Positions 1-64,000 of a stretch of 64,000 bases of DNA are shown piece by piece (position 1 is the stretch's first letter; every line of letters starts with the position of its first letter). The position numbers were made by a program, and so were the translations under genes. Location of the stretch: positions 3,040,001 to 3,104,000 of the forward strand of contig CBDCTK010000002.1 of assembly GCA_965222225.1 (NCBI GenBank). The letters are read 5' to 3'. The DNA is from Candidatus Poribacteria bacterium (GTDB lineage Bacteria; Poribacteria; WGA-4E; JAJDTR01). The notes under the pieces are model-generated. The model saw only the letters and a program-made list of their open reading frames with translations, ran no database searches and was not told where the DNA came from.

Positions 1-68
1 ATGTGCTTGAAAACATAGACAAACTACAAAATTGGTTTGTGGAGGAAGATGAAGAAGGATGTCAACTT

Positions 69-1112
69 TAGGAGTTACGCAGTTGGCTGAAGCGTATAAA
101 GAGGTTGTGCCAAATAAGCCCGTACCGCATCTCTGACAATAGAGAGTTTTGCATCAAACCAACTGATACCGGTATGATAGCAATAGTGCTCAATTCTCAG
201 AAAGGCTCTCAGCGCTAAACCGATATGATTTCTTTGAGTGCGAGCAGAGCGCACTTGTGCGCGTTCAATGCCAACAAATTGCTTAATCCCGCGATGATAT
301 TCTTCTATTGTCCAAGACCATTCGGCATATTTGAGACGCGTCAATTCGTCCATCTGTAAATCATTCGTTGCCCAATATTCAATGTCACCTTCTGGAGTGT
401 CAACCTTAAATACTCGAATCAATCCATAGCCTTTGAGATGGACAATTGTACCTGTTGATTCACTCGGAAGCGTACTCACCGGACGGTTACCGGAATAATC
501 TTTACTGACAAGTCGGTTGGCAGCTAGACGAGTAAGCCACTTCCAACCATGACCTCGCACCGCTTTTAGATTCTTTAGACTGGCATACCAACTATCAAAA
601 CACACACATTCAGGAGCAAAACCGCGTGTTTTCGCTTCTTCAAGCATGGCGCGGAAATGCTCATTCTTCGTCAAGCCGTCTTTGGCTTTATCATAGATTC
701 GATAATCACACGGAATATGTCTATCGCCATCCGTCCAGAGCAAAGTGACCAAGTTAATCCCATTCACAACTCGGTGGTGTTTCCCTGACCAGTGTTTTGT
801 CACGAGTTCAATCTTTTGTGAATAAGGTTTATCCAGAGTCGAGTCATCTATAACTAAAATTCCGGATTCTAATTTCACCTGATTTCTCGATTCTTGCCAC
901 AGTTTGCCAGTATCGGGTTCCTCTCGATGCAAGAGCCGTGTTATCGAATCGTGAGCCGGAGGATTATCAGCTTGGGGTTGAACTTTTTCCGATTCAAGAC
1001 AACTGTAACTTTTCTGAGCGGCTACCAAGAAATCAATATAGTCAGTGTCAGTATATTTAGGGGGATTCATACTCAAATTATAACCTATTTTCACTCAACT
1101 GCGTAACTCCTA
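69..1112 (-). mobile_element. IS701-family insertion sequence
   Basis: Perfect 17-bp TIRs TAGGAGTTACGCAGTTG (69-85) / CAACTGCGTAACTCCTA (1096-1112); 5-bp direct repeat AACTT at 64-68 and 1113-1117. Confidence 0.9.
75..1070 (-). CDS. IS701-family DDE transposase
   Basis: Motifs LVIDDSTLDKPY, CFDSWYAS, WTIEEYHRGIKQ; ATG at 1070 preferred over the longer ORF start. Confidence 0.85.
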   Translation of the reverse strand: MNPPKYTDTDYIDFLVAAQKSYSCLESEKVQPQADNPPAHDSITRLLHREEPDTGKLWQESRNQVKLESGILVIDDSTLDKPYSQKIELVTKHWSGKHHRVVNGINLVTLLWTDGDRHIPCDYRIYDKAKDGLTKNEHFRAMLEEAKTRGFAPECVCFDSWYASLKNLKAVRGHGWKWLTRLAANRLVSKDYSGNRPVSTLPSESTGTIVHLKGYGLIRVFKVDTPEGDIEYWATNDLQMDELTRLKYAEWSWTIEEYHRGIKQFVGIERAQVRSARTQRNHIGLALRAFLRIEHYCYHTGISWFDAKLSIVRDAVRAYLAQPLYTLQPTA

Positions 1113-2866
1113 AACTTAATCAAAAAAGTTATGTTGCGTCACTGCGCACAGAGAGTGAAAAATTGTTGAACAGCATTACAACAAAAAATAACAAAGAAAA
1201 ACTTGAAAAATACACGGAAAATATTGGCGCCATACAGGATCTTAAGAATAACATCGAATATCTTGACGGGCTAAAGCAACAACTCCAGCAAACACAGGAA
1301 GAATTGAATCAGGGAATTGCTGAAATGAACGCAAGACTTCCTAAAAAAGATGGCTATAAAGATCTCGAAAAAGTAGATTTCAAGGTACAGCTAGATACTA
1401 TTTCTGAAAACAAGAAGACCGCAGAAACTCAAAAACAAACAAAGCAGGGTGAGAATGAAAAAATAAAGAAGGATTTTGAAGAAGAGGGCTTCACCGGTGA
1501 TCTATCCAGTCTTTTGAAAAATGCAGGCACATATCAATCCCAGATCAATTGGGCAGATAAACAACTGAAAGTAATTTCAAAAAAAGAGACGGAACTGTCT
1601 AAAGAGTTAAAAAAGAGAGATGAGCTGTCAACTAAGATTAAAACCGAGTACGAAAACCAAAAAGAAAAAATAGATCGAGCCTGGAAAAATATTCTAGAGA
1701 AACATGAGGGAGAGCATAAAGGTTTAATTGAAGAGATTTTACTTAGAGGAGGCAAAACATCCGTTGAAGGACAGATAGTTTTTGATGAAGGAATATTTTA
1801 CGAAAAAATATTGGAAATTGTTGACGGACGAAGCTACAAAAATGTTGCCGCTCTTAAAAGTCGATTGAAGATTTCAAACTTTGAAGACTGGATTAAATTT
1901 GTAAATGAAGACTTGAAAGAAATGATTGATGGCAAAGAATCCGATAGGTTTGACGGAATTAAAGATATAATTTTTGGAATTAAAAAACGCGGAGAGTATT
2001 TGAAAACATTACCAGAAATTTCATACGATGGACGAAGATTGAATCGTTTATCTGTAGGACAGAGAGGAACGGTTTTTTTGTGCTTAAAGCTTGCAACAGA
2101 TGCTTTTTCCAAGCCGATTATTTTTGATCAACCAGAAGATGACCTCGACAATAAATTCATCGTAAGTGAATTGATTGATATATTTAGAGAGCTGAAAAAA
2201 TATCGGCAAATAATTATTGTGACGCACAATGCAAACTTGGTTGTTAATGCCGATGCGGAACAAGTAATCATTGCAAGTAATTCTGATGAAGAATTGACCT
2301 ATGAATCCGGCTCTTTGGAGAACGAGACAATAATTGACGGTGTTTGCGAAATTTTGGAAGGTGGTGAAGAAGCATTTGAGAAACGAAAACACAAATACCA
2401 TTTTGCCTAACTAAAGGGAGTTCCACCTTGCGCGCGCACGGGAAGGTTGGGGCAAGCGCAATACGATTTGCCACCTCTCTCGCCGAAGCCACAGAGTGAA
2501 CACGAAGCAAGCACCGAGCAGGCATCGCAAACGGATGTGAGCGGACGCTCAAATTACCACCAAACGCGAGAGGAAGCGCCTCGGCCCGACGCGAACGACG
2601 GAAAAAGGGCGACTCTATGCCACCACAAATTCTATGCTTTACTTACTAGCCCTTTGGGCGGAGTGAAGCGGCAGAGCAAACCAAAAATTTCCTCTCCTCT
2701 TTCCGCCTTGCGGCCGGGGGTCTGGGGGGAACCGCACAAAAAATTGAAAGGAAAATTTTTTGGTTTGCCACGTGGAGCGCGCCCGAGGCGCGCAGTGTCA
2801 GTTGTTTTGTTCAAAATGGGTTTGCGCAAAGGTTAATATTTCACCGCCTTTAATATGCAGTAACGC

Positions 2867-3144
2867 CTTGGCTATGCTAAGTGGGGAGGTAGCGGTGCCC
2901 TGAACCTGCAAACCGCTTTAGCAGGACTGAAATCCTATTGAGCGGCGGATTACTTTTGGGGTCTGACCCAAGTAAGTGGTGTTGAAGATTGGGTCCTGAG
3001 CAACTCGAGCTTATCAAACTCCGTCAGGTCTGGAAGGAAGCAGCGGTAGATAGGTCTTCGAGTGTGACGCAGGGTAGCCTCATCGGAGCTAACTGCTCGG
3101 GTAACGCTTGGGAGGATCCGTCAACCTTTAGGTGCATAGCCAAG
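2867..3144 (+). ncRNA. ffs: Signal recognition particle RNA, long Alu-domain (Bacillus scRNA-like) type
   Basis: 5' Alu-like GCTAAGTGGGGAGGTAGCGGTGCCCTG; domain IV TCAGGTCTGGAAGGAAGCAGC; termini CTTGGCTATGC/GCATAGCCAAG pair; classical position upstream of dnaX. Confidence 0.93.
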
Positions 3145-3283
3145 ATTTTCGGGTGGGGTTGTGATTTGGGGATTCAGTATTGGCGTGGAGGAAGAAACTC
3201 GGTTTCGGCGTCAACGGCTCCACCCGAAATGAATTTCCAAACCGGCTCTAACATTCGTTCCAGCCCATGCCGAGAGAGAAGCC

Positions 3284-5080
3284 ATGTCCTATGAGGTTAT
3301 CGCGCAGAAATGGCGTCCCCAGTCCTTTCACCAAGTGATGGGGCAGGAGCACGTCATCAAAACGCTGCAAAACCAGATTCGCTTGAATCGAATCGGTCAT
3401 GCCTATCTCTTCTGGGGTCCGAGAGGCACCGGCAAAACGACGGTGGCTCGTCTTTTCGCAAAGACCGTAAATTGCGCAAAGCGCGATTCAGACGCGGAAT
3501 CCAACCCCGACAATCCGGTCGAACCCTGCAACGAATGCGAGTTATGCGCAGAGATTACGCAGGGCAGATCTTTTGATGTCATCGAGCTGGACGCCGCCTC
3601 CAACCGAGGGATTGATCCCATCCGCGAGTTGCGTGAGAACACAAAGCTCGTCCCCGCCGCGTGCTCCTTCAAAATCTACATTATCGATGAAGCGCACATG
3701 CTTACGCAGGAGGCGTTTAACGCTCTCCTGAAGACGCTTGAAGAACCGCCGCCCCACGTAATCTTCATCCTCGCGACCACCGAACACCACAAGATCCCCA
3801 AAACAATCGTATCTCGATGTCAAGACTTTGATTTCCGCTACATGGAGTTGAGTCAGATTATCGGTCGGCTCAAGTTAATCTCTGCCGAAGAAGAAATCGA
3901 TGTCGATGATCAGGCGTTGTCTTTGATTGCGCGTCAGTCGGAAGGCTGCCTGCGGGACGCCGAGAATGCGCTTGAGCGAATTATCTCGGCGACGGGCAAA
4001 ACGCTCAGTGTCGAAACGGTGAATCAGATTTTGGGGCTTGGTTCACGCCCGCTAATCAATAAACTCGTGAACGCGATATTGGACTGCAATCTGCCGGATT
4101 CCGTGAAAGTTCTCGCCAGTTTGACCAACCAAGGTGTGGATCTCACTCAGTGTCTCCATCAACTTATCGCCTACTTCAGGAATTTGCGACTTCTCGCGAT
4201 TAACACGGATATGGCGGATTTGATTCAGGGCTCGCAATCGGATGTACAGGGATTGAAGGAGAGAGTGGCTGACATTTCCGTGGAGCGCTTGTCGAGGATT
4301 ATTAAGATTTTGATGCGGGCAAACAGCGAAATCAAGCAGTACGGCTACGCTCAGATTCAGCTTGAATCGAGCCTTGTCGAGATTAACTCGATTCGTGAGG
4401 GTATCCAACTCAGCGAGGTTTTGAAAAGGCTGGGGGAAATAGAAAACAGGATTGACCGCCGTCAAAACGATTCGACTCCAGTTCAGACGGATTTCTCGCC
4501 TTCAAACACAGGGGGATCGACGAAGCCACCGATTGACCCGTTGCCGACCGGACCACGAAAGCTGATTGCCGAAACTCCGCCACCCAAAACCGATACGGTT
4601 CCGGCTACTTCCAATGCCGCATCCTCGAACGCCGCTGGCGAGGCGGATTCTGGAACAGCGGGGGAAGGCAGCCGGGCCGTAACTCGGAATTCCGCTGAAA
4701 TCAAACAGATTTGGGAGAAGGCATTGGAGACTTGGAGAACGGGTCAAAAGGTATTGTACGGATTTCTCAAGGACGCCACTCTTTCAACGAATGAAGAGGG
4801 AGGCATGGAAATAGCCTGCGCCCCTCTCCAGATCGCGATCTTGGAACGGAACAGGAAGAAGATTGTAGGGACTCTCGAATCTTTGATTGGGCATCGCGTC
4901 GAGGTCGGTTTTGTGCCGGGGCGCAACACCACCGAGACAAATAGAACCCAATCGACGAAGGATGATGGAGAACGAACACCGACGCCGCTTGCCCTGCAAC
5001 GCGAAGCGCAGCAGGATCCGCAACTTTCGCCGGTGCTTGAGCTTTTTGACGCGAAGATTCTGAAAATCGATTTGAAGTAA
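3284..5080 (+). CDS. dnaX: DNA polymerase III subunit gamma/tau
   Basis: KWRPQSF, Walker A GPRGTGKT, Zn-binding Cys, ELDAASNRG, IIDEAHML, SRC motif. Confidence 0.97.
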   Translation: MSYEVIAQKWRPQSFHQVMGQEHVIKTLQNQIRLNRIGHAYLFWGPRGTGKTTVARLFAKTVNCAKRDSDAESNPDNPVEPCNECELCAEITQGRSFDVIELDAASNRGIDPIRELRENTKLVPAACSFKIYIIDEAHMLTQEAFNALLKTLEEPPPHVIFILATTEHHKIPKTIVSRCQDFDFRYMELSQIIGRLKLISAEEEIDVDDQALSLIARQSEGCLRDAENALERIISATGKTLSVETVNQILGLGSRPLINKLVNAILDCNLPDSVKVLASLTNQGVDLTQCLHQLIAYFRNLRLLAINTDMADLIQGSQSDVQGLKERVADISVERLSRIIKILMRANSEIKQYGYAQIQLESSLVEINSIREGIQLSEVLKRLGEIENRIDRRQNDSTPVQTDFSPSNTGGSTKPPIDPLPTGPRKLIAETPPPKTDTVPATSNAASSNAAGEADSGTAGEGSRAVTRNSAEIKQIWEKALETWRTGQKVLYGFLKDATLSTNEEGGMEIACAPLQIAILERNRKKIVGTLESLIGHRVEVGFVPGRNTTETNRTQSTKDDGERTPTPLALQREAQQDPQLSPVLELFDAKILKIDLK

Positions 5081-5151
5081 TACTTAATTCTATGGAAGGA
5101 GACGCGGTGCGCTTTCCCGAACACATCGGAGCGTAGTCGCCACTATTTTTT

Positions 5152-5460
5152 ATGAAGATTAACAACTTGGTAAAACAGGCGCAGCAGATGCAACAGCGCA
5201 TGATAGAACTTCAAGAGGAGCTTGCCAATCAAACGGTAGAAGCGACCGTTGGCGGGGGTATGGTAACTGCCGTCGCCAACGGTCAGCAGGAGTTGATATC
5301 ACTGGATATTTCTCCCGAAGTCGTAGATCCGGATGATGTTGAAATGTTGGAGGATCTTATCGTTGCCGCCGTCAATGAGGCACGCCAACGAGCGCACGAA
5401 CTGATGGCGCAGGAGATGGATAAACTCACCGGCGGCGTTAAACTCCCCGGACTACCGTAG
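5152..5460 (+). CDS. ybaB: YbaB/EbfC nucleoid-associated protein
   Basis: [22 protein letters not shown]; dnaX-ybaB-recR synteny. Confidence 0.95.
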
Positions 5461-5484
5461 CGCTAACTATTCTCGTCTACCTAA

Positions 5485-6090
5485 ATGCATTATCATCCGA
5501 AACCGCTGGCAGACTTAATACGCGAACTGCAAAAGTTGCCGTCAGTTGGGCCAAAAACGGCGCAACGGCTGGCATTCTACATGTTAAAAGCGCCTTCGGA
5601 AGACACCGCGCGGCTCGCGACGGCTATTTCCGAGGTAAAGACTCGTCTTTTCAGTTGCGGCATTTGCGGCAATATCACAGATTGCGAGCCTTGCCATATA
5701 TGCGCCAATCCGGAACGGGATCACCAAGTCATTTGCGTCATTGAGGAACCCGACGATCTATTGGCAATAGAACGAACCAATGGATACAAGGGCGTGTACC
5801 ACGTGTTAATGGGAGTTATTTCCCCGTTGGACGGCGTAGGTCCAAAGGATCTTCAAATCGGTTCACTGCTTGAGCGCATTGAAAGCCAAAACATCAAGGA
5901 AGTGATCCTCGCGACGAATTACACGACCGAAGGGCAGGCGACATCGCTGTATTTGACCAAGCGCCTGTCGAATTTTGAATTGGCAATCACCCGAATCTCG
6001 TACGGAATTCCCGTTGGCGGCGATCTTGAATACATCGACGAATTAACGCTCGCCAAGGCACTTGAGGGACGACGTAGGATAGATGTTTGA
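5485..6090 (+). CDS. recR: Recombination mediator RecR
   Basis: HhH LPSVGPKTAQRLAF, C4 zinc finger, Toprim YHVLMGVISPLDG, GGDLEYID. Confidence 0.97.
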   Translation: MHYHPKPLADLIRELQKLPSVGPKTAQRLAFYMLKAPSEDTARLATAISEVKTRLFSCGICGNITDCEPCHICANPERDHQVICVIEEPDDLLAIERTNGYKGVYHVLMGVISPLDGVGPKDLQIGSLLERIESQNIKEVILATNYTTEGQATSLYLTKRLSNFELAITRISYGIPVGGDLEYIDELTLAKALEGRRRIDV

Positions 6091-6291
6091 CGGGCATTGC
6101 GGGACACAAGGAGTAGCGCTTGGGTTGCATAGCGCAGTGGATTTGTCAATCCACTGCGAGCGGCGGTTGACTCAGATTGTCTCGGTTAGCGGTGTTTTGT
6201 GTTAGCGTGTCGGACTAGAGGTCCGAACTGCCGACGATACGGCTTTCAATCCGTCCTTAACTGATACAGGGAGTTTCTCAAAGTAATCACG

Positions 6292-8184
6292 ATGAACACT
6301 TACCAGAAATCTTATGATGTCATCGTCGTCGGCGCGGGGCATGCCGGGTGTGAAGCGGCGCTCGCCGCCGCCCGAATGGGTTGTGAGACGCTGATTGTCA
6401 CTATCAATCCCGATACTATCGCGAAGATGTCCTGCAACCCGGCTATCGGCGGGCTTGCAAAGGGACACCTTGTCAAGGAGATCGACGCGCTCGGCGGGGA
6501 GATGGCTAAAAATATCGATAAGACAGGTATCCAATTTCGCCGCCTGAATACAAAGAAGGGACCTGCCGTGCGTTCAAGCCGCGCTCAAGCAGACAAGAAA
6601 GCGTATCAGGATGAAATGAAGCGCGTCCTTGAGAGCCAGCCGCATCTTGATATCAAACAGGTTTTGGTCGATGAGCTGCTAACCAAAGACGGCACGTGTA
6701 TCGGCATACTCAGTCAAACCAGAACCGCCTATCTTGGCAAAACAGTCATCCTCACTACGGGCACTTTCCTTAAGGGATTAATCCACCTCGGTGACGTGTC
6801 TTACAGCGCGGGAAGGGCGGGTGAATCGTCGGCAGAAAAGTTGTCGGAGAGTTTCCTGAGTCTCGGTTTTGAGATTGGTCGGCTCAAAACGGGAACGCCG
6901 CCACGGGTAAAAGCCCAAACGGTGAACTTCGATGTGATGGAGATTCAACCGGGAGATCGGCATCCACTACCGTTTTCGTTCTCAACCGAGAAGATTACCC
7001 AGCAGCAGATGCCGTGCCATCTAACCTATACGAATGAAAAAACGCATGAGATTATTAGAAACAACTTGCATCGATCGGCAATGTACAGCGGGCGGATTAA
7101 GGGTATAGGGCCGCGCTATTGCCCGTCGATTGAGGACAAAGTGGTGCGGTTTGCCGACAAAGACCGCCATCAGGTTTTCGTGGAGCCGGAAGGAAGAGAT
7201 ACCGACGAGATATACCTTAACGGCATCTCCGCATGCCTCCCCGAAGATGTGCAGGTCGATATGGTGCACAGTATTCGAGGCTTGGAAGATGCCGAGATTG
7301 TCCGGTTCGGATACGCTGTCGAATACGATTTCGCGCCCGCAACCCAACTTCAACCGACGCTCGAGACGAAGCGCGTCGAGAACCTGTATTTCGCCGGACA
7401 ACTGAATGGCACTACCGGCTACGAGGAAGCGGCGGCGCAGGGGCTAATGGCAGGGATTAACGCGGCGTTGAAGGTACGCGGCGATGGACCGCTGGTTCTC
7501 GACAGGTCCCAAGCGTATACCGGTGTGCTGATTGATGACTTGGTCACGATGGACATCCGTGAACCCTACCGCGTGTTTACGTCTCGGGCGGAGTACCGCT
7601 TGGAATTGCGCGAGGATAATGCGGATCTGCGCTTGACAGAGATTGGCAGCCAACTCGGGTTGGTGGACGACGAAGCCTATCAGCGTTTCCAAACCAAGCG
7701 TGAACTCATCAAAGAAGAGCTTGCACGCCTGAGCCAAACGATTGTCAAGCCGACTCCCGACACGCTAGCGCGATTGGAGGAGGCAGGCATCATGCAATTC
7801 GACAAACCGACATCGTTGATGGATTTATTGAAACGCCCCGAGATCGGATATCGACAGATTAAACAGCTCTCACCACCGCCTCGCGAGTTACCCGGCGCCG
7901 TCGAGGAGCAATCCGAGATTCAGATTAAGTATGAAGGGTACATTCGGCGTCAAGTGGTTCAAATCGGGCAATTCAAGAAGTTGGAGAATTTCCGTATCCC
8001 GGATGATTTTGACTATGAAAACGCTCGCGGCTTGAAGACCGAAGCTCAAGAGAAACTCGCAAAGATTCGTCCGACATCGGTTGGTCAGGCATCGCGGATC
8101 CCGGGCGTGACCCCTGCGGACATTTCAATCTTGATGGTCTTGATTCATCAGAAAAACCGGGGTGAGTTACGGGCTGCCAGTTAA
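6292..8184 (+). CDS. mnmG: tRNA U34 carboxymethylaminomethyl modification enzyme MnmG (GidA)
   Basis: GAGHAGCEAA, SCNPAIGG, RLKTGTPPR, GPRYCPSIEDK, GTTGYEEAAAQG, RAEYRL. Confidence 0.98.
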   Translation: MNTYQKSYDVIVVGAGHAGCEAALAAARMGCETLIVTINPDTIAKMSCNPAIGGLAKGHLVKEIDALGGEMAKNIDKTGIQFRRLNTKKGPAVRSSRAQADKKAYQDEMKRVLESQPHLDIKQVLVDELLTKDGTCIGILSQTRTAYLGKTVILTTGTFLKGLIHLGDVSYSAGRAGESSAEKLSESFLSLGFEIGRLKTGTPPRVKAQTVNFDVMEIQPGDRHPLPFSFSTEKITQQQMPCHLTYTNEKTHEIIRNNLHRSAMYSGRIKGIGPRYCPSIEDKVVRFADKDRHQVFVEPEGRDTDEIYLNGISACLPEDVQVDMVHSIRGLEDAEIVRFGYAVEYDFAPATQLQPTLETKRVENLYFAGQLNGTTGYEEAAAQGLMAGINAALKVRGDGPLVLDRSQAYTGVLIDDLVTMDIREPYRVFTSRAEYRLELREDNADLRLTEIGSQLGLVDDEAYQRFQTKRELIKEELARLSQTIVKPTPDTLARLEEAGIMQFDKPTSLMDLLKRPEIGYRQIKQLSPPPRELPGAVEEQSEIQIKYEGYIRRQVVQIGQFKKLENFRIPDDFDYENARGLKTEAQEKLAKIRPTSVGQASRIPGVTPADISILMVLIHQKNRGELRAAS

Positions 8185-8519
8185 AGGTCAGGTAGAATCC
8201 GAGATCTTTGAATCGAAGGTGGAATCGCCTCGTTGGATCGGTAGTTGATGAGTATCTTCGTGTAAACATTCCGTCTTATGGCGGAAGGGTTTTTGCCATC
8301 TGTTATAGAATTTGCGAAGCGTCAAGGGGTTGCGATGCGGAGGAAATCACTATCAGGATCTACTATCGCACTCCTTGTCCAGTCGTTTGATCGCTCCTTA
8401 TTCAGTCGCTTGATCCTACAGCGAGCACCAAGAGGTCGCGATTCGGAGATCGCTCCTACCGGCAACTTCTTTAGAGAATTGCTATCGCGTTCCCTAACCG
8501 GTCACTTGATTGTTTAACT

Positions 8520-9230
8520 GTGCAAGTCCCAATCACTAAACACTTACGCCGGTTGAATCAAGACGCATTTCGACACCTTTTGAAACAGACTTTTCTTCAA
8601 CACGGTTTGCCGCTAACTCATAACCAGCAAGACCAATTCATCACCTACTGGCGGGAGTTGCAGCGATGGAATTCGCGGGTGAATCTCACATCCATTCGTG
8701 ATGACCGCGACATTGTCTTGAAGCATTTTCTTGATTCCGTGGGAGTCCTTAAACACTTTCCGATTGAAGCGGGCGATTCTGTGGTTGACATCGGATCCGG
8801 TGCGGGGTTTCCCGGTCTTCCGCTGAAAATCTACGCCCCCGACATCAAGTTGACGCTCGTCGAATCTTCATCAAAGAAGGCTAGTTTCCTCCAGTTCTTG
8901 ATGCCTCAACTGAACGTCACATCGGAGCAGGCAGATGTTAGCATAGTCGCTCAACGCGCCGAAGCGTTTGCAAAGCGGCGCGAAAACCTTGGCGCTTACG
9001 ATTGGGTTTTAACCCGTTATGTCGCATCATTAGCGGATTCTGCCGCGTATTGTTTGCCGTTGTTAAAGCGCAACGGAACGTGGATTGCCTATAAATCGCG
9101 CGAGGTGGAAGCTGAAATCCGCGAAGCCGGTTCTCAGTTTCGAGCCTTTGGGGGTGAGGTGGGGTGTGTTGTGGATAGCCGGATTTCGGAGTTGAATCGC
9201 GCCTATGTCGCAATACAGGGCTGTTCGTAA
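8520..9230 (+). CDS. rsmG: 16S rRNA m7G527 methyltransferase RsmG (GidB)
   Basis: WNSRVNLTSI, HFLDS, DIGSGAGFPGLPL; downstream of mnmG. Confidence 0.93.
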   Translation: MQVPITKHLRRLNQDAFRHLLKQTFLQHGLPLTHNQQDQFITYWRELQRWNSRVNLTSIRDDRDIVLKHFLDSVGVLKHFPIEAGDSVVDIGSGAGFPGLPLKIYAPDIKLTLVESSSKKASFLQFLMPQLNVTSEQADVSIVAQRAEAFAKRRENLGAYDWVLTRYVASLADSAAYCLPLLKRNGTWIAYKSREVEAEIREAGSQFRAFGGEVGCVVDSRISELNRAYVAIQGCS

Positions 9231-9532
9231 ATGCCCGAGGATTTGCGCGGGATTTTCTACCGCCTTGGAATCTCTATCGCACTCATTATTCATTCGCTTG
9301 ATCGCTGTCCGAGAGCGGGAGTTAAAGATAGAGCTCTCTGATAGCGAAGGCGATAGCAAATCCTATGTGTTATCCGCTCGCTTGATCGCCGTTGGCGCTT
9401 TCAAAGGCTGGTGCGCAGTGCGCACCCTGCAGAAAACCACAGAATTGTGCAAGAAATAAACTGAGTTTTGAAGAAAAAAAGATCCCTATCGCAGTCATTT
9501 TCCATTCCTTTGATCGGTTTCGGGAGGATAGT

Positions 9533-10225
9533 ATGACACATCGCGTTTTTATCTGTTTCTGTATTCTGAGTTTAGGTATAGTCGGGTGCCTTCCCGGAAC
9601 ATTGGAGAAGACTGTGGAGGTGGAGGTAACGCCAACGGCACCGGCCAAGCCACCCGGAATTGCGGAACTTCATCTGTCGCTGGCGAAAGGGGCTTACCCG
9701 GCGGACGAGCCGATTCCACTTCGGATGACCGTGCGGGCTGGGAAATTTGACCTGCTTATGCCGGCGGTATCCGTCGAAGGGGAGGGTGCGTTCGGAGGGT
9801 TAATCATCACGGATGCGGCGGGAAAAGCAATCACGCCGAAATCGCCGATTTCGGCGAAGGGCCACATAAAAAACCTGTTGCACGATGGAAAGGCGGTAGA
9901 TTGTATTCATGGCGTCGATCTGAAATCCAGAGCGGATACGGTTGCGGCGCTGGAGGATTTGCGGGCGCATTACAACCTTGCCCCGGGGGATTACACGCTC
10001 CAAGTCTTCATGAATTTGCAGGTTTATCGGGAATCTCTGCAAGATCAATCGCCGCAGGTCGTCGAGATGGAGAAGGACATCTTGGCAATCCAGCGGAGTA
10101 GGCATTCTGGTGAAGCTAAGCAGGAAGCGATCAGCCGCTTGCGGGAGGACATCGCCGCCATTCAGCGCGAACAGGAGGAGGTTTATGACAAGATTTATCT
10201 TCCCCTAGACTCTTTGCGCGGCTAG
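9533..10225 (+). CDS. Putative lipoprotein; possibly truncated by a premature TAG (frame continues to 10267)
   Basis: MTHRVFICFCILSLGIVGC lipobox after a GGAGG RBS; readthrough would add ADLESNVVSLKIG. Confidence 0.6.
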   Translation: MTHRVFICFCILSLGIVGCLPGTLEKTVEVEVTPTAPAKPPGIAELHLSLAKGAYPADEPIPLRMTVRAGKFDLLMPAVSVEGEGAFGGLIITDAAGKAITPKSPISAKGHIKNLLHDGKAVDCIHGVDLKSRADTVAALEDLRAHYNLAPGDYTLQVFMNLQVYRESLQDQSPQVVEMEKDILAIQRSRHSGEAKQEAISRLREDIAAIQREQEEVYDKIYLPLDSLRG

Positions 10226-10370
10226 GCAGATCTCGAATCTAATGTCGTTTCGTTGAAGATTGGGTGATTTGTTGCAGGGGAGTGTTGGGTTTCACTCGGA
10301 TTTCGGAGGCATGAAGCATAACGAGGGCCTCAAATGCAATCCAGATTCTTGGTTTTTTCGTGAGTTTCCG

Positions 10371-10385
10371 TTCAACCCAACCTAC
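10371..10385 (-). repeat. REP family C, GTAGGTTGGGTTGAA, often paired with TTGGGTTTCAC
   Basis: Copies at about 10371, 15220, 23777, 27697, 33893, 34105, 40867, 55083, 56022, 60522. Confidence 0.75.
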
Positions 10386-10493
10386 ATGCTGTACATAACG
10401 CAGTGGATTTGGCAATCCAAGCCGAGCGCAAAATAGAGAAACCGAGTTTTCAAGAAAAAACTCGGTTTCGAGGCAACCAAGGAGAACTAAGCA

Positions 10494-11924
10494 ATGATAA
10501 TTCATAACGGCGGTCCCAATCTGAGTTTGGGGGAGGTCGTTCTCTTTCCTTTCGATGACTACAGCCTCCCATTTCAGAGGGGGGTTCGATTGCAGTTAAT
10601 TCCGAATAAAGGCGACCAAATCGTCGTGCCGTTTGGGCCTCCCGGCGCACCGGATAGTACAGGCATGAACTACTACGGCGCGGTCTGCAGAGTCGGCGAT
10701 GAACTGTGGATGTGGTATCTGGGGGGCAGCCAGGTGTGTTTTGCAAAGAGCACGGACGGCTACAACTGGAAACGTCCGTGCCTCAGGCTAATTTCTCATA
10801 ATGGCAGCACGCAGAACAATCTGGTGGATTTGGGCGGCGCAGCGTACAAGGTGGTGGCGTGTGTCGTGCTTTATGAACCCGAGGATCCCGATCCTAATCG
10901 CCGATTCAAGATGGTTTACGAGACGCATCGCAGAAACCCGTCACACGGCGGTCGCGCGGAGTTCAACGTTGCCGTTAGCGCGGATGGCATCCGCTGGACG
11001 GAACGCCCGGTCAATCCCCAGTATGTGTCCTGTGAAATGAGTGGTTTCATCAAGTTCAACGGGTGTTATTATGTCTCGGCGCAGAGCGGCGGCGGACATT
11101 TTCCGCGGCCTGAACGAAAGCTGGAAACTTTCGTTTCTTACGATTTCGAGAACTGGGTTGAAGCGGATTGCATGGGATTGCTGCGTGGCAACGTCCCGCC
11201 TCGACCGATGGTTGACGGGTCGCACGCCGGGGAGCAGATTCACCTCGGCGCGGGATTGTGGAACCGGGAGAACGTGATTATCGGCATCTACGGTCAATGG
11301 CACGGGCATCCGACGAACGATAGGAGTTTAATCTCCATGGATCTCGGGCTGGTGGTTAGCAACGACGCGCTGCACTACCGGGAACCGATACCCGATTTTC
11401 GCATCGTTCCGGCGTCGGAAAATAGCGCTGATCGGCTGTTCGGCGCTTTGATGCAGGGACAGGGATTCGAGAACATCAACGGCGAAACGCTGTTCTGGTA
11501 CGCGCCTTGGGGCGGTTGCAACGGCATTCGGGTGGCGAAGTGGGAACAGGATCGGCTGGGTTACTTTGAAGCCTTCTTGGGCATGAAGATGAATTCGCTG
11601 CAGGAATCGCACTTCGTCTCGGCACCGATAGATTTGGAGGGTAAACCGGCGCAGGTGGAGATTAACGTTGATGGTCTATCTGAGTACGCCGAGATTAGCG
11701 TGGAGATTCTGACGGAGCGATTCGAGGCGATTCCGGGATTTGGGCGAGACGACTGCACGGGGCCAAAGGAATCCGGGCTGCGGCAGTTGGTGACATGGGG
11801 GAACCGCGAAAGCCTTGAGAATATTGACGGCAAAGTGCGCGTGCGGGTGAATTTCGGCGGGATTCGTCCCGAGGATGTGAAGATTCACGCGATATATGTG
11901 AGTGAGCAAGGAAACGGACAGTGA
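10494..11924 (+). CDS. Beta-propeller glycoside-hydrolase-like protein (GH32/43/130 clan-like, Asp-boxes)
   Basis: STDGYNW and SADGIRW Asp-boxes, DPDPNRRFKM, C-terminal beta domain shared with paralogs in the window; AGGAG RBS. Confidence 0.65.
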   Translation: MIIHNGGPNLSLGEVVLFPFDDYSLPFQRGVRLQLIPNKGDQIVVPFGPPGAPDSTGMNYYGAVCRVGDELWMWYLGGSQVCFAKSTDGYNWKRPCLRLISHNGSTQNNLVDLGGAAYKVVACVVLYEPEDPDPNRRFKMVYETHRRNPSHGGRAEFNVAVSADGIRWTERPVNPQYVSCEMSGFIKFNGCYYVSAQSGGGHFPRPERKLETFVSYDFENWVEADCMGLLRGNVPPRPMVDGSHAGEQIHLGAGLWNRENVIIGIYGQWHGHPTNDRSLISMDLGLVVSNDALHYREPIPDFRIVPASENSADRLFGALMQGQGFENINGETLFWYAPWGGCNGIRVAKWEQDRLGYFEAFLGMKMNSLQESHFVSAPIDLEGKPAQVEINVDGLSEYAEISVEILTERFEAIPGFGRDDCTGPKESGLRQLVTWGNRESLENIDGKVRVRVNFGGIRPEDVKIHAIYVSEQGNGQ

Positions 11925-11957
11925 GCGCGATAGTAGATTGGAGAAGTTTAACTCAAG

Positions 11958-12776
11958 ATGAGACTTCTAGAATTGAAACCACTCTCTGACATCTACGCAC
12001 AAGAAGAAGATTTCACGGCAGATTTGGCTGAAAATCTCTCTGTTCTTGGACTCGGCGATTTTGAAGACGTGGAGACGGAGGTTTATGTCGGTCCTCGCAA
12101 AGCGGATATTATCGCCACAGGAGAGGATGGCGTACTCGTAGTCGAAAACCAATTCGGTAAGGCAGATTGGGATCACTGGGGCAGACTTGAATGCTACGCT
12201 CGATTGAGCGATGCTACGGTAGCAGCGCTGGTAGCTGAAGACTTCGAGGAACTGATGATTGAAACATGCAGGCTACGAAATCAGGTAGATACCATGACTG
12301 AATGGCACCTATTTCAATTAATAGCTAACACCTGCGATAAACTACATTTCATTCGTTTATACACGTCGCTATCCGCGTCCTCCAACAATTCGCCGCCAAA
12401 TGAATATACCGAATTTTGGGCGCCGATTCGATCAGACAGAAGCACGCCATTTGCCGGCTCCTCTTTGAACCGGACACAACTCACGAAGCGCATTAGGGGA
12501 GTGGAATTAACCTTAACGGTCCTTAGAATGAGGTCCGATATTCGGCTGCGTTTTCGCCGTAACCACCCTAGGGCTCAGGAAGTACGCGAGGAAATCGCGA
12601 ATCTCTTTCCTGATCGTGAACCTGAGGATGAATCTAACGACAATTTCGTCATACTTTATTTTCGCAATGTGGCTGAGGGAATAAGCAATCGGTCCGCCTG
12701 GCCCCAAATACAAGAGACACTAGTCAGCATGGGCACCGAAATCTATAATCTGCTGACTCGTCTTCTGAACGGATAG
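11958..12776 (+). CDS. PD-(D/E)xK nuclease-like protein (DUF4268/NucS-like)
   Basis: E-x-x-VG..ADIIA..VVENQFGKADWDHWGRL..YA pattern. Confidence 0.55.
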   Translation: MRLLELKPLSDIYAQEEDFTADLAENLSVLGLGDFEDVETEVYVGPRKADIIATGEDGVLVVENQFGKADWDHWGRLECYARLSDATVAALVAEDFEELMIETCRLRNQVDTMTEWHLFQLIANTCDKLHFIRLYTSLSASSNNSPPNEYTEFWAPIRSDRSTPFAGSSLNRTQLTKRIRGVELTLTVLRMRSDIRLRFRRNHPRAQEVREEIANLFPDREPEDESNDNFVILYFRNVAEGISNRSAWPQIQETLVSMGTEIYNLLTRLLNG

Positions 12777-13023
12777 CTCGTGAGCCAATGAATGGTAATC
12801 CCAATTCCCTATATTTGCAGTGCATTAATGGCGTCAATCAAGTCTCTCCAAAGCGGGGCAAGATGCCCCGCCTACGGGGTTAGGTGTGAAGGGGAACAGT
12901 TAGTATGGGTCGTGTCAAAATAGTATAATGCAAACTACTACGCGCTCTATTATTCAAACGACATGGTATAAACAGCCACGGTAACCGAACGAGATTGTTC
13001 AAACAACCACAGGTGAGGTTGAA

Positions 13024-13998
13024 ATGAGTCTAACGAAAGAGGAAGTCAATCAGTTTGAACAAGAAGGATGGGTTATGAAGCGCAAGGTGTTCTCTCGCGG
13101 GGATATGGAGCCCATCCGGGACGCCCTGACCGAGATTGTGCACCGAGAAGCCTTGGCGTTGAAGGAGAAGGGGATGCTCAATGAGATTTACGAGGATCAA
13201 CCCTTCGAAACCCGCCTAACTCATATTCGGTACGCCAACGCCGATGCCTGTCGAGTCATTTATAAAAGCATCATGGGAAAGGCTGGCGGAGGCTTTAGCG
13301 GCGAGTCGATGTTCCACTTCGTGAGGCACCGCCCGCTGCTTTCCTGTATCGAGAGCCTTCTGGGACCCGACATCATCGGCTCTGCAATCTATCGCGTCCG
13401 TCCAAAGATTCCGGAGTGGGCGCATGGGGAGGTGCCTTGGCATCAGGATTCGGGTTACTTCATGCCGCATTGCGACAAATATCTCATATTGACGTGTTGG
13501 ATTCCTCTGGTGGATGCCCCGCTCGAAAACGGCTGTCTTTTCGTGTTGCCCAGGTCGCATAAGAGAGGGGTCATACGGCATTATACCGGGGGGCACTCGG
13601 GCTATCTTGAGGTGCCGGGAGATTTACTGGGTCAGGTTAAACCGATACCGGTTGAGATGGAGGCGGGGAGCGTGCTTTTCTTGACGAGCGTGACTCCGCA
13701 CGCCTCTTTCGAAAACCACAGCGGAACCGTGCGATGGAGTCTGGATCTCAGGTATCAGAGCATGGAGGCGCCGAACAATGTGGATGAGGAGCCGGAGACT
13801 TATACGCGCGAGCGAGAGCCGGTGACGATGGCTTGCCTTCCGACCGAAGCGGATTTTGTAGTCCGAGACACGAAGAACCCGCACCGCGAGGTGGCTACGC
13901 CGGAGCAGTTTCACCAGATTCGAGAGAAGTACGAAAACGCACATCCCTATTACCCGGGTCGTGGGTGGACGCCGATGTCGGAGCGATCAACCGAGTGA
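13024..13998 (+). CDS. Phytanoyl-CoA dioxygenase family (Fe/2OG), copy 1
   Basis: WHQD, TCWIPLVDA..ENGCL..P.SH, distal H in TPHAS, RWSLDLRY. Confidence 0.9.
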   Translation: MSLTKEEVNQFEQEGWVMKRKVFSRGDMEPIRDALTEIVHREALALKEKGMLNEIYEDQPFETRLTHIRYANADACRVIYKSIMGKAGGGFSGESMFHFVRHRPLLSCIESLLGPDIIGSAIYRVRPKIPEWAHGEVPWHQDSGYFMPHCDKYLILTCWIPLVDAPLENGCLFVLPRSHKRGVIRHYTGGHSGYLEVPGDLLGQVKPIPVEMEAGSVLFLTSVTPHASFENHSGTVRWSLDLRYQSMEAPNNVDEEPETYTREREPVTMACLPTEADFVVRDTKNPHREVATPEQFHQIREKYENAHPYYPGRGWTPMSERSTE

Positions 13999-14120
13999 AA
14001 CTCGCTCCTACAGAAATCACACCGCACGGCTATGGGCATAACACCATTACAAATGGTTCGCTCCAGAGCGGGAATGGATAACCGAACGAGATTGTTCAAG
14101 AGACCATTGGTGAGGTTGAA

Positions 14121-15095
14121 ATGAGTCTAACGAAAGAGGAAGTCCATCAGTTTGAACGGGAAGGGTGGGTTATGAAGCGCAAGGTGTTTTCTCGCGGGGA
14201 TATGGAGCCCATCCAGAAAGGACTGACCGAGATTGTGCACCGAGAAGCCTTGGCTTTGAAAGAGCAGGGGATGCTGGATGAGATTTACGAAGATAAACCC
14301 TTCGAAACCCGCCTAGCCTATATTCGCTACGCCAACCCCGAGGCGTGTCGGGTCATTTATCGAAGCATCATGGGAAAGGCTGGCGGCGGCTTCAGCGGAG
14401 AGGGGATGTTCCACTTCGTGAGGCATCGACCGCTGCTTTCCTGTATCGAAAGCCTTCTGGGACCCGATATCATCGGCGCCTCAATCTATCGCGTCCGTCC
14501 AAAGTTGCCGGAGTGGGCGCACGGCGAGGTGCCTTGGCATCAGGATTCGGGTTACTTCATGCCGCATTGCGACAAATTCCTCATATTGACGTGTTGGATC
14601 CCTCTGGTGGATGCCACGCTCGAAAACGGCTGTCTTTTTGTGCTGCCCGGATTGCATACACGGGGAGTGACACGCCATTATACGGGTGGACACTCGGGCT
14701 ATCTCGAGGTGCCGGGAGATTTACTCGGTCAGGTTAAACCGACATCGGTTGAAATGGAGGCGGGGAGCGTGCTTTTCTTGACGAACCTGACTCCGCACGC
14801 CTCCTTCGAGAACCACAGCGGCGTCGTGCGATGGAGTTTGGATCTCAGGTATCAAAGTATGGAGGCGCCGAACAATGTGGATGAGGAGCCGGAGTCGTAT
14901 ACACTCGAGCGAGAGCCGGTGACGATGGCTTGCGCTCCCACCGAAGCGGATTTTGTAGTCCGAGACACGAAGAACCCGCACCGCGAGGTGGCTACGCCGG
15001 AGCAGTTTCACCAGATTCGAGAGAAGTACGAAAATGCGCGTCCCTATCACCCGGGCCGTGGGTGGACGCCAATGTCGGAGCGGTCAAGCGAGTGA
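14121..15095 (+). CDS. Phytanoyl-CoA dioxygenase family, copy 2 (tandem duplicate)
   Basis: Same length and near-identical to 13024..13998, including about 40 bp upstream. Confidence 0.9.
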   Translation: MSLTKEEVHQFEREGWVMKRKVFSRGDMEPIQKGLTEIVHREALALKEQGMLDEIYEDKPFETRLAYIRYANPEACRVIYRSIMGKAGGGFSGEGMFHFVRHRPLLSCIESLLGPDIIGASIYRVRPKLPEWAHGEVPWHQDSGYFMPHCDKFLILTCWIPLVDATLENGCLFVLPGLHTRGVTRHYTGGHSGYLEVPGDLLGQVKPTSVEMEAGSVLFLTNLTPHASFENHSGVVRWSLDLRYQSMEAPNNVDEEPESYTLEREPVTMACAPTEADFVVRDTKNPHREVATPEQFHQIREKYENARPYHPGRGWTPMSERSSE

Positions 15096-15529
15096 ATAGC
15101 GAGCAATCTCGTTCCTAAATAAAGCAGTCAGTTGGGTTTCGCTACGTTCTTGTGCACAAGCGGGACATTGGAAAACAGGATTCTCTTGAAAATTTGATGA
15201 GATTTGGATGACGACGCTCAACCTAACCTACGAGGCCGACCACTTGTGTGGAGCGGAGTAAGAAGCCTTGTCTCCGCGCAAGGTCGGTGGGGCAAAGGGA
15301 CCTCTATCGCACAGGATTTACTATCGCCCTCCTTATCCAGTCGGTTGATCCTACAAGAAATGGTGGGCAGTGCCCACCCTACAAATGTACTAGCCACGGC
15401 CCCTGTCGCGAGTAAAACTCGCCCCTACAGAAGACACGCGGTCTGGATTTGCCAATCCAGACCGATCAGTTAGGGAGATAGCCGAGCAGAGAAGCGCAGA
15501 GCGAATCCCGATGAATCGGGGCTTACAAA

Positions 15530-15554
15530 GGCTGGTGCGCAGTGCGCACCCTAC
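15530..15554 (-). repeat. REP family B, GGCTGGTGCGCAGTGCGCACCCTAC
   Basis: Intact copies at about 9406, 15530, 18743, 26019, 38505, 15361, 51567; interrupted copies at 40919, 50591, 60411. Confidence 0.85.
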
Positions 15555-15819
15555 GGGATTGGGCAAGAAAGAAACGGAGTTTTCAAGAAAACAAGGATCT
15601 CTATCGTATTCGCCATTCGCTCATTTGATCCTATCTGTTCGGTTGATTGTTCAACCGAACCTACGGACTGTCGCGACCGGGAGATCGCTCCTACAATGAC
15701 CCCATCTGCTGATGGACCTCTATCGCACTTGTTATTCACTCGTTTGAAGGGATTTCTATCGGGATTTACTATCGCCTTCGCTATTCGCTCGGTCGATCCC
15801 ACCCTACAAAAAAGCTTGA

Positions 15820-17367
15820 TTACTTGATTTTTAATTCAAGGAGTTTGACCCGCCGGGAGGTATGCACTAAGTTGTACTTCTCCCAATACTTCTCCAAATC
15901 CTTGTCCTTATTGTCCCCAGGATCGTGCCATATCAGGACGTAATCGGCATTTTCCTTATCTTCCTTGGAGGGATGAGATGCCCAGTTCACCGGGAAGTAG
16001 GAGAATCTCGCCTCATAGTTGTCGAGGTAAACAACGTCTTTCGCCGCCAATGCGTAGTAGCAGGGGGAATGGTGAAACGGGTTGACGTATTTCACATCTC
16101 CCAAGGGTTCGGACAAGCCGGAACCATCGCCGAGGACGAAGGTGGAGTGCGGCTTGATGAGTTTGGTCGCCGCTACTTGCTCGGAAATCTCGGGTTGAAG
16201 GACAGCGTACTCGTAGTAGTATCTGCCGATGTGTATCAGGGACAGGATTACCAGAGCCGCGCCGAAAATGTACCGCAACGACTTATGGAAAGCGGCAAAC
16301 CAAGCTGCTAAAAAGAGGAAGACATAGATGTAAATCCTTTCGTTGACCCAACTTCCGCCCGATTGGTTGCTCGGCGACTTGAAAAACATCACGGCGAAGA
16401 TTATGGCTAACAGCAGGAACACGTCTCGCTCCGTGAACCACTGCCGTTTCCAGATTCGATGCACGATTGTCGCAAGCGCCGCAACCATGAGCACTCCCAG
16501 TATGATTCGCGTAACGCCAATATGCCAGTCCGTGTATGAAACAAGGATGAGCATGTTCCAAAAGTAGTTCGTCAACCATTCCATCTCCGGCACCGATTCA
16601 TCGAACGGCTGGCGCGTACGGAGAAAGAAGACCAACCCAAGGATGTACGCCAACAGCATGTAGCCGCCGTATGCCCCCAGCGGTGCGAGTTGTGAGCGAA
16701 TTGCCCGCCATACGGTTGGGGCGGAGAAGCCTCCCTTCTCTAGTCCCCGCAGGTTTTTGATCGCCCCCGAGACGAAGTCGAATAGCGCGATTAACGCCAG
16801 TGCCGCCAAGAGCAGGGCGTAGGAGCCGAAATGGGTCACGTAGGTGAGAACCAACAGGACATTGAGGACGACGATTTGACGAACGTGGATGTCGTGCCTG
16901 TGTTTCCACCAATAGCCCAGTGTGAACAGGGCGAGGGAGACACTTAGCGCGAAGTTGTAAAACCCCATGTGGAGCAGATTGTGGTGGGAAAAAATGAACC
17001 CGACGAGGCTGAATAGCACATGTCGCCGATCTATCGCGCCCAGCAGGTAGCATAGCGACAACGGCAGCAACGCAACGGTCACGGTGAGGAATATCTTCTC
17101 CGCAATCGTCGGGGGCACAATGTACATCAGCGCCGTCATCGAAGCGTGCGATGTCCAGTTCGGGAAGAGCCTGAGGTTTAGCCTGTAAGCCTCGCGTATT
17201 TCATGATTGTCGGTATCATGATAGTCCCTCAATACCTTTGCGTTGTAGACGTGGGCGGGGCCGTCCTGCGTGGGAAAATAGGGGAAGATCCAAATCGGAG
17301 CCACGTGTATCACGAGCAGCGCAATGAATAGGTTTTTCCACGTACAGTACTGAAGCAGTCGGTTCAT
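15820..17367 (-). CDS. Multi-pass membrane protein, possibly GT-C-fold glycosyltransferase-like
   Basis: About 10 hydrophobic segments; N-terminal loop PTQDGPAH; GFYNF; soluble C-terminal domain. Confidence 0.55.
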   Translation of the reverse strand: MNRLLQYCTWKNLFIALLVIHVAPIWIFPYFPTQDGPAHVYNAKVLRDYHDTDNHEIREAYRLNLRLFPNWTSHASMTALMYIVPPTIAEKIFLTVTVALLPLSLCYLLGAIDRRHVLFSLVGFIFSHHNLLHMGFYNFALSVSLALFTLGYWWKHRHDIHVRQIVVLNVLLVLTYVTHFGSYALLLAALALIALFDFVSGAIKNLRGLEKGGFSAPTVWRAIRSQLAPLGAYGGYMLLAYILGLVFFLRTRQPFDESVPEMEWLTNYFWNMLILVSYTDWHIGVTRIILGVLMVAALATIVHRIWKRQWFTERDVFLLLAIIFAVMFFKSPSNQSGGSWVNERIYIYVFLFLAAWFAAFHKSLRYIFGAALVILSLIHIGRYYYEYAVLQPEISEQVAATKLIKPHSTFVLGDGSGLSEPLGDVKYVNPFHHSPCYYALAAKDVVYLDNYEARFSYFPVNWASHPSKEDKENADYVLIWHDPGDNKDKDLEKYWEKYNLVHTSRRVKLLELKIK

Positions 17368-17610
17368 GGTTTTTTACTTTCAGTGCTCGCACGTCGTGCA
17401 TGTGTCATTAAAGCGGGTAGTCGTGCCGCGCTTTGGAGCCTCATTGAATAACAGTTGGCAAAGTCATTCTCGGGCATTTGCGATGAGCAGGTTTCTATCG
17501 CGGTCACTATCCGTTCCCTTGATCGTTATCCACTCGCTTGATTCTACTGAATCGCGACCGGGAGGTCGCTCCTACCAAGCCCATCATTAAGGGCGCAACT
17601 TAGCCGCGTT

Positions 17611-18435
17611 TTAATGAGCGGTTTTCAGCGCCCCCCAACTCGTTGCGAGTTTTTCATCGGGCTGGACAGCCAAGCCGGACCAGGCTTTGATGTTTTGCAT
17701 TAGTTCATTTTCCGTCAGCGCCTTGTCGTAGACACGAAAAAGGGCGAAAGATCCGTTGAAGTTGCGATTTTTCTCGCCGGGAGAGAAGGAGCCGATTGTG
17801 ATTACCCTCAGCGGAATCTTTTTGTCAAAGTCGACGCCCGGCTGCTTGCTGACCTCTCTACCGTTCTGGTATACCAAAATCTCCTTCTTGTCCTCGCCGG
17901 TAAGCGCTATCCAGTTCCACACGCCCTCCTCAAGTCTGACGTTTGAGGCGATCGACATATCTGCGCCTCCCTGATAAATGCCGATTCCGAGTGTGTCCCC
18001 GTCTTTAAGACCCAACCGAAAACCCTGACGCCCCTCCGGCAACGTGTTGATGCCAGCGAGTTGATGCTCTTCACGGAACAGGTCGCCGTTGCGCCGCACG
18101 AGGAACTCAATCGTCCAGTCTTCAAGCCCGAGTGGAGAAGCGAAGGCTTTGGTTCCGTACATTTCGGCGCTTTTCCGGGCGGTGTAATACTTCGTCTTGC
18201 GCTCGTTAATGCCGATATCCGGGATTTTGATGGGTCCCTCTTCGAGTGCGGGCTGGAGTGCCATAGGCGGTATCGCGCCGCCATCTCCGGCGAGGTTTGT
18301 CCAGGCGTCGGGGTGTGTGGGGTTGTCGCGGGCGTCGAGGTAGAGCACGGCGCCGGGGACGATATCGGCGAGCACCGCAGTGCATAGCGTTGCCAAGAAG
18401 AACGCTGCGCCGAGGATTGACATCACTGTTCTCAT
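17611..18435 (-). CDS. Secreted LamG/concanavalin-like protein with C-terminal AVQPDEKLATSWGALK motif
   Basis: Signal peptide MRTVMSILGAAFFLATLCTAVLA; WTIEF, WNWIALT, VYQNG, FNGSFALFRVYDKALT. Confidence 0.75.
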   Translation of the reverse strand: MRTVMSILGAAFFLATLCTAVLADIVPGAVLYLDARDNPTHPDAWTNLAGDGGAIPPMALQPALEEGPIKIPDIGINERKTKYYTARKSAEMYGTKAFASPLGLEDWTIEFLVRRNGDLFREEHQLAGINTLPEGRQGFRLGLKDGDTLGIGIYQGGADMSIASNVRLEEGVWNWIALTGEDKKEILVYQNGREVSKQPGVDFDKKIPLRVITIGSFSPGEKNRNFNGSFALFRVYDKALTENELMQNIKAWSGLAVQPDEKLATSWGALKTAH

Positions 18436-18549
18436 TTTGTTTCCCTCCGTGATTTCTTTTGTGCGTTCAGGTGTCGGGGACGTGAATATCAACAAGGAAG
18501 CGTCAGCAACGGTGCGTTTGATTTAGCGATGCTGTTCTCAAGCCGGGCT

Positions 18550-18578
18550 ATTGTACTACTTTTCACCGTTCTTGTCTA
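18550..18578 (-). promoter_or_regulatory. Sigma70-like promoter of the LamG gene
   Basis: Minus strand TAGACA-17 bp-TACAAT; near-identical copy at 25814-25842. Confidence 0.6.
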
Positions 18579-19535
18579 TCGGTTTCGGTTGGGGCGGGGG
18601 TAGGATGGAAAGGAGTGAACAGTGATCTGTGGTCAGTGAGGAAAGGTCGCAAATTGTCTGAATGAGATTTCTATAGGACTCACTGCGGAATCTACTATCG
18701 CCCTCACTATTCGTTCAGCTGATCCCTTCCGGGGCATCTGGAGGCTGGTGCGCAGTGCGCACCCTACAAGATGACAATTCAGAATTGTACGTTTGTACAA
18801 AGTCGAGCTAAGTGTTTGCCTCGTCTCTGTCAGCTATCTGAATCTTAATTCGTTGGGGTTTGGGCTCCTCGGGATTTTCAATAAGTAACTGTATTCCATT
18901 TTTTTCATTTGAACTTAAGAGCTGTTCAAAGTTCATTATGCGAATGCCTAAATCTCTTAATTGACTACGAGTCTTGAGAATATCTCCATCCTCTGTCACA
19001 AATATATCTCTGCCTGCCAAGTAATGAGCGTGGATGTGGTCGAAATCTAGATATTGTGGCAGATTCTTCCCGGTCTTTTTAAAACTGTCAATAATGGACT
19101 CAGCCACGATAAGAAACTCGGCACTCCCCGGTTTGTCAAACTCTGGATTAAGGAGGAATCGATTGCTTTTGCTGTCGAAGCAATTTCGCATAATCGAAGG
19201 GATCTTTCTTATAAAGCTATCTGTGAGAAACCGCTCATCTGATGGGTTGAGTGACAAATCATCTCGAATTCGTTGCGTAACTGCTAAATCCACGGGGCAT
19301 TCTCCCGAAGTTTCCAGGGGTCTAATATTTTTCCACGCTTCATATTGATAACCTCATTGGTATCTAATGTTATTGATGGCAGATGATAAATGCAATCTAC
19401 TTTCACTACATCTGCCTCCGCATGATACATCAACACATTTAGTGTACTGGAAGTGGGGAAGACTAGTGTTAAACGAACCTCGGGCAAATCAGGTTGTGCC
19501 AGTTGAGCAGATTGTTCGCCTATAGTTCGTATATA

Positions 19536-20507
19536 ACCAATGGTGCTAGTTTGAAATTTGGAGGTTAATAAGCATAACATTCCCTTTTGGCTTTGCTTTA
19601 ACGCGAAAGGTATCAGGGCATGAGACGATTTCCTCGATTCTACCGTTAATTTGAGTATCGGTAGCTATCAAATAACGGGAGGAAATCTAGACTCATGACC
19701 ATAGTAGATTTTATCACAGAACTGTTTTGTTGTGTTGATGATAAACTCTCACAGCACGGTAAAAACCATAAGCATAGCCATGCCAAACTTTATCCGTCTG
19801 AAGTGGTTACCATTGCCATGCTCTTTGCGCTCAAGGGTGTGGGTAATCGAGCCTCCTATCGCTGGATAGCGAACAATTTCAAATCCTTATTTCCGAAGTT
19901 ACCCGAGCGTACCCGATTGTTCCGCTTATTCGACGGGCATCAACATCTCATTGACGTTTTTATGGCGAATCCTTCGCTTATCGGTGGAATTGACACGTAC
20001 GGTATTGAATTGATTCACCCGCGCCGAGAAGGGCGCTCTAAACGTCAAATCGGACGCAAAGGCATTTCCAACCAACGATGGATTGTAGGTGGAAAACTTT
20101 GCTTGCTACACAATCATCTCGGACTGATTGTCAACTGGGACTGCGACACTGCCAATGTACATGATGGGAGTGCCTTCCAACATCTCGTTGATGGGGTCAG
20201 TGACCAGATGGTTGTTTTTGCCGATGTAAATTTCGCCAAAGCGGATTGGTTCCCTTCCAACTTGCGTCTGTGCCGACGTGGCGAGTGGAATTCTCGGATG
20301 CTGGTAGAAACGATTTTGTCCATGTTGACGCTAGTGTGCCATTTTAAGAAAGTCATGCACCGTCGTTGGAGTTACTTCAAAACGCGAGTCGGCTTTACAA
20401 TGGCTTTGGTCAATCTCTTGGTACAGTGGAATGGATTGTCGATTGACGACGATGGCTTTGTGCCTCTGTCAATAGCTCAATTCAGTCTCTAAACTAGCAC
20501 CAAAGGT
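19536..20507 (+). mobile_element. IS982-like insertion sequence
   Basis: TIRs ACCAATGGTGCTAGTTT / AAACTAGCACCAAAGGT; TATATA duplicated at 19530-19535 and 20508-20513. Confidence 0.85.
19695..20492 (+). CDS. IS982-like DDE transposase
   Basis: FCCVDD, LYPSEVVTI, LPERTRLFR, IDTYGIE, NVHD, FAD, RMLVETILS. Confidence 0.8.
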   Translation: MTIVDFITELFCCVDDKLSQHGKNHKHSHAKLYPSEVVTIAMLFALKGVGNRASYRWIANNFKSLFPKLPERTRLFRLFDGHQHLIDVFMANPSLIGGIDTYGIELIHPRREGRSKRQIGRKGISNQRWIVGGKLCLLHNHLGLIVNWDCDTANVHDGSAFQHLVDGVSDQMVVFADVNFAKADWFPSNLRLCRRGEWNSRMLVETILSMLTLVCHFKKVMHRRWSYFKTRVGFTMALVNLLVQWNGLSIDDDGFVPLSIAQFSL

Positions 20508-20996
20508 TATATACACGTCCCGTACCTCTGTCACAGTTTTAATCACAAAGTCATCGCAGTCCGCATTTATCCTGTCGATTTCCTCCTTTGGAACGTAAGC
20601 AATTCCATTCAGTTGATTATTCTTGTCTTTACGATCTATCCTGATTCTCTCTATTAACTCACTTTTCGCTATTGGCTGGTTGACATGATTTTCCAGTGCA
20701 GAAGAAAGCTGCCCAATTAGGCGGTTTTGCCATTGATGGTGGTATTCCTTCCAACTTTTGGATTCAGTAGACATATTGCCAAAGAAGATTTCAACATTCA
20801 CGTTTTTTAGTTCTTTGACCTGCACTGCCGTAAGTTGGGGTGCCTGATTCTCCAAGTCTCTGAGTGCATTGTCGCATGCTTCCTTGAGTCGGGCGTTAGA
20901 TTCAGTGAATTCCTTTTTCAAACCTCTTAGAAACGACGTTGCTAATTCGTCCATTGGAATGTCCTTTTCATTCTTATTCGTCGATTGAAGATTTTC

Positions 20997-21254
20997 ACTA
21001 AGTTCTGTAGGTAGTTCATCGCCAGCAGATCATTGAGACGAGCATAAATAGGTGTGCTCACATATTCAAATCGGGCAAATCAACCATTTCTGTTTTGAAT
21101 GAGGGGGGCAACCCCGCCCCTACGATTGAGGGGGAGTTTGCTCTCAATGAAATCGCGACATGCACCAGGAGCCGTAGGGGTTGGGTCTCCCAACCCGTTG
21201 GGTACCTTCCTCGTTTTACGCACCCGCCTAACATAAATTTCGACAGAACCTAGT
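20997..21254. mobile_element. MITE-like element enclosing REP hairpins
   Basis: Inverted ends ACTAAGTTCTGT / ACAGAACCTAGT; internal GGGGGCAACCCCGCCCCTAC and GTAGGGGTTGGG…CCCAACCC. Confidence 0.45.
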
Positions 21255-21690
21255 AAGACATCCACGGCTGTCAGTCGTCCAAAAATCGGCAATTCTACAG
21301 CTTGACGATTGATCTGATGTTTACGGCTGGCTGATAGACAACTTGTTGAATTCTTTGTAACCACAGGTAGAACCTGTGACATTGAACAGATAGTGTTGCC
21401 GAGAAAAGGAATAGGTGGTAACTTGGATAATTATACCACCAAGAGCATTCTGAAGTTTGGAAAAAGATAATGACAAAGCGTTGTCAGTCAGATTGGTAGA
21501 GAAAACTGGGATGGAAGAGTGGAAGTTCACGTCCATGCCAACTAATACGATGGTGCGTTCCGGATTTGGCAATCCAGTCCGAGGGGTCAGAGGGCGCGTC
21601 GGGTAGCAATCACGGGAGACGGCACAGGGGCCGTCTCCTACGTTAACGGTGGTGACTATTGTATGTATCTGTTGGGTAGCTCAGAGGGCA

Positions 21691-23301
21691 TTAGGCGTCT
21701 CCGTTGACTTCGCCTTTCGCTATCATCGCTTGCCACCTTTTGGACTTCCGCATCGCTTCCTGTTCGGAAATCTCGGGCTCCGGAATGGGTCGGGCGGCTT
21801 CGCGGGACAAGTCTCCCCGATTACTGGCGGCGTTCGGTCTCGCGTACCAATACGTGGTGGCGGCGTAACCAACGTTGCATGATTCGTGATGCTGGACTTC
21901 CATATCCATCTGGAGTCGTCGATTGAATGGAATGGCGTCCAATGAGCGCGTCCGGGTTTGCGTATTCTGCCCGAAGGTAACCTTCTGACCACAGCGCACC
22001 TGCGCGTGGAACGGCTTCTGATACAGGTCGGTACTTGCCCCGCCATAGGCGTAGCCGTAGTAGTCCTCTGTGCCGGTGCCGAAATGGGAAGGGAAGTCCT
22101 CTCCATCAACCCATATCTTCTCATCGCCTTCCCCCCACCAGTCTACCTCCGGGTTCATGACGGCTAACGCATCGCCCACGTAGACCGCTTGCCCATCAAT
22201 TGTAATATAATTCCAATCACTGCACGGTAGAGTCGGAATCGGACATTGCTGGCGCCAGTTGGCGTGGAAGTACATCGAACGGTCATCCCAATCCCACGCG
22301 CCCACGTGGGCTACGAGTTGTAGTTTTACGAGATCCTGGTGGAGGTTGCTTACCGTTAGCCGCGCGGATTTTTCGTAAGGCATGATCCACCTGCAGATCG
22401 TCCTCCCGTCGTCTCGAACCGTCCGATACCAGCCTTGGTAAGGATTTAGTCCGACGCCGTTGCCGTAGAAATCTCCGACGGGGCACCAGATTGTCCTCTC
22501 GCCATCACACTCCATCTGCAAAACCGTTGAGCGAAGGGCTTGCTCAAAATTGAGCGCAAGAACCCGGATTTGGAGCGCTCGCACTGCCGCGGGGCCCAGC
22601 GATAGTGGAACGGAGACCGATTCTCCCGGTTTAATTGTAGTGTCGGCGTTCGCAGTTTTCCTTCCGCAAAAGGAGATCGGTGCCGCCAGGTGTTCTCCCA
22701 CGTGCCGGACAGTTTCCTTTGCCGCCTCAAATTCACCCATGGTGAATGAGCGCACCCGAGTCCCTTCTTTATACGCGCGGAAGTTGATATGGTAGTAGAA
22801 AGGTTTTTTATCCACGGTGACCTTGCACGATTTGGCGTATGGGATGGGCAGATATAGGTTTCCCGCCCGAACGCTAATGTAAGCAAACGGCGGACCGATA
22901 AAGTCCACCCCGGTGATCAGGTCAATCATCCTCGCCTCAATGGCGGGTTTTTCCTTCCCATCCAGATAGAAACGGATGATTTGGCCCTCATCAACGTCGG
23001 GCGCCCACATCCGCACGACACAACCCGGTCCCCGATGATCCATCAATACCCATTCGTCGCGCCCCTCGATTTTCTCGGTATAGAGAAAATGCCCCGAATC
23101 CCCGCCGGCGAACCAGCCGTCCGGGTCGGTCGGGATAATCGATCGCCGGTTATAACTGCTGAACTGATGGCAGAGGTATGCCGGACGCGGCAACCGAGGT
23201 AGCAGGTCACGATTTATCATCTCGTTCAGAAGTGATTCAAGCGTGACCGAATCGGGAATTGAGGAGGTTAAGAGATTGGTGAGTTGGTATGTGGCAATCA
23301 T
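21691..23301 (-). CDS. DUF2961 (GH172-like) glycoside hydrolase
   Basis: GPGCVVRMW, YLPIPYAKSC, WWGEGDEKIWVDGE, GTGTEDYYGYAY. Confidence 0.85.
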   Translation of the reverse strand: MIATYQLTNLLTSSIPDSVTLESLLNEMINRDLLPRLPRPAYLCHQFSSYNRRSIIPTDPDGWFAGGDSGHFLYTEKIEGRDEWVLMDHRGPGCVVRMWAPDVDEGQIIRFYLDGKEKPAIEARMIDLITGVDFIGPPFAYISVRAGNLYLPIPYAKSCKVTVDKKPFYYHINFRAYKEGTRVRSFTMGEFEAAKETVRHVGEHLAAPISFCGRKTANADTTIKPGESVSVPLSLGPAAVRALQIRVLALNFEQALRSTVLQMECDGERTIWCPVGDFYGNGVGLNPYQGWYRTVRDDGRTICRWIMPYEKSARLTVSNLHQDLVKLQLVAHVGAWDWDDRSMYFHANWRQQCPIPTLPCSDWNYITIDGQAVYVGDALAVMNPEVDWWGEGDEKIWVDGEDFPSHFGTGTEDYYGYAYGGASTDLYQKPFHAQVRCGQKVTFGQNTQTRTRSLDAIPFNRRLQMDMEVQHHESCNVGYAATTYWYARPNAASNRGDLSREAARPIPEPEISEQEAMRKSKRWQAMIAKGEVNGDA

Positions 23302-23942
23302 TTCGGGTACCCTTTCACTCGACGGGGTTTGAACGACATTGATTTCAGCGCATGTTTAGTATTAGCCGGGCAATTTGTCGACGCAACATAGTATACCAAG
23401 AGATTCTGATTTATGGAAAAAGATAATGATGCGGTATAGGACTTGCGCTGTTTGGTTTGTAGGAGCGCGTTTTGCTCGCGATTTCAGAACTTTGTCGCGA
23501 CCGGGAGATTGCTCCTACAAGAACCTTTATCTGTGGGGACTCCATCTTCGACCTGATGAGTGCAGTTTTTCTGTAGGGTGCGATCAACCGACTGATTAAG
23601 GAGGGCGATAGCACCCTAAAGAACTGTTGATGGTCTGGAGTTGGTAATCCAGACCGAGTAGGAAAGGATACGACAAGCAGATGGATTGTTGGGTTTCACT
23701 TGAGTTTCGGCTTTTTGGGGAAGAATGAAACGTCGAATGCCTCCTTTCGGCGTGCATGATTTCTCATGGATTTCCGTTCAACCCAACCTACAGAATTTGT
23801 TTCGTCGCGATTCGGTGAGGGATCTCTATCGCACTCGTTATCCACTCGCTTGATCGCTCCTACCATCGCCATCAGGGATTTCTGTCGCATTCATCATTCA
23901 TTCGCTTGATCCCTGTTCTCACCCTACAAAACTCCCGTAGCC

Positions 23943-24137
23943 TCAATACGCGGCTTCAAGAATGCTGACAACGTCGGGGTGATTGCGGCGGCGCGCCTAT
24001 GCCAGCGGCGTCGCCCACTCAAAGTGGGCATCCAGCGGGGCGCCTTCGCCGAGCAGGTATTCGACCATCTCGGTCTGACCTGTCCGAGCCGCCCATCCGA
24101 TCGGCGTACTGCTGTACTCTTGGTCCGAACTGTCCAG
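23943..24137 (-). pseudogene. Ankyrin-repeat gene remnant with in-frame TAG
   Basis: Translates LDSSDQEYSSTPIGWAARTGQTEMVEYLLGEGA…WATPLA*ARRRNHPDVVSILEAAY*; not in the ORF track. Confidence 0.75.
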
Positions 24138-24658
24138 ACGTGCGCAGCGGCGGGCGGGGGAAAGGCAGGCAGGGGAACACGGGACGGCACAGAGGCCGTC
24201 CCCTACAAATTGTCGGTGTGTTGGGTTGAAAAGAGAAGGGGGTTATCGGTACAAGGAGTGGTGAGTGGAGTGTGAGGAAGGATGAGAGTACGGAAGGGAG
24301 AAAGGGGAGAGGCAGTGGTCAGTGGGGAAGGGAGGGGTTGGTCGGAAATTGTCTGAATCGCGGATTAAACGGATTTCGCCGATTTCGCGGAATAGGAGAT
24401 GGTACGTGTGGACAGCGATGAAGTTGGGTTTCACTGTGTTCAAACAGACTTTAGTCGTCATGTCTTAGATTGGAAAGCGAATTGAGACCGATCTCAACCG
24501 TGAGGGTCATAATGACACACGTCAAGGAACTCCTGGAAAATCAAGGGATTTGAACTATAACGACGACAATGGTAATGATTAGCGGAATCTTGTGTAACGT
24601 TCTACTCGTTGCGGACCTCCCAATGCACTCCTGCGTCAGTTAACGGTGTGGGCGTTCA

Positions 24659-25711
24659 CTATTCCAATGACTGGAGCAATCGAAGGGCCTTTTGAATACG
24701 GTCTCGCAGTACCCGGTTCCCGGCGCGCTTCGCGAATCTCAAAGCAGTTCGGAGATCTCGCTTCGCGGCTGAGACGCGAAATAGAACTGCCTTGGAAATC
24801 CCTCTCTGAAGATATGCTTCGGCGTAATCGGGCTTTAGTCGGATGGCAATGTCATAATCAGAGATGGCGGCAAAGTGTTGGCCTAATTCAGCCCTACATA
24901 TCCCTCGCAAAACATAAGTTGTCGCAGCATTGGGGTCAAGGTCAATGGCGTCTGTGAACTCCCGAATCGCCCCCGCATAATCCCCTGACATTCTCTTTTC
25001 ATAACCTCTTATCATACAGCCAATGTAAGAGACAGCCGTGTTTCCATGCGATAACGGCTTTGCCTTTCCCGATTGACCTAGCAACGTTTTGAGCGCATTC
25101 GATGGCACCGCGAAGTTCAGAAGTATACCGTCGAGCGGGTGGTACATTGACTACGACACTCCAATCACCCTTCCCTTGCGGTTGAGCACAGGGCCTCCAC
25201 TGCTACCGCGGGAAATCGGAGCAGTCATCTGAAGACGTTCTTTTTTCGTGGTGCCATCGCGTCGACCGCTGATAATACCGTACGAGAATGTGCCTTCAAA
25301 GCCCAGCGGGTTGCCCGCCACGTAAACCGTTTCTCCGATTTGAACTGCGTCACTGTCGCCGAGGGGAAGCGGCGCGACACCTTTCACCGTCACCTTGAGG
25401 AGTGCGAGGTCGTTCGACTCATCTCGTGCCGTCACGCCTTCGATAGGGTATGCGAGTTTTGTATTGACTAACTTTGCACTGCCCTTAGCTGCACCTTCAA
25501 TGACGTGGAAATTCGTAGCGATGAGGTTCTCTCGGACGAAAAATCCACTACCGTGTCCGAGTGTGACGCCGTTTTCGTCCTGCACCTCCAATGAGACAGT
25601 CGCGGCTAACGCTTTTTTGGCAAGCTGGGGGACAGACTGGGCTGAAGCGTAATTAAGGGCGGAGAGCAGAAAGATGAGCAAAAGTGTGATTAGCTTGGTT
25701 TGATGGTTCAT
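24659..25711 (-). pseudogene. Secreted trypsin-like serine protease fused to TPR repeats, split by an in-frame TAG at 25151-25153
   Basis: Triad motifs TNFHVI, DLALL, GSSGGPV; the frame continues VIGVS*SMYHPLDGILLNFAVPSN into TPRs. Confidence 0.8.
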
Positions 25712-25813
25712 CTAACACGCTCCTTGCGTCAGAATGTGTGGGGTTGTTGAGGGAACAGAATAACCTGGCTTCTGTTGTTTTTCGAGTTCGCGGTGTGTTT
25801 CTCTAACCATTTC

Positions 25814-25842
25814 ATTTTACTACTTTTCGCCGTTTTTGTCTA
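25814..25842 (-). promoter_or_regulatory. Sigma70-like promoter of the protease-TPR gene
   Basis: Minus strand TAGACA-17 bp-TAAAAT. Confidence 0.6.
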
Positions 25843-26132
25843 TTGGTTTCGTTTGGCATCAAGGTGGTTGTTTAAACCGGCGATTTGGGGAGCTCTATCG
25901 CACTGAGGTTTTTATTGCGCTCACTACTCATTCGCTTGATCCCACTCCGGGGCTTTGCACGCGCGATAGAGTTCCTTTTCAAAAAATAACTCGGTTTTGA
26001 CTCGGGAGGGTTCGCAAAGGCTGGTGCGCAGTGCGCACCCTACAACACTGGTTAATTGGAGGAGGGTCAAGATTTGGCAGTCCAGACCGAGCGGGGAAAG
26101 AAGGGTGCGCCGAATTTTTGGTTTGAAGCGAA

Positions 26133-26161
26133 TTGACATCAATTTGTGTCTATGATAAAAT
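26133..26161 (+). promoter_or_regulatory. Sigma70-like promoter of the hydrolase cluster
   Basis: TTGACA-17 bp-TAAAAT about 90 bp upstream of 26252. Confidence 0.7.
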
Positions 26162-26251
26162 CACCGGGCTTGTGGCGACATGACGGATTAACCAAATCGG
26201 GGAAAATCCCCATCATCACTGACTTAAAATACCCTCCACGGAGAAATCGGA

Positions 26252-27646
26252 ATGCCTCTTAACCGCCGTAAATACCTCGTGCTGGATTCGCGCATCATCG
26301 ACGCCACCGAAGATTTGGCGCTGCGGGTCGGAACTGCGACCAAGCACCCCGCCAATCCCCTTTTCGGTGAGGACAAACCTTGGGAGCTGCGTTACGACAA
26401 CCTGTATCCCAACGCTATTTTCGACGAGGCGGACCAACTTTTCAAATGTTGGTATAACCCCTTCATCGTGGATACGGCGACAGCGGGTACGCCGCCGGAC
26501 CAACGGGGGTCGATCGCCTACACGAAGGTGAAAAACCAGCGCCGGGAGATGGGGCTTTGCTACGCCGCGTCGAAAGACGGGATTTCTTGGGAGAAACCGA
26601 ATCTGGGGCTGATTGAGTATGAGGGAAGCAGGGAGAATAACCTCGTGACCCGCGGCTCGCACGGTCCCGGCGCCCTCAAAGACAGACACGACAGCGATCC
26701 TGCGAGGCGTTACAAAATGCTTTACGCATCGGACGTGCCTGCGGCACGGCACGGGCTGAGCGTCAAGTTTTCATCGGACGGGGTCGCGTGGGGCGATCAG
26801 ATTTTGGTGGAAAACAAGAGCGCCGCGCGCGGTGATTCGCATCACACGTGGATGTGGGCTCCGGATATAGGGAAGTATGTCTCGTGCTCGCGCCCATTGG
26901 CTTGGGCGGAACGGAGAGCGGGAAACCAAGATGTGCCGCTGCGTCCCATATCGCGGACGGATTCGGAAGATTTTATCCATTGGTCCGATGCGCAGATTGT
27001 GCTCGACCCTTTGGAGAATGACCGGCAGTATTACGTGATGCCCATCTGTCACCATGCCGACCTTTACTTGGGCTTTTTGATGATCTTCAATGCCGAGACT
27101 GATCGGGTGCACTGCGAACTTACATGGAGCCCGGACACGTGGGAATGGCACCTCATTGACCCCGGCACGCCGCTCATCAACGCATCGGACGAAAAGGGCG
27201 ATTACGATTGGGGCTGCGTTTATGCCAGCGTTCCCATCTTTTTGCAGGATGAGATTCGGATTTACTACGGGGCAAGCGACGACACGCATTACGGTTGGCG
27301 GAAGGGGTATCTCGCGTTGGCGACTGTACGACCGGACGGTCTCGCGGGGTTGCAACCCGCCACGTCGAACGTAGCGGGCAACGTGACAACCAAACCGGTC
27401 GTGTGCACGGGGCGGCGGTTGCGTATCAGCGCCGATGCGGCGGGCGGCTCGGTGCGCGCGGCGATACTCGACTCGGAGGGACGGACGCTTGACGAGAGCC
27501 AGCCGTTAACGGGTGATGTAACTGACGCGGTAGTCAGTTGGGTATCCGGGGGTGATTTGTCCGCGTACCAAGGCGAGGCGGTACGACTGAGGTTTACGTT
27601 GGAGGATGCCAAGCTTTATGCGTTCGGATTTGATGGTGAGGGTTGA
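26252..27646 (+). CDS. Beta-propeller glycoside-hydrolase-like protein
   Basis: YAASKDGISWEKP, DSDPARRYKM, SSDGVAW, RPDG, C-terminal VRLRF..AKLYAF. Confidence 0.7.
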   Translation: MPLNRRKYLVLDSRIIDATEDLALRVGTATKHPANPLFGEDKPWELRYDNLYPNAIFDEADQLFKCWYNPFIVDTATAGTPPDQRGSIAYTKVKNQRREMGLCYAASKDGISWEKPNLGLIEYEGSRENNLVTRGSHGPGALKDRHDSDPARRYKMLYASDVPAARHGLSVKFSSDGVAWGDQILVENKSAARGDSHHTWMWAPDIGKYVSCSRPLAWAERRAGNQDVPLRPISRTDSEDFIHWSDAQIVLDPLENDRQYYVMPICHHADLYLGFLMIFNAETDRVHCELTWSPDTWEWHLIDPGTPLINASDEKGDYDWGCVYASVPIFLQDEIRIYYGASDDTHYGWRKGYLALATVRPDGLAGLQPATSNVAGNVTTKPVVCTGRRLRISADAAGGSVRAAILDSEGRTLDESQPLTGDVTDAVVSWVSGGDLSAYQGEAVRLRFTLEDAKLYAFGFDGEG

Positions 27647-27753
27647 GTGCGTGGGAGACGGAATCTTTTGGATGAAGTGTTGGGTTTCACGGTGTCCAAC
27701 CCAACCTACGCACTGTTATTTAAGCGAAATGGTAACATCGGGAGCAACAACTG

Positions 27754-29418
27754 ATGACGGATAGCCCCGAAAGGAAAAGCCTGACGGAAGCGCTTGATCT
27801 TCAGCGGAAGACAGAGGACATCGTGTCGGGGAAGCGACGGGTTGACGAGCGGTATCCCTACATACCTCCGGATTACAACATCCCCTTCCTTCACATCGGG
27901 ACGGAGAAGCAGTTGTTTCTCGATAATTTCATCCTTGATCGCTTTGAAAGGGTGGAGCGCGTCTTTCCCAAACCGGATCGGCCAGAGCAGCCGATTATCG
28001 ATCCGATGGAATTGCCGTGGGAACGCAATGCCCCCAAGGGGTACTTCAGCCACTGGGCTTTCGTTGTCGCGGTGCTGCACGATCCGGATGACGGGAAGTT
28101 CAAGCTGTGGTACATCAGGGATTTTGAAGAGGTGTACGACAAGCGGATGTTGTGCTACGCCGAAACGACCGCCCCGCTGCATTGGGAAAAGCCGTTGAGC
28201 GAGAAATGCGTCCCCTTTAACGAGCACAAAGCCACCAACATCGTGCAACTTAACTCCGGCGAGCACATCGCGTTGGCGCTGAATTGTGATCAGAGCGACA
28301 AGTCGCGCAAGTATCTCATGAACCTGAGAAACAGCTTTCTCGTCTCGCCCGACGGTTTGCAGTGGAGGTCGGTCAGCGAGGGCACGCCTTATCGGAAACA
28401 CCACTATCAGCGCCCCATCTGGGATGAGTCGATTCAGAAGTGGATCTCTTACAGCCAGTATTCGCACCACTGGAATATTTTGCACCGCAAGCGCCAGATC
28501 GGACGGCAGGAAAGCGCGGACTTCATTAACTGGTCGCCCAAGCGGGTGGTGGTCTCCGTGGATTTCGACCCGAACCTCACGCCCAACCTCGAATTTCACG
28601 ATATGTCCGTTCGTAAAATCGGCGGTCAATACATCGGGATCGCGACGGAGTTCTTGGCGGAAGGCATCCCCAGCGTCCACGATTTTTCGGGACGGCATAT
28701 TCCGGAGTATGACGGCGATTGCACCTACAACCATTGGGAACAAGCTTACGCTCACTTCGGGCTGTACGCCAGCCGTGACGGGATTCATTGGCGGCGGGTG
28801 GGCGATCCGGGGCCGTGGGCTGCGCATGGGGCGCCCGGTCACTATGATTACGGCTTTTTTGCGGACAGCGTGGCGGGTGAGTTGCTACACGATGGCAAGA
28901 CGTATGTCATCCATGATACGCGCCCGCAGAAACAGCGGCTATCGAAGAGAAAACCTAACGCACTGAAGACGGCAGAATTCCTGCAGCACGAACGGAATCA
29001 AGCGGCGTTGGTCGACGCCTTGGGCACCTACCCGCGGCTGCGCTCGAATGCTATAACCGCGCTCATCTTGCGGGAGGACGGTTGGGCGGAACTCAAGCCA
29101 ACCTATGAACAGGGGAGCGTTTTCACACGGCAGTTTGTCTTTGAAGGCGACGCGCTCAAGGTCAATGCCGAGGCATATGGCGGATACCTGAAGGTTGACG
29201 CGCTCGACCCGCAATTCAAGCCGTACGAAGGTTTTTCGGCGGCGGAGTGTGATGCGGTTTGCTCGGATAATCCCAAGCAAATTTGGCACACGGTACGCTG
29301 GCGCGGAAATCCGGATGTTCGCGCACTGTGGAACAAACCGGTGCGACTGCGATTTCACCTGCATCAGGCGAGTCTTTACGCTTTCCAGTTCGAGGAGACC
29401 GCCACAGTAAAAAGGTAA
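27754..29418 (+). CDS. Beta-propeller glycoside-hydrolase-like protein
   Basis: KQLFLDN, SPDGLQW, SADFINWS, SRDGIHW, REDG, PVRLRF..LYAF. Confidence 0.7.
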   Translation: MTDSPERKSLTEALDLQRKTEDIVSGKRRVDERYPYIPPDYNIPFLHIGTEKQLFLDNFILDRFERVERVFPKPDRPEQPIIDPMELPWERNAPKGYFSHWAFVVAVLHDPDDGKFKLWYIRDFEEVYDKRMLCYAETTAPLHWEKPLSEKCVPFNEHKATNIVQLNSGEHIALALNCDQSDKSRKYLMNLRNSFLVSPDGLQWRSVSEGTPYRKHHYQRPIWDESIQKWISYSQYSHHWNILHRKRQIGRQESADFINWSPKRVVVSVDFDPNLTPNLEFHDMSVRKIGGQYIGIATEFLAEGIPSVHDFSGRHIPEYDGDCTYNHWEQAYAHFGLYASRDGIHWRRVGDPGPWAAHGAPGHYDYGFFADSVAGELLHDGKTYVIHDTRPQKQRLSKRKPNALKTAEFLQHERNQAALVDALGTYPRLRSNAITALILREDGWAELKPTYEQGSVFTRQFVFEGDALKVNAEAYGGYLKVDALDPQFKPYEGFSAAECDAVCSDNPKQIWHTVRWRGNPDVRALWNKPVRLRFHLHQASLYAFQFEETATVKR

Positions 29419-29423
29419 GAAAT

Positions 29424-30338
29424 ATGGCAGGTCTCGAGTCGCCCATTGATTGGGCGGCCATTCCACATCCCCCGTTCCTTCGCGGCGATGCATACGTGGC
29501 GAACCGCGATCCGGCGGGACACTACCACGAGGGGCTGTTTCGCGTGTTCCATACGCGGGTGCATGCCGAATCGGACGGGATTTACCACTCCTTCACTGCG
29601 GTGACGGAAAGCCGGGATCTCGTCAACTGGAGCGAAGCGACGCTACTGACGCCGAAGGATCGCCGACTCAACTATTCGAGTCCGGGGAACGTGATTCGTT
29701 ACGGCGGCGAATGGGTGCTCTGCTTACAGACGTACCCGATGCGCGGCGACAGCTTTGGCGATGATACCGCGCGGATTTTCCTGATGCGCAGCGATGATTT
29801 GGCACATTGGAGCGAACCGGAGTTGATACCCGTCAAGGGGCCCGATGTTCCCGAAGCGGAGATGGGGCGCATGATTGACCCGTATCTATTGGAAGACAAA
29901 GACATACCGGGGAGATGGTGGTGCTTTTACAAACAGAACGGCGCGAGTATGTCGTACACGGACGACTTCAAGACGTGGACGTACGTGGGACGAATCGATT
30001 GCGGCGAGAATGTCTGCGCGTTGGTCGAGGACGACGAGTATGTCTTGTTTCACTCGCCGCGCAACGGTGTCGGGATCAAACGCTCGAAAGACATGGGCCA
30101 TTGGAGAGATGTCGGGCATCTAACCTTCGGGCAAGCAGAATGGGACTGGGCGGAAGGGCGGTTGACGGCGGGGCATGTCTTGGATTTGCGGCACCTGCCG
30201 GAGATAGGAAAGTGTGTCATGTTTTTCCACGGCTCCGTCTCTCGCGAGATTCAACCGAAGGAGACACACGGCAACGCCTCGCTCGCGCTGGCTTGGAGTG
30301 ACGATCTCGTGCATTGGGATTGGCCGGGGAAGTCGTGA
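29424..30338 (+). CDS. GH43/GH32-like five-bladed propeller hydrolase
   Basis: RDPAG, SRDLVNWS, SDDLAHWS, MIDPY, SDDLVHW; ATG at 29424. Confidence 0.65.
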   Translation: MAGLESPIDWAAIPHPPFLRGDAYVANRDPAGHYHEGLFRVFHTRVHAESDGIYHSFTAVTESRDLVNWSEATLLTPKDRRLNYSSPGNVIRYGGEWVLCLQTYPMRGDSFGDDTARIFLMRSDDLAHWSEPELIPVKGPDVPEAEMGRMIDPYLLEDKDIPGRWWCFYKQNGASMSYTDDFKTWTYVGRIDCGENVCALVEDDEYVLFHSPRNGVGIKRSKDMGHWRDVGHLTFGQAEWDWAEGRLTAGHVLDLRHLPEIGKCVMFFHGSVSREIQPKETHGNASLALAWSDDLVHWDWPGKS

Positions 30339-30539
30339 GATTAATAGCGTCAACCAAGTTTTTCCAAGGCGGGGCAAGGGGACTTCTATCGCACGCGCTA
30401 TGCGCTTGCTTGATCCCCGCCTACCGGCTTTGGGTAATGGTTGCTATCGGTCTATTCATAGAAGTATAATTGCAAAAAACATTTTACGCAATACTGTTCA
30501 AACGAAATGGCATAACAACAAGAAGAGAGGGATTACAGT

Positions 30540-31661
30540 ATGAAGTTTCAGGTTGGGGTGATTGGCGCGACCGGGTTCATCGGGTCGGCGTACAGACAGG
30601 AGATACGCGAAGCAAAACAGGACGCGACAATCGTCGCGCTGTGCGCTCGAAACCGTGAGCGGCTGGAGGCGGCAGCAGAGGAGGATAGTTGCGATTTTAT
30701 CACGGATGATTGGCGTCAGGTCGTTGATCATCCGGATGTCAATTTCGTCATCGTGGCGACTCCGGACGCGCTGCACTATGACGCGGTGATGGCGAGCGCA
30801 AAGAACGGGAAGCACATGTTCTGCGACAAGCCGATAGGCATGAACGTAACCGAGGCGTACGAGATGCGGCAGGCGTACCGCGAGGCGGGATTGTCCCATT
30901 TCGTGCCGTTCTGGGCGCGGTGTGAGCCGCTGTTCCTACGAGGCAAGGAGATTGTCGATGCGGGAACGTTGGGCGACATCCGAGCGATTATCTACCGCTG
31001 GCAGAACCCGCGTCCGGCGGCGATGCCGTTCACGTGGCGGGACGATGCCACGCTGTCGGCGGCGGGGAGCATCGCGGATGTCGGATCGCACGCCTACGAC
31101 GCGGTGCGCTGGCTCACGGGCACGGAGGCGAAGCGCGTACTGGCTCATGCGGATACCATCACGCCTCCCAAGCCGGACTTGGGTACCGTCTACCTCAACG
31201 ATGCCATTGAATGGGGCGGATCGCACACGAAGGCGGACAGCGAGAAACAGCGCAAGGGGACAGCGTTCGACTATGCCGCCATCGCGTGGGAGTTCCAGAG
31301 CGGCGCTGTCGGCTCTATCGTGCTCTCTCACGCTCCGATCTTGCGCAAGGGACTCGCGCCCGAGGTGGAACTTCACGGCACGGATGCATCATTGGCGATT
31401 GACCGGGTGCATAGCAGGGTTTCGGTGCTGCACTCTGGAGAGGATGTCCCTGAAGTTGAGGAGATTCATCCCTCGAGTCCGGGCAATCGGTTTGAGAACT
31501 TTGTGTTCCCATCGTTGGAGCGGGAGCTGGCGGGCGAGGCGTCTAATCACCCGAGTTTGAATGACGGGTGGCGGGTGCAGATTTTCACGCATTCCGCGGT
31601 GCTTTCGGCACGTCAGGGGGTGTGGGTCGAGTTGGCGGATCAGGATGCGGAGGCAAAGTAA
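30540..31661 (+). CDS. Gfo/Idh/MocA family oxidoreductase
   Basis: GVIGATGFIG, VATPDALH, HMFCDKP, ADVGSHAYD. Confidence 0.9.
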   Translation: MKFQVGVIGATGFIGSAYRQEIREAKQDATIVALCARNRERLEAAAEEDSCDFITDDWRQVVDHPDVNFVIVATPDALHYDAVMASAKNGKHMFCDKPIGMNVTEAYEMRQAYREAGLSHFVPFWARCEPLFLRGKEIVDAGTLGDIRAIIYRWQNPRPAAMPFTWRDDATLSAAGSIADVGSHAYDAVRWLTGTEAKRVLAHADTITPPKPDLGTVYLNDAIEWGGSHTKADSEKQRKGTAFDYAAIAWEFQSGAVGSIVLSHAPILRKGLAPEVELHGTDASLAIDRVHSRVSVLHSGEDVPEVEEIHPSSPGNRFENFVFPSLERELAGEASNHPSLNDGWRVQIFTHSAVLSARQGVWVELADQDAEAK

Positions 31662-31768
31662 ATTGCGCTACCACAATCCTGCTGTAGGGTGCTTTCAAAG
31701 GCCGGTGGGATCCCTATCAGGATTTTCTATTGTCTTTTCACAATTTAACAGAAATAGGAGAACCTTTC

Positions 31769-32487
31769 ATGAAAATATTGTGTTATTTGACGATGATGCT
31801 GCTTTGCGGCTCTGTCGCTATGGCAGAGGAAACTTTCTTTTCCGCGTTAGAGAGCAAAGCAGAAGTTGAAAAAGAAGGTGGCACCGTTGATGGCGGGAGT
31901 TTCAAGCCCAGTAAATTTGGAAACGGCTTTGTCAGCGAGGAAGTTGGCGATGTCATTCACTTCCCGGTGGAAGACCGATTCGTTAATCTTGATGAAGGCA
32001 CCGTTGAGTTATGGGTAACAATGGGGTTTGATTCCGACGAGGTCTCAGATGAACTTTTCCTGTTCATGACTTACAAACGTGGTTCCGATGCTGTATTCCT
32101 ACAGTTTGATAATGGCGGGATCGCGCGGATGCGGATAAGAGCACTGGTGCATGGCATAATGCCGATAGTGCCCCACTCAGGTGGAAAATGGGCGATCATC
32201 ACCACATGGCGGGGACATGGGGGGCCGACGGCTTGAAACTCTACTTAGACGGTGAACTTAAAGGTGAATCCAATTTCAAAAAGGGACCTACCCTGTTCGC
32301 GCAAACCTTTGAGATTAACAATGCTTCTCCGCCCGATCCGGTATTCCCAACGAATTGCGTCGTTGATGGGTTGCGACTCTCCGACCATCAGAAGGAAGTC
32401 GATGAATTGGTAATGGACGATCCGGCACCTGTGCAACCAATCGGCAAACTCACAACAACGTGGGCACGGATTAAGCGCGCCAAGTAA
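31769..32487 (+). pseudogene. Secreted LamG protein with C-terminal VQPIGKLTTTWARIK motif; single-base frameshift near 32138
   Basis: Signal peptide, GTVELWV; adding one A gives …RMRIKSTGAWHNA…HHMAGTWG…LYLDG. Confidence 0.75.
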
Positions 32488-32491
32488 CAAT

Positions 32492-32620
32492 CACTGTGGG
32501 GACGCGGGGAATCACACATTCCGGATTCCCGCGCTTGTCCGATTAGATGTGGGAACGCTGTTAGCCTTCTGTGAAGGCAGACAGGGAGGCGGTGGGGATT
32601 CGGGAGACATTGATATCGAC
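32492..32620 (+). pseudogene. GH33 sialidase N-terminal remnant
   Basis: HTFRIPALVRLDVGTLLAFCEGR…DSGDID (FRIP motif) with no start codon or continuation. Confidence 0.75.
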
Positions 32621-32789
32621 AATCTGAAGTGCGCAAGTCACAGCATCTGGTCTCTTCATACGTAGGGTTGGCACTGCCCGCCGTCCCAAGCGACGCGGTG
32701 TGCCATGTAAGCCTTTCAAGCAACTCCCTACCCCATTTGCGATTTGATGATCGCAGATTGCCATCGGTGCTTTCAAAGGCTGGTGGGCA

Positions 32790-33170
32790 AGGGATTCCTA
32801 TCGCGCTCACTATCCGTTCGTTTAATCGCTCCTAACAAGGACTTATACCTGTGAGGACTTCTATCGCACTCCCTATCCGGTCGCTTGATCCTTTTTCAGT
32901 CGCTTGAACTATTCGGTCAGTTGGTCCTTATTCAGTAGCTTGAGAAGATCTCTATCGATCAAGTGAGCGAACAGCGAACGCGATAGCCCATCTTGTTCGC
33001 TATTCGGTTGCTTGATCTATCTGCCCAGTTCACTATTCGCTTGAGGGATTTGCTATCAAGACTTTCTATCGCCTTAGGCTCCCTATCGCGCTAGGATCTC
33101 TATTGGGATTAGCTATCGCGGTCGTTATTCACTCCCTTGATCCTTCGCTATCCGGTCGCGTGATCCCTTG
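32790..33170. repeat. Dense mosaic of complete and partial CTATCGC…TTGATC hairpin elements
   Basis: Full units at 32798, 32861, 33113, an inverted unit at 32957 and several half units. Confidence 0.85.
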
Positions 33171-33266
33171 AGAACGAGGCAATTAAGACTTGATACTCAG
33201 GTAAGCGTTGGTGTACACTTTTCCCGTGAGTAGACTAGACTAAGTGTAGCTAATAAGGAGAAGGCG

Positions 33267-33503
33267 GTGAAAATTACCAATATTCATAAAGCCAAGACTC
33301 GATTTTCGCAGCTCATTGAGCGGGCGCAAGCTGGTGAAGAGGTTATCATCGCTAAAGCGGGGGTGCCGGTCGCCAAGCTCATTCGCTACGATGAAGGCGA
33401 CGCTCCCCGCCAGCCGGGGTTCTGGCGCGGAAAGGTGAGGATTGCGGATGATTTCGACGAATTGCCGGAAGCATTTACCACATTTTTCGAGGAGGGAAAC
33501 TAA
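33267..33503 (+). CDS. Phd/YefM-family antitoxin
   Basis: NIHKAKTRFSQLIERAQAGEEVIIAKAGVPVAKL; AGGAG RBS. Confidence 0.9.
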   Translation: MKITNIHKAKTRFSQLIERAQAGEEVIIAKAGVPVAKLIRYDEGDAPRQPGFWRGKVRIADDFDELPEAFTTFFEEGN

Positions 33504-33888
33504 TGGTTCTTTCACTCGATACACATGTGCTGCTATGGTGGCTCGCTGATGACGCGGCGCTTTCCCAAACAGTACGTGCGGCGATTTCAGATGGAAGGAA
33601 TCTCGTGTTTGTCAGTGCCGCTGCCGCGTGGGAAATAGTGATTAAAAGCGCGCTGGGTAAGTGGGTAAGCTTGATATACCGTCTGATTTGGAAGCCGCTT
33701 TAACAGCCAATCGATTTCAACCGCTGCCGATAACGATTCCTCATGCCCTAGCCGTTGCAGATCTCCCACATCATCATAATGACCCTTTTGATCGCCTGTT
33801 AATCGCGCAGGCGAAGGTTGAAGGTTTTACACTGGTTACCGCGGATGAGCAAATCAAGAAGTATGATGTTTCCATCATGGAAGCATGA
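33503..33888 (+). pseudogene. vapC: VapC (PIN) toxin frameshifted by an 8-bp duplication
   Basis: LDTHVLLW, SAAAAWEI, HNDPFDRLLIAQA, LVTAD; TGGGTAAG repeated at 33654-33669. Confidence 0.88.
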
Positions 33889-34165
33889 GCCTGTAGGTTG
33901 GATTGATGGGCGTCAACGCCAATAAAATTACCCGCACGGGGTTCGAGGTTCAATACGACTTGAAACTCTCGCGCCCACTGAATCCCAATTTGATAATCAA
34001 CGTTGGGTTGGATTGAGGTGTTGGGTTTCGTTCTGATTCGGTTCAAGTCCGCCTGATTGAAAAGCAAAAGCTCATTGTGATTTACAGTGATTCGCATTTA
34101 ACCACTCAACCCAACCTACGTCACTGCACAATGAAGCCGCAGTGATTTTGCTCCGCAGGGTGAGT

Positions 34166-34279
34166 GCAGCACGAGAAACGGGAGGTGATGTCGCCGTATT
34201 CGTGCGGTTTGAAGAGGTCTCGGAGGACCTCGTCGGCTACGTTCCAGACGAGGTTAGCGAGTTCTTGGTAGTTTGCCAT
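34166..34279 (-). pseudogene. hsdM: Type I restriction-modification HsdM N-terminal remnant
   Basis: MANYQELANLVWNVADEVLRDLFKPHEYGDI then (shifted) LPFLVL. Confidence 0.75.
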
Positions 34280-34306
34280 GGGGGTTTTCCTTGAGATTAT
34301 GCTCGA

Positions 34307-37300
34307 TCAATGTACTCTTTCCTCGCGCATCCTTTCCCGTCCAGATTGCGCTTCCAATCCCGCCACAAATTCATCAATCCATCGATTGACATTATCGTCA
34401 TCTTCAATGTCCCTTATCTGAAGTAGCTTCTCTTTTTTCGCTTGTAAGTGCGAGCTAGCAGGGCCAAACGATACTCCAGACAAATAGTTACTCATGAGAC
34501 TGTGTTTTATCTCTTCTTGGCTTCCGTAGCGGACAAGGAACTCTCGCACCAAGGAGGCTTTCCACTTCTTGACCGAGTAGGTTTTGGGCACGACTCTTTC
34601 GGCGAAATACCATGCTCGGTTTTCTGTATCTTCGCCAATCCAGTCCCAGATTAGTTCGTGTGGAATGCGTAATAGGGCAGGTTTAGTTTCTTCCCGCCCC
34701 CAAGAACTTCCTTCTCTAAGCCATTGCTCAAGGGCAAATTTCTTTGAAGAATATTCGTGGTTCTCCAAGAGTCTGCTGACCTGCTTCCAGATTTCAGCAG
34801 GACATTTCTCCGTAATTTCGTCAAGCATTGAACATGTTCGTGAGTAAGGATTTACAATTGAGCCCTTTTCGCCAAAATGGGAAAGCATTAACGTCGCAAG
34901 TTTCAGCTTTTTTTCGGGCTCGAGTTGAAGGAATGCTTTCGAAATCTCTGTCCAATAGTAGTCTCTCATTGTAGAATCAACGCGCGATCCGTCAGTCTCT
35001 TTGAACAGCGCCGGATGTGTGATCAGTCGGAATGTCAATTCAAACGGCAAGGTCGGCTCCGTTTTTTGAAAAACGTGGTAGCGGTGGAAGAGATTCACCG
35101 CAAGCGACACAGAAGTTTTGTCGGTGACGCGCAGTAGAAATGTCATCCATTCCGTGAAGACTTTATCGGAAAGATTGTTGATCTGTTGTCCATACGCAAA
35201 GAATCTAAACTGGCTAATGTCAATGATGTCTCTTTCTGCAAGGTCGAGAATACGTAATCCTGCCCGATCTGTTAGTCCTGAACGGTTGGTAAGTTCTGGA
35301 AGCAACAACCTTAATTTTGCATCATCAATGAGTGCGTCAAGTTGTGTCTCCCATAGGCCTGTGTCCGATTCAAAAAGCGCGCTGTAATAACCGCCGAGAA
35401 AAGCGGTGCTCGCATTTTCACCCGCGTTTCGCTGAGCATCAAGGAGCATTGGCAAAAGGGAGAATCCATCGTCTCTTTTCGCAAGTTCACGTCCAAAATA
35501 GTATCCCTTCTGTGCCTCGGTTGTGACAAGCCAATCTAGTTCTGATTGTAACAGGATTGCATTGTCAAGAGCTCGTTTGGCGAGTTCTTCAATATGTGGT
35601 TGTGCTCGATCTACCTGATTTCCGTCTTCATCGAATTCGTCCTCCAACAAAGCCATACCGACGTACCGTTTCATCATGAATTGAAAGTCAGGTGTAACTA
35701 ATTTATCCATGAGTTGCTCCCACAGCTCTAAGGTTTTGGCAGGTATATCGCTGCCATCGTAGTGTAGGATTTGCTTAACGGTCTCAACAACGTGCCTTTC
35801 GCTTACATATCTTTCTTTTACAATCGTACCGACCGTTTCCACAACCATACCAGCTAAAGCCGGAATTCTTCCAATCTCACGCGCACGTCCGATTAGAATA
35901 GTCGCACCTTCTTTACGCTCGTCTTCGGGTAAACATCTCAACCGTTCTTCTAGTAGCTTCCACACTTTGCGGAGAGCATCCAAAAATTGGCCATATGTCT
36001 TGGGTTCCCATAATTTAGGTTTCTGACGCAGACCTTGATATTCTGGACTTCCAAATCGCGAAAATTCGCTTGATTCTAAAGCTACATCACACGCCTTCAA
36101 TGCCAAGGAACGTTGTGCTTTTGATTCCGAATCAATCGCGCCCTGCAAGATAGGAAATCGTTCTTTTGGAGATGCTTCTGTCGGTGCCACACCGCCAGGT
36201 GCCGGCGAGAAGAACTCGGCAAACTTTCCCTCACCAAGAGCAAGGAGTAATTCTGCAGCGTCCGCAAAATGCTCCTTCCACACAGCAATCTTTTCGAGTG
36301 CTAATACCACGTAAGTACCTTCGACGAATTGCGATAGGGTTTCCCCATCACATGTCCTAACTGTTTTCTTAAGGCATTCTAGGGCGGATTTTGGGTCTGC
36401 TTCAGTCAGTGCCAAGAAAAAGGGGCCGCCGTGACTTGTCTGCAAATAGTTTTGTTGTTGGAAGGGACCGTCTGGGCCGAGAAGGTCCTTGACAGCACTT
36501 AATGCCACGCCCGACCTAGACGCGTACGAAAACATCTCATAGAACCACTCGATTAATTTTGATTCGCAGGGAAAATCTTTAATGAATTCATCTAAGTCAA
36601 AGGTTCTGCCATAGATATCCCACCATTCTGTCCATAACTTGATCTGGAGGGCTTTGGGCGTAATGGCAAGTGTATAATCCCCGTCAAGGATTTTACGTTT
36701 CTTTAGGTTGTCAACGATTTCCTGAAATATCGTCCACGTAATCTGGGGATCCGCCTCCTCAATCTTTTTGGAAACGGCTTCGGCGTCTTCGCCAACAGGA
36801 TTCTCAAAACCGAATTGCTTAAACAGTGCCATGTATCGGAGTACCCGTCTGCGTTGTTCCGTTCTTTCCTGACTTGGATGATCTACTGGGACAATATAAC
36901 GCTCCCAAGTATTGACCGTGCTCAGTGGGGCAAGTGCATCCTTTGGATAATTTGCCAAATTCCAACCAACAACATGTGCTACTCGTGGTGAACCGTTGCA
37001 GAGCTCAACCCATCGCCTATCCCCAAGATCGGGGGCTTTCGTATGTTGTTTGATGATGTTGCTAATCTGGTCGTCGCTTAGACGTTGGGGAACATAGGGC
37101 GAAATATCTCCTGCAGCTTCTTCATGATTGTTATAGATGGTAATGAGTCTGATTTTCGGACTACGATACTTCAGTTTATCCAAAATTTCCGATCGACTAT
37201 GCAGATTGCAATCATCAATTACCACTATCGCGGAATAGTCGTTTTCGTCGTTGCAAAGCTCATCCATCAGAAACTTGTCTTGAAGAAATTGGTCAGCCGG

Positions 37301-38098
37301 GGCGTAAATCACTAGAGGCGCTAGGTCTGTGGCGTTTGTTGCTTCCAAAACAAGCCTCGTCTTGCCGATGCCGGGCCGCCCGGACACTAACATAGGATCC
37401 TTATTATCGGCGCGCCGTAAATCACTCCGAAGATTTTCAATCAATTCATCCTGAGATTCTCCATGAACAAATGGACGTTGCATGCTCGCATCTCGCGACC
37501 AACTGTCATGCGTTTGAAACTTTGCGCTATTGCGTCCATTGACCCACAAAGACAGTGATGGGAACAACTGAAGGAATCGAATAAGGGTATTTTGGGCCCA
37601 CACTTCAACCTTCGCCTTTGGATAACCACACGTTTCTAGGTAATCTTTAATGAGTTTGGAGGCTTTTTTCCGGTTGGGAGGAACAAGACAATCAATTCCA
37701 GTGCAAACTAAAACGTAAATACCACGTTCATCAAGGCAATCCTTGGTGCTTTCTCTTAAGTTCTCTTTTTCAGGGGTTTTAGGAGTTCCTTTCTTGAAGA
37801 GTTCCTTGCGCACATCCCCGTCTCGCCACGGCTTAAAGGCAGTTCCTGATCGGATTTGGTAACCGTTTTTGCCAGGGGCAATTATATCGCTCTGTTTCGC
37901 AAGTAGGTCTGCATCAACGGTAGCATCAATTCCACCATCAGGGATTTTGGTTTCACTCGGCACATTAATCTTGCAGGTTCCCGGGCCAAGTCTGTTCGCT
38001 TCAGCCCATAGCAGTTTGGTGAAGAACTCAACTGCTGTGTCCTCATCTAGTAGGTCAAGATGCTTCTTTTTGGCGGTAAATATTGTCTCGTTATTCAT
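34307..38098 (-). CDS. Large STAND-like NTPase with N-terminal restriction-endonuclease-like domain and helical C-terminus (putative antiviral sensor-effector)
   Basis: PDGGIDA…YQIRSG N-terminus; Walker A GRPGIGKT; Walker B IVVIDDC; GSPRVA; long alpha-helical tail; lower GC. Confidence 0.65.
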   Translation of the reverse strand: MNNETIFTAKKKHLDLLDEDTAVEFFTKLLWAEANRLGPGTCKINVPSETKIPDGGIDATVDADLLAKQSDIIAPGKNGYQIRSGTAFKPWRDGDVRKELFKKGTPKTPEKENLRESTKDCLDERGIYVLVCTGIDCLVPPNRKKASKLIKDYLETCGYPKAKVEVWAQNTLIRFLQLFPSLSLWVNGRNSAKFQTHDSWSRDASMQRPFVHGESQDELIENLRSDLRRADNKDPMLVSGRPGIGKTRLVLEATNATDLAPLVIYAPADQFLQDKFLMDELCNDENDYSAIVVIDDCNLHSRSEILDKLKYRSPKIRLITIYNNHEEAAGDISPYVPQRLSDDQISNIIKQHTKAPDLGDRRWVELCNGSPRVAHVVGWNLANYPKDALAPLSTVNTWERYIVPVDHPSQERTEQRRRVLRYMALFKQFGFENPVGEDAEAVSKKIEEADPQITWTIFQEIVDNLKKRKILDGDYTLAITPKALQIKLWTEWWDIYGRTFDLDEFIKDFPCESKLIEWFYEMFSYASRSGVALSAVKDLLGPDGPFQQQNYLQTSHGGPFFLALTEADPKSALECLKKTVRTCDGETLSQFVEGTYVVLALEKIAVWKEHFADAAELLLALGEGKFAEFFSPAPGGVAPTEASPKERFPILQGAIDSESKAQRSLALKACDVALESSEFSRFGSPEYQGLRQKPKLWEPKTYGQFLDALRKVWKLLEERLRCLPEDERKEGATILIGRAREIGRIPALAGMVVETVGTIVKERYVSERHVVETVKQILHYDGSDIPAKTLELWEQLMDKLVTPDFQFMMKRYVGMALLEDEFDEDGNQVDRAQPHIEELAKRALDNAILLQSELDWLVTTEAQKGYYFGRELAKRDDGFSLLPMLLDAQRNAGENASTAFLGGYYSALFESDTGLWETQLDALIDDAKLRLLLPELTNRSGLTDRAGLRILDLAERDIIDISQFRFFAYGQQINNLSDKVFTEWMTFLLRVTDKTSVSLAVNLFHRYHVFQKTEPTLPFELTFRLITHPALFKETDGSRVDSTMRDYYWTEISKAFLQLEPEKKLKLATLMLSHFGEKGSIVNPYSRTCSMLDEITEKCPAEIWKQVSRLLENHEYSSKKFALEQWLREGSSWGREETKPALLRIPHELIWDWIGEDTENRAWYFAERVVPKTYSVKKWKASLVREFLVRYGSQEEIKHSLMSNYLSGVSFGPASSHLQAKKEKLLQIRDIEDDDNVNRWIDEFVAGLEAQSGRERMREERVH

Positions 38099-38697
38099 TG
38101 TTTATTCCAAACCAATTGTCGTTTTCACGAGTAAAGCAAGGCAATCATACAAAATGTCAGCCAGGGAGTCAATACAAACACAAAAGGCGCGACAGGTAAG
38201 AATACCCGCCGCGCCCTCTGTGTAGTTCCATGCAGATTAAACGTGTCTTGTGTAGTTGCGACTTGTTTCGACGTGGCCTGTCGCAAAGTCCAGAGTTGCT
38301 ACGTAAGGAGCGGCTATGTCATGTCCAGTTGCGTTGTCTTGTCGGGTTAAGGGTTAGTTTTAGCGTTATTTTGCACGGAAGTTAATGGATTGTATCACGA
38401 AGCGCGTGAAATCGCAAGCCGAAGATATAAAAAGATGGGAAATCACGATTTGGATATTGTTCGTACAAGGCCCCACACCTGTCGCCATTACAGGGCTTTT
38501 CAAAGGCTGGTGGGCAGTGCCCACCCTACAGTATCCACTGTGTAAGGAGCGCAGACCTACGTTCCCTACGGTGTCGGTCGAAATCGAAAATATCCAGACT
38601 CACGCTTGAAGTTGGGTTTCACCGGGTTCTATGGGATTTCTATCGCGACTGTCGCGAGTGAAACTCGCTCCTACAGAGACCTACCGCTGTCACACCG

Positions 38698-39792
38698 CTA
38701 CGAGACCGTGACCGGGGTGCCGGAGCGTCCAGAGTCAATGGCGGCTTGGACGGTGGCGCATATGGCGCGCCCGGCTCGCGCGTCGAGGATGGTGTCGCCA
38801 TCGGTGTCGATTGCCTGAGCGAAGTTCTCGGGTAACCGGAATTCGTTGTCGCCGGCGACGCGTCGAAGGGGATAGTCGGCTCTCGGTTGGCCCCGATAGT
38901 AGACGTAAATCGCGGGACGTGACTCACTGATGACGAGAGCTCCCTTCGAGCCGAGAACATGAGTCTTAATTTCTCCGATGTCGGGGTGGCTCGCGGAACC
39001 GATGCGACCAATACACAGGGATCCGAGGATGTCCTTATCAATCTCCAGCGTAACGGTTGCCAAGTCCTCAATGTCGTTATCCACGCAGGCTTGATGGAAA
39101 TGTGCGGTCGTGCGGGCAAAGACCTTCTTGACAACCGCCCCGGCCAGCACCCGTATAGAGGCGAGTGGATAAATCCCCTCAACCTTTAGTTCTCCCATAG
39201 GGCCAACGCCGCCATCGGATGCGTCCGCATGCGCTCCCATCTGCCGCTCCAGTCGGTTGATGGGAGGCTTCTTGGGCTTGCTCGGATCTTTTGGCGGTCC
39301 TTTGTCCTTGGCGAAATAGAAATCGGCATGGATGGCGTAAGGTTCGCCGATCCTGCCGCTCTCCAACACCTCCTTGGCCTGGATTAGGGCTGGCAGAAAG
39401 TTGCGATTCCAGAGCAGGAACTTCACGCCGTTGCGTTTGACCGCCTCAACCACTCGGTCACACTCGGAAACGCGGTCGGACATGGGTTTATCCTGCACGA
39501 TGTGCAATCCGGCGTCGGCGGCACGGACGCTCAAATCGCAGTGGCGTTCCGCCTCCGAGCTTACCACGGCGACCTGTACGTTATAGTCCGCGATGGCGCG
39601 TTCGACATCACGGACATAGGGAATATTGTAGTCGTCCGCAAACTTCTGGTTGCGTTCATGCACCCAATCGGGCTGATCGGGGTCGTCGGCGGCGACCACA
39701 GGCTCGAAACGGGGGTGTGCCGCCATCGCGACGGGGACATAGGCGTGTTTCACGACGCTTAGCGCGACAAATCGGAACTTAAGCGAGTTCAT
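38698..39792 (-). CDS. Gfo/Idh/MocA oxidoreductase (duplicate of 40973..42073)
   Basis: AGLHIVQDKPM; near-identical to paralog. Confidence 0.85.
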   Translation of the reverse strand: MNSLKFRFVALSVVKHAYVPVAMAAHPRFEPVVAADDPDQPDWVHERNQKFADDYNIPYVRDVERAIADYNVQVAVVSSEAERHCDLSVRAADAGLHIVQDKPMSDRVSECDRVVEAVKRNGVKFLLWNRNFLPALIQAKEVLESGRIGEPYAIHADFYFAKDKGPPKDPSKPKKPPINRLERQMGAHADASDGGVGPMGELKVEGIYPLASIRVLAGAVVKKVFARTTAHFHQACVDNDIEDLATVTLEIDKDILGSLCIGRIGSASHPDIGEIKTHVLGSKGALVISESRPAIYVYYRGQPRADYPLRRVAGDNEFRLPENFAQAIDTDGDTILDARAGRAICATVQAAIDSGRSGTPVTVS

Positions 39793-39970
39793 ATCTACCT
39801 CCGTTCAATCGTAGAGCCTGTTGAGACTGTAGAGAAGTCACGGCGGCTTGGGCGCGAACAGGCTGGGGATCGGCCATGGCAACAAACGCCGCATTCAGCA
39901 ATCCCGGCGCCACAGTCGTATAGGAGGCGGCGATTACTCCACCGCCAATCAGGGCTAATCTGGTTGTCAA
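39779..39970 (-). pseudogene. Internally deleted copy of the oxidoreductase at 42060..43022
   Basis: First ~45 and last ~19 residues of the paralog joined at RAQAA|VTSLQ. Confidence 0.9.
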
Positions 39971-40254
39971 TGGATTTACACCTCCGTGTTAAGGATTTAC
40001 GTCTTCCATAGGAATCGATGTGATGGGTATTCGGATAGGATAACCGCATCTGATTTTAGATTCTTGGAGCGTCTTTCGTAATCGCCCTACTTTTTACAGG
40101 TCAATGCCCTTTGGTTGCCTTCTCCTTTTGGGACCAATGGCGTCATTTTTCGCAGATTAGCAGTTTCGACCCGCCTTATTGTTTACCGCAATACCAAGCC
40201 CCAGCGGGGATCAAACGAACGGATAGTGAGTGCGATAGAAATCCCACAGGTGCG

Positions 40255-40728
40255 TCATGTCTCGGATGCGTCGTCCGAACCAAAGACATATTTCGGATTG
40301 TAGGGGACATTAAAACGCTTCAAAAACTCAAGATATTCCTCTTTGAACGTCTGACGAGCATGATGTGCTTCCTGATTCTTGATATAACGTACAACACCGT
40401 GCAACTGAGCATGAGAATACGAGAACGCCGCGAAACCCGCCTGCCATTCAAATCGTCCGACAACCCATCTCTTTGTGTTAATAAATTTTGACGAATTTGC
40501 CTTGATGTCTCGCACCAGATCAGAGAGAGCAATGTCTGGAGCCATGCCGATGAGGATATGAATGTGATCGGGCATTGAATTAATCTGAATCACCGTCTGC
40601 ATTTTGCCAGTTATAATGCGGGTAATGTACTGGTGTGGCGCCTCTTTATGCTGTTTTGGAATGAGGCATTGTCTGCCTTTTACGGCGAAGACAACGTGCA
40701 GGTAAATTTGGGTGTACGTATCCGCCAT
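40255..40728 (-). CDS. tnpA: IS200/IS605-family (Y1 HUH) transposase TnpA, REP-flanked
   Basis: YLHVVFAVKGR, MPDHIHIL (HUH), FEWQAGF, YIKNQEAHH. Confidence 0.9.
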   Translation of the reverse strand: MADTYTQIYLHVVFAVKGRQCLIPKQHKEAPHQYITRIITGKMQTVIQINSMPDHIHILIGMAPDIALSDLVRDIKANSSKFINTKRWVVGRFEWQAGFAAFSYSHAQLHGVVRYIKNQEAHHARQTFKEEYLEFLKRFNVPYNPKYVFGSDDASET

Positions 40729-40972
40729 AGTGGCTTTCCTTAGAGGAACCGTTTACCTGTCGCCCCTCCGGGGCTTTGGTGTTTGGAGTTTCGGCGTTGC
40801 TATACACCTTCAGGATCTCTATCGCACGGGATTTACTATCGCGCTCCCTTTTCAGTCGCTTGATGGTTCAACCCAACCTACAGGGACCTACACTTGCCGT
40901 CCCGCCGGGGATTTCAAAGGCTGGTAAGAGCTCTATCGCACTCCCTATCCGGTCGCTTGATCGGTGCGCACC

Positions 40973-42073
40973 CTACGAGACCGTGACCGGGGTGTCGGAA
41001 CGCCCGGAGTCGATGGCGGCTTGGACGGTGGCGCAGATGGCGCGTCCGGCTCGCGCGTCAAGGATGGTGTCGCCATCGGTGTCGATCGCTTGGGCGAAGT
41101 TCTCGGGGAGCTGGAAGTTGTTGTCGTCGGCGACGCGCTGATGGGGATATTCGGTCGCCAGTTGGCCCCGATAGTAGACGCTGACTTCGGGACGCGCCTC
41201 GCTGATGACGAGCGCGCCCTCCGATCCGAGCACATGAATCTTAATCTCGCCGATGTCCGGGTGGCTGGCGGCGCCGATGCGTCCGATGCACAGCGTTCCG
41301 AGGATGCCCTGATTCATCTCCAGCGTGACGGTCGCCAGGTCCTCAATGTCGTTGTCAACGCAGGCTTGATGGAAGTGCGCGGTGGTGCGGGCAAAAACCT
41401 GCCGAACGTCCACTCCGGTCAGCATGCGTATGTAGGCAAGCGGATAGATTCCCTCAATCTTCAGTTCCCCCATGGGATCGGCGCCCACGCCGCCATCTGA
41501 CCCATCTTTATGAGCATCAATCTGCCGCTCCAGCCAGTTGATGGCAGGCTTTCTGGGCTGGTTCGGATCTTTCGGAGGTCCCGCGTCCTTGGCGAAATAG
41601 AAATCGGCATGGACGGCGTAGGGCTCGCCTATCCTACCACTCTCCAACACCTGCTTGGCTTGGATCACGGCTGGCAGACAGTTGCGATTCCAGAGCAGAA
41701 ATTTCACGCGGTTGCGTTCGACCGCCTCAACGACGCGGTCACACTCGGAAACGCGGTTCGACATGGGTTTATCCTGCACAATGTGCAATCCGGCGTCGGC
41801 GGCACGCACGCTCAAATCGCAGTGGCGTTCCGCCTCCGAGCTTACTACGGCGACCTGCACGTTATAATCGGCGATGGCGCGTTCGACATCACGGACATAG
41901 AGGATATTGTAGTCGTCCGCGAACTTCTGATTCCGTTCATGCACCCAGTCGGGCTGATCGGCATCGTCGGCGACGACCACAGGCTCGAAACGGGGGTGTG
42001 CCGCCATCGCGACAGGGACATAGGCGTGCTTGACGACGCTTAGCGCGACAAATCGAAATTTAGGCGAGTTCAT
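40973..42073 (-). CDS. Gfo/Idh/MocA oxidoreductase
   Basis: AGLHIVQDKPM; family C-terminal fold. Confidence 0.85.
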   Translation of the reverse strand: MNSPKFRFVALSVVKHAYVPVAMAAHPRFEPVVVADDADQPDWVHERNQKFADDYNILYVRDVERAIADYNVQVAVVSSEAERHCDLSVRAADAGLHIVQDKPMSNRVSECDRVVEAVERNRVKFLLWNRNCLPAVIQAKQVLESGRIGEPYAVHADFYFAKDAGPPKDPNQPRKPAINWLERQIDAHKDGSDGGVGADPMGELKIEGIYPLAYIRMLTGVDVRQVFARTTAHFHQACVDNDIEDLATVTLEMNQGILGTLCIGRIGAASHPDIGEIKIHVLGSEGALVISEARPEVSVYYRGQLATEYPHQRVADDNNFQLPENFAQAIDTDGDTILDARAGRAICATVQAAIDSGRSDTPVTVS

Positions 42074-43022
42074 AGCTACCTCCGTTCAATCGTAGAGCTT
42101 GTTGGGACTGGAGAGAGGTCACAGCGGCTTCGGCAACTTGGAGCGCGGTTCGGTTTTCCGTGCCGCTAGCCGCGGGTTCGCGCCCGTCCTCAACCGCGGA
42201 CACAAATTCCTCAAGCTGAGCGGCCAACGCGGCTGAACCTTGACCGGTGTCGATGGCGCTCGGATCTCCGCCTTGGAACACGAGGTTACGGTTGTGATGG
42301 TCGTCGGCATAGGCGGCGCCTGTCGATCCGATGAGGGACAGCGAGAGGTAGCCGTCGCCGTAGGGAAGTGTGCGAGCCTCGTCTATCAGAGCCATTCCGC
42401 CATCGGGAAAGCCGAGATGCACTTGGGCGTAACCCGGTCTTCCGACCGCATAGACCTCGGTGGGTAATCCATCGAACAGCCAGATGGCGAGGTCGATTCC
42501 GTTGACAGCCCCTCCCAGCACTATGTCGTCGGCACTATTCGGGCCTGAAGGCTGCGACCAGCGGTGCATACGCAGCAACCCTAGCTCTCCCAGCTTGCCC
42601 TCCGCCAAGGCCTTTTTCACCGCCTGCTGAGACGGCATGAAACGCAGGGAGCTGCTCGCCATGAGCCGCACGCCGGCAGACTGGCAGGCGTCAACGACCT
42701 TTTCGGCATCCTCCACCGACGGGGCGAGGGGCGAGGCGGTCAGGACATGCTTGCCCGCCTCCGCCGCTTGCAAGGCTAGGCTACTTCTGGCATGATTGGA
42801 TTCGGGGATTATCACGGCATCGAATGCTTCCGCGCCCCTCTCTAACAATTTCTCGAGCGAGTTTGCCATGACTGATGCGCCGAGCGAGTCAGCGGCGGCT
42901 TGGGCGCGATCAGGCTGCGGATCGACCACGGCAACAAACGCCACATTCGGCAAACGCGGCGCCACAGTAGCGTAGGTGGCGGCGATTTCTCCACCGCCAA
43001 TCAGGGCTAATCTGGTTGTCAA
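42060..43022 (-). CDS. Gfo/Idh/MocA-like oxidoreductase
   Basis: ALIGGGEIA Rossmann motif, AGKHVL, LRFMPS; GGAGG RBS before a TTG start. Confidence 0.8.
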   Translation of the reverse strand: MTTRLALIGGGEIAATYATVAPRLPNVAFVAVVDPQPDRAQAAADSLGASVMANSLEKLLERGAEAFDAVIIPESNHARSSLALQAAEAGKHVLTASPLAPSVEDAEKVVDACQSAGVRLMASSSLRFMPSQQAVKKALAEGKLGELGLLRMHRWSQPSGPNSADDIVLGGAVNGIDLAIWLFDGLPTEVYAVGRPGYAQVHLGFPDGGMALIDEARTLPYGDGYLSLSLIGSTGAAYADDHHNRNLVFQGGDPSAIDTGQGSAALAAQLEEFVSAVEDGREPAASGTENRTALQVAEAAVTSLQSQQALRLNGGSYELA

Positions 43023-43366
43023 AGGATTTGCACCTCCGTGTTAAGGTTTATGTTTTCCACAAGAAACCGATGTGATGGGTTTTCGGACGATTTGTATTGA
43101 TTCAGTTCTGAGATTTTGCTAGAATTCCGGCAGTAAATTTTTGTGGCACATAGTCGTGCGGCGGCGGTTCGCGCATTGAACCCATGTGCCGGCGGTTTCA
43201 GTTTCCAATTGGTAAGTTTGTGCAGGTCGAGATAAGGAGAAGATCGCTATACGAACGCCATCGTCCTCGTTATTTTCTCGGTCGACTCCCCTACAGTATA
43301 CCTGATCCGAATCTGAAAGTGATAGTTTAATTTGTAGGTCTTACGCAGTCTTGACCGGATTGAATA

Positions 43367-44351
43367 ATGCCTTCAGCCACGCTATATGCTATAAATCGCG
43401 AACAACGATTGGTTCACGCAAAATCTGCGCTGCGCGACGCACATTATTCTTGTCCACGCTGCGGGGACGACGTTATCTTGAGACGCGGTGAAATCAAGAT
43501 AGCGCATTTTGCACATAAAGCAGAATCTGCATGCACGTCCGAAACTATTGCCCACAAAACAGCAAAACTCCTTATCTTTCAGGTATTTTCAGATTGGAAA
43601 TTGGGTCAAGGACAGGAGCTAATCGTAGAGGTTGGATGCAATTTCTACGAATTCTGCGATAACACGGTTAAGTATCCCATCCGCGATAAGGTAACCGCGG
43701 CGCGTATTGAATATATCATCGGATCGCATAGAGCCGACGTTATGTTCACAAAGGGCGATGACCCCGTCCTGGCAATCGAAGTCAAGGTGTCTCATGCCGT
43801 AGACGATCACAAAGCTGAATCGCTGCCGATCTACTTCATAGAGGTAGATGCAGAAGACGTGATAAAGGATCCGCGTGTGCTCCGGAATAACCGGCATGAG
43901 CACAATCGGGAATATTTAGCGGATTTAGAGTCCCAACATAACTGGAAAGTCGAACATAGAATTTGCCCTCAATGCGAGAGCAAAATGCGCGAATTTGAAG
44001 ATGCAAAACACCAGATTGCCAGCGCTTGCGGTGTCACCTACGATAGCGAAAAATACAAAGCCGGGATAGATAGTTGCTATACCGGGATAGATAGTTGCTA
44101 TAAATGTAAGAAACCTATTCTCCGATTCAACTGGAGTGATGACGAAAGTTGGAGCACCAAACGTCCGCCTCAGCCTATCCCCCAGACAGTCCAATACAGG
44201 CATAGCCACACCGTAGGACATAAAGTATTGGGCTAACACTTGTCCTTATTGTGGTGCGATTCAAGGTGATTTTTACAGCTACGAGACAGCCTGGGACTTC
44301 ACACACGACTGGTGGTCCCGTATCGTCCACAAGGATTCCGTGAATTTATGA
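43367..44351 (+). pseudogene. CoiA-like Zn-finger plus PD-(D/E)xK nuclease; frameshift near 44224
   Basis: YSCPRCG…HFAH, ETIAHKTAK, RADVM…AIEVKVSH; a shifted frame continues KYWANTCPYCGAIQGDFY to TGA at 44351. Confidence 0.7.
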
Positions 44352-44729
44352 CAATCGTGGCAATGCAATATTGATGGACTAAGACTCTGTTTGAATGGTC
44401 AGTAGCAAAGCCATTCCTAGTCTTTTGAAGAGGTATTTTCATGTTCTTGTAGTTGCTTGCTATATACCTGTCGCCCCGCTGGGGCTAAAGTGCGTGGGGG
44501 TTCGCCGTTTCTATATACCTTCCGCCCCTCCGGGGCTTACAGAGACTAGTGTAGGGAGTTTATCTTGATTCACAGTCACGAAAGTAGATTCATACTCGCC
44601 AGTTGATTTTTCGCTTTTGCGAGGAAGGGAAGACCAACGACGGGAGGGGTAGCACAGGGTGTTTATTTAACCCAATAGGGATCTTCGCGAAGTCGTATTC
44701 AACACAAAGAGGAGGCTCTCGTAACGACC

Positions 44730-45515
44730 ATGGATACAAACCTGAGACAGAGCAGCACGGTAACCGAAGCCGAATGGCAGCAATTGGAGGAGGTCGGCTA
44801 TGTGCGGCTGGGCGTGGTAGCGTCGGAGACGCAGATTGACGCGCTTTGCGAGCGAATCAATCAGATCATGCTCGGGAACATTCGCTATGAAAGGATGCAG
44901 ATGCAACTCTGTCCCTCCGCATCGGATGATCGCGAGATGGTGGATTTCAGCCAAAATCACAAGGGCAGTTCGCTGAAGTACCGAAAAATCCAGGAGCTGG
45001 AGATGGACCCGTTGTTCCTCGACTATATCCAGAATCCGCTTTTCAGGGACATCACGCAAAAGAAAATCGGGGATAGGGTTAGCGTCTTCCGGGCAATGTT
45101 CTTCAATAAACCTGCCGAAGGCGGCATATCGAAGAATTGGCACCAGGATTCGGGGTGGGACCTCAGCATTCCCGAAGAGATCACGGTTTACACGGCACTC
45201 GATCCGCAAACCCGAGAAAACGGTTGCTTGATGGTCATCCCCCATTCGCACAAGGAGTGCCCATTCGAGTCGGTCAACACGGACGAGAAGATACGGAAGT
45301 ACGCGCCACCGGAAAGGCGGGCTTTCATGGAGATGGAGAAGGGCGAGGTCGTCCTTTTCAAAAACAAACTGCTGCACTCCTCACTAGTGAATACCACAAA
45401 TCGTCCGCGCCGTGCCTTCAGCGTTGCGTTTGTTCATGCGGACACGGTCAACATGACTTCGGGCAGACGTTTTCCTCAGGTGATGCCGGAGTACCGCCCG
45501 GCAGCAAAGGCATAA
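44730..45515 (+). CDS. Phytanoyl-CoA dioxygenase family
   Basis: WHQD, ALD..ENGCL..PHSH, LLHSS, RRAFS. Confidence 0.9.
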   Translation: MDTNLRQSSTVTEAEWQQLEEVGYVRLGVVASETQIDALCERINQIMLGNIRYERMQMQLCPSASDDREMVDFSQNHKGSSLKYRKIQELEMDPLFLDYIQNPLFRDITQKKIGDRVSVFRAMFFNKPAEGGISKNWHQDSGWDLSIPEEITVYTALDPQTRENGCLMVIPHSHKECPFESVNTDEKIRKYAPPERRAFMEMEKGEVVLFKNKLLHSSLVNTTNRPRRAFSVAFVHADTVNMTSGRRFPQVMPEYRPAAKA

Positions 45516-45607
45516 TTTCAATGATAATCTCAAACAGTTCGTCAAAAATTCTTTCTCTCGCCAATCGGCTGTGGTCAAGATGGTTCTTGCCCGTTAGTTG
45601 CGCCGTG

Positions 45608-47026
45608 ATGGACATTGGAGGGGGCAGCGCTGTCTTTCGCGGCGACCCTCAACAGATTGGCAATACGACGCAGTTGTTCGTTGATGACCTCCTGATTCAT
45701 CGCAGGGAGGGAGTTACTCGCCGCGTCCAACAGGCAACCAAGATGGATAAACCTGTGTTGGCGCCCGAGCATCCGTGGGAGTTTGCGTATCATCCGGGGG
45801 AAGATGGGGTCGGTAGACACATCTACATCTATGGCACCGTGTTTTTCGACCCGCTCCAGAACCGGTACCGCATGTGGTACATGAGTCGCATGAGCGGCGG
45901 GCACGATTACGCTATCCCGGAATTGGAAATCCCGGGCGGTAATATCCACTGCGACTTGACACTATACGCAACGAGCAAGGACGGCATCCACTGGGAGCGG
46001 CCCAGTTTGGGGCTGTGCCACCTCAATCGCCTATCGGGAGGCGGGGAGAGCATCGTTGGCGACACTCAGAACAACATCATGCTCGACCTTCACGGCGCCA
46101 GCGTATTTCTTGACGAGGAGGATCCCGACCCGCAACCCGTAGTAGATCGGCGTAACGAAGGGAGTTTCAACGCTTGTTACGTTTCCGGGCTTGGTTATTA
46201 CGTGGCAGGGAGTCTCAATCGGTCAAACGATCCGCGCTACGAGTACATTAGTCACGAGGGGCAACGCGCCCGGAAACGGGTTGTCACGGCACTCATCAGT
46301 GACGGACGAGATCTGGAGCGTTGGGAGGAGACGATGGTCATCTACCCCGACGAACAGGACCCGCCCAGCACGCAGTTTTACGGGATGACGCCGTTTACCT
46401 ACGGCGATAGTGGGATTATCTTCGGGTTTCTCCACGTGTTCGATTACATAGGTCCCGGGCCCACCAATGACGATGGTCCCATCGACGCGCAGTTGGTGTA
46501 CAGCCGCGATGGCAGGTCGTGGCACCGAATGGAAGATCGAAGCCCGGTTATCCCGTTGGGTCCCAAGGGCGCTTTTGATGGCGGGATGATAATCATGACG
46601 GCGGTCGGCACATCCATGCACGATGACGAACTGGTCGCGTACTATACCGGAAGAAACATGGGGCACGGAGGGCCGAATAAGGATAGTTACTTCACCATCG
46701 CGAGAGCGAGTTGGCGGCGCGATCGGCTGGTGGCTCTGCAAGCGGACGCCGAGCGAGGCGTGGTGGAAACCGTGCCGCTGCAGGCATTAGGAAGCGGATT
46801 GGAAATCAACGCCGATGCAAAGGGTGGGGGGATCGCAGTGCAGGTGCTCGACGCGGAAGGGAACGTGCAACCGGGGTATTCAAGCGAGGCGTGCGATGCT
46901 ATCGACGATAACAACCTCGCGCATCAGGTTCGCTGGGAGGGCAGAGATTTGTCGGGTATCCGGCGTCCTTTCCGGTTGAGGTTCCTGATGCACAACGCGA
47001 AGTTGTATGCGTTCAGAATCAAGTAA
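45608..47026 (+). CDS. Beta-propeller glycoside-hydrolase-like protein, possibly with an internal deletion (start uncertain)
   Basis: QLFVDD, SKDGIHWERP, SRDGRSW, RRDR, LRF..AKLYAF. Confidence 0.65.
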   Translation: MDIGGGSAVFRGDPQQIGNTTQLFVDDLLIHRREGVTRRVQQATKMDKPVLAPEHPWEFAYHPGEDGVGRHIYIYGTVFFDPLQNRYRMWYMSRMSGGHDYAIPELEIPGGNIHCDLTLYATSKDGIHWERPSLGLCHLNRLSGGGESIVGDTQNNIMLDLHGASVFLDEEDPDPQPVVDRRNEGSFNACYVSGLGYYVAGSLNRSNDPRYEYISHEGQRARKRVVTALISDGRDLERWEETMVIYPDEQDPPSTQFYGMTPFTYGDSGIIFGFLHVFDYIGPGPTNDDGPIDAQLVYSRDGRSWHRMEDRSPVIPLGPKGAFDGGMIIMTAVGTSMHDDELVAYYTGRNMGHGGPNKDSYFTIARASWRRDRLVALQADAERGVVETVPLQALGSGLEINADAKGGGIAVQVLDAEGNVQPGYSSEACDAIDDNNLAHQVRWEGRDLSGIRRPFRLRFLMHNAKLYAFRIK

Positions 47027-47150
47027 CGCATCAAGTATGCAGTCTGGATTTGTCAATCCAGAACGAGCAGGTGGGGAGCGTGCCGAATCGCGAGTAAAAC
47101 TCGCTCCTACAGACAGAAGACGTGCAGTAGATAATGGATTGCTGGTGCTG

Positions 47151-48746
47151 ATGATGAATACTGAAGGATTGCTAAGCGAAACGCTTTACAACGGGATTGA
47201 ATTGCCCGTGGGATGGCCCCCAAACTACGGTGAGCCAACCGGCGAACCGATGCCGGTTCCCTATCTGGAGAACCCGCCGGATGTCATTTCGATTGACCTC
47301 GGTCGGCAACTGTTCGTGGACGATTTCCTGATTGAGGACACGACTTTGAATCGGACGTTCCATTCGGCGAGGATGTACCCCGGCAATCCGGTACTCAACG
47401 TTCCCACCTACAGCGGCGGTATCTGGTACGATTCGTACGAAGGCGTTTTCAAGAATTGGCACAATCTCGGACGCGACGGGATAGGCTATGCCACGTCCCA
47501 AGACGGCATTCACTGGGAGAAACCGGCGCTTGATGTCGTGGAGGGCACCAATATAGTTCTGGAACACACCGATCCGTGGGCGCCGAGCCAACGCTATAAC
47601 TGCGACACAACCAGCGTTTGGATTGATTACGAAGAGACCGACCCGGACAGGCGTTACAAAGCCTTCCTAACCTATCTGTGGCCCAACAACATCAACGATT
47701 TCTTTTTCTCTCTGCGTAATTCGGATGACGGCATCCACTGGAGCGAGCCGGCGGTCACCTCATGGCGCCACGTCGGCGACCATACGAATGCCCACTACAA
47801 TCCGTTTCGGAAGATGTGGGTGGCGAACATCAGATACCATTGGGGGAGCGACGGGCGTTGCCGAGCGTACCTCGAAAACCGAGATCCGGAGAAGCTGACG
47901 TGGGCGTCAAGCGAGGCGAGAGAAGGGGGAATTGTGCCGTGGTTGGCGGCTGACCGCCTGGATCCGCACCACCCCAAGTCGGAGTTTAGCGGAATCCGAC
48001 CTCAACTCTATCATTTCGACGCCATCGCCTACGAGAGCCTTATGTTGGGATTCTTCAGCGTGCATCAGGGACCGCCCAACGAGGAATGCCACAGATTGCG
48101 TATCCCAAAACGGAACGAAGTCCTACCCGGGTATAGCCGCGACGGTTTCCATTTTCACCGACCGAATCGGACGCCGCTGTTCGGAGCGAATGAGGAACGG
48201 GGCGCCTGGAATTGGGGAAATGTGCAGTCTGTCGGGGGCGGCTGCCTCGTCGTCGGGGACGAACTCTACCTGTACTGTAACGGGATAAGCCGGGTCGAGG
48301 ACGGCGAAAAAAGCGGACGCACCACGGGGTTGGGGGTTCTGCGGCGTGACGGCTTCGCTTCCATGGGGTCGTTCCGGGATGAAGAGAGTCTGACCACTCG
48401 ACCGGTGCGGTTCAGCGGCAAATACCTATTCGTTAACGCGGACTGCGATCAGGGCGAGTTGCGGGTCGAGGTGCTTGACAAGAATGGAAACGTCATCGCG
48501 CCCTTTACGAGAGAAAACTGTGAGCCGATTCGGGGCGACGAAACGTTGCGGCGGGTGAATTGGAAAGGCGTACCAGATATCGGCAGATTGGCTGGAGAGC
48601 CGGTGAGGTTCAGGTTTTATCTCAGATTGGGTGAATTGTACGCGTTTTGGGTAAGCCCGGATGAATCGGGCGCCAGCCACGGGTATATCGGGGCGGGTGG
48701 ACCTGGTTATACGGGTTTTGTGGATACGGTTGGATCAACCGGCTGA
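47151..48746 (+). CDS. Beta-propeller glycoside-hydrolase-like (GH32-like) protein
   Basis: GRQLFVDDFLI, SQDGIHWEKP, SDDGIHWS, SRDGFHF, LRRDGFASM, PVRFRF. Confidence 0.75.
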   Translation: MMNTEGLLSETLYNGIELPVGWPPNYGEPTGEPMPVPYLENPPDVISIDLGRQLFVDDFLIEDTTLNRTFHSARMYPGNPVLNVPTYSGGIWYDSYEGVFKNWHNLGRDGIGYATSQDGIHWEKPALDVVEGTNIVLEHTDPWAPSQRYNCDTTSVWIDYEETDPDRRYKAFLTYLWPNNINDFFFSLRNSDDGIHWSEPAVTSWRHVGDHTNAHYNPFRKMWVANIRYHWGSDGRCRAYLENRDPEKLTWASSEAREGGIVPWLAADRLDPHHPKSEFSGIRPQLYHFDAIAYESLMLGFFSVHQGPPNEECHRLRIPKRNEVLPGYSRDGFHFHRPNRTPLFGANEERGAWNWGNVQSVGGGCLVVGDELYLYCNGISRVEDGEKSGRTTGLGVLRRDGFASMGSFRDEESLTTRPVRFSGKYLFVNADCDQGELRVEVLDKNGNVIAPFTRENCEPIRGDETLRRVNWKGVPDIGRLAGEPVRFRFYLRLGELYAFWVSPDESGASHGYIGAGGPGYTGFVDTVGSTG

Positions 48747-48751
48747 ATCCT

Positions 48752-48775
48752 GTAGGAGCGATCTCCAGGTCGCGA
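48752..48775 (+). repeat. REP family A, GTAGGAGCGATCTCC(A)GGTCGCGA
   Basis: GTAG-led palindrome; copies at about 8436, 15671, 17552, 23495, 49515, 56121, 57570; variants at 15406, 23459, 38652, 47088. Confidence 0.85.
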
Positions 48776-48876
48776 TTCTTTCGTTTTCCTGACCATTTGG
48801 CAAGCGTGTGGCGAACTGGAAAGGATTCAATCTGCTATTAAACAATCGAATATGGATCCTACTAACAATAAAAACT

Positions 48877-49350
48877 ATGCAAGACATTCCAAACCGAGGA
48901 TACCGTCAATTGCGGAAAGGTAGACGCTCCATACCGGACACCTACTACTCCCTTACGCTTACCACAATTGACAGAAAACCGCTTCTTGCAAACGCGGAGG
49001 TTGCAGACGTTATATTCGAAGCCTTTGATTAGCTCGAAACCAATAAATGGTGCAGATGGTTTTGTCTCGTCGTAATGCCAGATCATATCCATTCCGTCAT
49101 TCAACTGGCGGGTAACAAGACCCTTTCGAGACTCATTCAATCCTTCAAAAGTTTCACAGCGAGACGGATTAACACCCACTTGGGACGCAGCGGTTCGCTC
49201 TGGCAAGCGGCTTATCATGACCACGGCATTCGGCACGACGAGTCATTGAATGCGATTATTCGATACTGTTACGAGAATCCTGTGAGGAGCGGATTGGTGA
49301 AGGAGGCGAGGGATTATCCGTATTGGCGGTCTAAATTCGAGATGGGGTGA
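48877..49350 (+). pseudogene. rayT: REP-associated tyrosine transposase (RAYT) with in-frame TAG at 49030
   Basis: LRKGRRS..YYSLTLTT, VVMPDHIHSV, SFKSFTAR, LWQAAYHDHGIR, YCYENPVRSGLV; flanked by inverted family-A REPs. Confidence 0.88.
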
Positions 49351-49589
49351 GGAGGGTACAATGCCCTCTGAGCGCAATCTCCCGCCGGCTCCTTTTTCCA
49401 TAGGAGCGATGAAGCGAGCGGGAATTTCTATCGCCCTCGTTGTTCACTCGGTTGATCGATAGAGATCCTCTCAAGGTCGCGATTCTTTCGTTTTCCGTCG
49501 TTTTGGCCAAGGAGTCGCGACCTAGAGATCGCTCCTACAGTAGCGTATCGTGTAATCCAGCTTTTTGACTGGAACATGCAACCGCATAG

Positions 49590-50378
49590 ATGGAAACAAT
49601 GACTATGGCGTTGATAGATGAACAAAAGCGGGAATTTGACGAGAACGGTTATGTTATCGTTCGCAACCTCCTCACGCGCGAGGAAGTGCAGGCGGTCGGG
49701 GGTCGCGCCGATCAGATTGCCGTGGGCGAAATCGCGCAGCCGGTGTCTGCCGTCCAAGTTGAACCGGCAATTAAACGCAAAGAAGAGACGGCAAAATCGA
49801 AAATCGACTCTATCCGCAAGCTGAGTAGCGTGGTTCGCACAGATCCGATTATGCTCGCGCACGCGACGAATGCCAAAATTTTGGACATCTTGGAAGGCTT
49901 AATCGGTCCCGATATCAAACTATTCGACGATCAGCTATTCATGAAATCGTCCGCGCACGGATCGCGCAAGAATTATCACCAGGATTCCAATTCGAGCGTG
50001 ATGTCGCAGTATGTACCCCATAGCCTCGTGAGTTGCTGGGCGGCATTGGATGACGCGACAGTAGAAAACGGTTGTCTGTGGTTTATTCCGGGGAGTCACA
50101 AATGGGGACGCATCGCCGTTGAACGTGAGCGGGAGATTGAAAGGTGGGCGCTTGCCGGTGCGTTGGAAAACGAGGTGCCTATTGAACTGAAAGCCGGCGA
50201 TTGTAGCTTTCATCATAGCCTTTTGTTGCACTGCAGTCAAGCCAATCGTTCGACGACCCGGCGTCGGGGGTATGCCACGCAGTACATGAGTTCGAAAACG
50301 AAGTATACGGGTGAAGGCACTCCGTTTAGGTGCAATTTCCTCTTGCTGCGCGGCGAAGAATTTCCGGGATGTGTATAG
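49590..50378 (+). CDS. Phytanoyl-CoA dioxygenase family (start may be 49599)
   Basis: YHQD, WAALDDATVENGCLWFIPGSH, LLHCS. Confidence 0.9.
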   Translation: METMTMALIDEQKREFDENGYVIVRNLLTREEVQAVGGRADQIAVGEIAQPVSAVQVEPAIKRKEETAKSKIDSIRKLSSVVRTDPIMLAHATNAKILDILEGLIGPDIKLFDDQLFMKSSAHGSRKNYHQDSNSSVMSQYVPHSLVSCWAALDDATVENGCLWFIPGSHKWGRIAVEREREIERWALAGALENEVPIELKAGDCSFHHSLLLHCSQANRSTTRRRGYATQYMSSKTKYTGEGTPFRCNFLLLRGEEFPGCV

Positions 50379-50681
50379 GCGGATCGAACGGTTCGCGGGT
50401 CGGGCTAGAAGGGATTTCTATCGCGGTCACTATCCATTCCCTTGATCGCACGGGATTTTCTATCGCCTTCGTTAATCACTCAGTTGATCGTTATTCACTC
50501 GTTTGATTGTTCGCTTGATTTCACTCTGGGGCTTTGGTGCTTAGGGCATCGGTGCTACTATACACCTGTCGCCCTTATAGGGCTTTCAAAGGCTGGTAAG
50601 AGCTCTATCGCGCTCCCTATCCGGTCACTTGATCGCAGTGCGCACCCTACAACTGATACATGAAACCAAAAAAAGGAGACA

Positions 50682-51458
50682 ATGATTATGGCATTGACAG
50701 ATGAACAAAAGCAGGAATTTGACGAGAACGGTTATATTATCGTTCGCAACCTACTGACCGACGAAGAGGTACGCGCGGTCGGGGGTCGAGCCGATCAGAT
50801 TTCCGTAGGGGAAGTTGTCCCGGAGGAGGGGTTTGGCATCCAAGTTGAACCGGCAATTCAGCGCAAGGAAGAGGTTGCAGAATCGAGACTTGAATCTATC
50901 CGCAAACTCGGCGGGTTGGTCCGCAAAGATCCGGTCATGCACGCGCACGCTACTAACCCGAAGATTTTGGATGTCTTGCAAGACCTAATTGGTCCCGATA
51001 TCAAGCTGTTCGGCGATCAACTGTTTATGAAATCGTCCGCGCACGGATCGCGCAAGAACTATCACCAGGATTCCAATTCGTGGAGACCGTATGTTCCGTA
51101 TAGTCTCGTGAGTTGCTGGGCGGCACTGGACGACGCTACGGTAGAAAATGGTTGTCTGTGGTTTATTCCCGGGAGCCACAAATGGGGGCTGCTCGACGTT
51201 GAACGTGAGCGAGAGATTGAGAAGAAGGCGCTTGCGGGACCGCTGGAAAATGAGGTGCCGATTGAACTGAAAGCCGGCGATTGCAGTTTTCATCACAGCC
51301 TTACGTTGCACTGCAGCCATACAAATCGATCGAAGACCCGGCGTCGCGGGTATGCCACGCACTACATGAGCGCGAAAACGAAGTATACGGGTGAAGGTAC
51401 TCCGTCCAAGTCCAATCATCTGTTGCTGCGCGGTCAGGAATTTCCGGGGTATGTTTAG
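50682..51458 (+). CDS. Phytanoyl-CoA dioxygenase family (tandem paralog)
   Basis: Same motifs as 49590..50378; AGGAG RBS. Confidence 0.9.
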   Translation: MIMALTDEQKQEFDENGYIIVRNLLTDEEVRAVGGRADQISVGEVVPEEGFGIQVEPAIQRKEEVAESRLESIRKLGGLVRKDPVMHAHATNPKILDVLQDLIGPDIKLFGDQLFMKSSAHGSRKNYHQDSNSWRPYVPYSLVSCWAALDDATVENGCLWFIPGSHKWGLLDVEREREIEKKALAGPLENEVPIELKAGDCSFHHSLTLHCSHTNRSKTRRRGYATHYMSAKTKYTGEGTPSKSNHLLLRGQEFPGYV

Positions 51459-51647
51459 AGTCAGGTTGAATAAGGGTGGCAAAGCCGTTTTTGGTCCTTT
51501 GAGTTGCTACATATCTTGAAGATTCTTCTGCGATTTGATGATTGCTGATTGTGCACCATAAGGAGAGGTGGGCGGTGCCCACCCTACAAAGTAAATTGAG
51601 ATCTTGAGGCGCACTTTTTACAAACTGACGTAACGAAAGGCATTCGT

Positions 51648-53066
51648 ATGAACCAAGCAATGAATTTTCCGGATCCAAATTTTCCACTTGTTCAACTACC
51701 GACGCAATTCCGCGCCCAGCGGCACACGATGGTGGATAGGCAGGTGGCGATAGGAGAAACCAAAGAGGTATTTCGGGCACAGGGTCCCGGGTGTGTGAGG
51801 CACATCTGGATTGTTCCAAATCCGATCTCGGACACCCGTTTTACCGAGGATTATATAGACAATTCCAATACCAACGCTATCATCAAAATCTACGTCGATG
51901 ACGAATCGCGGCCGTCAGTGAATATGGATCTGAAGCGGCTGTGCGGCGTGCTGCTCGATCAATCTCCGTATCGTGTCGACAACGCCGGGTTCGCAATTTT
52001 GCCCAGAAAAATGGGGTCGGTGCACGGCGACTGCTACAACATTTATTTACCAATTCCGTTCGCCAAGTCGTGCCGTATCACGATGGAGCCGTTGATGGAT
52101 CAGGTGATACGTATAATGGCGGACTGGCAACAGTTCCCCGAGGGTACGGACATCACCCCTTACCGTTTTCACGCGGTATATAGAAGTGAATACCCCGCGA
52201 GTCATCACTCATCCTTTCTCATGGCTGATTTATCGGGAAAGGGTTTTATCGCGGGTATCGTCAAAGGCATCAGACAGCGCGAGCACAGCGACATGATCTA
52301 TCATACCGGCGGGCAGGTGTGGATGATCGATGGGGAGAGCGATCCTCACGTCATGCGGGGGATCAACGAGGAGGATGATTTCGGATTCGGCTGGGGCTAT
52401 CACCCGGTGATGACACGCTGGATCGGTTGCCCGTATCACCGCTATGCGACCCGTACCGACCAGGACGGGGTTATCTACCGTTTGTTCGGCATGAATCCGG
52501 TAACGTTCGACTCCTCGCTGCTACTCCGTTGCGGGTCTCGCGCGGACGACACGGAGACCGTGGTGTACTACTACCGGGTGCCGGAAAGCCAAGCGCATCC
52601 GGTCACTTCGCCCGAATCGTGGGAAATTGCGGGGCCATTCGGATGCGGCAACTACGAGCAGTTCCTACAATCGGAAATCCCGGAGGAGGTAACTGGCGCC
52701 TGGACGGGACAGTTTCAAGAGGGCGAAGTGGAGTTCTCGGTACACTCCGCCAAAACGGAACACACATGGATTGACTTGTCAACCTACTGCCGTTCCGGCT
52801 CTCAGCGCCAATTGGATCGTTCCGCTTATGCCCGCACCACCATTGAGTCTGAGGAGGAGCGGTCAATCCAAATTCGGATCGGATTCGACGATTGGTTGAC
52901 CGTGTGGCTAAACGGTGAGAAGTTGGGAACCTTTCGCCATGACCACGGTTTCGCGGCGATTAACGTCCCCGCGCGTTTGAAGAAGGGCGCCAATAAACTG
53001 ATGGTCAAGCTCAGCAACTTTGAAAACATCACGCATGGGTGTTGGGCGATGAGTTGCTCACTATAG
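51648..53066 (+). CDS. DUF2961 (GH172-like) protein with C-terminal beta-sandwich domain
   Basis: GPGCVRHIW, YLPIPFAKSC, IDGE…EEDDFGFGWG; GFDDWLTVWLNG…LKKGANKLMVKL. Confidence 0.75.
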   Translation: MNQAMNFPDPNFPLVQLPTQFRAQRHTMVDRQVAIGETKEVFRAQGPGCVRHIWIVPNPISDTRFTEDYIDNSNTNAIIKIYVDDESRPSVNMDLKRLCGVLLDQSPYRVDNAGFAILPRKMGSVHGDCYNIYLPIPFAKSCRITMEPLMDQVIRIMADWQQFPEGTDITPYRFHAVYRSEYPASHHSSFLMADLSGKGFIAGIVKGIRQREHSDMIYHTGGQVWMIDGESDPHVMRGINEEDDFGFGWGYHPVMTRWIGCPYHRYATRTDQDGVIYRLFGMNPVTFDSSLLLRCGSRADDTETVVYYYRVPESQAHPVTSPESWEIAGPFGCGNYEQFLQSEIPEEVTGAWTGQFQEGEVEFSVHSAKTEHTWIDLSTYCRSGSQRQLDRSAYARTTIESEEERSIQIRIGFDDWLTVWLNGEKLGTFRHDHGFAAINVPARLKKGANKLMVKLSNFENITHGCWAMSCSL

Positions 53067-53247
53067 TCATTGCAACTAAGAATTACACATGTGTTTATAA
53101 CATACCCAATTTCCCACCCATTCCCATTGAGCGGGTCGGGCTTCCAGCCCGACCCGCTCAATGGGAAACGTTGCAAACCAGGAGATTGTGAGCTACGTCG
53201 AGCCAATCAACGCTCATATGTGTAAATATAAATGCAAATGACTATAG
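53061..53247. mobile_element. MITE-like element with long TIRs and a central perfect hairpin
   Basis: CTATAGTCATTGCA…TTACACAT / ATGTGTAA…TGCAAATGACTATAG; internal CCCATTGAGCGGGTCGGGCT-TCC-AGCCCGACCCGCTCAATGGG. Confidence 0.7.
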
Positions 53248-53258
53248 AGAACCTGGAT

Positions 53259-53444
53259 TAGGTTTTGTTGACATTTTTCCGAGGCGTGTCTGTAATTCGC
53301 CCAGAAATACCTAATTGTAGGGGCGAGGTGACCTCGCCCCTACAATATAGGGTCACGTAACGCGCCGGAATCTTGCAATTATCCCAAATCGCCTCAAGGC
53401 GCATATGGAGATAGGTTCAGTTTGTCAAATGTCAACAGAACTTA
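53259..53444. mobile_element. MITE-like element enclosing a REP
   Basis: TIRs TAGGTTTTGTTGACATTT / AAATGTCAACAGAACTTA; internal GTAGGGGCGAGGTGACCTCGCCCCTAC. Confidence 0.65.
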
Positions 53445-53481
53445 GGCATTCTGTAAAGAGAAGGATTAGACAGAGCAAGCT

Positions 53482-54336
53482 ATGGGAACAAGATTGGAAG
53501 GCAAAGTAGCTATCATTACCGGTGCAACGCTGGGACTCGGGAAAGCGGCGGCATTGCTGTTCGCCAGAGAGGGCGCTTCGGTTGCCGTCTGCGACCGGGG
53601 TCGAACACCGGAAAACGCCCAAAAGCTGCTTGATGCGGCGGTAGGGCTCCCCGGCGAAATCGCCTACAAGAAGTGCGATGTCATGGATAAGGATGACATC
53701 GCCGCGCTTGTGGAATTCACTCAGGCGCGGTACGGGAGGATTGACGTGATGGTGAACAACGCCATTATCGACAATCCCGGCGGGAGGCTGGAGGATGTCA
53801 CGGTTGAAGATTGGGAAGACGGGTTGTTCTGTCATTTGAGGGCACCGCTAGTTTTCTGTAAGGCGGTGGTGCCGCTGATGATTGAGCAGGGCGGCGGGAG
53901 CATTATCAATGTCTCATCGGGCAATGCGCTGTTCGGAAGTCCCAGTATCTCATCGTACGGTCCAGCCAAGGCGGGCATGATTAACTTCACGAAGAGTTTA
54001 GCGGTTACCTACGGACCTTACGGGATTCGCGCCAACGCGCTGACGCCCGCGCGAATGCTGACTGAGAAAAAACTCGAAATGCTTGAAGGCAATCCGGCAG
54101 AGGTCAGAAGACAGAAATTTCTCTATCCGCGGGGCAATCCGGCGCAGCCGGAGGAGGTGGCGGAGGTCATGCTGTTCTTGGCTTCGGATGAGTCGTCCGC
54201 CGTCACCGGGCACAGCTTGGTTGCGGATTGCGGGGCGTCGGCGTTCAATCCGCTGAGTATTCCGGGGCGACTGGAACGGAATATCCGAGAGGAGTTGGAA
54301 GCGCAAGGCTCGGAATGGCTGCATGGCGAGAAGTAA
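53482..54336 (+). CDS. Short-chain dehydrogenase/reductase
   Basis: TGATLGLG, VNNA, YGPAK, GIRANAL. Confidence 0.92.
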   Translation: MGTRLEGKVAIITGATLGLGKAAALLFAREGASVAVCDRGRTPENAQKLLDAAVGLPGEIAYKKCDVMDKDDIAALVEFTQARYGRIDVMVNNAIIDNPGGRLEDVTVEDWEDGLFCHLRAPLVFCKAVVPLMIEQGGGSIINVSSGNALFGSPSISSYGPAKAGMINFTKSLAVTYGPYGIRANALTPARMLTEKKLEMLEGNPAEVRRQKFLYPRGNPAQPEEVAEVMLFLASDESSAVTGHSLVADCGASAFNPLSIPGRLERNIREELEAQGSEWLHGEK

Positions 54337-54441
54337 ATATCAATCGAGCGAGTGAATAACGACCGATCAAAGGAAGGATCAAGGAAGCGAATAGCGAGCG
54401 CGATAGTGATCCACTTGCCACTGTGTCTAGGGAGGATTTCT

Positions 54442-55077
54442 GTGGAATATATTCCTATATTTCAACTATTTCAACCTTATGAGTTTGGCGAGAGGGAGAA
54501 AGCTTCGCTGGACAGAGACGGACCCTTTCTCCTGCCCGGCATTCTGACGCCGGGGGCTTGCGAGCGGTTGACGGCGTCGCTGTCGCACATTGAAGACCTG
54601 ATGCCCTCCGCCGTCAAAGGGCAAGAGCCTAGCAGCTTTGCCGCGGAGTACGACTCCTATCTGGAGAGCCTCATCCTGCATCCACAGATGTGTGATTTAG
54701 TACGCGGAATTCTGGGTGAAGAGATTCGATTTGACCACTGCGTGACGCTCAACCGCCCGGGCGGAAACGGGGGTTTGCATTGGCACAGCCACGAATACGC
54801 GGATGATGATCCGAGCTTAGGTTTTTTGCGCATCTTCTTCTACGTCAACGGGTTTGAGGCTGGCGACGGCGGCTTGAAAGCCGTGCCGGGCAGCGTCGTC
54901 TTGATGTGGACGCACGCCGCGCACGCGGTCAGTCCGAGACGCGCGAGCAGCGATATGCGATGGACGGTGGTGTACGCCTACCGAAATCCGGGCAGCCCCA
55001 CTCTGGCGCGTTGGCTTACGCCGGAATTTGAACAAAAGCAGATTCACGGCGCCAAGCGTCTCATGAACCTATATTGA
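54442..55077 (+). pseudogene. PhyH-like dioxygenase copy with a 44-codon in-frame deletion
   Basis: AVPGS|VVLMW here versus AVPGSHHYRD…APARTVVLMW in the neighbouring paralog. Confidence 0.75.
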
Positions 55078-55258
55078 GTCATGTAGGTTGAGTTGAACAG
55101 AAACCGCATAGTTCATCGGTAGAATCGATACTGCCTCTTTCTAAGTGAATGAGAAAGCGAGATAGCAACGGTGAAACCCAACTCTCAAGCCGGTCGCGTG
55201 TAACGCTTTGCTGACCACTAATCACTAGCCACTGGTCACTGATTTTCAGAGGATTCCC

Positions 55259-56017
55259 GTGGAACATATCCCCATATTTCTACCTTACGAGTTTGGCGAG
55301 AAAGAGAAAGCCCTATTGGACAAAGACGGGCACTTTCTCCTGCCCGGCATCCTGACGCCGCAGGCTTGTGAGCGACTGAAGGCGTCGTTGTCGCACATTC
55401 AAGACTTGACCCCGTCCGCTGTCGAAGGTCACAAGCCCAACCATTTTGCGGCGGAATACGACTCCTATCTGGAGGGCCTCCTCTCGCATCCGCAGATGCT
55501 CGACTTGGCGCGGAGAATTCTCGGTGAGGAGATCCGATTTGACCACTGTGTGACGCTCAACCGCCCGGGCGGCAACCGAGGCTCGCATTGGCACAGTCAT
55601 GAATACGCGGATGACAACCCTAGCTTGGGTTTTGTTCGCATCTTCTTCTACGTCAACGGTTTTGAGGTTGATGATGGCGGCTTGGAAGCGGTGCCGGGCA
55701 GCCACCACTACCGGGACGCAAAAATCAAGGCAGAAACGGACGAGGCGCTAAAGACGGGATGGATGGCGGGAAAGACGCACCCCTTGACGGGGGAACCGTT
55801 GGAGATACAGGATTTGACCGCTCCGGCGAGAACAGTCGTCTTGATGTGGACACACGCCGCGCACGCAGTCAGTCCGAGACGCGCATGCAGCGATACGCGA
55901 TGGACCGTGGTATACGGTTACCGAAATCCGGGCTGCCCATCGGCTCCGCGTTGGATTACCCCGGAATTTGAAGCGAAACGGATTCCCGGCGCCGAGGGGT
56001 TGATGGGCCTCTATTGA
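55259..56017 (+). CDS. PhyH-like dioxygenase with H-x-H metal motif
   Basis: DGHFLLPGIL, WHSHEY, VPGSH, HAAHAV, RWTVVY. Confidence 0.8.
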   Translation: MEHIPIFLPYEFGEKEKALLDKDGHFLLPGILTPQACERLKASLSHIQDLTPSAVEGHKPNHFAAEYDSYLEGLLSHPQMLDLARRILGEEIRFDHCVTLNRPGGNRGSHWHSHEYADDNPSLGFVRIFFYVNGFEVDDGGLEAVPGSHHYRDAKIKAETDEALKTGWMAGKTHPLTGEPLEIQDLTAPARTVVLMWTHAAHAVSPRRACSDTRWTVVYGYRNPGCPSAPRWITPEFEAKRIPGAEGLMGLY

Positions 56018-56341
56018 GCCATGTAGGTTGGGTTGAACAAGAAATATCATATAAAAGCAAATAGCGTGCTATTTCTCAAGTAAACTGGCGTGCGAGACAG
56101 TAATAGTGAAACCCAACACTGTAGGAGCGATCTCCGAATCGCGACCTTTTAGAAATCAGTGCTGTAGGGAGGAATCAGCGATTAAGCGAGTGAACAACGA
56201 GGAATAAAGCGACTGGTCAAGGAGCAGGATTTTCTATCGCCTTCCTTATCCAGTCAGTTAATCGCTCACTATCCGCTCGCTTGATCCCAACCTACGGGCT
56301 ATTCACCCCATAGCCCTAATACCAATCAGGAGTGATTTTCA

Positions 56342-57490
56342 ATGGCAGACCCAAAGATAACGAAAATCGAAGTTGTGGTTTACGAACACGAGATCCAGGA
56401 CATGGGAACCGATTACAACGGGTTCAACACGGTCTACGAGAAGGGAAGCATTCTCAAGATGCGGCCCTCAATTCTTCGGATTCATACGAACACCGGGATC
56501 ATCGGCGAATCGGACGGCGGGCGGTTGTCCGACAATGTCGTGCGCTATCTACTGGGCAAGAATCCGTTTCATCGCGAGAAAATCTACAACGATCTGAAAC
56601 GTGGGCTGCGCCACACGGACCGCACGGCTATCAGTTCGGTTGATGTCGCGTTGTGGGATTTTGCGGGAAAGGCGCTCGGCGCCCCGATTTACCAACTTCT
56701 CGGCGGTTACAAGAAAACCATCCCCGCCTACGCAAGCACCTATCACGGCGATGAGAACGGCGGGCTTAGCACGCCAGAAGCCTTCGCCGATTTCGCGGAA
56801 CAGTGCAGCGAGTTAGGGTACTGCGCCTTCAAGATTCACGGTTGGGGGAATGCGCCGATTGAGCGCGAGGTGGCAAATGTTCTCGAGGTCGGGAAGCGCG
56901 TGGGGGATCGGATGGACCTGATGCTCGATCCGGCGTGTGAATTGGAAACTTGGGCGGACGCGCTCAAGGTGGGGAAAGCGTGCGATGCGGCAAACTTTTT
57001 CTGGCTGGAGGATGCTTATCGAGACGGCGGCGTGTCGATATTCGGGCATCGGAAACTGCGCGAGTTAATCAACACGCCACTGCTGCAGACAGAGCACGTT
57101 TTCGGACTGGAGCAGCACGTCGACTTTATCGTGAACGGCGGTACGGATTTCGTGCGCACGGGCACCTACGAAGATGGCGGGATTACCGGCGCCATGAAGG
57201 TCGCACACGCGGCAGAAGGTTTTGGTTTGGATGTGGAGTTCCACGGCGGAGGCCTGGCGCATCGGCACTGCATCGCTGCCGTCCGAAACACCAACTATTA
57301 TGAACTGGGGCTGTTGCACCCGTTGATTCATCAGACGAAGCCGCCAATCCGCCCGCCCGAATTTACCGACGAATTCGAGAATATTGACGAAAACGGTCAT
57401 GTGCCGGTGCCGCAGGGGCCCGGAATCGGGGTGGAGATGGATTGGGATTATATTGAACATCACCGGGTTGATGGCGTTGTCTACGAATGA
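56342..57490 (+). CDS. Mandelate racemase/muconate lactonizing (enolase superfamily) enzyme
   Basis: DVALWDFAGK..PIYQLLGG, FKIH, LMLDP, WLED, PQGPGIG. Confidence 0.9.
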   Translation: MADPKITKIEVVVYEHEIQDMGTDYNGFNTVYEKGSILKMRPSILRIHTNTGIIGESDGGRLSDNVVRYLLGKNPFHREKIYNDLKRGLRHTDRTAISSVDVALWDFAGKALGAPIYQLLGGYKKTIPAYASTYHGDENGGLSTPEAFADFAEQCSELGYCAFKIHGWGNAPIEREVANVLEVGKRVGDRMDLMLDPACELETWADALKVGKACDAANFFWLEDAYRDGGVSIFGHRKLRELINTPLLQTEHVFGLEQHVDFIVNGGTDFVRTGTYEDGGITGAMKVAHAAEGFGLDVEFHGGGLAHRHCIAAVRNTNYYELGLLHPLIHQTKPPIRPPEFTDEFENIDENGHVPVPQGPGIGVEMDWDYIEHHRVDGVVYE

Positions 57491-57762
57491 TCGCGGATGT
57501 GTGGATTCGTAGTCAGGACCAGCAAGCAGAGGAGGGAAACTGGGGATTTGACTATCGCAACCATCCTCTGTAGGAGCGACCTCCCGGTCGCGATTATCCT
57601 TTTGTGGATACCTTGATGTCCAGTTTCGCGAGCAGGAGAAGTTCTCTATCGCACTCGCTATGCGCTCGCTCGATCTCCTACAGAAGACGTGCAGTAACGG
57701 AATTTCTATCGAATCTCTATGGGAGTTCTATCGCGTTCCCTATCCGGTCACTTGATCCCAGA

Positions 57763-57791
57763 TTTACATTTCCCGCGAGATTTGCTATAAT
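57763..57791 (+). promoter_or_regulatory. Sigma70-like promoter
   Basis: TTTACA-17 bp-TATAAT about 60 bp upstream of 57850. Confidence 0.65.
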
Positions 57792-57849
57792 CCGTTTGAA
57801 AGCAGTAAAGACTACTACGTATTTCAACGCAACCGGGAGGAGCACTCAT

Positions 57850-58908
57850 ATGAAGATATTAATTACAGGTGGGACGGGAAGGATTGGGGGGAATCTTGCC
57901 AAACGTTTGCTGGAAAAGGGGCACGACATCCGCAGTTTCGTCTACCCCGCCGATGCCAGCCGCGTGGATAAACTTGACGAGTATGACCGCGTCGAAACGG
58001 TTGTCGGGGATTTGCGCAACTTCGACGATGTGAAACGCGCCGTGAATGGGGTGGACGCCATCTATCATCTCGCCGCGGCATTTGTCGGACCTTTCGACAA
58101 TCTGCAATATCTAAACATCAACGGCATGGGAACGCTCAACATTTTGGAGTGTATTCGCACGGATTGTCCCAATCTGCACCGTTTCGTTTATGCCTGCACC
58201 GAGGCGATTTATTGGCGCCTGGGGGAAAAGGGGCGCTATTTCGAGGAACCGATTACCGAGGATATGGTCAGCCGCTACAAGCAGATGCCGTACTTCTTGA
58301 CCAAATGGGTTGGCGAGGAGTTGAGCATGAGCTATCACCTTCAGTATGGCGTTCCGACGACCGTCTTCCGTTTCGCTACCGTGATTGAGCCGGGCGAGTT
58401 TCTAAACAAAGATGGTTTGCCGGGGCTTTTCCTATTCAGTCCGGCTTATAATCGCGTCAAAGACGAATCGAGAGAGGATGCGGACGAGCGGGAGATTATT
58501 GAGACCCTCAAATCGCTTTGGACGGGCGAGGAAAAGTTCCTGCTAACCCGCAACCCGAACGGGACGCCGTACAAACAGGAATTTACGGATGTACGCGACA
58601 TTGTGCAGGGACTGGTTTTGGGGATTGAGAAAGATGAGGCGCTCGGCGAGGAGTTCACGCTTGGCGGGGCGGCGCTGTTTAAGTGGGAGGAGGCTGTGCC
58701 CTACCTCTCCGAGCGATATAACTTGGACTATGTCGATGCGAGAGTGCTGAGTTCCAACCATTTCGAGTTCGATCTCACCAAGATTAAGGCATTGCTGGGA
58801 TATCAGCCCCAACACGATTTGGAAAGCGTTCTTGATACCGCCGAAGCGATACGGCGCGGCGAAGAGGTAGGTATTATTCCGACGGGCATCCGATGGGGGA
58901 AGGCGTGA
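57850..58908 (+). CDS. NAD-dependent epimerase/dehydratase
   Basis: ILITGGTGRIG, YHLAA, YFLTK, DVRDIV; GGAGG RBS. Confidence 0.9.
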   Translation: MKILITGGTGRIGGNLAKRLLEKGHDIRSFVYPADASRVDKLDEYDRVETVVGDLRNFDDVKRAVNGVDAIYHLAAAFVGPFDNLQYLNINGMGTLNILECIRTDCPNLHRFVYACTEAIYWRLGEKGRYFEEPITEDMVSRYKQMPYFLTKWVGEELSMSYHLQYGVPTTVFRFATVIEPGEFLNKDGLPGLFLFSPAYNRVKDESREDADEREIIETLKSLWTGEEKFLLTRNPNGTPYKQEFTDVRDIVQGLVLGIEKDEALGEEFTLGGAALFKWEEAVPYLSERYNLDYVDARVLSSNHFEFDLTKIKALLGYQPQHDLESVLDTAEAIRRGEEVGIIPTGIRWGKA

Positions 58909-58914
58909 ATCGCA

Positions 58915-59161
58915 AGAGCTTGTTTGACAAATAGGTGGCAAAACAATTTTCGGACACCTGGGCCAGGGCTTTTATCATGTTTTTGTTGCCGCCCCCTATA
59001 CACCTGTCGCCCCGCTGGGGCTTGAGTGCGCAGGATTTTGCGGTTTCTATAAACCTTTCGCCCCTCCAGGGCTTTCAAAGACTGGTGCAGGGGTTTTATC
59101 TTAATCAAAGATTAGTTTCAGGGCAGTGGCTCTGCTCGAAATAAGTTTTCAAACAGGTTCT
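58915..59161. mobile_element. MITE-like element enclosing family-D REPs
   Basis: Ends AGAGCTTGTTTGA / TCAAACAGGTTCT; internal CACCTGTCGCCCCGCTGGGGCT and CCTTTCGCCCCTCCAGGGCT. Confidence 0.55.
59001..59022 (+). repeat. REP family D, CACCTGTCGCCCCGCTGGGGCT
   Basis: Copies or variants at about 38476, 40197 (interrupted), 40756, 44465, 44518, 50563, 59054; two flank tnpA. Confidence 0.75.
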
Positions 59162-59175
59162 AATGGAGTCCACGA

Positions 59176-60348
59176 ATGAGTATGAATGCAGAAAATTATC
59201 CGCGAGACATCAGAATAACGAAGATTGAACAGGTGACGTTGCAGGTGGATCGCCCCGAAATCGGGACTAACTCGCGGGCAGAAGAGATAATCTATCCCGA
59301 GCCGAGCTGGAAGTGGGATGAAGGCGTCATCCGTATCTACACTAGCGACGGCACGCTGGGATGGGGCGTCGGACGCGCCGATGCGGAACTCGCGCGACGC
59401 GCCTTGAATCGTAGTCCATTCGATCTACTCAACCCGGCAACGGGCGTCACGGACGAATTCAGAGGGCTTGAAAACGCCCTGTGGGACACTATTGGCAAGA
59501 TACTCGGGGTACCGGTGTATCAGCTCATCAGCGACCAAAGTTATGCGGATTGGCTGCCGGTTTACGATAGCACCATCTACTTCAACGATCTCCTGTACGA
59601 CTCGAAAGAGGCGGGGCTGAAACGGATAGCGGAAGATGCGGAAAGCAGCGTAAGGAACGGCTTTCGGGCGTGCAAGATGAAGATTGGGCGCGGTTGTTTC
59701 CTCATGGATCACGACGAAGGTTTGAAGCGGGACATCGAGGTTGTCAAAATCATGCGCAAGATTGCCGGCGAGGATTTCAATATCCACGTCGATGCGAATA
59801 ACGGCTACACGTATGACGAGACGGTCGCCTTCTTGGACGCGACAAGCGATGTCGGCGTTTTCTGGATAGAGGAGATGTTTGACGAGGAGGTTGAGGCATA
59901 CCGCAATCTGAAAGCGGCTATCAAGAAACGAAACCTGAAGACGTTTATCGCCGATGGCGAGACCCGAACGCGCGAGCCGCTGGAGTTCTACGACCCGTTC
60001 TTTCGGGAGGGCGTGCTGGATGTCATTCAGCACGACATTCGCGGGCTTGGCATCACCGGCTGGCGGCGGCTTGCCAAGATGGCGGGCGAACACGGCGTGA
60101 AGTGCGCGCCGCACAACTGGTCATCGTTGCTCGGGCTTTTTTTGAGCTTTCAGTTTGGCAAGGCGATCCCGAATTTCCTCTACGGGGAATGCGCGACCCT
60201 CACCAGCGATGTCATCGATACCTCGGGATATATCTTCAAGGACGGCGCTTTCAGCGTTCCCGACACCCCGGGACTCGGTTTGGAATTGAATCAGCGGGTT
60301 TATTATGAGCGGTACGCCGGGCGCGAGACGTGGGTGTTGGAGTGTTGA
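59176..60348 (+). CDS. Enolase-superfamily (MR/MLE) enzyme
   Basis: ENALWDTIGK, CKMKIG, VDANNG, WIEE, ADGE, PHNW, PGLGLE. Confidence 0.9.
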   Translation: MSMNAENYPRDIRITKIEQVTLQVDRPEIGTNSRAEEIIYPEPSWKWDEGVIRIYTSDGTLGWGVGRADAELARRALNRSPFDLLNPATGVTDEFRGLENALWDTIGKILGVPVYQLISDQSYADWLPVYDSTIYFNDLLYDSKEAGLKRIAEDAESSVRNGFRACKMKIGRGCFLMDHDEGLKRDIEVVKIMRKIAGEDFNIHVDANNGYTYDETVAFLDATSDVGVFWIEEMFDEEVEAYRNLKAAIKKRNLKTFIADGETRTREPLEFYDPFFREGVLDVIQHDIRGLGITGWRRLAKMAGEHGVKCAPHNWSSLLGLFLSFQFGKAIPNFLYGECATLTSDVIDTSGYIFKDGAFSVPDTPGLGLELNQRVYYERYAGRETWVLEC

Positions 60349-60665
60349 GGATTCGCAGAAGCGGGAATTGGTGATTTGATAATTGAAGATTGCATGCTAG
60401 CGCTCCCAAAGGCTGGTGAGATCTCTATCGCGGTCGTTATTCACTTCCTTAATCGCAGTGCGCACCCTACAGGAATTGTATCGCAGAGGGAGGGAATAAA
60501 CCGCCCTACCACAGTGCCTCTAGTAGGTTGGCTTGAACGATCTCGCTCGATCCTTGCCAGAGCGCCATCTTGGATCGTCCTAGCTAAAACAAACCTTTCA
60601 ACACCAAACAAGAGGTAGCGGTTAGACGGAGTGTTTTAGGGTACATATTGCACGGAGTCCTCGGT

Positions 60666-60950
60666 ATGGACATCGGGTCTGTATGGGACCAAGAGCAGTA
60701 TAAAGAGGTGCAGAAGAATCACCACCTCCAGTTTTATGAGGTGGTTTCTGCATTCGATGATCCGAACGGATACGAGGTGGCTGATCCTGCCGGGCATGAA
60801 GACCGATGGATGTGGATTGGGCGGTCGGCGCACGGTCGGGTATTGGCAGTCGTCTATGCCGAGGAAGATGTACGGCTCTATCGTCTAATTACAGCATTCG
60901 ACGCGGAGAGGAGATTTCGCGATGAATACGACAACCAAGGCGGAATTTGA
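60666..60950 (+). CDS. BrnT-family toxin
   Basis: WD….KNHHLQFYEVVSAFDDP…EDRWMWIG…LAVVY…RLITAF. Confidence 0.75.
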   Translation: MDIGSVWDQEQYKEVQKNHHLQFYEVVSAFDDPNGYEVADPAGHEDRWMWIGRSAHGRVLAVVYAEEDVRLYRLITAFDAERRFRDEYDNQGGI

Positions 60951-62166
60951 TTATCAAGCCTATCTCAATGAGCAGGCGCCGGATCTAAGCGAAATTCATC
61001 GCGGGCCTCAGGCACGCCAAAGGCGGCGGAGAGCCGCTGTCCACAATAATCGCGGTCTCGCGTACCATGAAAATGCCCATTATGACCGCGCCGTCAAAGC
61101 TTTTACCAAAGCCATCGGCCTAAGACCAGATTTTGCTTTAGCCTATCGCAATCGAGGTCTAGCCTACCGGAGCACGGGCGAGGTGGACCGTGCGATTGGA
61201 GACTTTGACACGGCGATAGAACTGAACCCGGATTGTCCCGAAGCCTATTACAATCGCGGAATGGCTTATTACGAAAGGCGCGACTTCGAGTCTACTATTA
61301 GAGACCAAAGTAGGGCGATAGCGCAGAAACGGGATTACCCCGACGCTTATACCAGCCGCGGGAACGCTTACCGCCATATCGGGGACATCGACCGCGCTCT
61401 TGCAGACTATAACACGGCGATAGAGCTTAGCCCAGATGATGCCGGCGCTTACAATAATCGCGGCGTAGCTTACGCGAAACAGTGCGAGTATGACAGCGCC
61501 GTCGAGGACTTCTCCACAGCGATAGCGTTGAAATCTGACGATTCCGACGCCTACAATAATCGCGGGAATGCCTACAGCGACAAAGGCGATTTTGACCGCG
61601 CCATCCAAGATTACACCAAAGCGATAAACCTCAATCCGAATGATGCCGTAGCCTATAGCAATCGCGGGGGCGCTTACCGCAACAAGGGCGAGGTGGACCG
61701 CGCTATAGAAGATTGTAATACGGCGATACAACTAACGCCAGACTATGCGGACGCCTATACGAATCGCGGCGCAGCTCACCGCAACAAAGGAGAGGTTGAT
61801 CGTGCCATTGAAGACTATAACACGGCGATAAACTTAAAACCCGATTTCGTCGAAGCCTATTACAACCGCGGCGTGGCTTACATCAACAAGGGGCATTACG
61901 ACCGCGCCATCGAAGACTTCACCAAAGCGATAGGTTTGAAGCCCGACCTTGCCGTAGCCTATCACAGCCGCGGCGAATCGTGGTTACGCCTGAAAGTGTG
62001 GGAGAAAGCCAGGTTAGACTTGACGGTTGCTGTGGCGATGGGCGTAAATATCATCAACGAGTTTCGTGACGACAAAGGGGGCTCCCTGGATTTGGACGGG
62101 AAAAACGGTGTTCAGTTACCGGAGGATATCGCTGAACTGCTGAGATGGCAAGGGTACGAGGGATGA
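60922..62166 (+). CDS. TPR protein (about 10 repeats) with a short antitoxin-like N-terminus
   Basis: Regular 34-aa AYxNRGxAY…AIxDYxxAIxLxPD repeats; overlaps the brnT stop. Confidence 0.85.
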   Translation: MNTTTKAEFDYQAYLNEQAPDLSEIHRGPQARQRRRRAAVHNNRGLAYHENAHYDRAVKAFTKAIGLRPDFALAYRNRGLAYRSTGEVDRAIGDFDTAIELNPDCPEAYYNRGMAYYERRDFESTIRDQSRAIAQKRDYPDAYTSRGNAYRHIGDIDRALADYNTAIELSPDDAGAYNNRGVAYAKQCEYDSAVEDFSTAIALKSDDSDAYNNRGNAYSDKGDFDRAIQDYTKAINLNPNDAVAYSNRGGAYRNKGEVDRAIEDCNTAIQLTPDYADAYTNRGAAHRNKGEVDRAIEDYNTAINLKPDFVEAYYNRGVAYINKGHYDRAIEDFTKAIGLKPDLAVAYHSRGESWLRLKVWEKARLDLTVAVAMGVNIINEFRDDKGGSLDLDGKNGVQLPEDIAELLRWQGYEG

Positions 62167-62317
62167 TGAATTGGTATTGCGGTCAAATTATTGTAGGGGC
62201 CGTATCAGCAGATGAGGTGTATTTCCAGTAATTCCAGGCGTTAAAATCTGACCAAAACTAGTCGGAGTTTATTCCGTAAACCTCCTTGATTTCTGTCAAA
62301 AGGATGGAGGTAAGTTC

Positions 62318-63349
62318 ATGAAAAATCTTAAAAATACAGTTCTAATGCTAGGATTAGCGTTTCTCCTGGCTACTCCTTGTATACCCGCTTCTCATCCACG
62401 AGAGGTTAACTCAGCGTATGTAATTGACGGGATTCGACATCATCTCTCTCTTTTACAATCTGGGCAGGTAAGGATCGAGAAAAGACGATACTATACAGAA
62501 TATGGTGAACGAAGTATGCTTGATACGCAGGAAGCGCTGAGAAAAGACAACGCGACGATGGCTCTGACCCAAGATAATCAGGATGCGCTATTTATTTTCG
62601 ATCGTCGCAAGATCTATTTTGAGGTTCAACACATCGGGACTAGTCTTTCCGGGCCTTACATTCCTGGTATCGCGCCGGGTTTGCCCGGCAAATATAGTGA
62701 AAACCTGTTCTTCAATGGAGAAATTACGACACAGGTTGTGGATGATCTTAGAGGTAATAAAAGTCATCAAGCGTGGGCACATATCTGGCCGGGCTATCGA
62801 CGTGATGAACTCGGCTTTCCTTACCTTGACCCGCGGAAGTGGTCAGATATGTTTTGGTATGTCTCCTTTGGAACGCACCTTGGTGAAAACGCACTTGGAG
62901 TTGATGGGAACCTTGCGGAGAAGATGACAGATGTCGATTTCTTGCTGCGCGGCATGCAACAAGTAAATGGCGCTGATTGCTATCAACTTGAGTTAACTTT
63001 TTCCAAGAACAAGGGCCGGCACGTCTGGGTAATATCCATCAATCCAGATAAGGGGTTTTGGCCCGAACAGATTGAGTTTTACGACTTTTTTTCGAAAACC
63101 ACAGAGCGCACGCTTATTCGAAGAGCAATATACCACCTCCTGCAATCACCAAAGGGAATTTGGCATCCGGAGAAGATTGTCTACATCTTCTATGAAGATA
63201 GTATACCCGTGTGGGAAGATCATGTGCGTTTTTTTGATTTCGATATAAATGTTGACGTGTCGGATAAATTGCGCATTCACATCCCCTCCGGAACTCCTAT
63301 AGTGGATCATCGTCTTGGCGAAGGGCAGCCCAAGGTGTTAGCTCCTTAA
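62318..63349 (+). CDS. Secreted hypothetical protein
   Basis: Signal peptide, GGAGG RBS, beta-rich; WVISINPDKGFWP. Confidence 0.6.
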   Translation: MKNLKNTVLMLGLAFLLATPCIPASHPREVNSAYVIDGIRHHLSLLQSGQVRIEKRRYYTEYGERSMLDTQEALRKDNATMALTQDNQDALFIFDRRKIYFEVQHIGTSLSGPYIPGIAPGLPGKYSENLFFNGEITTQVVDDLRGNKSHQAWAHIWPGYRRDELGFPYLDPRKWSDMFWYVSFGTHLGENALGVDGNLAEKMTDVDFLLRGMQQVNGADCYQLELTFSKNKGRHVWVISINPDKGFWPEQIEFYDFFSKTTERTLIRRAIYHLLQSPKGIWHPEKIVYIFYEDSIPVWEDHVRFFDFDINVDVSDKLRIHIPSGTPIVDHRLGEGQPKVLAP

Positions 63350-63451
63350 TGAGCCCTAGAGCGCAACAAAGCGGCGGCACTTTATATAATTTTCGAAGAA
63401 GCGGCCGGTGGGCAGTAAGAGGGGAAATCGACGATGTGACAATCTCACCCC

Positions 63452-63748
63452 CATAGAGATCAAGTTAAGCGTTTTAGGGTGCAAGTCACGCGGTTTCAAT
63501 GTCTTAAACCGTTAATCTCCATGTAGACTTGGGCGAGGGGATACCAATTCATTCATTGATGGGTCCGCCACAGAAGATGACTCATGGCGCTCGTTTCCGT
63601 AGGGGGCGGGGCTGGGTGCGGTTGGAAACCGCACCTACCGTATGAGGTGCGATAGAGATTTCTCCCCGCCCAATGCGGACTAAGTAAAGGGGCTTGCGTC
63701 GGAGAACCCCACCAATACTTGACGAACTCCCTTAACTCGATCCCTATG
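63452..63748. mobile_element. MITE with 18-bp TIRs flanked by a 20-bp direct repeat
   Basis: CATAGAGATCAAGTTAAG / CTTAACTCGATCCCTATG; CGATGTGACAATCTCACCCC at 63432-63451 and 63749-63768. Confidence 0.8.
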
Positions 63749-63824
63749 CGATGTGACAATCTCACCCCTACCTATTCCTAGCCGCTTTGGGCGGGGGTTG
63801 CGATAGGTGTATAGCATAACCAGA

Positions 63825-64000
63825 ATGTTACTCAGAAGATTAAAGGAGGCAGGGTTTATGGTTGGCGCATTTCTCTTATGGACGAGCGCCGCTTGCGGAG
63901 AAGAGTTACTTCCAATCGGTCTACAGAAGCAACTGTTGGTGGACGATTACGTCGTCTCCGAAAAACGGAACGTCTCCCGATCGTTGGGAAAGGTTACAAA
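63825..64000 (+). CDS. 5' end of another propeller hydrolase-like gene (runs off the window)
   Basis: Hydrophobic leader then IGLQKQLLVDDY, matching the QLFVDD motif of paralogs. Confidence 0.6.
   Translation, partial: MLLRRLKEAGFMVGAFLLWTSAACGEELLPIGLQKQLLVDDYVVSEKRNVSRSLGKVT

Follow-up and report, generated by a model that had tools for sequence, protein, structure and literature searches.

A short repeat element was found in the genome of a Candidatus Poribacteria bacterium, an uncultured sponge symbiont. The element is probably a non-autonomous miniature hairpin of the REP class that is moved as single-stranded DNA, in trans, by a Y1 transposase in a few Candidatus Poribacteria genera. 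It is kept by its pairing and fold, not by its sequence, and its copies are discrete, mobile inserts whose ends are defined and whose targets are not duplicated. The REP class is already known; the element has no Rfam counterpart and differs as a variant.

The repeat element and its copies

A copy was defined as the core pattern CTATCGC-NN-TC-NN-TATYC-NN-TC-NN-TTGATC with up to three mismatches. In the window, i.e., the whole 64-kb stretch of DNA that was analysed, 32 matches were found between positions 8363 and 60454 (27 on the plus strand and 5 on the minus strand), compared with none in 100 dinucleotide shuffles; about 30 had been predicted originally for this span. The copies, all identified as pattern matches, and the associated features are as follows:

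8363..8392, +, element copy with the CTATCGC strand on + and the GA strand as complement; a 25-nt-period module comes next
8393..8415, +, follow-on module GC-TC-CT-TATTC-AG-TC-GC-TTGATC sharing the preceding TTGATC (25-nt-period array form)
8482..8511, +, element copy
9274..9303, +, element copy
9486..9515, +, element copy
11904..11933, -, element copy, 3 mismatches
15321..15350, +, element copy
15601..15630, +, element copy
15720..15749, +, element copy, 3 mismatches
15769..15798, +, element copy
17495..17524, +, element copy; a 3'-half partial copy follows at 17525-17543
18695..18724, +, element copy
23582..23611, -, element copy
23826..23855, +, element copy
23882..23911, +, element copy
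25912..25941, +, element copy, 3 mismatches
30386..30415, +, element copy, 3 mismatches
32798..32827, +, element copy
32861..32890, +, element copy
32957..32986, -, element copy
33113..33142, +, element copy
40209..40238, -, element copy inside the hairpin that flanks the Y1 transposase gene 40258..40728 on its downstream side
40258..40728, -, IS200-like HUH/Y1 transposase gene, 157 aa, with HIH motif and Y-x3-Q; natively flanked by another hairpin repeat
40813..40827, +, stub (GGATCTCTATCGCAC) from the 5' side of an outer copy that has the copy 40828-40865 nested in it
40836..40865, +, element copy on the upstream side of the Y1 gene, in inverted orientation to 40209-40238
40933..40962, +, element copy
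48877..49350, +, RAYT-like Y1 transposase pseudogene with an in-frame TAG at 49030; in related genomes, GTAG REPs flank its orthologues
49428..49457, +, element copy, some 80 nt downstream of that pseudogene
50418..50447, +, element copy
50460..50489, +, element copy
50605..50634, +, element copy
54377..54406, -, element copy
56234..56263, +, element copy
57646..57675, +, element copy
57728..57757, +, element copy
60425..60454, +, element copy

The genome of 5.7 Mb contains 1,073 copies, of which 489 are exact and 337, 157 and 90 have one, two and three mismatches, respectively. The unit is about 35-36 nt long with a 30-nt core, and on the GA strand it reads ATCAA-[NN-GA-NN]-GRATA-[NN-GA-NN]-GCGATAG-ARATCC. 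Its core hairpin (17 nt, plus short tails) consists of two 2-bp Watson-Crick steps flanking an invariant tandem G.A/A.G and is closed by the 5-nt GRATA loop; the tails conserved in the genome alignment are GATCAA and GCGATAG. The population comprises 650 distinct 30-mers, the commonest occurring 45 times. Of the outer stems about 10 types are common and of the inner stems 8, the two being partly associated (Cramer's V 0.36). An outer GGGAT...ATCCC stem, originally predicted for many copies, does exist, but it is complete in only 4 of the 32 window copies and 101 of the 1,073 genome copies, and its 3' CC is contributed by the insertion target, not by the element itself.

Single copies account for 499 of the 728 clusters in the genome. 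Among the 171 two-copy clusters, 129 are direct and 42 inverted, with variable spacing. Tandem arrays have periods of 25 and 38 nt, and the 25-nt form, with modules sharing TTGATC, was also found genome-wide. Adjacent copies have differing stems and are irregularly spaced (25-260 nt). No family was matched by the Rfam covariance models in the 64-kb window at the gathering score, and a search of two element-rich stretches with E up to 10 gave nothing relevant.

Covariation and the folding strand

Strong covariation was found in all four variable pairs over the 1,073 copies, and the highest mutual information falls on exactly the four proposed pairs (12-20, 1.15 bits; 9-23, 0.96 bits; 8-24, 0.76 bits; 13-19, 0.41 bits). 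In the 32 window copies, 96.1% of the cells are paired compared with 59.7% in shuffles, none of 500 shuffles reaching 96.1%; when the partner column was shifted by 1-3, the value fell to 21-60%. The TC/TC positions (GA/GA on the other strand) are 94-98% invariant. Exceptions in the genome copies are mostly A.C/C.A on the CTATCGC strand (257 + 32 + 33 + 145 = 467), which are G.T on the GA strand, versus 84 G.T/T.G exceptions on the CTATCGC strand itself. The same pattern recurs in 151 copies from other Poribacteria genomes, where 502 of 604 cells are Watson-Crick, 78 are GA-strand wobbles and 12 are wobbles of the other strand. This wobble asymmetry indicates that the GA strand, GATCAA-NN-GA-NN-GRATA-NN-GA-NN-GCGATAG, is the folding strand. 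The original prediction, which had named this strand, conservation of structure and not sequence in two covarying stems, invariant TC/TC and exceptions of the A/C kind, thus held in these points, and the complementary dinucleotides quoted in it for eight copies were all correct.

Nearest-neighbour folding revealed that neither strand folds better than shuffles. DNA folding energies were -0.4 to -3.4 kcal/mol (z from 0 to +1.2, save one CTATCGC-strand copy at z -0.9), and RNA folding gave z from -1.3 to +0.9. With RNA parameters, the proposed fold was the minimum-energy structure in two of four GA-strand copies. The weak predicted fold counts against a hairpin mobilised by a Y1 enzyme.

Insertion sites

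A paralogous element-free ("empty") site with an identity of at least 80% was found for 123 of the 1,073 copies, and in 62 of these 123 filled/empty pairs the difference is an insert of 33-36 nt. The best pair is 96.8% identical across 248 nt. Of the 48 inserts whose junctions were parsed, 23 are 36 nt long and 9 are 35 nt, with the consensus [G/A]GGATYT-CTATCGC-17 nt-TTGAT. The insert starts with GGGA, AGGA or GGAT in 31 and ends with TTGAT in 32 (15 TTTGAT, 15 CTTGAT and 2 GTTGAT), and the right flank opens with C[GC]C in 37. The 48 parsed pairs showed no duplication of the target site. Many junctions are messy, with 0-2 target nucleotides apparently replaced, which counts against the Y1 reading because simple IS608-type insertion does not predict it.

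Viewed on the GA strand, the insert is placed 3' of a G-S-G trinucleotide in a single orientation. In the genome, GTAGGGTGC is followed by the GA form 63 times and never by the other form, GTAGGAGC is followed by the GA form 35 times and by the other form once, and ACCT[GA]T is followed by the CTATCGC form 58 times and by the other form 8 times. Insertion favours the apices of other REP hairpins and the tails of the element's own copies; self-nested copies in the same orientation number 145, and the context of the stub at 40813..40827, TCGCACGGGATTTA, occurs 11 times genome-wide. The junction of the copy 40209..40238, in the sense of the Y1 gene, reads CACCTGT/GGGATTT-CTATCGC...TTGATC/CCCGCTGGGGC. 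In 255 of the 1,073 copies, a GTAGG tag is found no more than 18 nt 5' of the GA strand; the reason is that these copies are inserted inside GTAG REPs, and the tag belongs to the host REP.

Genomic placement and strand polarity

Contig C2 carries 1,070 copies, 863 of them outside crude ORF calls, which cover 83% of the contig. The orientation of the element is unrelated to flanking genes and follows the replication strand. Between co-directional genes, 256 copies point one way and 300 the other, and divergent intergenic regions (152 copies) are not avoided relative to convergent ones (155 copies). In regions of strong skew, the CTATCGC form is on the G-rich strand in 66-79% of copies. The odds ratio of orientation against GC skew is 4.0-4.6 (by clusters 4.65, p about 1e-21), and the Spearman rho for 100-kb bins is 0.55. 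The polarity switches at each of several skew sign changes, and dnaA lies near the cumulative-skew minimum.

The GA strand is mostly on the C-rich strand, that is, the leading-strand template. This is the reverse of the IS608 paradigm, in which the active strand is on the lagging-strand template according to the passages of Quentin 2018 (PMC6006769) used here, and it therefore counts against the Y1 reading. Two GTAG REP families of the same genome share the polarity (odds ratios 0.33 and 0.23), which suggests a feature common to these mobile hairpins.

Y1 transposase genes

The genome carries five Y1_Tnp loci, of which two fall in the window; besides the IS200-like gene of the window, it has RAYT-like genes. 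The product of the IS200-like gene 40258..40728, which has the HUH motif and the Y-x3-Q motif, is a candidate for an enzyme that acts on the element in trans. In the window this gene is bracketed by inverted element copies; its native flank over 9 orthologous loci is another hairpin, ..CACCTGTC-GCCCC-NNN-GGGGC.., and at 4 of these 9 loci of the genus the flanking hairpins have the element nested in them. Homologues of the gene were found in 7/7 genomes of genus g6 (70-79% identical in five, partial in the other two), and none of those 7 carries the element. In the one g6 genome with at least 21 element copies, no closer Y1 relative was found. The RAYT-like homologues are flanked by GTAG REPs.

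One Y1 remnant has the element on both sides; its orthologues lack such flanks. No transposase with the element as native flank was found among the Y1 genes of the genome and their homologues, and no TnpB was found in the genome. A cognate enzyme could not be assigned because the Y1 genes have their own, different flanking REPs, and this counts against the Y1 reading.

Distribution among Poribacteria

The search of other genomes, suggested with the original prediction, revealed the element in further Poribacteria. In a sample of 151 genomes, it is present in genera g1 (8/8), g4 (4/4), g2 (1/1), g6 (2/20) and g12 (1/1), and in none of 100 genomes of family f2. The element is thus lineage-restricted and patchy, occurring in only a few Poribacteria genera and missing from most of those searched. 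Between species of the genus, copy positions are not conserved.

Alternative explanations and proposed mechanism

The wobble asymmetry is also what would be expected of a transcribed strand with G.U wobbles, and the element could work as RNA, either as a structured small RNA or in cis as an mRNA hairpin, e.g., a stabiliser or a protein-binding site. The RNA minimum-energy structures in two of four copies agree with this, and many REPs are plausibly transcribed according to the part of Di Nocera 2013 (PMC3733652) used here. Element-bearing intergenic regions are covered by metatranscriptome contigs from three studies, but these are assembled contigs without ends or strand and possibly contain DNA. 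The even orientation relative to flanking genes, the similar numbers in divergent and convergent regions, the dependence on GC skew instead, the nesting of copies in other repeats and in one another, the lack of an Rfam match and the non-significant fold z-scores make an RNA very unlikely; nothing seen favours a discrete functional RNA. The skew data, with polarity flipping at several sign changes, would suit a polar DNA motif oriented along the leading strand and recognised by a host protein in replication or chromosome handling, like Chi or FtsK-orienting motifs. However, the bias is modest and shared with two GTAG REP families, most genera searched lack the element, and copy positions are neither conserved within the genus nor free of other repeats, so we regard this role as quite improbable.

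Mobility or amplification without a Y1 enzyme was also considered, either as a MITE-like element with GGGAT/ATCCC termini and another transposase or through template switching at quasi-palindromes. No Y1 gene is specifically tied to the element, 101 of the 1,073 copies have short inverted termini, the arrays of 25- and 38-nt period suggest slippage, and target nucleotides are replaced at junctions. On the other hand, target-site duplications were not seen in the parsed pairs, the 3' CC of the "terminal repeat" derives from the target, and template switching would erase the G.A/A.G mismatches, which are nevertheless conserved. The orientation is strict even in palindromic targets (63 versus 0 and 35 versus 1), which points to a strand-specific, single-strand process. 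Such an origin therefore seems unlikely.

According to the favoured reading, a REP-class hairpin mobilised by a Y1 enzyme, the folded GA strand of single-stranded DNA would be the form recognised, and an HUH/Y1 tyrosine transposase encoded elsewhere (RAYT-like or IS200-like) would cut and rejoin it, by analogy with IS200/IS605 enzymes acting on end hairpins. The stem covariation would reflect selection for a still-mobilisable hairpin over a large, old copy population, and a host function would not be required to account for it. A bolder proposal, tentative and rather doubtful, is that the element is the smallest self-contained single-stranded DNA mobile unit yet described and is recognised by shape only. 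In that case it would be a parasite of mobile hairpins, landing in specific orientation in the apex of GTAG REPs, the end hairpins of a Y1 transposase unit and its own tail, and the accumulation of its foldable strand on the leading-strand template would point to a way of inserting or surviving at the replication fork not described for HUH elements.

Comparison with known systems

The original prediction had placed the element outside both CRISPR repeats and GTAG-type REPs. The former was borne out by the differing stems and irregular spacing of neighbouring copies, which rule out a CRISPR repeat. The latter stands only as regards the missing GTAG foot: the element is a short imperfect palindrome with dispersed, mostly extragenic copies and stem sub-families, as REPs are, and it often sits inside GTAG REPs. 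In the sections of Quentin 2018 (PMC6006769) used here, GTAG REPs are defined by a 5' GT[AG]G tetranucleotide 0-2 nt from the hairpin foot, and some Y1 classes have atypical REPs without GTAG and with weak structure. The part of Di Nocera 2013 (PMC3733652) used here describes REP families whose sub-families differ in their complementary stem residues, and one family in which an unpaired GA is invariant. Like the GTAG REPs of the REP/RAYT systems of E. coli and Pseudomonas, the element has hundreds to thousands of copies, alternative complementary stem residues and a conserved single-stranded tail adjoining the hairpin, and its genome contains several REP families, mixed-family clusters and Y1/HUH genes with REPs alongside. 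Unlike them, it has the tails GATCAA and GCGATAG at a foot without GT[AG]G, has only four Watson-Crick pairs interrupted by the invariant tandem G.A, occurs mostly as singletons or direct tandems and not as inverted pairs, and was not found as the native flank of any RAYT.

The REPINs that Bertels and Rainey reportedly described in 2011 have an inverted REP doublet of about 100 nt as the replicative unit and are said to be miniature non-autonomous DNA moved in trans by a single-copy Y1 transposase. As in REPINs, compensatory changes preserve the hairpin, and the variant population has a few abundant masters; in contrast, the inserting unit is one 35-36-nt hairpin, and inverted pairs are a minority of two-copy clusters. 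Most clusters do not show the basic inverted doublet of BIMEs/REPINs, which has a characteristic spacing, and this non-classical arrangement counts against the Y1-mobilised REP reading.

In the "peel and paste" transposition of IS200/IS605 elements (IS608, ISDra2), the enzymes act on end hairpins, with separate left and right ends. The element resembles them in its imperfect hairpin, in insertion without target duplication 3' of a short specific sequence in one orientation, and in the IS200-like TnpA encoded in the window. It differs in having one hairpin, no adjacent tnpA and no TnpB found in the genome, in the loss of 1-2 target nucleotides at some junctions and, from IS608, in the template that mostly carries its presumed active strand. 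A further likeness is to the P. aeruginosa GTAG-24 REPs, which, in the part of Di Nocera 2013 (PMC3733652) used here, have a conserved G/A mismatch within an otherwise complementary stem; their stems are of 12-13 bp with a GTAG tag, whereas the element carries a tandem G.A between 2-bp steps and is tagless.

Copy Number and Consensus

In order to count the element, a hairpin repeat of about 36 nt, the originally proposed pattern CTATCGC-NN-TC-NN-TATYC-NN-TC-NN-TTGATC was searched with up to 3 mismatches. This search found 32 copies in the window between positions 8363 and 60454 (27 on the + strand and 5 on the − strand) and none in 100 dinucleotide-preserving shuffles, so the repeat exists as predicted. 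The window spans positions 3040001–3104000 of contig C2 in a two-contig genome of 5.70 Mb. This genome contains 1,073 copies, of which 489 are exact and 337, 157 and 90 have 1, 2 and 3 mismatches, respectively. Across these copies the fixed positions were 94–99% invariant, with the exception of three of the five positions of the TATYC loop (61–89%), and the variable positions were 8, 9, 12, 13, 19, 20, 23 and 24. The family consists of 650 distinct 30-mers, the most frequent of which is present in 45 copies. Outer and inner stem types show partial association with each other (Cramer's V 0.36). All eight stem pairs quoted in the original prediction were correct as written. The additional outer GGGAT...ATCCC stem, attributed there to "many" copies, was complete in just 4 of the 32 window copies and 101 of the 1,073 genome copies.

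Covariation and Folding Strand

The mutual information of the four proposed pairs was 1.15 (12-20), 0.96 (9-23), 0.76 (8-24) and 0.41 (13-19) bits. These are four of the top five values among all position pairs from −15 to +49, and only the flank pair −4/−3 ties with the lowest of them. In the 32 window copies, standard pairs made up 96.1% of cells versus 59.7% after shuffling; none of 500 shuffles reached 96.1%, and sliding the partner by 1–3 columns gave 21–60%. The exceptions favour one strand: 467 cells have A.C or C.A when read on the CTATCGC strand, equivalent to G.T on the complementary "GA" strand (GATCAA...GCGATAG), versus 84 with G.T or T.G. In other Poribacteria genomes, an independent set of 151 copies contained 502 Watson–Crick pairs in 604 cells, 78 wobbles of the GA strand and 12 of the other strand. 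The GA-strand wobbles cluster at the helix ends, namely the outermost pair (257) and the loop-closing pair (145), and are few (32 and 33) in the pairs touching the G.A/A.G step. In addition, T is almost never first and A almost never second in each variable dinucleotide, which would agree with the sequence context that sheared tandem G.A pairs are known to prefer. The covariation and the one-sided wobbles therefore bear out both the predicted structure and the choice of the GA strand as the folding one. The hairpin is kept by selection on the GA strand.

Nearest-neighbour folding as DNA gave −0.4 to −3.4 kcal/mol with z of 0 to +1.2, except for one CTATCGC-strand copy (−0.9). Folding as RNA gave z of −1.3 to +0.9, with the proposed fold as the minimum in two of four GA-strand copies. 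Such folding singles out neither strand and neither supports nor excludes the hairpin. Note that standard folding parameters may under-credit sheared G.A pairs.

Filled and Empty Sites

To find paralogous loci free of the element (empty sites), the two 150-nt flanks of each copy were joined and searched against the genome. It was found that 123 of the 1,073 copies have such a site at 80% identity or more, and in 62 of these 123 pairs the difference is a single insert of 33–36 nt; the best pair shows 96.8% identity over 248 nt. The 48 parsed junctions define the insert as [G/A]GGATYT-CTATCGC-17 nt-TTGAT, most often 36 nt (23 cases) or 35 nt (9 cases) long. The right flank starts with C[GC]C in 37 of the 48 junctions (CGCA in 15, CCCC in 13), so that on the GA strand the element is positioned 3' of G-S-G. 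No target duplication was seen at these junctions, and 0–2 target nucleotides were seemingly replaced (TG in 8, CG in 7, none in 7 and G in 6). Thus, the element is a discrete insert of about 36 nt, and its insertion is strand-specific, site-preferring and free of duplication.

As targets, the element mainly uses the tops of other hairpin repeats; among the targets are the loop of GTAGGGTGCGCA-CTG-CGCACC, the 5' arm of GTAGGAGCGACC..GGTCGC, the GCCCC..GGGGC hairpin and the CTATCGC tail of another copy of the element. GTAG REPs, i.e., other hairpin repeat families of the same genome tagged by GTAG, are among these targets. Insertion is orientation-specific despite the palindromic targets: after GTAGGGTGC, the GA form was found 63 times and the other form never; after GTAGGAGC, the GA form was found 35 times versus once; and after ACCT[GA]T, the CTATCGC form was found 58 times versus 8. 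Self-nesting in the same orientation was found 145 times. There are also tandem arrays of the element with a 25-nt period that have the TTGATCGC junction in common and may have arisen by repeated insertion or duplication at the internal GCG|AT site.

Two GTAG REP families, GTAGGAGCGAYC..GGTCGC and GTAGGGTGCGCACTGCGCACC, have 327 and 214 tags genome-wide, respectively, and examples are located in the window at 8416–8470 and 49460–49520. The window contains further repeats and a variable intergenic block:

12793–12971: repeat of about 175 nt, present in dozens of copies (79–86% identity) per genome in five genomes of the genus; its paralogues served as empty sites for insertions of the element at other genomic loci
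17370–17623: 254-nt intergenic block with the copy at 17495, replaced by 62 nt in a strain of roughly 96% identity, as seen in one metatranscriptome contig (run X5, record 20)
19534–20510: probable insertion sequence, a repeat about 977 nt long; one genome of the genus (G002) has at least 15 copies with 89% identity and the others have fewer; the summed depth of RNA contigs is high over it

Distribution among Genomes

With up to 2 mismatches, 685–1,436 copies were found in each of the 10 genomes of the window's genus (its own genome included) and 225–244 in all four genomes of g4, a genus of another family. One sister genus has 3 copies, and none were found in 26 further genomes of the order. 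The 32 window copies were also used to build a covariance model, which was searched against 151 genomes of the phylum and gave matches in the genera g1 (8 of 8 genomes), g4 (4 of 4), g2 (1 of 1), g6 (2 of 20) and g12 (1 of 1), and in none of 100 genomes of the family f2. One of the two positive g6 genomes carries at least 21 copies. In an exact-pattern scan of all species genomes, all 80 matches listed, of 125 stretches, belonged to Poribacteria; IMG/VR viral contigs gave no exact match. Within the genus, copy positions are not conserved from species to species, not even at loci with flanking genes of 85–94% identity. Empty sites between species were not recovered, the intergenic regions being too diverged among five genomes of the genus, and a conserved 20-mer anchor used to look for empty sites in metagenomes gave no matches.

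Orientation Relative to Transcription and Replication

An unlikely alternative is that the element acts as a structured RNA. Three studies, with four metatranscriptome runs, contain the region in the form of assembled contigs; these are interrupted at the repeats, carry neither strand nor ends and are no proof of transcription. No family of Rfam 15 matched the element. At the gathering score, one RNA was found in the whole window:

2872–3139, + strand: bacterial large SRP RNA (RF01854, matched over its full length at 188 bits)

At E up to 10, nothing relevant was found in 8300–9600 and 50400–50650. No description of the element was found in the literature on Poribacteria RNA motifs or repetitive extragenic palindromes (REPs), and the main text of Weinberg 2017 has no mention of "Poribacteria". 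Copies between co-directional genes are split 256 to 300 between the two orientations, and intergenic copies are about equally common in convergent (155) and divergent (152) positions, as judged from a crude gene call based on 4,553 ORFs, which cover 83% of the contig. The orientation of the element has no link to transcription, and a structured RNA is not the best reading.

Orientation is linked to the replication strand. The CTATCGC form prefers the locally G-rich strand: its counts on the two strands are 317 versus 190 where the GC skew is positive and 165 versus 398 where it is negative (odds ratio 4.0, p about 5e-28). The polarity was also found per cluster (odds ratio 4.65) and per 100-kb bin (Spearman rho 0.55, p 2.6e-5), and the orientation switches along with the skew at several sign changes on C2, the main contig of the genome. 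The dnaA gene at 2.61 Mb (2,610,389–2,610,874) lies near the cumulative-skew minimum at 2.54 Mb; therefore, the + strand of the window, which bears the CTATCGC form, is the lagging-strand template. The foldable GA strand is thus mainly on the leading-strand template. The two GTAG REP families share this polarity, with a bias to the C-rich strand (odds ratios 0.33 and 0.23). This polarity is opposite to the rule for IS608, the active strand of which is on the lagging-strand template (Quentin 2018, PMC6006769). Possible causes are the preferential loss of copies with the foldable strand exposed on the lagging-strand template, a different entry route, or the other strand being the substrate.

A second DnaA-domain match is located on C2 at 602,775–603,212. 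The GC skew of this contig has at least 6 sign changes over 5.6 Mb, which suggests many inversions or assembly joins.

Y1 Transposase Genes

Five loci with Y1_Tnp, the domain of tyrosine (Y1/HUH) transposases, were found in the genome, two of them in the window, one of these within a larger unit:

40196–40811: IS200-like Y1 unit, about 616 nt, gene between inverted GCCCC-NNN-GGGGC hairpins with CACCTGTC tails
40258–40728, − strand: IS200-like HUH/Y1 transposase gene (Pfam score 83.7 bits)
48877–49350, + strand: pseudogene resembling genes of REP-associated Y1 transposases (RAYTs), in-frame TAG at 49030

The IS200-like protein scored 65.8 with the NCBIfam IS200 model (cut-off 55) and 30.6 with the REP-tyrosine-transposase model (cut-off 80). 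It contains the HIH and Y-x3-Q motifs, and the nearest solved structures are those of ISDra2 and IS608 TnpA. In the window this gene is flanked by inverted copies of the element. It thus resembles a RAYT–REP unit with the element, a reading weakened by nine orthologous loci, which show other native hairpin ends, ..TATACACCTGTC-GCCCC-NNN-GGGGC-TTT... In four of these loci the element is nested in the native hairpin with an identical junction (three at the downstream end, one at the upstream end), and in the remaining five both proximal hairpins are native. The unit itself occurs in differing gene contexts across genomes of the genus. Co-occurrence also speaks against this gene as the cognate one: all seven examined g6 genomes, none of which has the element, contain homologues (five 70–79% identical, two partial or weaker matches), and in three genomes of the window's genus with 685–931 copies each the homologues are only 67–70% identical.

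The RAYT-like pseudogene and its orthologues are flanked by GTAG REPs; the first GTAG family (GTAGGAGCGAYC..GGTCGC) flanks RAYT-like genes. Intact RAYT-like proteins are encoded on C2 at 2564316–2564720 and 3727757–3727975. A Y1 remnant elsewhere in the genome has the element on both sides, but its orthologues do not. Homologues of three Y1 types and all Y1 loci of five further genomes included none natively flanked by the element, the g6 genome with at least 21 copies gave no closer Y1 relative, and no TnpB match was found in the genome. The Y1 enzymes present in the genome are thus plausible candidates, but none can be tied to the element as its own.

The TAG at 49030 breaks the genome's only close copy of the RAYT of GTAG-REP type; orthologues are intact in three other genomes of the genus (G001, G005 and G006), but G007 has a disrupted gene as its closest orthologue. 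The native GCCCC-NNN-GGGGC hairpin has just 17–25 copies in this genome. GFO/IDH/MocA-family oxidoreductase genes at 38701–39792 and 40976–42073 (− strand) bracket the Y1 unit, the insertion of which may have separated a former tandem pair.

Proposed Mechanism and Comparison with Known Repeats

The most likely mechanism is that the GA strand, folded in single-stranded DNA, would be bound and cut in trans by a Y1/HUH transposase, with the G.A/A.G step and the GRATA loop acting as shape signals. The covariation would then arise because only hairpin-competent variants go on spreading. The 1–2 replaced target bases do not fit this mechanism.

The natural variants, about a thousand in each genome, serve as an existing mutational scan of the requirements for recognition of a single-strand hairpin. 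These are apparently two invariant G.A pairs, near-strict Watson–Crick neighbours, wobble mainly at the helix ends, and variable dinucleotides almost free of T in the first and A in the second position. If a Y1 transposase reads the element, it is a minimal substrate for studying, and possibly designing, shape-based DNA recognition. The filled and empty sites show that single REP-type hairpins move alone and nest in other REPs, which bears on the replicative unit of REPs, and the replication-strand polarity common to three REP families in this genome is testable. In addition, such repeats break assemblies of sponge-symbiont genomes and shape fast-changing intergenic regions.

REPs were described to form sub-families with alternative complementary stem residues, one family having an invariant unpaired GA (Di Nocera 2013, PMC3733652), and compensatory changes were described for REPINs (Bertels & Rainey 2011). 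Some Y1 classes are associated with atypical, weakly structured REPs without GTAG (Quentin 2018, PMC6006769). The population of stem variants of the element matches these published descriptions of REPs and REPINs, and the view that it lies outside known repeat classes is not right. It belongs to the REP-type miniature mobile elements; its hairpin is unusually minimal and defined by shape, and it tends to nest in other REPs.

Follow-up and report, generated by a model that had tools for sequence, protein, structure and literature searches.

The 64,000-nt stretch of a Candidatus Poribacteria genome analysed here (the window) contains two genes of the Y1 transposase type, uninterrupted REP hairpins of families A, B, C and D, and copies of a 37-nt repeat (the element), some of which interrupt REPs of these same families (Table 1). 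A profile built from six window copies and run with nhmmer over the 5.70-Mb genome (G000) gave 43 matches in the window at E≤10, and the core 9-mer of the element, CTCTATCGC, occurs 13 times in the window versus 0.45 expected. The seven sites that an initial annotation of this DNA had read as REPs split by an insert all hold the 37-nt unit flanked by REP halves: the three family-B sites read GGCTGGT(R)A, element and (GCAGT)GCGCACCCTAC; the family-D site reads AGCCCCAGCGGGG, a reverse-oriented element and CACAGGTG; and at both family-A sites the element lies within TCGCGA..GGAG / (GC)TCCTAC. REPs of at least four families had also been reported as intact in the window, and we located uninterrupted copies of A, B, C and D, for each of which shuffles of the search returned 0 by chance.

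Table 1. Element copies, uninterrupted REPs and Y1 genes in the window. For the element, + means that GGGATC..TTGATC reads on the + strand, the structured G.A strand being the complement.
Feature	Position	Strand	Surroundings or sequence	Basis
Element splitting family-B REP	60418-60454	+	REP 60411-60470; GGCTGGTGA / element / GCAGTGCGCACCCTAC	nhmmer, E 3.2e-07
Element in 5' arm of family-B REP	50598-50634	+	REP 50591-50650; family-D hairpin before	nhmmer
Element within family-B REP	40926-40962	+	REP 40919-40975	nhmmer
Element in place of ATG in family-C REP loop	30379-30415	+	REP 30367-30424; GCGGGGCAAG / element / CCCGCCTAC	nhmmer
Element at family-D hairpin foot	40209-40245	-	Hairpin 40197-40252; adjoins 3' end of Y1 transposase gene	nhmmer
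Element in family-A REP loop	23819-23855	+	REP 23805-23863; second copy 23875-23911	nhmmer
Element in family-A variant REP	57639-57675	+	REP 57626-57681; second copy 57721-57757	nhmmer
Further full-length element copies	9267-9303, 8356-8392, 9479-9515, 15594-15630, 32791-32827, 32854-32890, 49421-49457, 50411-50447	+		nhmmer
Further full-length element copy	54377-54412	-		nhmmer
Compound element copy	40812-40864	+	5' module, then second 5' module plus 3' module (tandem/nested)	nhmmer
Family-B REP, uninterrupted	15530-15554; also 18743, 26019 (exact), 9406, 38505 (variants)	+	GGCTGGTGCGCAGTGCGCACCCTAC	
Family-C REP, uninterrupted	12853-12875	+	GCGGGGCAAGATGCCCCGCCTAC	
Family-D hairpin, uninterrupted	59001-59022; also 44465-44486	-		
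Family-A REP, uninterrupted	8436-8459 (+); also 56121-56144 (-)	+/-	TCGCGATTCGGAGATCGCTCCTAC	
IS200-like Y1 transposase gene	40255-40728	-	Inverted family-D hairpins at both sides, in the style of RAYT genes	Pfam Y1_Tnp, 83.7 bits
RAYT-type Y1 gene with one TAG stop	48793-49350	+	Family-A REP flanks	

Extent and folded strand of the element

Across the genome, nhmmer returned 1472 matches at E≤10 and 869 at E≤0.01, and among the latter 671 are near full length and 632 ungapped. A degenerate pattern of the element, allowing up to 2 mismatches, matched 983 times in the genome, compared to 0 matches for the reversed control. Conservation across the 632 ungapped copies delimits a 37-nt unit at alignment positions 2-38, with a sharp TTGATC end (1.5-2.0 bits at positions 36-38, then 0.4) and a GGG end that fades (1.45, 1.19, 0.75 and 0.18 bits from position 4 to position 1). 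The consensus is GGGATCTCTATCGC-AC-TC-GC-TATTC-GC-TC-GC-TTGATC, and at the seven window sites the unit reads GGGATCTCTATCGC..TATYC..TTGATC. Only GATC is common to the two ends, and terminal inverted repeats of the classical MITE kind are absent.

By a crude ORF call, 755 of 866 element matches lie outside ORFs of at least 100 aa, and the element is thus a high-copy, extragenic, structured repeat in the 20-40 nt range that characterises REPs and REPINs. No clear bias with respect to gene direction was found (229 co-oriented versus 279 opposed). Among partial copies at E≤1, the fuzzy-end module is absent from 292 and the other module from 32, an imbalance that is weak evidence because detection favours the longer 3' module. 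A search for an autonomous parent bearing element ends found none: orphan 5' and 3' modules 150-5000 nt apart showed no recurrent spacing and no common interior. Nested as it is in several unrelated REP families, in its own copies and in CRISPR repeats, the element behaves like one of the smallest mobile elements known.

Positions within the element covary in pairs. In the 632 copies, mutual information was 1.14, 0.91, 0.54 and 0.46 for the pairs 20-28, 17-31, 16-32 and 21-27, respectively, and these eight positions give 174 stem haplotypes. A second test used an alignment of 74 copies from five genomes (292 pair cells, 500 shuffles), in which standard pairs fill 94.9% of the 292 cells compared to 64.2% after shuffling, and double-sided changes occur in 103 cells compared to 17.8. 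None of the 500 shuffles reached the pairing value or the change value, and the signal was destroyed when partner columns were slid. Wobble-compatible cells number 317 on the GATCAAG strand, where C.A or A.C as written is G.T on the complement, versus 37 on the written strand, indicating that the structure forms on the complement of the written strand. This structured strand reads 5'-GATCAA-NN-GA-NN-GRATA-NN-GA-NN-GCGATAGAGATCYY, and its hairpin consists of two 2-bp helices around a conserved GA/GA internal loop (tandem G.A), a kind of pairing that is stable. The 5' GTAG tag of the REPs (CCTAC on the other strand) sits on the same strand. Strong selection for pairing across the 174 haplotypes suggests that the element itself is recognised. 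Nearest-neighbour folding fails to predict the hairpin on either strand, and no isolated copy folds better than its own shuffles; the sole better-than-shuffle fold, at 30360-30430, is due to the REP stem. Rfam gave no match to the element, with only SRP RNA passing the gathering threshold in the window, and at E≤10 over 40000-61000 no family overlaps it.

Filled and empty sites within and between genomes

We defined an empty site as a paralogous site that has the same 9+9 nt flanks with no more than 8 nt between them. Such an uninterrupted counterpart exists for 157 of 632 copies, compared to 22 of 632 when flank pairing is shuffled. By exact match, filled and empty sites number 17 and 65 for the B loop, 17 and 57 for the B 5' arm, 7 and 50 for the B2 loop, 18 and 16 for the C loop, 8 and 100 for the A loop, and 28 and 36 for the D foot. 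Compared with its empty counterpart, the filled site is longer by 33-35 nt in 147 of the 157 cases, and with the 37-nt unit given by conservation this corrects the earlier estimate of about 35-40 nt. Target bases are missing in 122 of the 157 cases (1-7 bases, of these 1-3 in 113), clean insertion with 0-1 nt common to both sides occurs in 35, and 1-2 nt are shared at the sharp junction. Target-site duplication is absent at single insertions and in 82 of 86 inverted doublets; the four doublets with a duplication, in G000, all lie within the CRISPR array. These counts bear out the initial description of inserts that lack a target duplication and replace a few target bases.

Enrichment of the element in REPs, which had been put forward as a check, is likewise present: 188 of 632 copies (29.7%) have CCTAC no more than 12 nt beyond (3' of) their TTGATC end, versus 385 of 20000 random intergenic positions (1.9%), a difference of about 15-fold. 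The tag stands nearly always in one orientation relative to the element, and the 41 apparent cases of the opposite arrangement (GTAGG to the left) are junction artefacts (..CTGT/AGGATC..) or involve a fully palindromic REP. A second correction to the initial description is that the REP-embedded copies form a minority (188 of 632); 444 have no REP tag nearby. Apart from the 188 REP-tagged copies, 211 lie beside another copy, 221 have other repeated flanks and 12 have unique flanks.

Hairpin targeting requires an amendment: hairpins of REPs are entered, but loops are not the sole target, because the position within the hairpin varies among the loop, the 5' arm or stem arm, and the foot, and the element itself is also a target. 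In self-insertions, the outer copy is interrupted after position 17 or 18 by a second element, behind which its remaining part is retained. Read on the structured strand, the base before the element is a G, in most cases at the end of a G-rich run (GGTGCG^, GCGGGG^, AGCGGGG^, GAGCGA^), and the GATC-end junction is identical in all contexts, with orientation fixed. A stem spans the insertion point in 79 of 632 copies compared to 42 and 23 in two controls, a weakly positive signal overall that comes from the REP-tagged class (52 of 188). About 70% of copies are concordant with local GC skew, a strand bias that is not specific to the element because uninterrupted REPs show it too. With this amendment, the data support the initial reading of a REP-invading micro-element, its targets being G-rich hairpin repeats in general, including CRISPR repeats and the element itself.

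The densest cluster of elements in the genome (28 matches in 5 kb) lies beside a type I cas locus encoding Cas3 (HD/helicase), Cas7 (DevR/Csa2), Cas5 and Cas1. The 37-nt CRISPR repeat, GTAGCAACCATTGCCSCGAYGAAAAGSGGACTGAAAG, is intact eight times in the G000 array; eight more repeats end at GAAAAG(C) and run directly into GATCAAG, and eight oppositely oriented elements end in ..TTGATC and run directly into CCCGAYGAAAAG. Sister arrays of the same repeat hold 49 intact repeats and 0 junctions in G001, 14 and 0 in G007, and 41 and 2 in G009, where both junctions lie just beyond the array end; G004, G003, G005 and G002 have 2, 2, 1 and 1 junctions with 1, 0, 0 and 0 intact repeats, respectively. 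Repeats that are split in G000 and intact in sister species indicate insertion rather than loss, and because each CRISPR repeat is a copy of the others, it is the element that arrived later and the empty state that is older. Each of the two invaded repeats in G009 consists of the 5' part of the repeat, an element with its G.A strand on top, 34 or about 95 nt of sequence, an inverted element, and CCCGAYGAAAAG with the remainder of the repeat, and 12-13 nt of the repeat are present on both sides. The two outer junctions in this arrangement are thus both formed by the sharp GATC end, which in each case stands behind a hairpin-arm G on the respective strand.

GidA of G000 shares 91-93% identity with GidA from several Candidatus Poribacteria MAGs, which identifies G000 as a Poribacteria MAG. 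Nine genomes of the same genus are syntenic with G000 at 85-92% gene identity, and we compared 80 kb from each of four of these with the window. Most intergenic regions are too remodelled to align between species, and orthologous intergenic alignment mostly failed because turnover is too fast at about 90% identity. Where comparison succeeded, the locus at 44460-44572 is empty in the window, reading ACCTTCCGCCCCTCCGGGGC, and filled at the D-hairpin foot in the syntenic locus of G002; a family-A REP with inserted elements in G003 is uninterrupted in G001; a REP filled in G002 is empty in G003; and G001 has a nested element copy where G002 has a single copy. At the site at 60411-60470, inspection by eye shows a diverged but uninterrupted REP at the corresponding place in G005. 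Outside the CRISPR arrays, filled and empty states cannot be polarised at about 90% between-species identity. Empty alleles, named at the outset as a check on insertion, thus exist within the genome (157 of 632 copies), between species and in CRISPR repeats, and the element is a discrete module, structured on the G.A strand, that is present or absent at otherwise identical sites.

A pattern search showed a patchy distribution of the element: each of the eight genomes searched in this genus (g1), one of them G000, has 724 to 1436 matches, and each of the four genomes of g4, which belongs to a different family, has about 225-245. Elsewhere it occurs in one g2 genome, with 3 matches, and in 1 of 14 g6 genomes, and the same pattern search found it in none of the 82 genomes of family f2. 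Over 40500-60499, Logan contigs from four runs break at repeats, with no 33-37-nt indel at the element among the matches listed. One RNA-library contig spans 56951-57740, including an element copy, an overlap that is no demonstration of transcription.

Mode of spread and candidate enzymes

Stem haplotypes distinguish repeated arrival at a site from amplification of a site already filled. The site GGCTGGT/GCAGTGC has 10 haplotypes among 17 copies, GGGCAAG/CCCGCCT has 7 among 15 and TGGGCAG/CCACCCT has 5 among 5, and the commonest haplotype, AG-AT/AT-CT, occurs in 52 copies in 31 contexts. Many haplotypes per site together with one haplotype in many sites are hard to explain without repeated independent arrivals. 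At other sites a single haplotype accounts for 12 of 15 copies (TGCGCAG/GCACCCT) or 8 of 8 (TACCTGT/CCACTCT), indicating that those REP-plus-element composites were amplified as units. A composite D-D-B unit, with 33 copies between two anchors, varies from 0 to 3 in its number of elements, which occupy different sites: five copies lack the element, and others have the first D foot, the second D foot or both filled. Among the shorter D-B forms, some are filled at the D foot only and others at the D foot plus the B arm, the B loop or both B sites. In ACCTGT[E]GCACCCTAC, where [E] is the element, the left flank of one site is joined to the right flank of another, and such short forms resemble the products of deletion between two element copies. 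Because unique flanks occur in only 12 of 632 copies, amplification or shuffling of larger repeats could account for most copies. The spread of composites as identical units, which the initial annotation had set against its own proposal, is thus observed for some composites. Both independent insertion and unit amplification of composites occur.

We consider it reasonably likely that this repeat of 35-37 nt is a micro-element, non-coding and non-autonomous, that was inserted many times, in one fixed orientation, into hairpin repeats (at least four REP families, the hairpins flanking a RAYT-like gene, CRISPR repeats and itself), that it was moved as ssDNA by a trans-acting enzyme, and that some composites were later amplified. 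The fixed orientation, the hairpin compensated in 174 variants, and the pairing of one invariant with one imprecise junction point to a protein that recognises the folded strand and to strand-specific joining, and mobilisation in trans probably proceeds by an ssDNA mechanism of the HUH type. Under this mechanism, the element would move as ssDNA with the aid of an enzyme recognising its hairpin; the structured strand would be attached through its precisely defined 5' end (GATC) to a target 3' end lying directly behind a G, mostly within the G-rich arm of a hairpin; and the other end would be resolved imprecisely with the loss of 1-3 target bases. REP-plus-element composites would later be amplified as units by whatever moves REPs, and recombination between element copies would delete the DNA between them. 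HUH enzymes (Y1 transposases, Rep proteins and relaxases) join the 5' end of the donor to a target 3'-OH, and the polarity observed here fits HUH/Y1 strand transfer, although target-primed copying would give the same junction asymmetry. A more specific version, which we regard as possible but tentative, is a hyperparasitic ssDNA micro-transposon of about 35 nt: an HUH-type enzyme would recognise the tandem-G.A hairpin and join its 5' end to the 3'-OH after a G in extruded hairpin arms, and the element would live in REPs of several RAYT systems, ride their amplification, invade its own copies and erode CRISPR arrays.

Several observations would also be expected if modules were shuffled without dedicated transposition, with a BIME-like mosaic block moved by illegitimate or short-homology recombination, gene conversion, or RAYT cleavage and rejoining, and the composites then amplified: 620 of 632 copies lie in repeated DNA, single-haplotype composites exist, mixed flanks of the ACCTGT[E]GCACCCTAC type indicate recombination between copies, and tandem duplications of modules occur. 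Moreover, the available text of PMC3733652 describes alternative long structured loops in REP families and loops common to several families. We nevertheless find shuffling an unlikely explanation, given that gene conversion needs flanking homology and could carry neither one haplotype to 31 contexts nor one module into families A-D and the CRISPR repeat, that the GATC-end junction is the same everywhere in fixed orientation, and that selection for pairing suggests recognition of the element itself. The same long-loop REPs (PMC3733652, available text) and the dominance of one-haplotype composites at some sites could suggest that the element is not mobile at all and represents loop variants that originated once per family and spread with their REPs. 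This is very improbable, as it is contradicted by the many haplotypes per site and many sites per haplotype, by the D-D-B unit with 0-3 elements in different combinations, and by CRISPR insertions where sister arrays are clean; self-insertions and the 444 copies without a REP tag nearby also speak against it.

Target-primed templated synthesis, in which a nick after the hairpin G would prime copying of RNA or ssDNA by a reverse transcriptase or repair polymerase, starting exactly at ATCAAG and ending by an imprecise template switch, would match the sharp end opposite a decaying one, the 1-2 nt common to both sides at the sharp junction and the 1-3 target bases lost. The excess of partial copies without the fuzzy-end module, subject to the detection bias noted above, and one weak RVT_1 match in the genome (C2:4500547-4501089, 27.5 bits) point the same way. 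However, the structured strand would then be newly made DNA and not template, the single RT-like gene has no known link to the element, and no poly-A-like or template-derived tails were seen at the copies, making such synthesis quite improbable.

Movement by an HUH enzyme led us to the Y1 genes, of which Y1_Tnp has five matches in G000. The Y1 gene at 40255 is the only IS200-like gene of the genome, is low-copy, and has ends that are family-D hairpins and not the element. Of the 121 Poribacteria genomes, 75 have it, among them 52 of the 82 in the element-free family f2, and it is missing at E≤1e-30 from two of the four genomes of the element-bearing g4, a distribution that does not track the element and by which we rejected it as a partner. 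The TAG-interrupted RAYT at 48793-49350 is tied to family-A REPs and not to the element. The two other RAYT-like genes have REP flanks of their own kind (C2:3727502-3728017) or no REP flanks nearby (C2:2563962-2564735). A 93-aa Y1 fragment in G000 (C2:3560265-3560543) is directly bracketed by inverted element copies, as is a Y1 gene of G015 (L116:1360-1917). The G015 gene is sporadic, occurring in 27 of 121 genomes, and is common in element-free genera, on which ground it too was rejected. The g4 genomes carry only 2-4 Y1 genes of mixed kinds, and the Y1 complement of g4 and g6 genomes does not match the distribution of the element. No partner enzyme was found among the Y1 genes compared by distribution across Poribacteria genomes. 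From the original proposal of an ssDNA-hairpin element moved by an HUH enzyme, the tiny non-coding insert in hairpins is thus retained, whereas the TnpA at 40255 and the RAYT are not tied to the element.

Comparison with known repeats

Elhai and colleagues reportedly described in 2008 the repeats SDR1-8 of Nostocaceae, said to be 21-27 nt long with compensated hairpins, nested in HIP1, in heptamer repeats and in their own copies, confined to a narrow clade, and mobilised by a mechanism that was unknown. The element is likewise very small, non-coding, clade-restricted, nested in other repeats and in itself, and folded into a compensated hairpin, and it has the features that define such repeats (less than 40 nt, compensated hairpin, nesting and clade restriction). 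The available text of PMC5861425 reports SDR5 inside HIP1. The element differs from SDRs, with which we compared it by description only, in its occurrence in Poribacteria, its length (35-37 nt versus 21-27 nt), its hosts (GTAG REPs and CRISPR repeats, not HIP1 or heptamers) and its tandem G.A loop. By this analogy it would be a further variety resembling the SDR type of very small nested mobile repeat.

Other classes correspond less closely. Palindrome-associated elements derived from IS200/IS605 are of ssDNA type, strand-specific and hairpin-bearing, and make no target duplication. The element shares these properties but has one hairpin instead of two subterminal ones, and one of its junctions is imprecise; PATEs, moreover, are defined by two subterminal hairpins and precise insertion 3' of a fixed tetra- or pentanucleotide, compared to the single hairpin and mere preference for a G-rich flank found here. 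The terminal inverted repeats and target-site duplication of classical DDE MITEs are both absent. Tobes and Pareja are said to have reported in 2006 insertion sequences that target REPs. Full insertion sequences of this kind, IS1397 and ISKpn1 in the palindromic units of BIMEs, are mentioned in the available portions of PMC3116915 and PMC3733652. REP hairpins are their preferred integration sites, as they are for the element; however, these are full insertion sequences with a transposase and target duplications, whereas the element is 37 nt, non-coding and without duplication.

REPs and REPINs with RAYT (Y1 HUH) transposases provide the remaining comparison (PMC3116915 and PMC3733652, available portions), and as depicted there they are, like the element, short, extragenic, abundant and strand-specific, with G.T wobble on the tagged strand. 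The inverted element copies that bracket a Y1 gene or gene fragment at two loci (C2:3560265-3560543 and L116 of G015) may add to the resemblance. Unlike a REP, the element has only 4 Watson-Crick pairs, sits inside other REPs and has no RAYT consistently associated with it. It also lacks the 5' GTAG (or CGTC) tag on an imperfect palindrome that defines REPs, having ATAG twice, and the GTAG tags are those of its host REPs. We therefore place the element with the very small nested mobile repeats and not with REPs, MITEs or IS200-derived elements, for each of which defining features were tested and are absent. A literature search, which covered main texts of the papers available and was poorly targeted for CRISPR, returned no account of repeats in Poribacteria and none of an element of this sort within CRISPR repeats.

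The element is below the size thought necessary for two transposase-binding ends, and ever since the cyanobacterial SDRs were described, such small units have raised the question of how they move. The data set is unusually rich, comprising about 1000 copies in each genome of at least 12 sequenced species, 174 stem variants with compensation, empty sites that are defined and a single fixed junction, and it allows this question to be tested using oligonucleotides and a few candidate proteins. The data also show that a smaller element can be hosted by REPs and by CRISPR repeats, with two consequences: CRISPR arrays are lost, and DNA between element copies is deleted. Both bear on how sponge-symbiont genomes evolve and on how repeats are annotated in MAGs.

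Hairpin doublets and possible recombination between element copies

Genes surrounding a 246-nt block of two family-D hairpins (coordinates of all features are in the table) abut or lie no more than 29 nt apart in four sister genomes of the same genus (G005, G001, G002 and G003), indicating that D-D doublets are themselves gained and lost. Elsewhere, genome-wide, short forms of the type ACCTGT[element]GCACCCTAC (e.g. C2:717068 and C2:5331600) fuse the left flank of an insertion at the foot of the D hairpin to the right flank of an insertion in the loop of the B REP, and these mixed flanks suggest that the short forms are deletions produced by recombination between two copies of the micro-element.

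Features in the window and elsewhere in its genome (C2, genome-wide coordinates of G000)
Feature	Position	Details
RAYT-type Y1 transposase gene	window 48793-49350	one in-frame TAG; family-A REPs on flanks
Y1 transposase C-terminal fragment	C2:3560265-3560543	93 aa; inverted element copies directly on both sides
Fragment resembling the Y1 gene bracketed by inverted element copies in G015, another Poribacteria genome	C2:1545633-1545950	within C2:1535000-1580000
Second element-rich region	C2:1535000-1580000	10-17 hits per 5 kb
Type I CRISPR-Cas locus L132	C2:2696001-2708000	outside window; Cas3, Cas7/DevR, Cas5, Cas1
Two family-D hairpins	window 58916-59161	246 nt; between two genes
Large-type bacterial SRP RNA	window 2872-3139	Rfam RF01854, 188 bits
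Reverse-transcriptase (RVT_1) match	C2:4500547-4501089	weak, 27.5 bits; in 679-aa open frame
Paralogous GFO/IDH/MocA oxidoreductases	window 38698-39792, 40973-42073	flank repeat-rich intergenic region
Paralogous PhyH dioxygenases	window 49590-50378, 50682-51458	flank repeat-rich intergenic region

Y1 transposase genes and fragments

The 93-aa Y1 fragment may be a leftover of a cognate gene; a comparison of Y1 genes turned up no close full-length relative. The RAYT of the window has an apparently intact homologue in G005 and G001 at another position, flanked there by the genes orthologous to 56342-57490 and 57604-58908 of the window. The RVT_1 match in the table is the only one in the genome.

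An invaded CRISPR array and variable paralogues

The array of L132 is heavily invaded by the micro-element, with 16 junctions at which a CRISPR repeat and an element directly adjoin versus 8 intact repeats. Segmental duplications of ~240 nt, arranged in tandem, are present at this locus too, as is a filler of ~95 nt that recurs and includes a degenerate repeat. Across the sister genomes, arrays of this type range from clean (49 repeats) down to bare remnants. The copy number of the GFO/IDH/MocA and PhyH paralogues varies between sister genomes.
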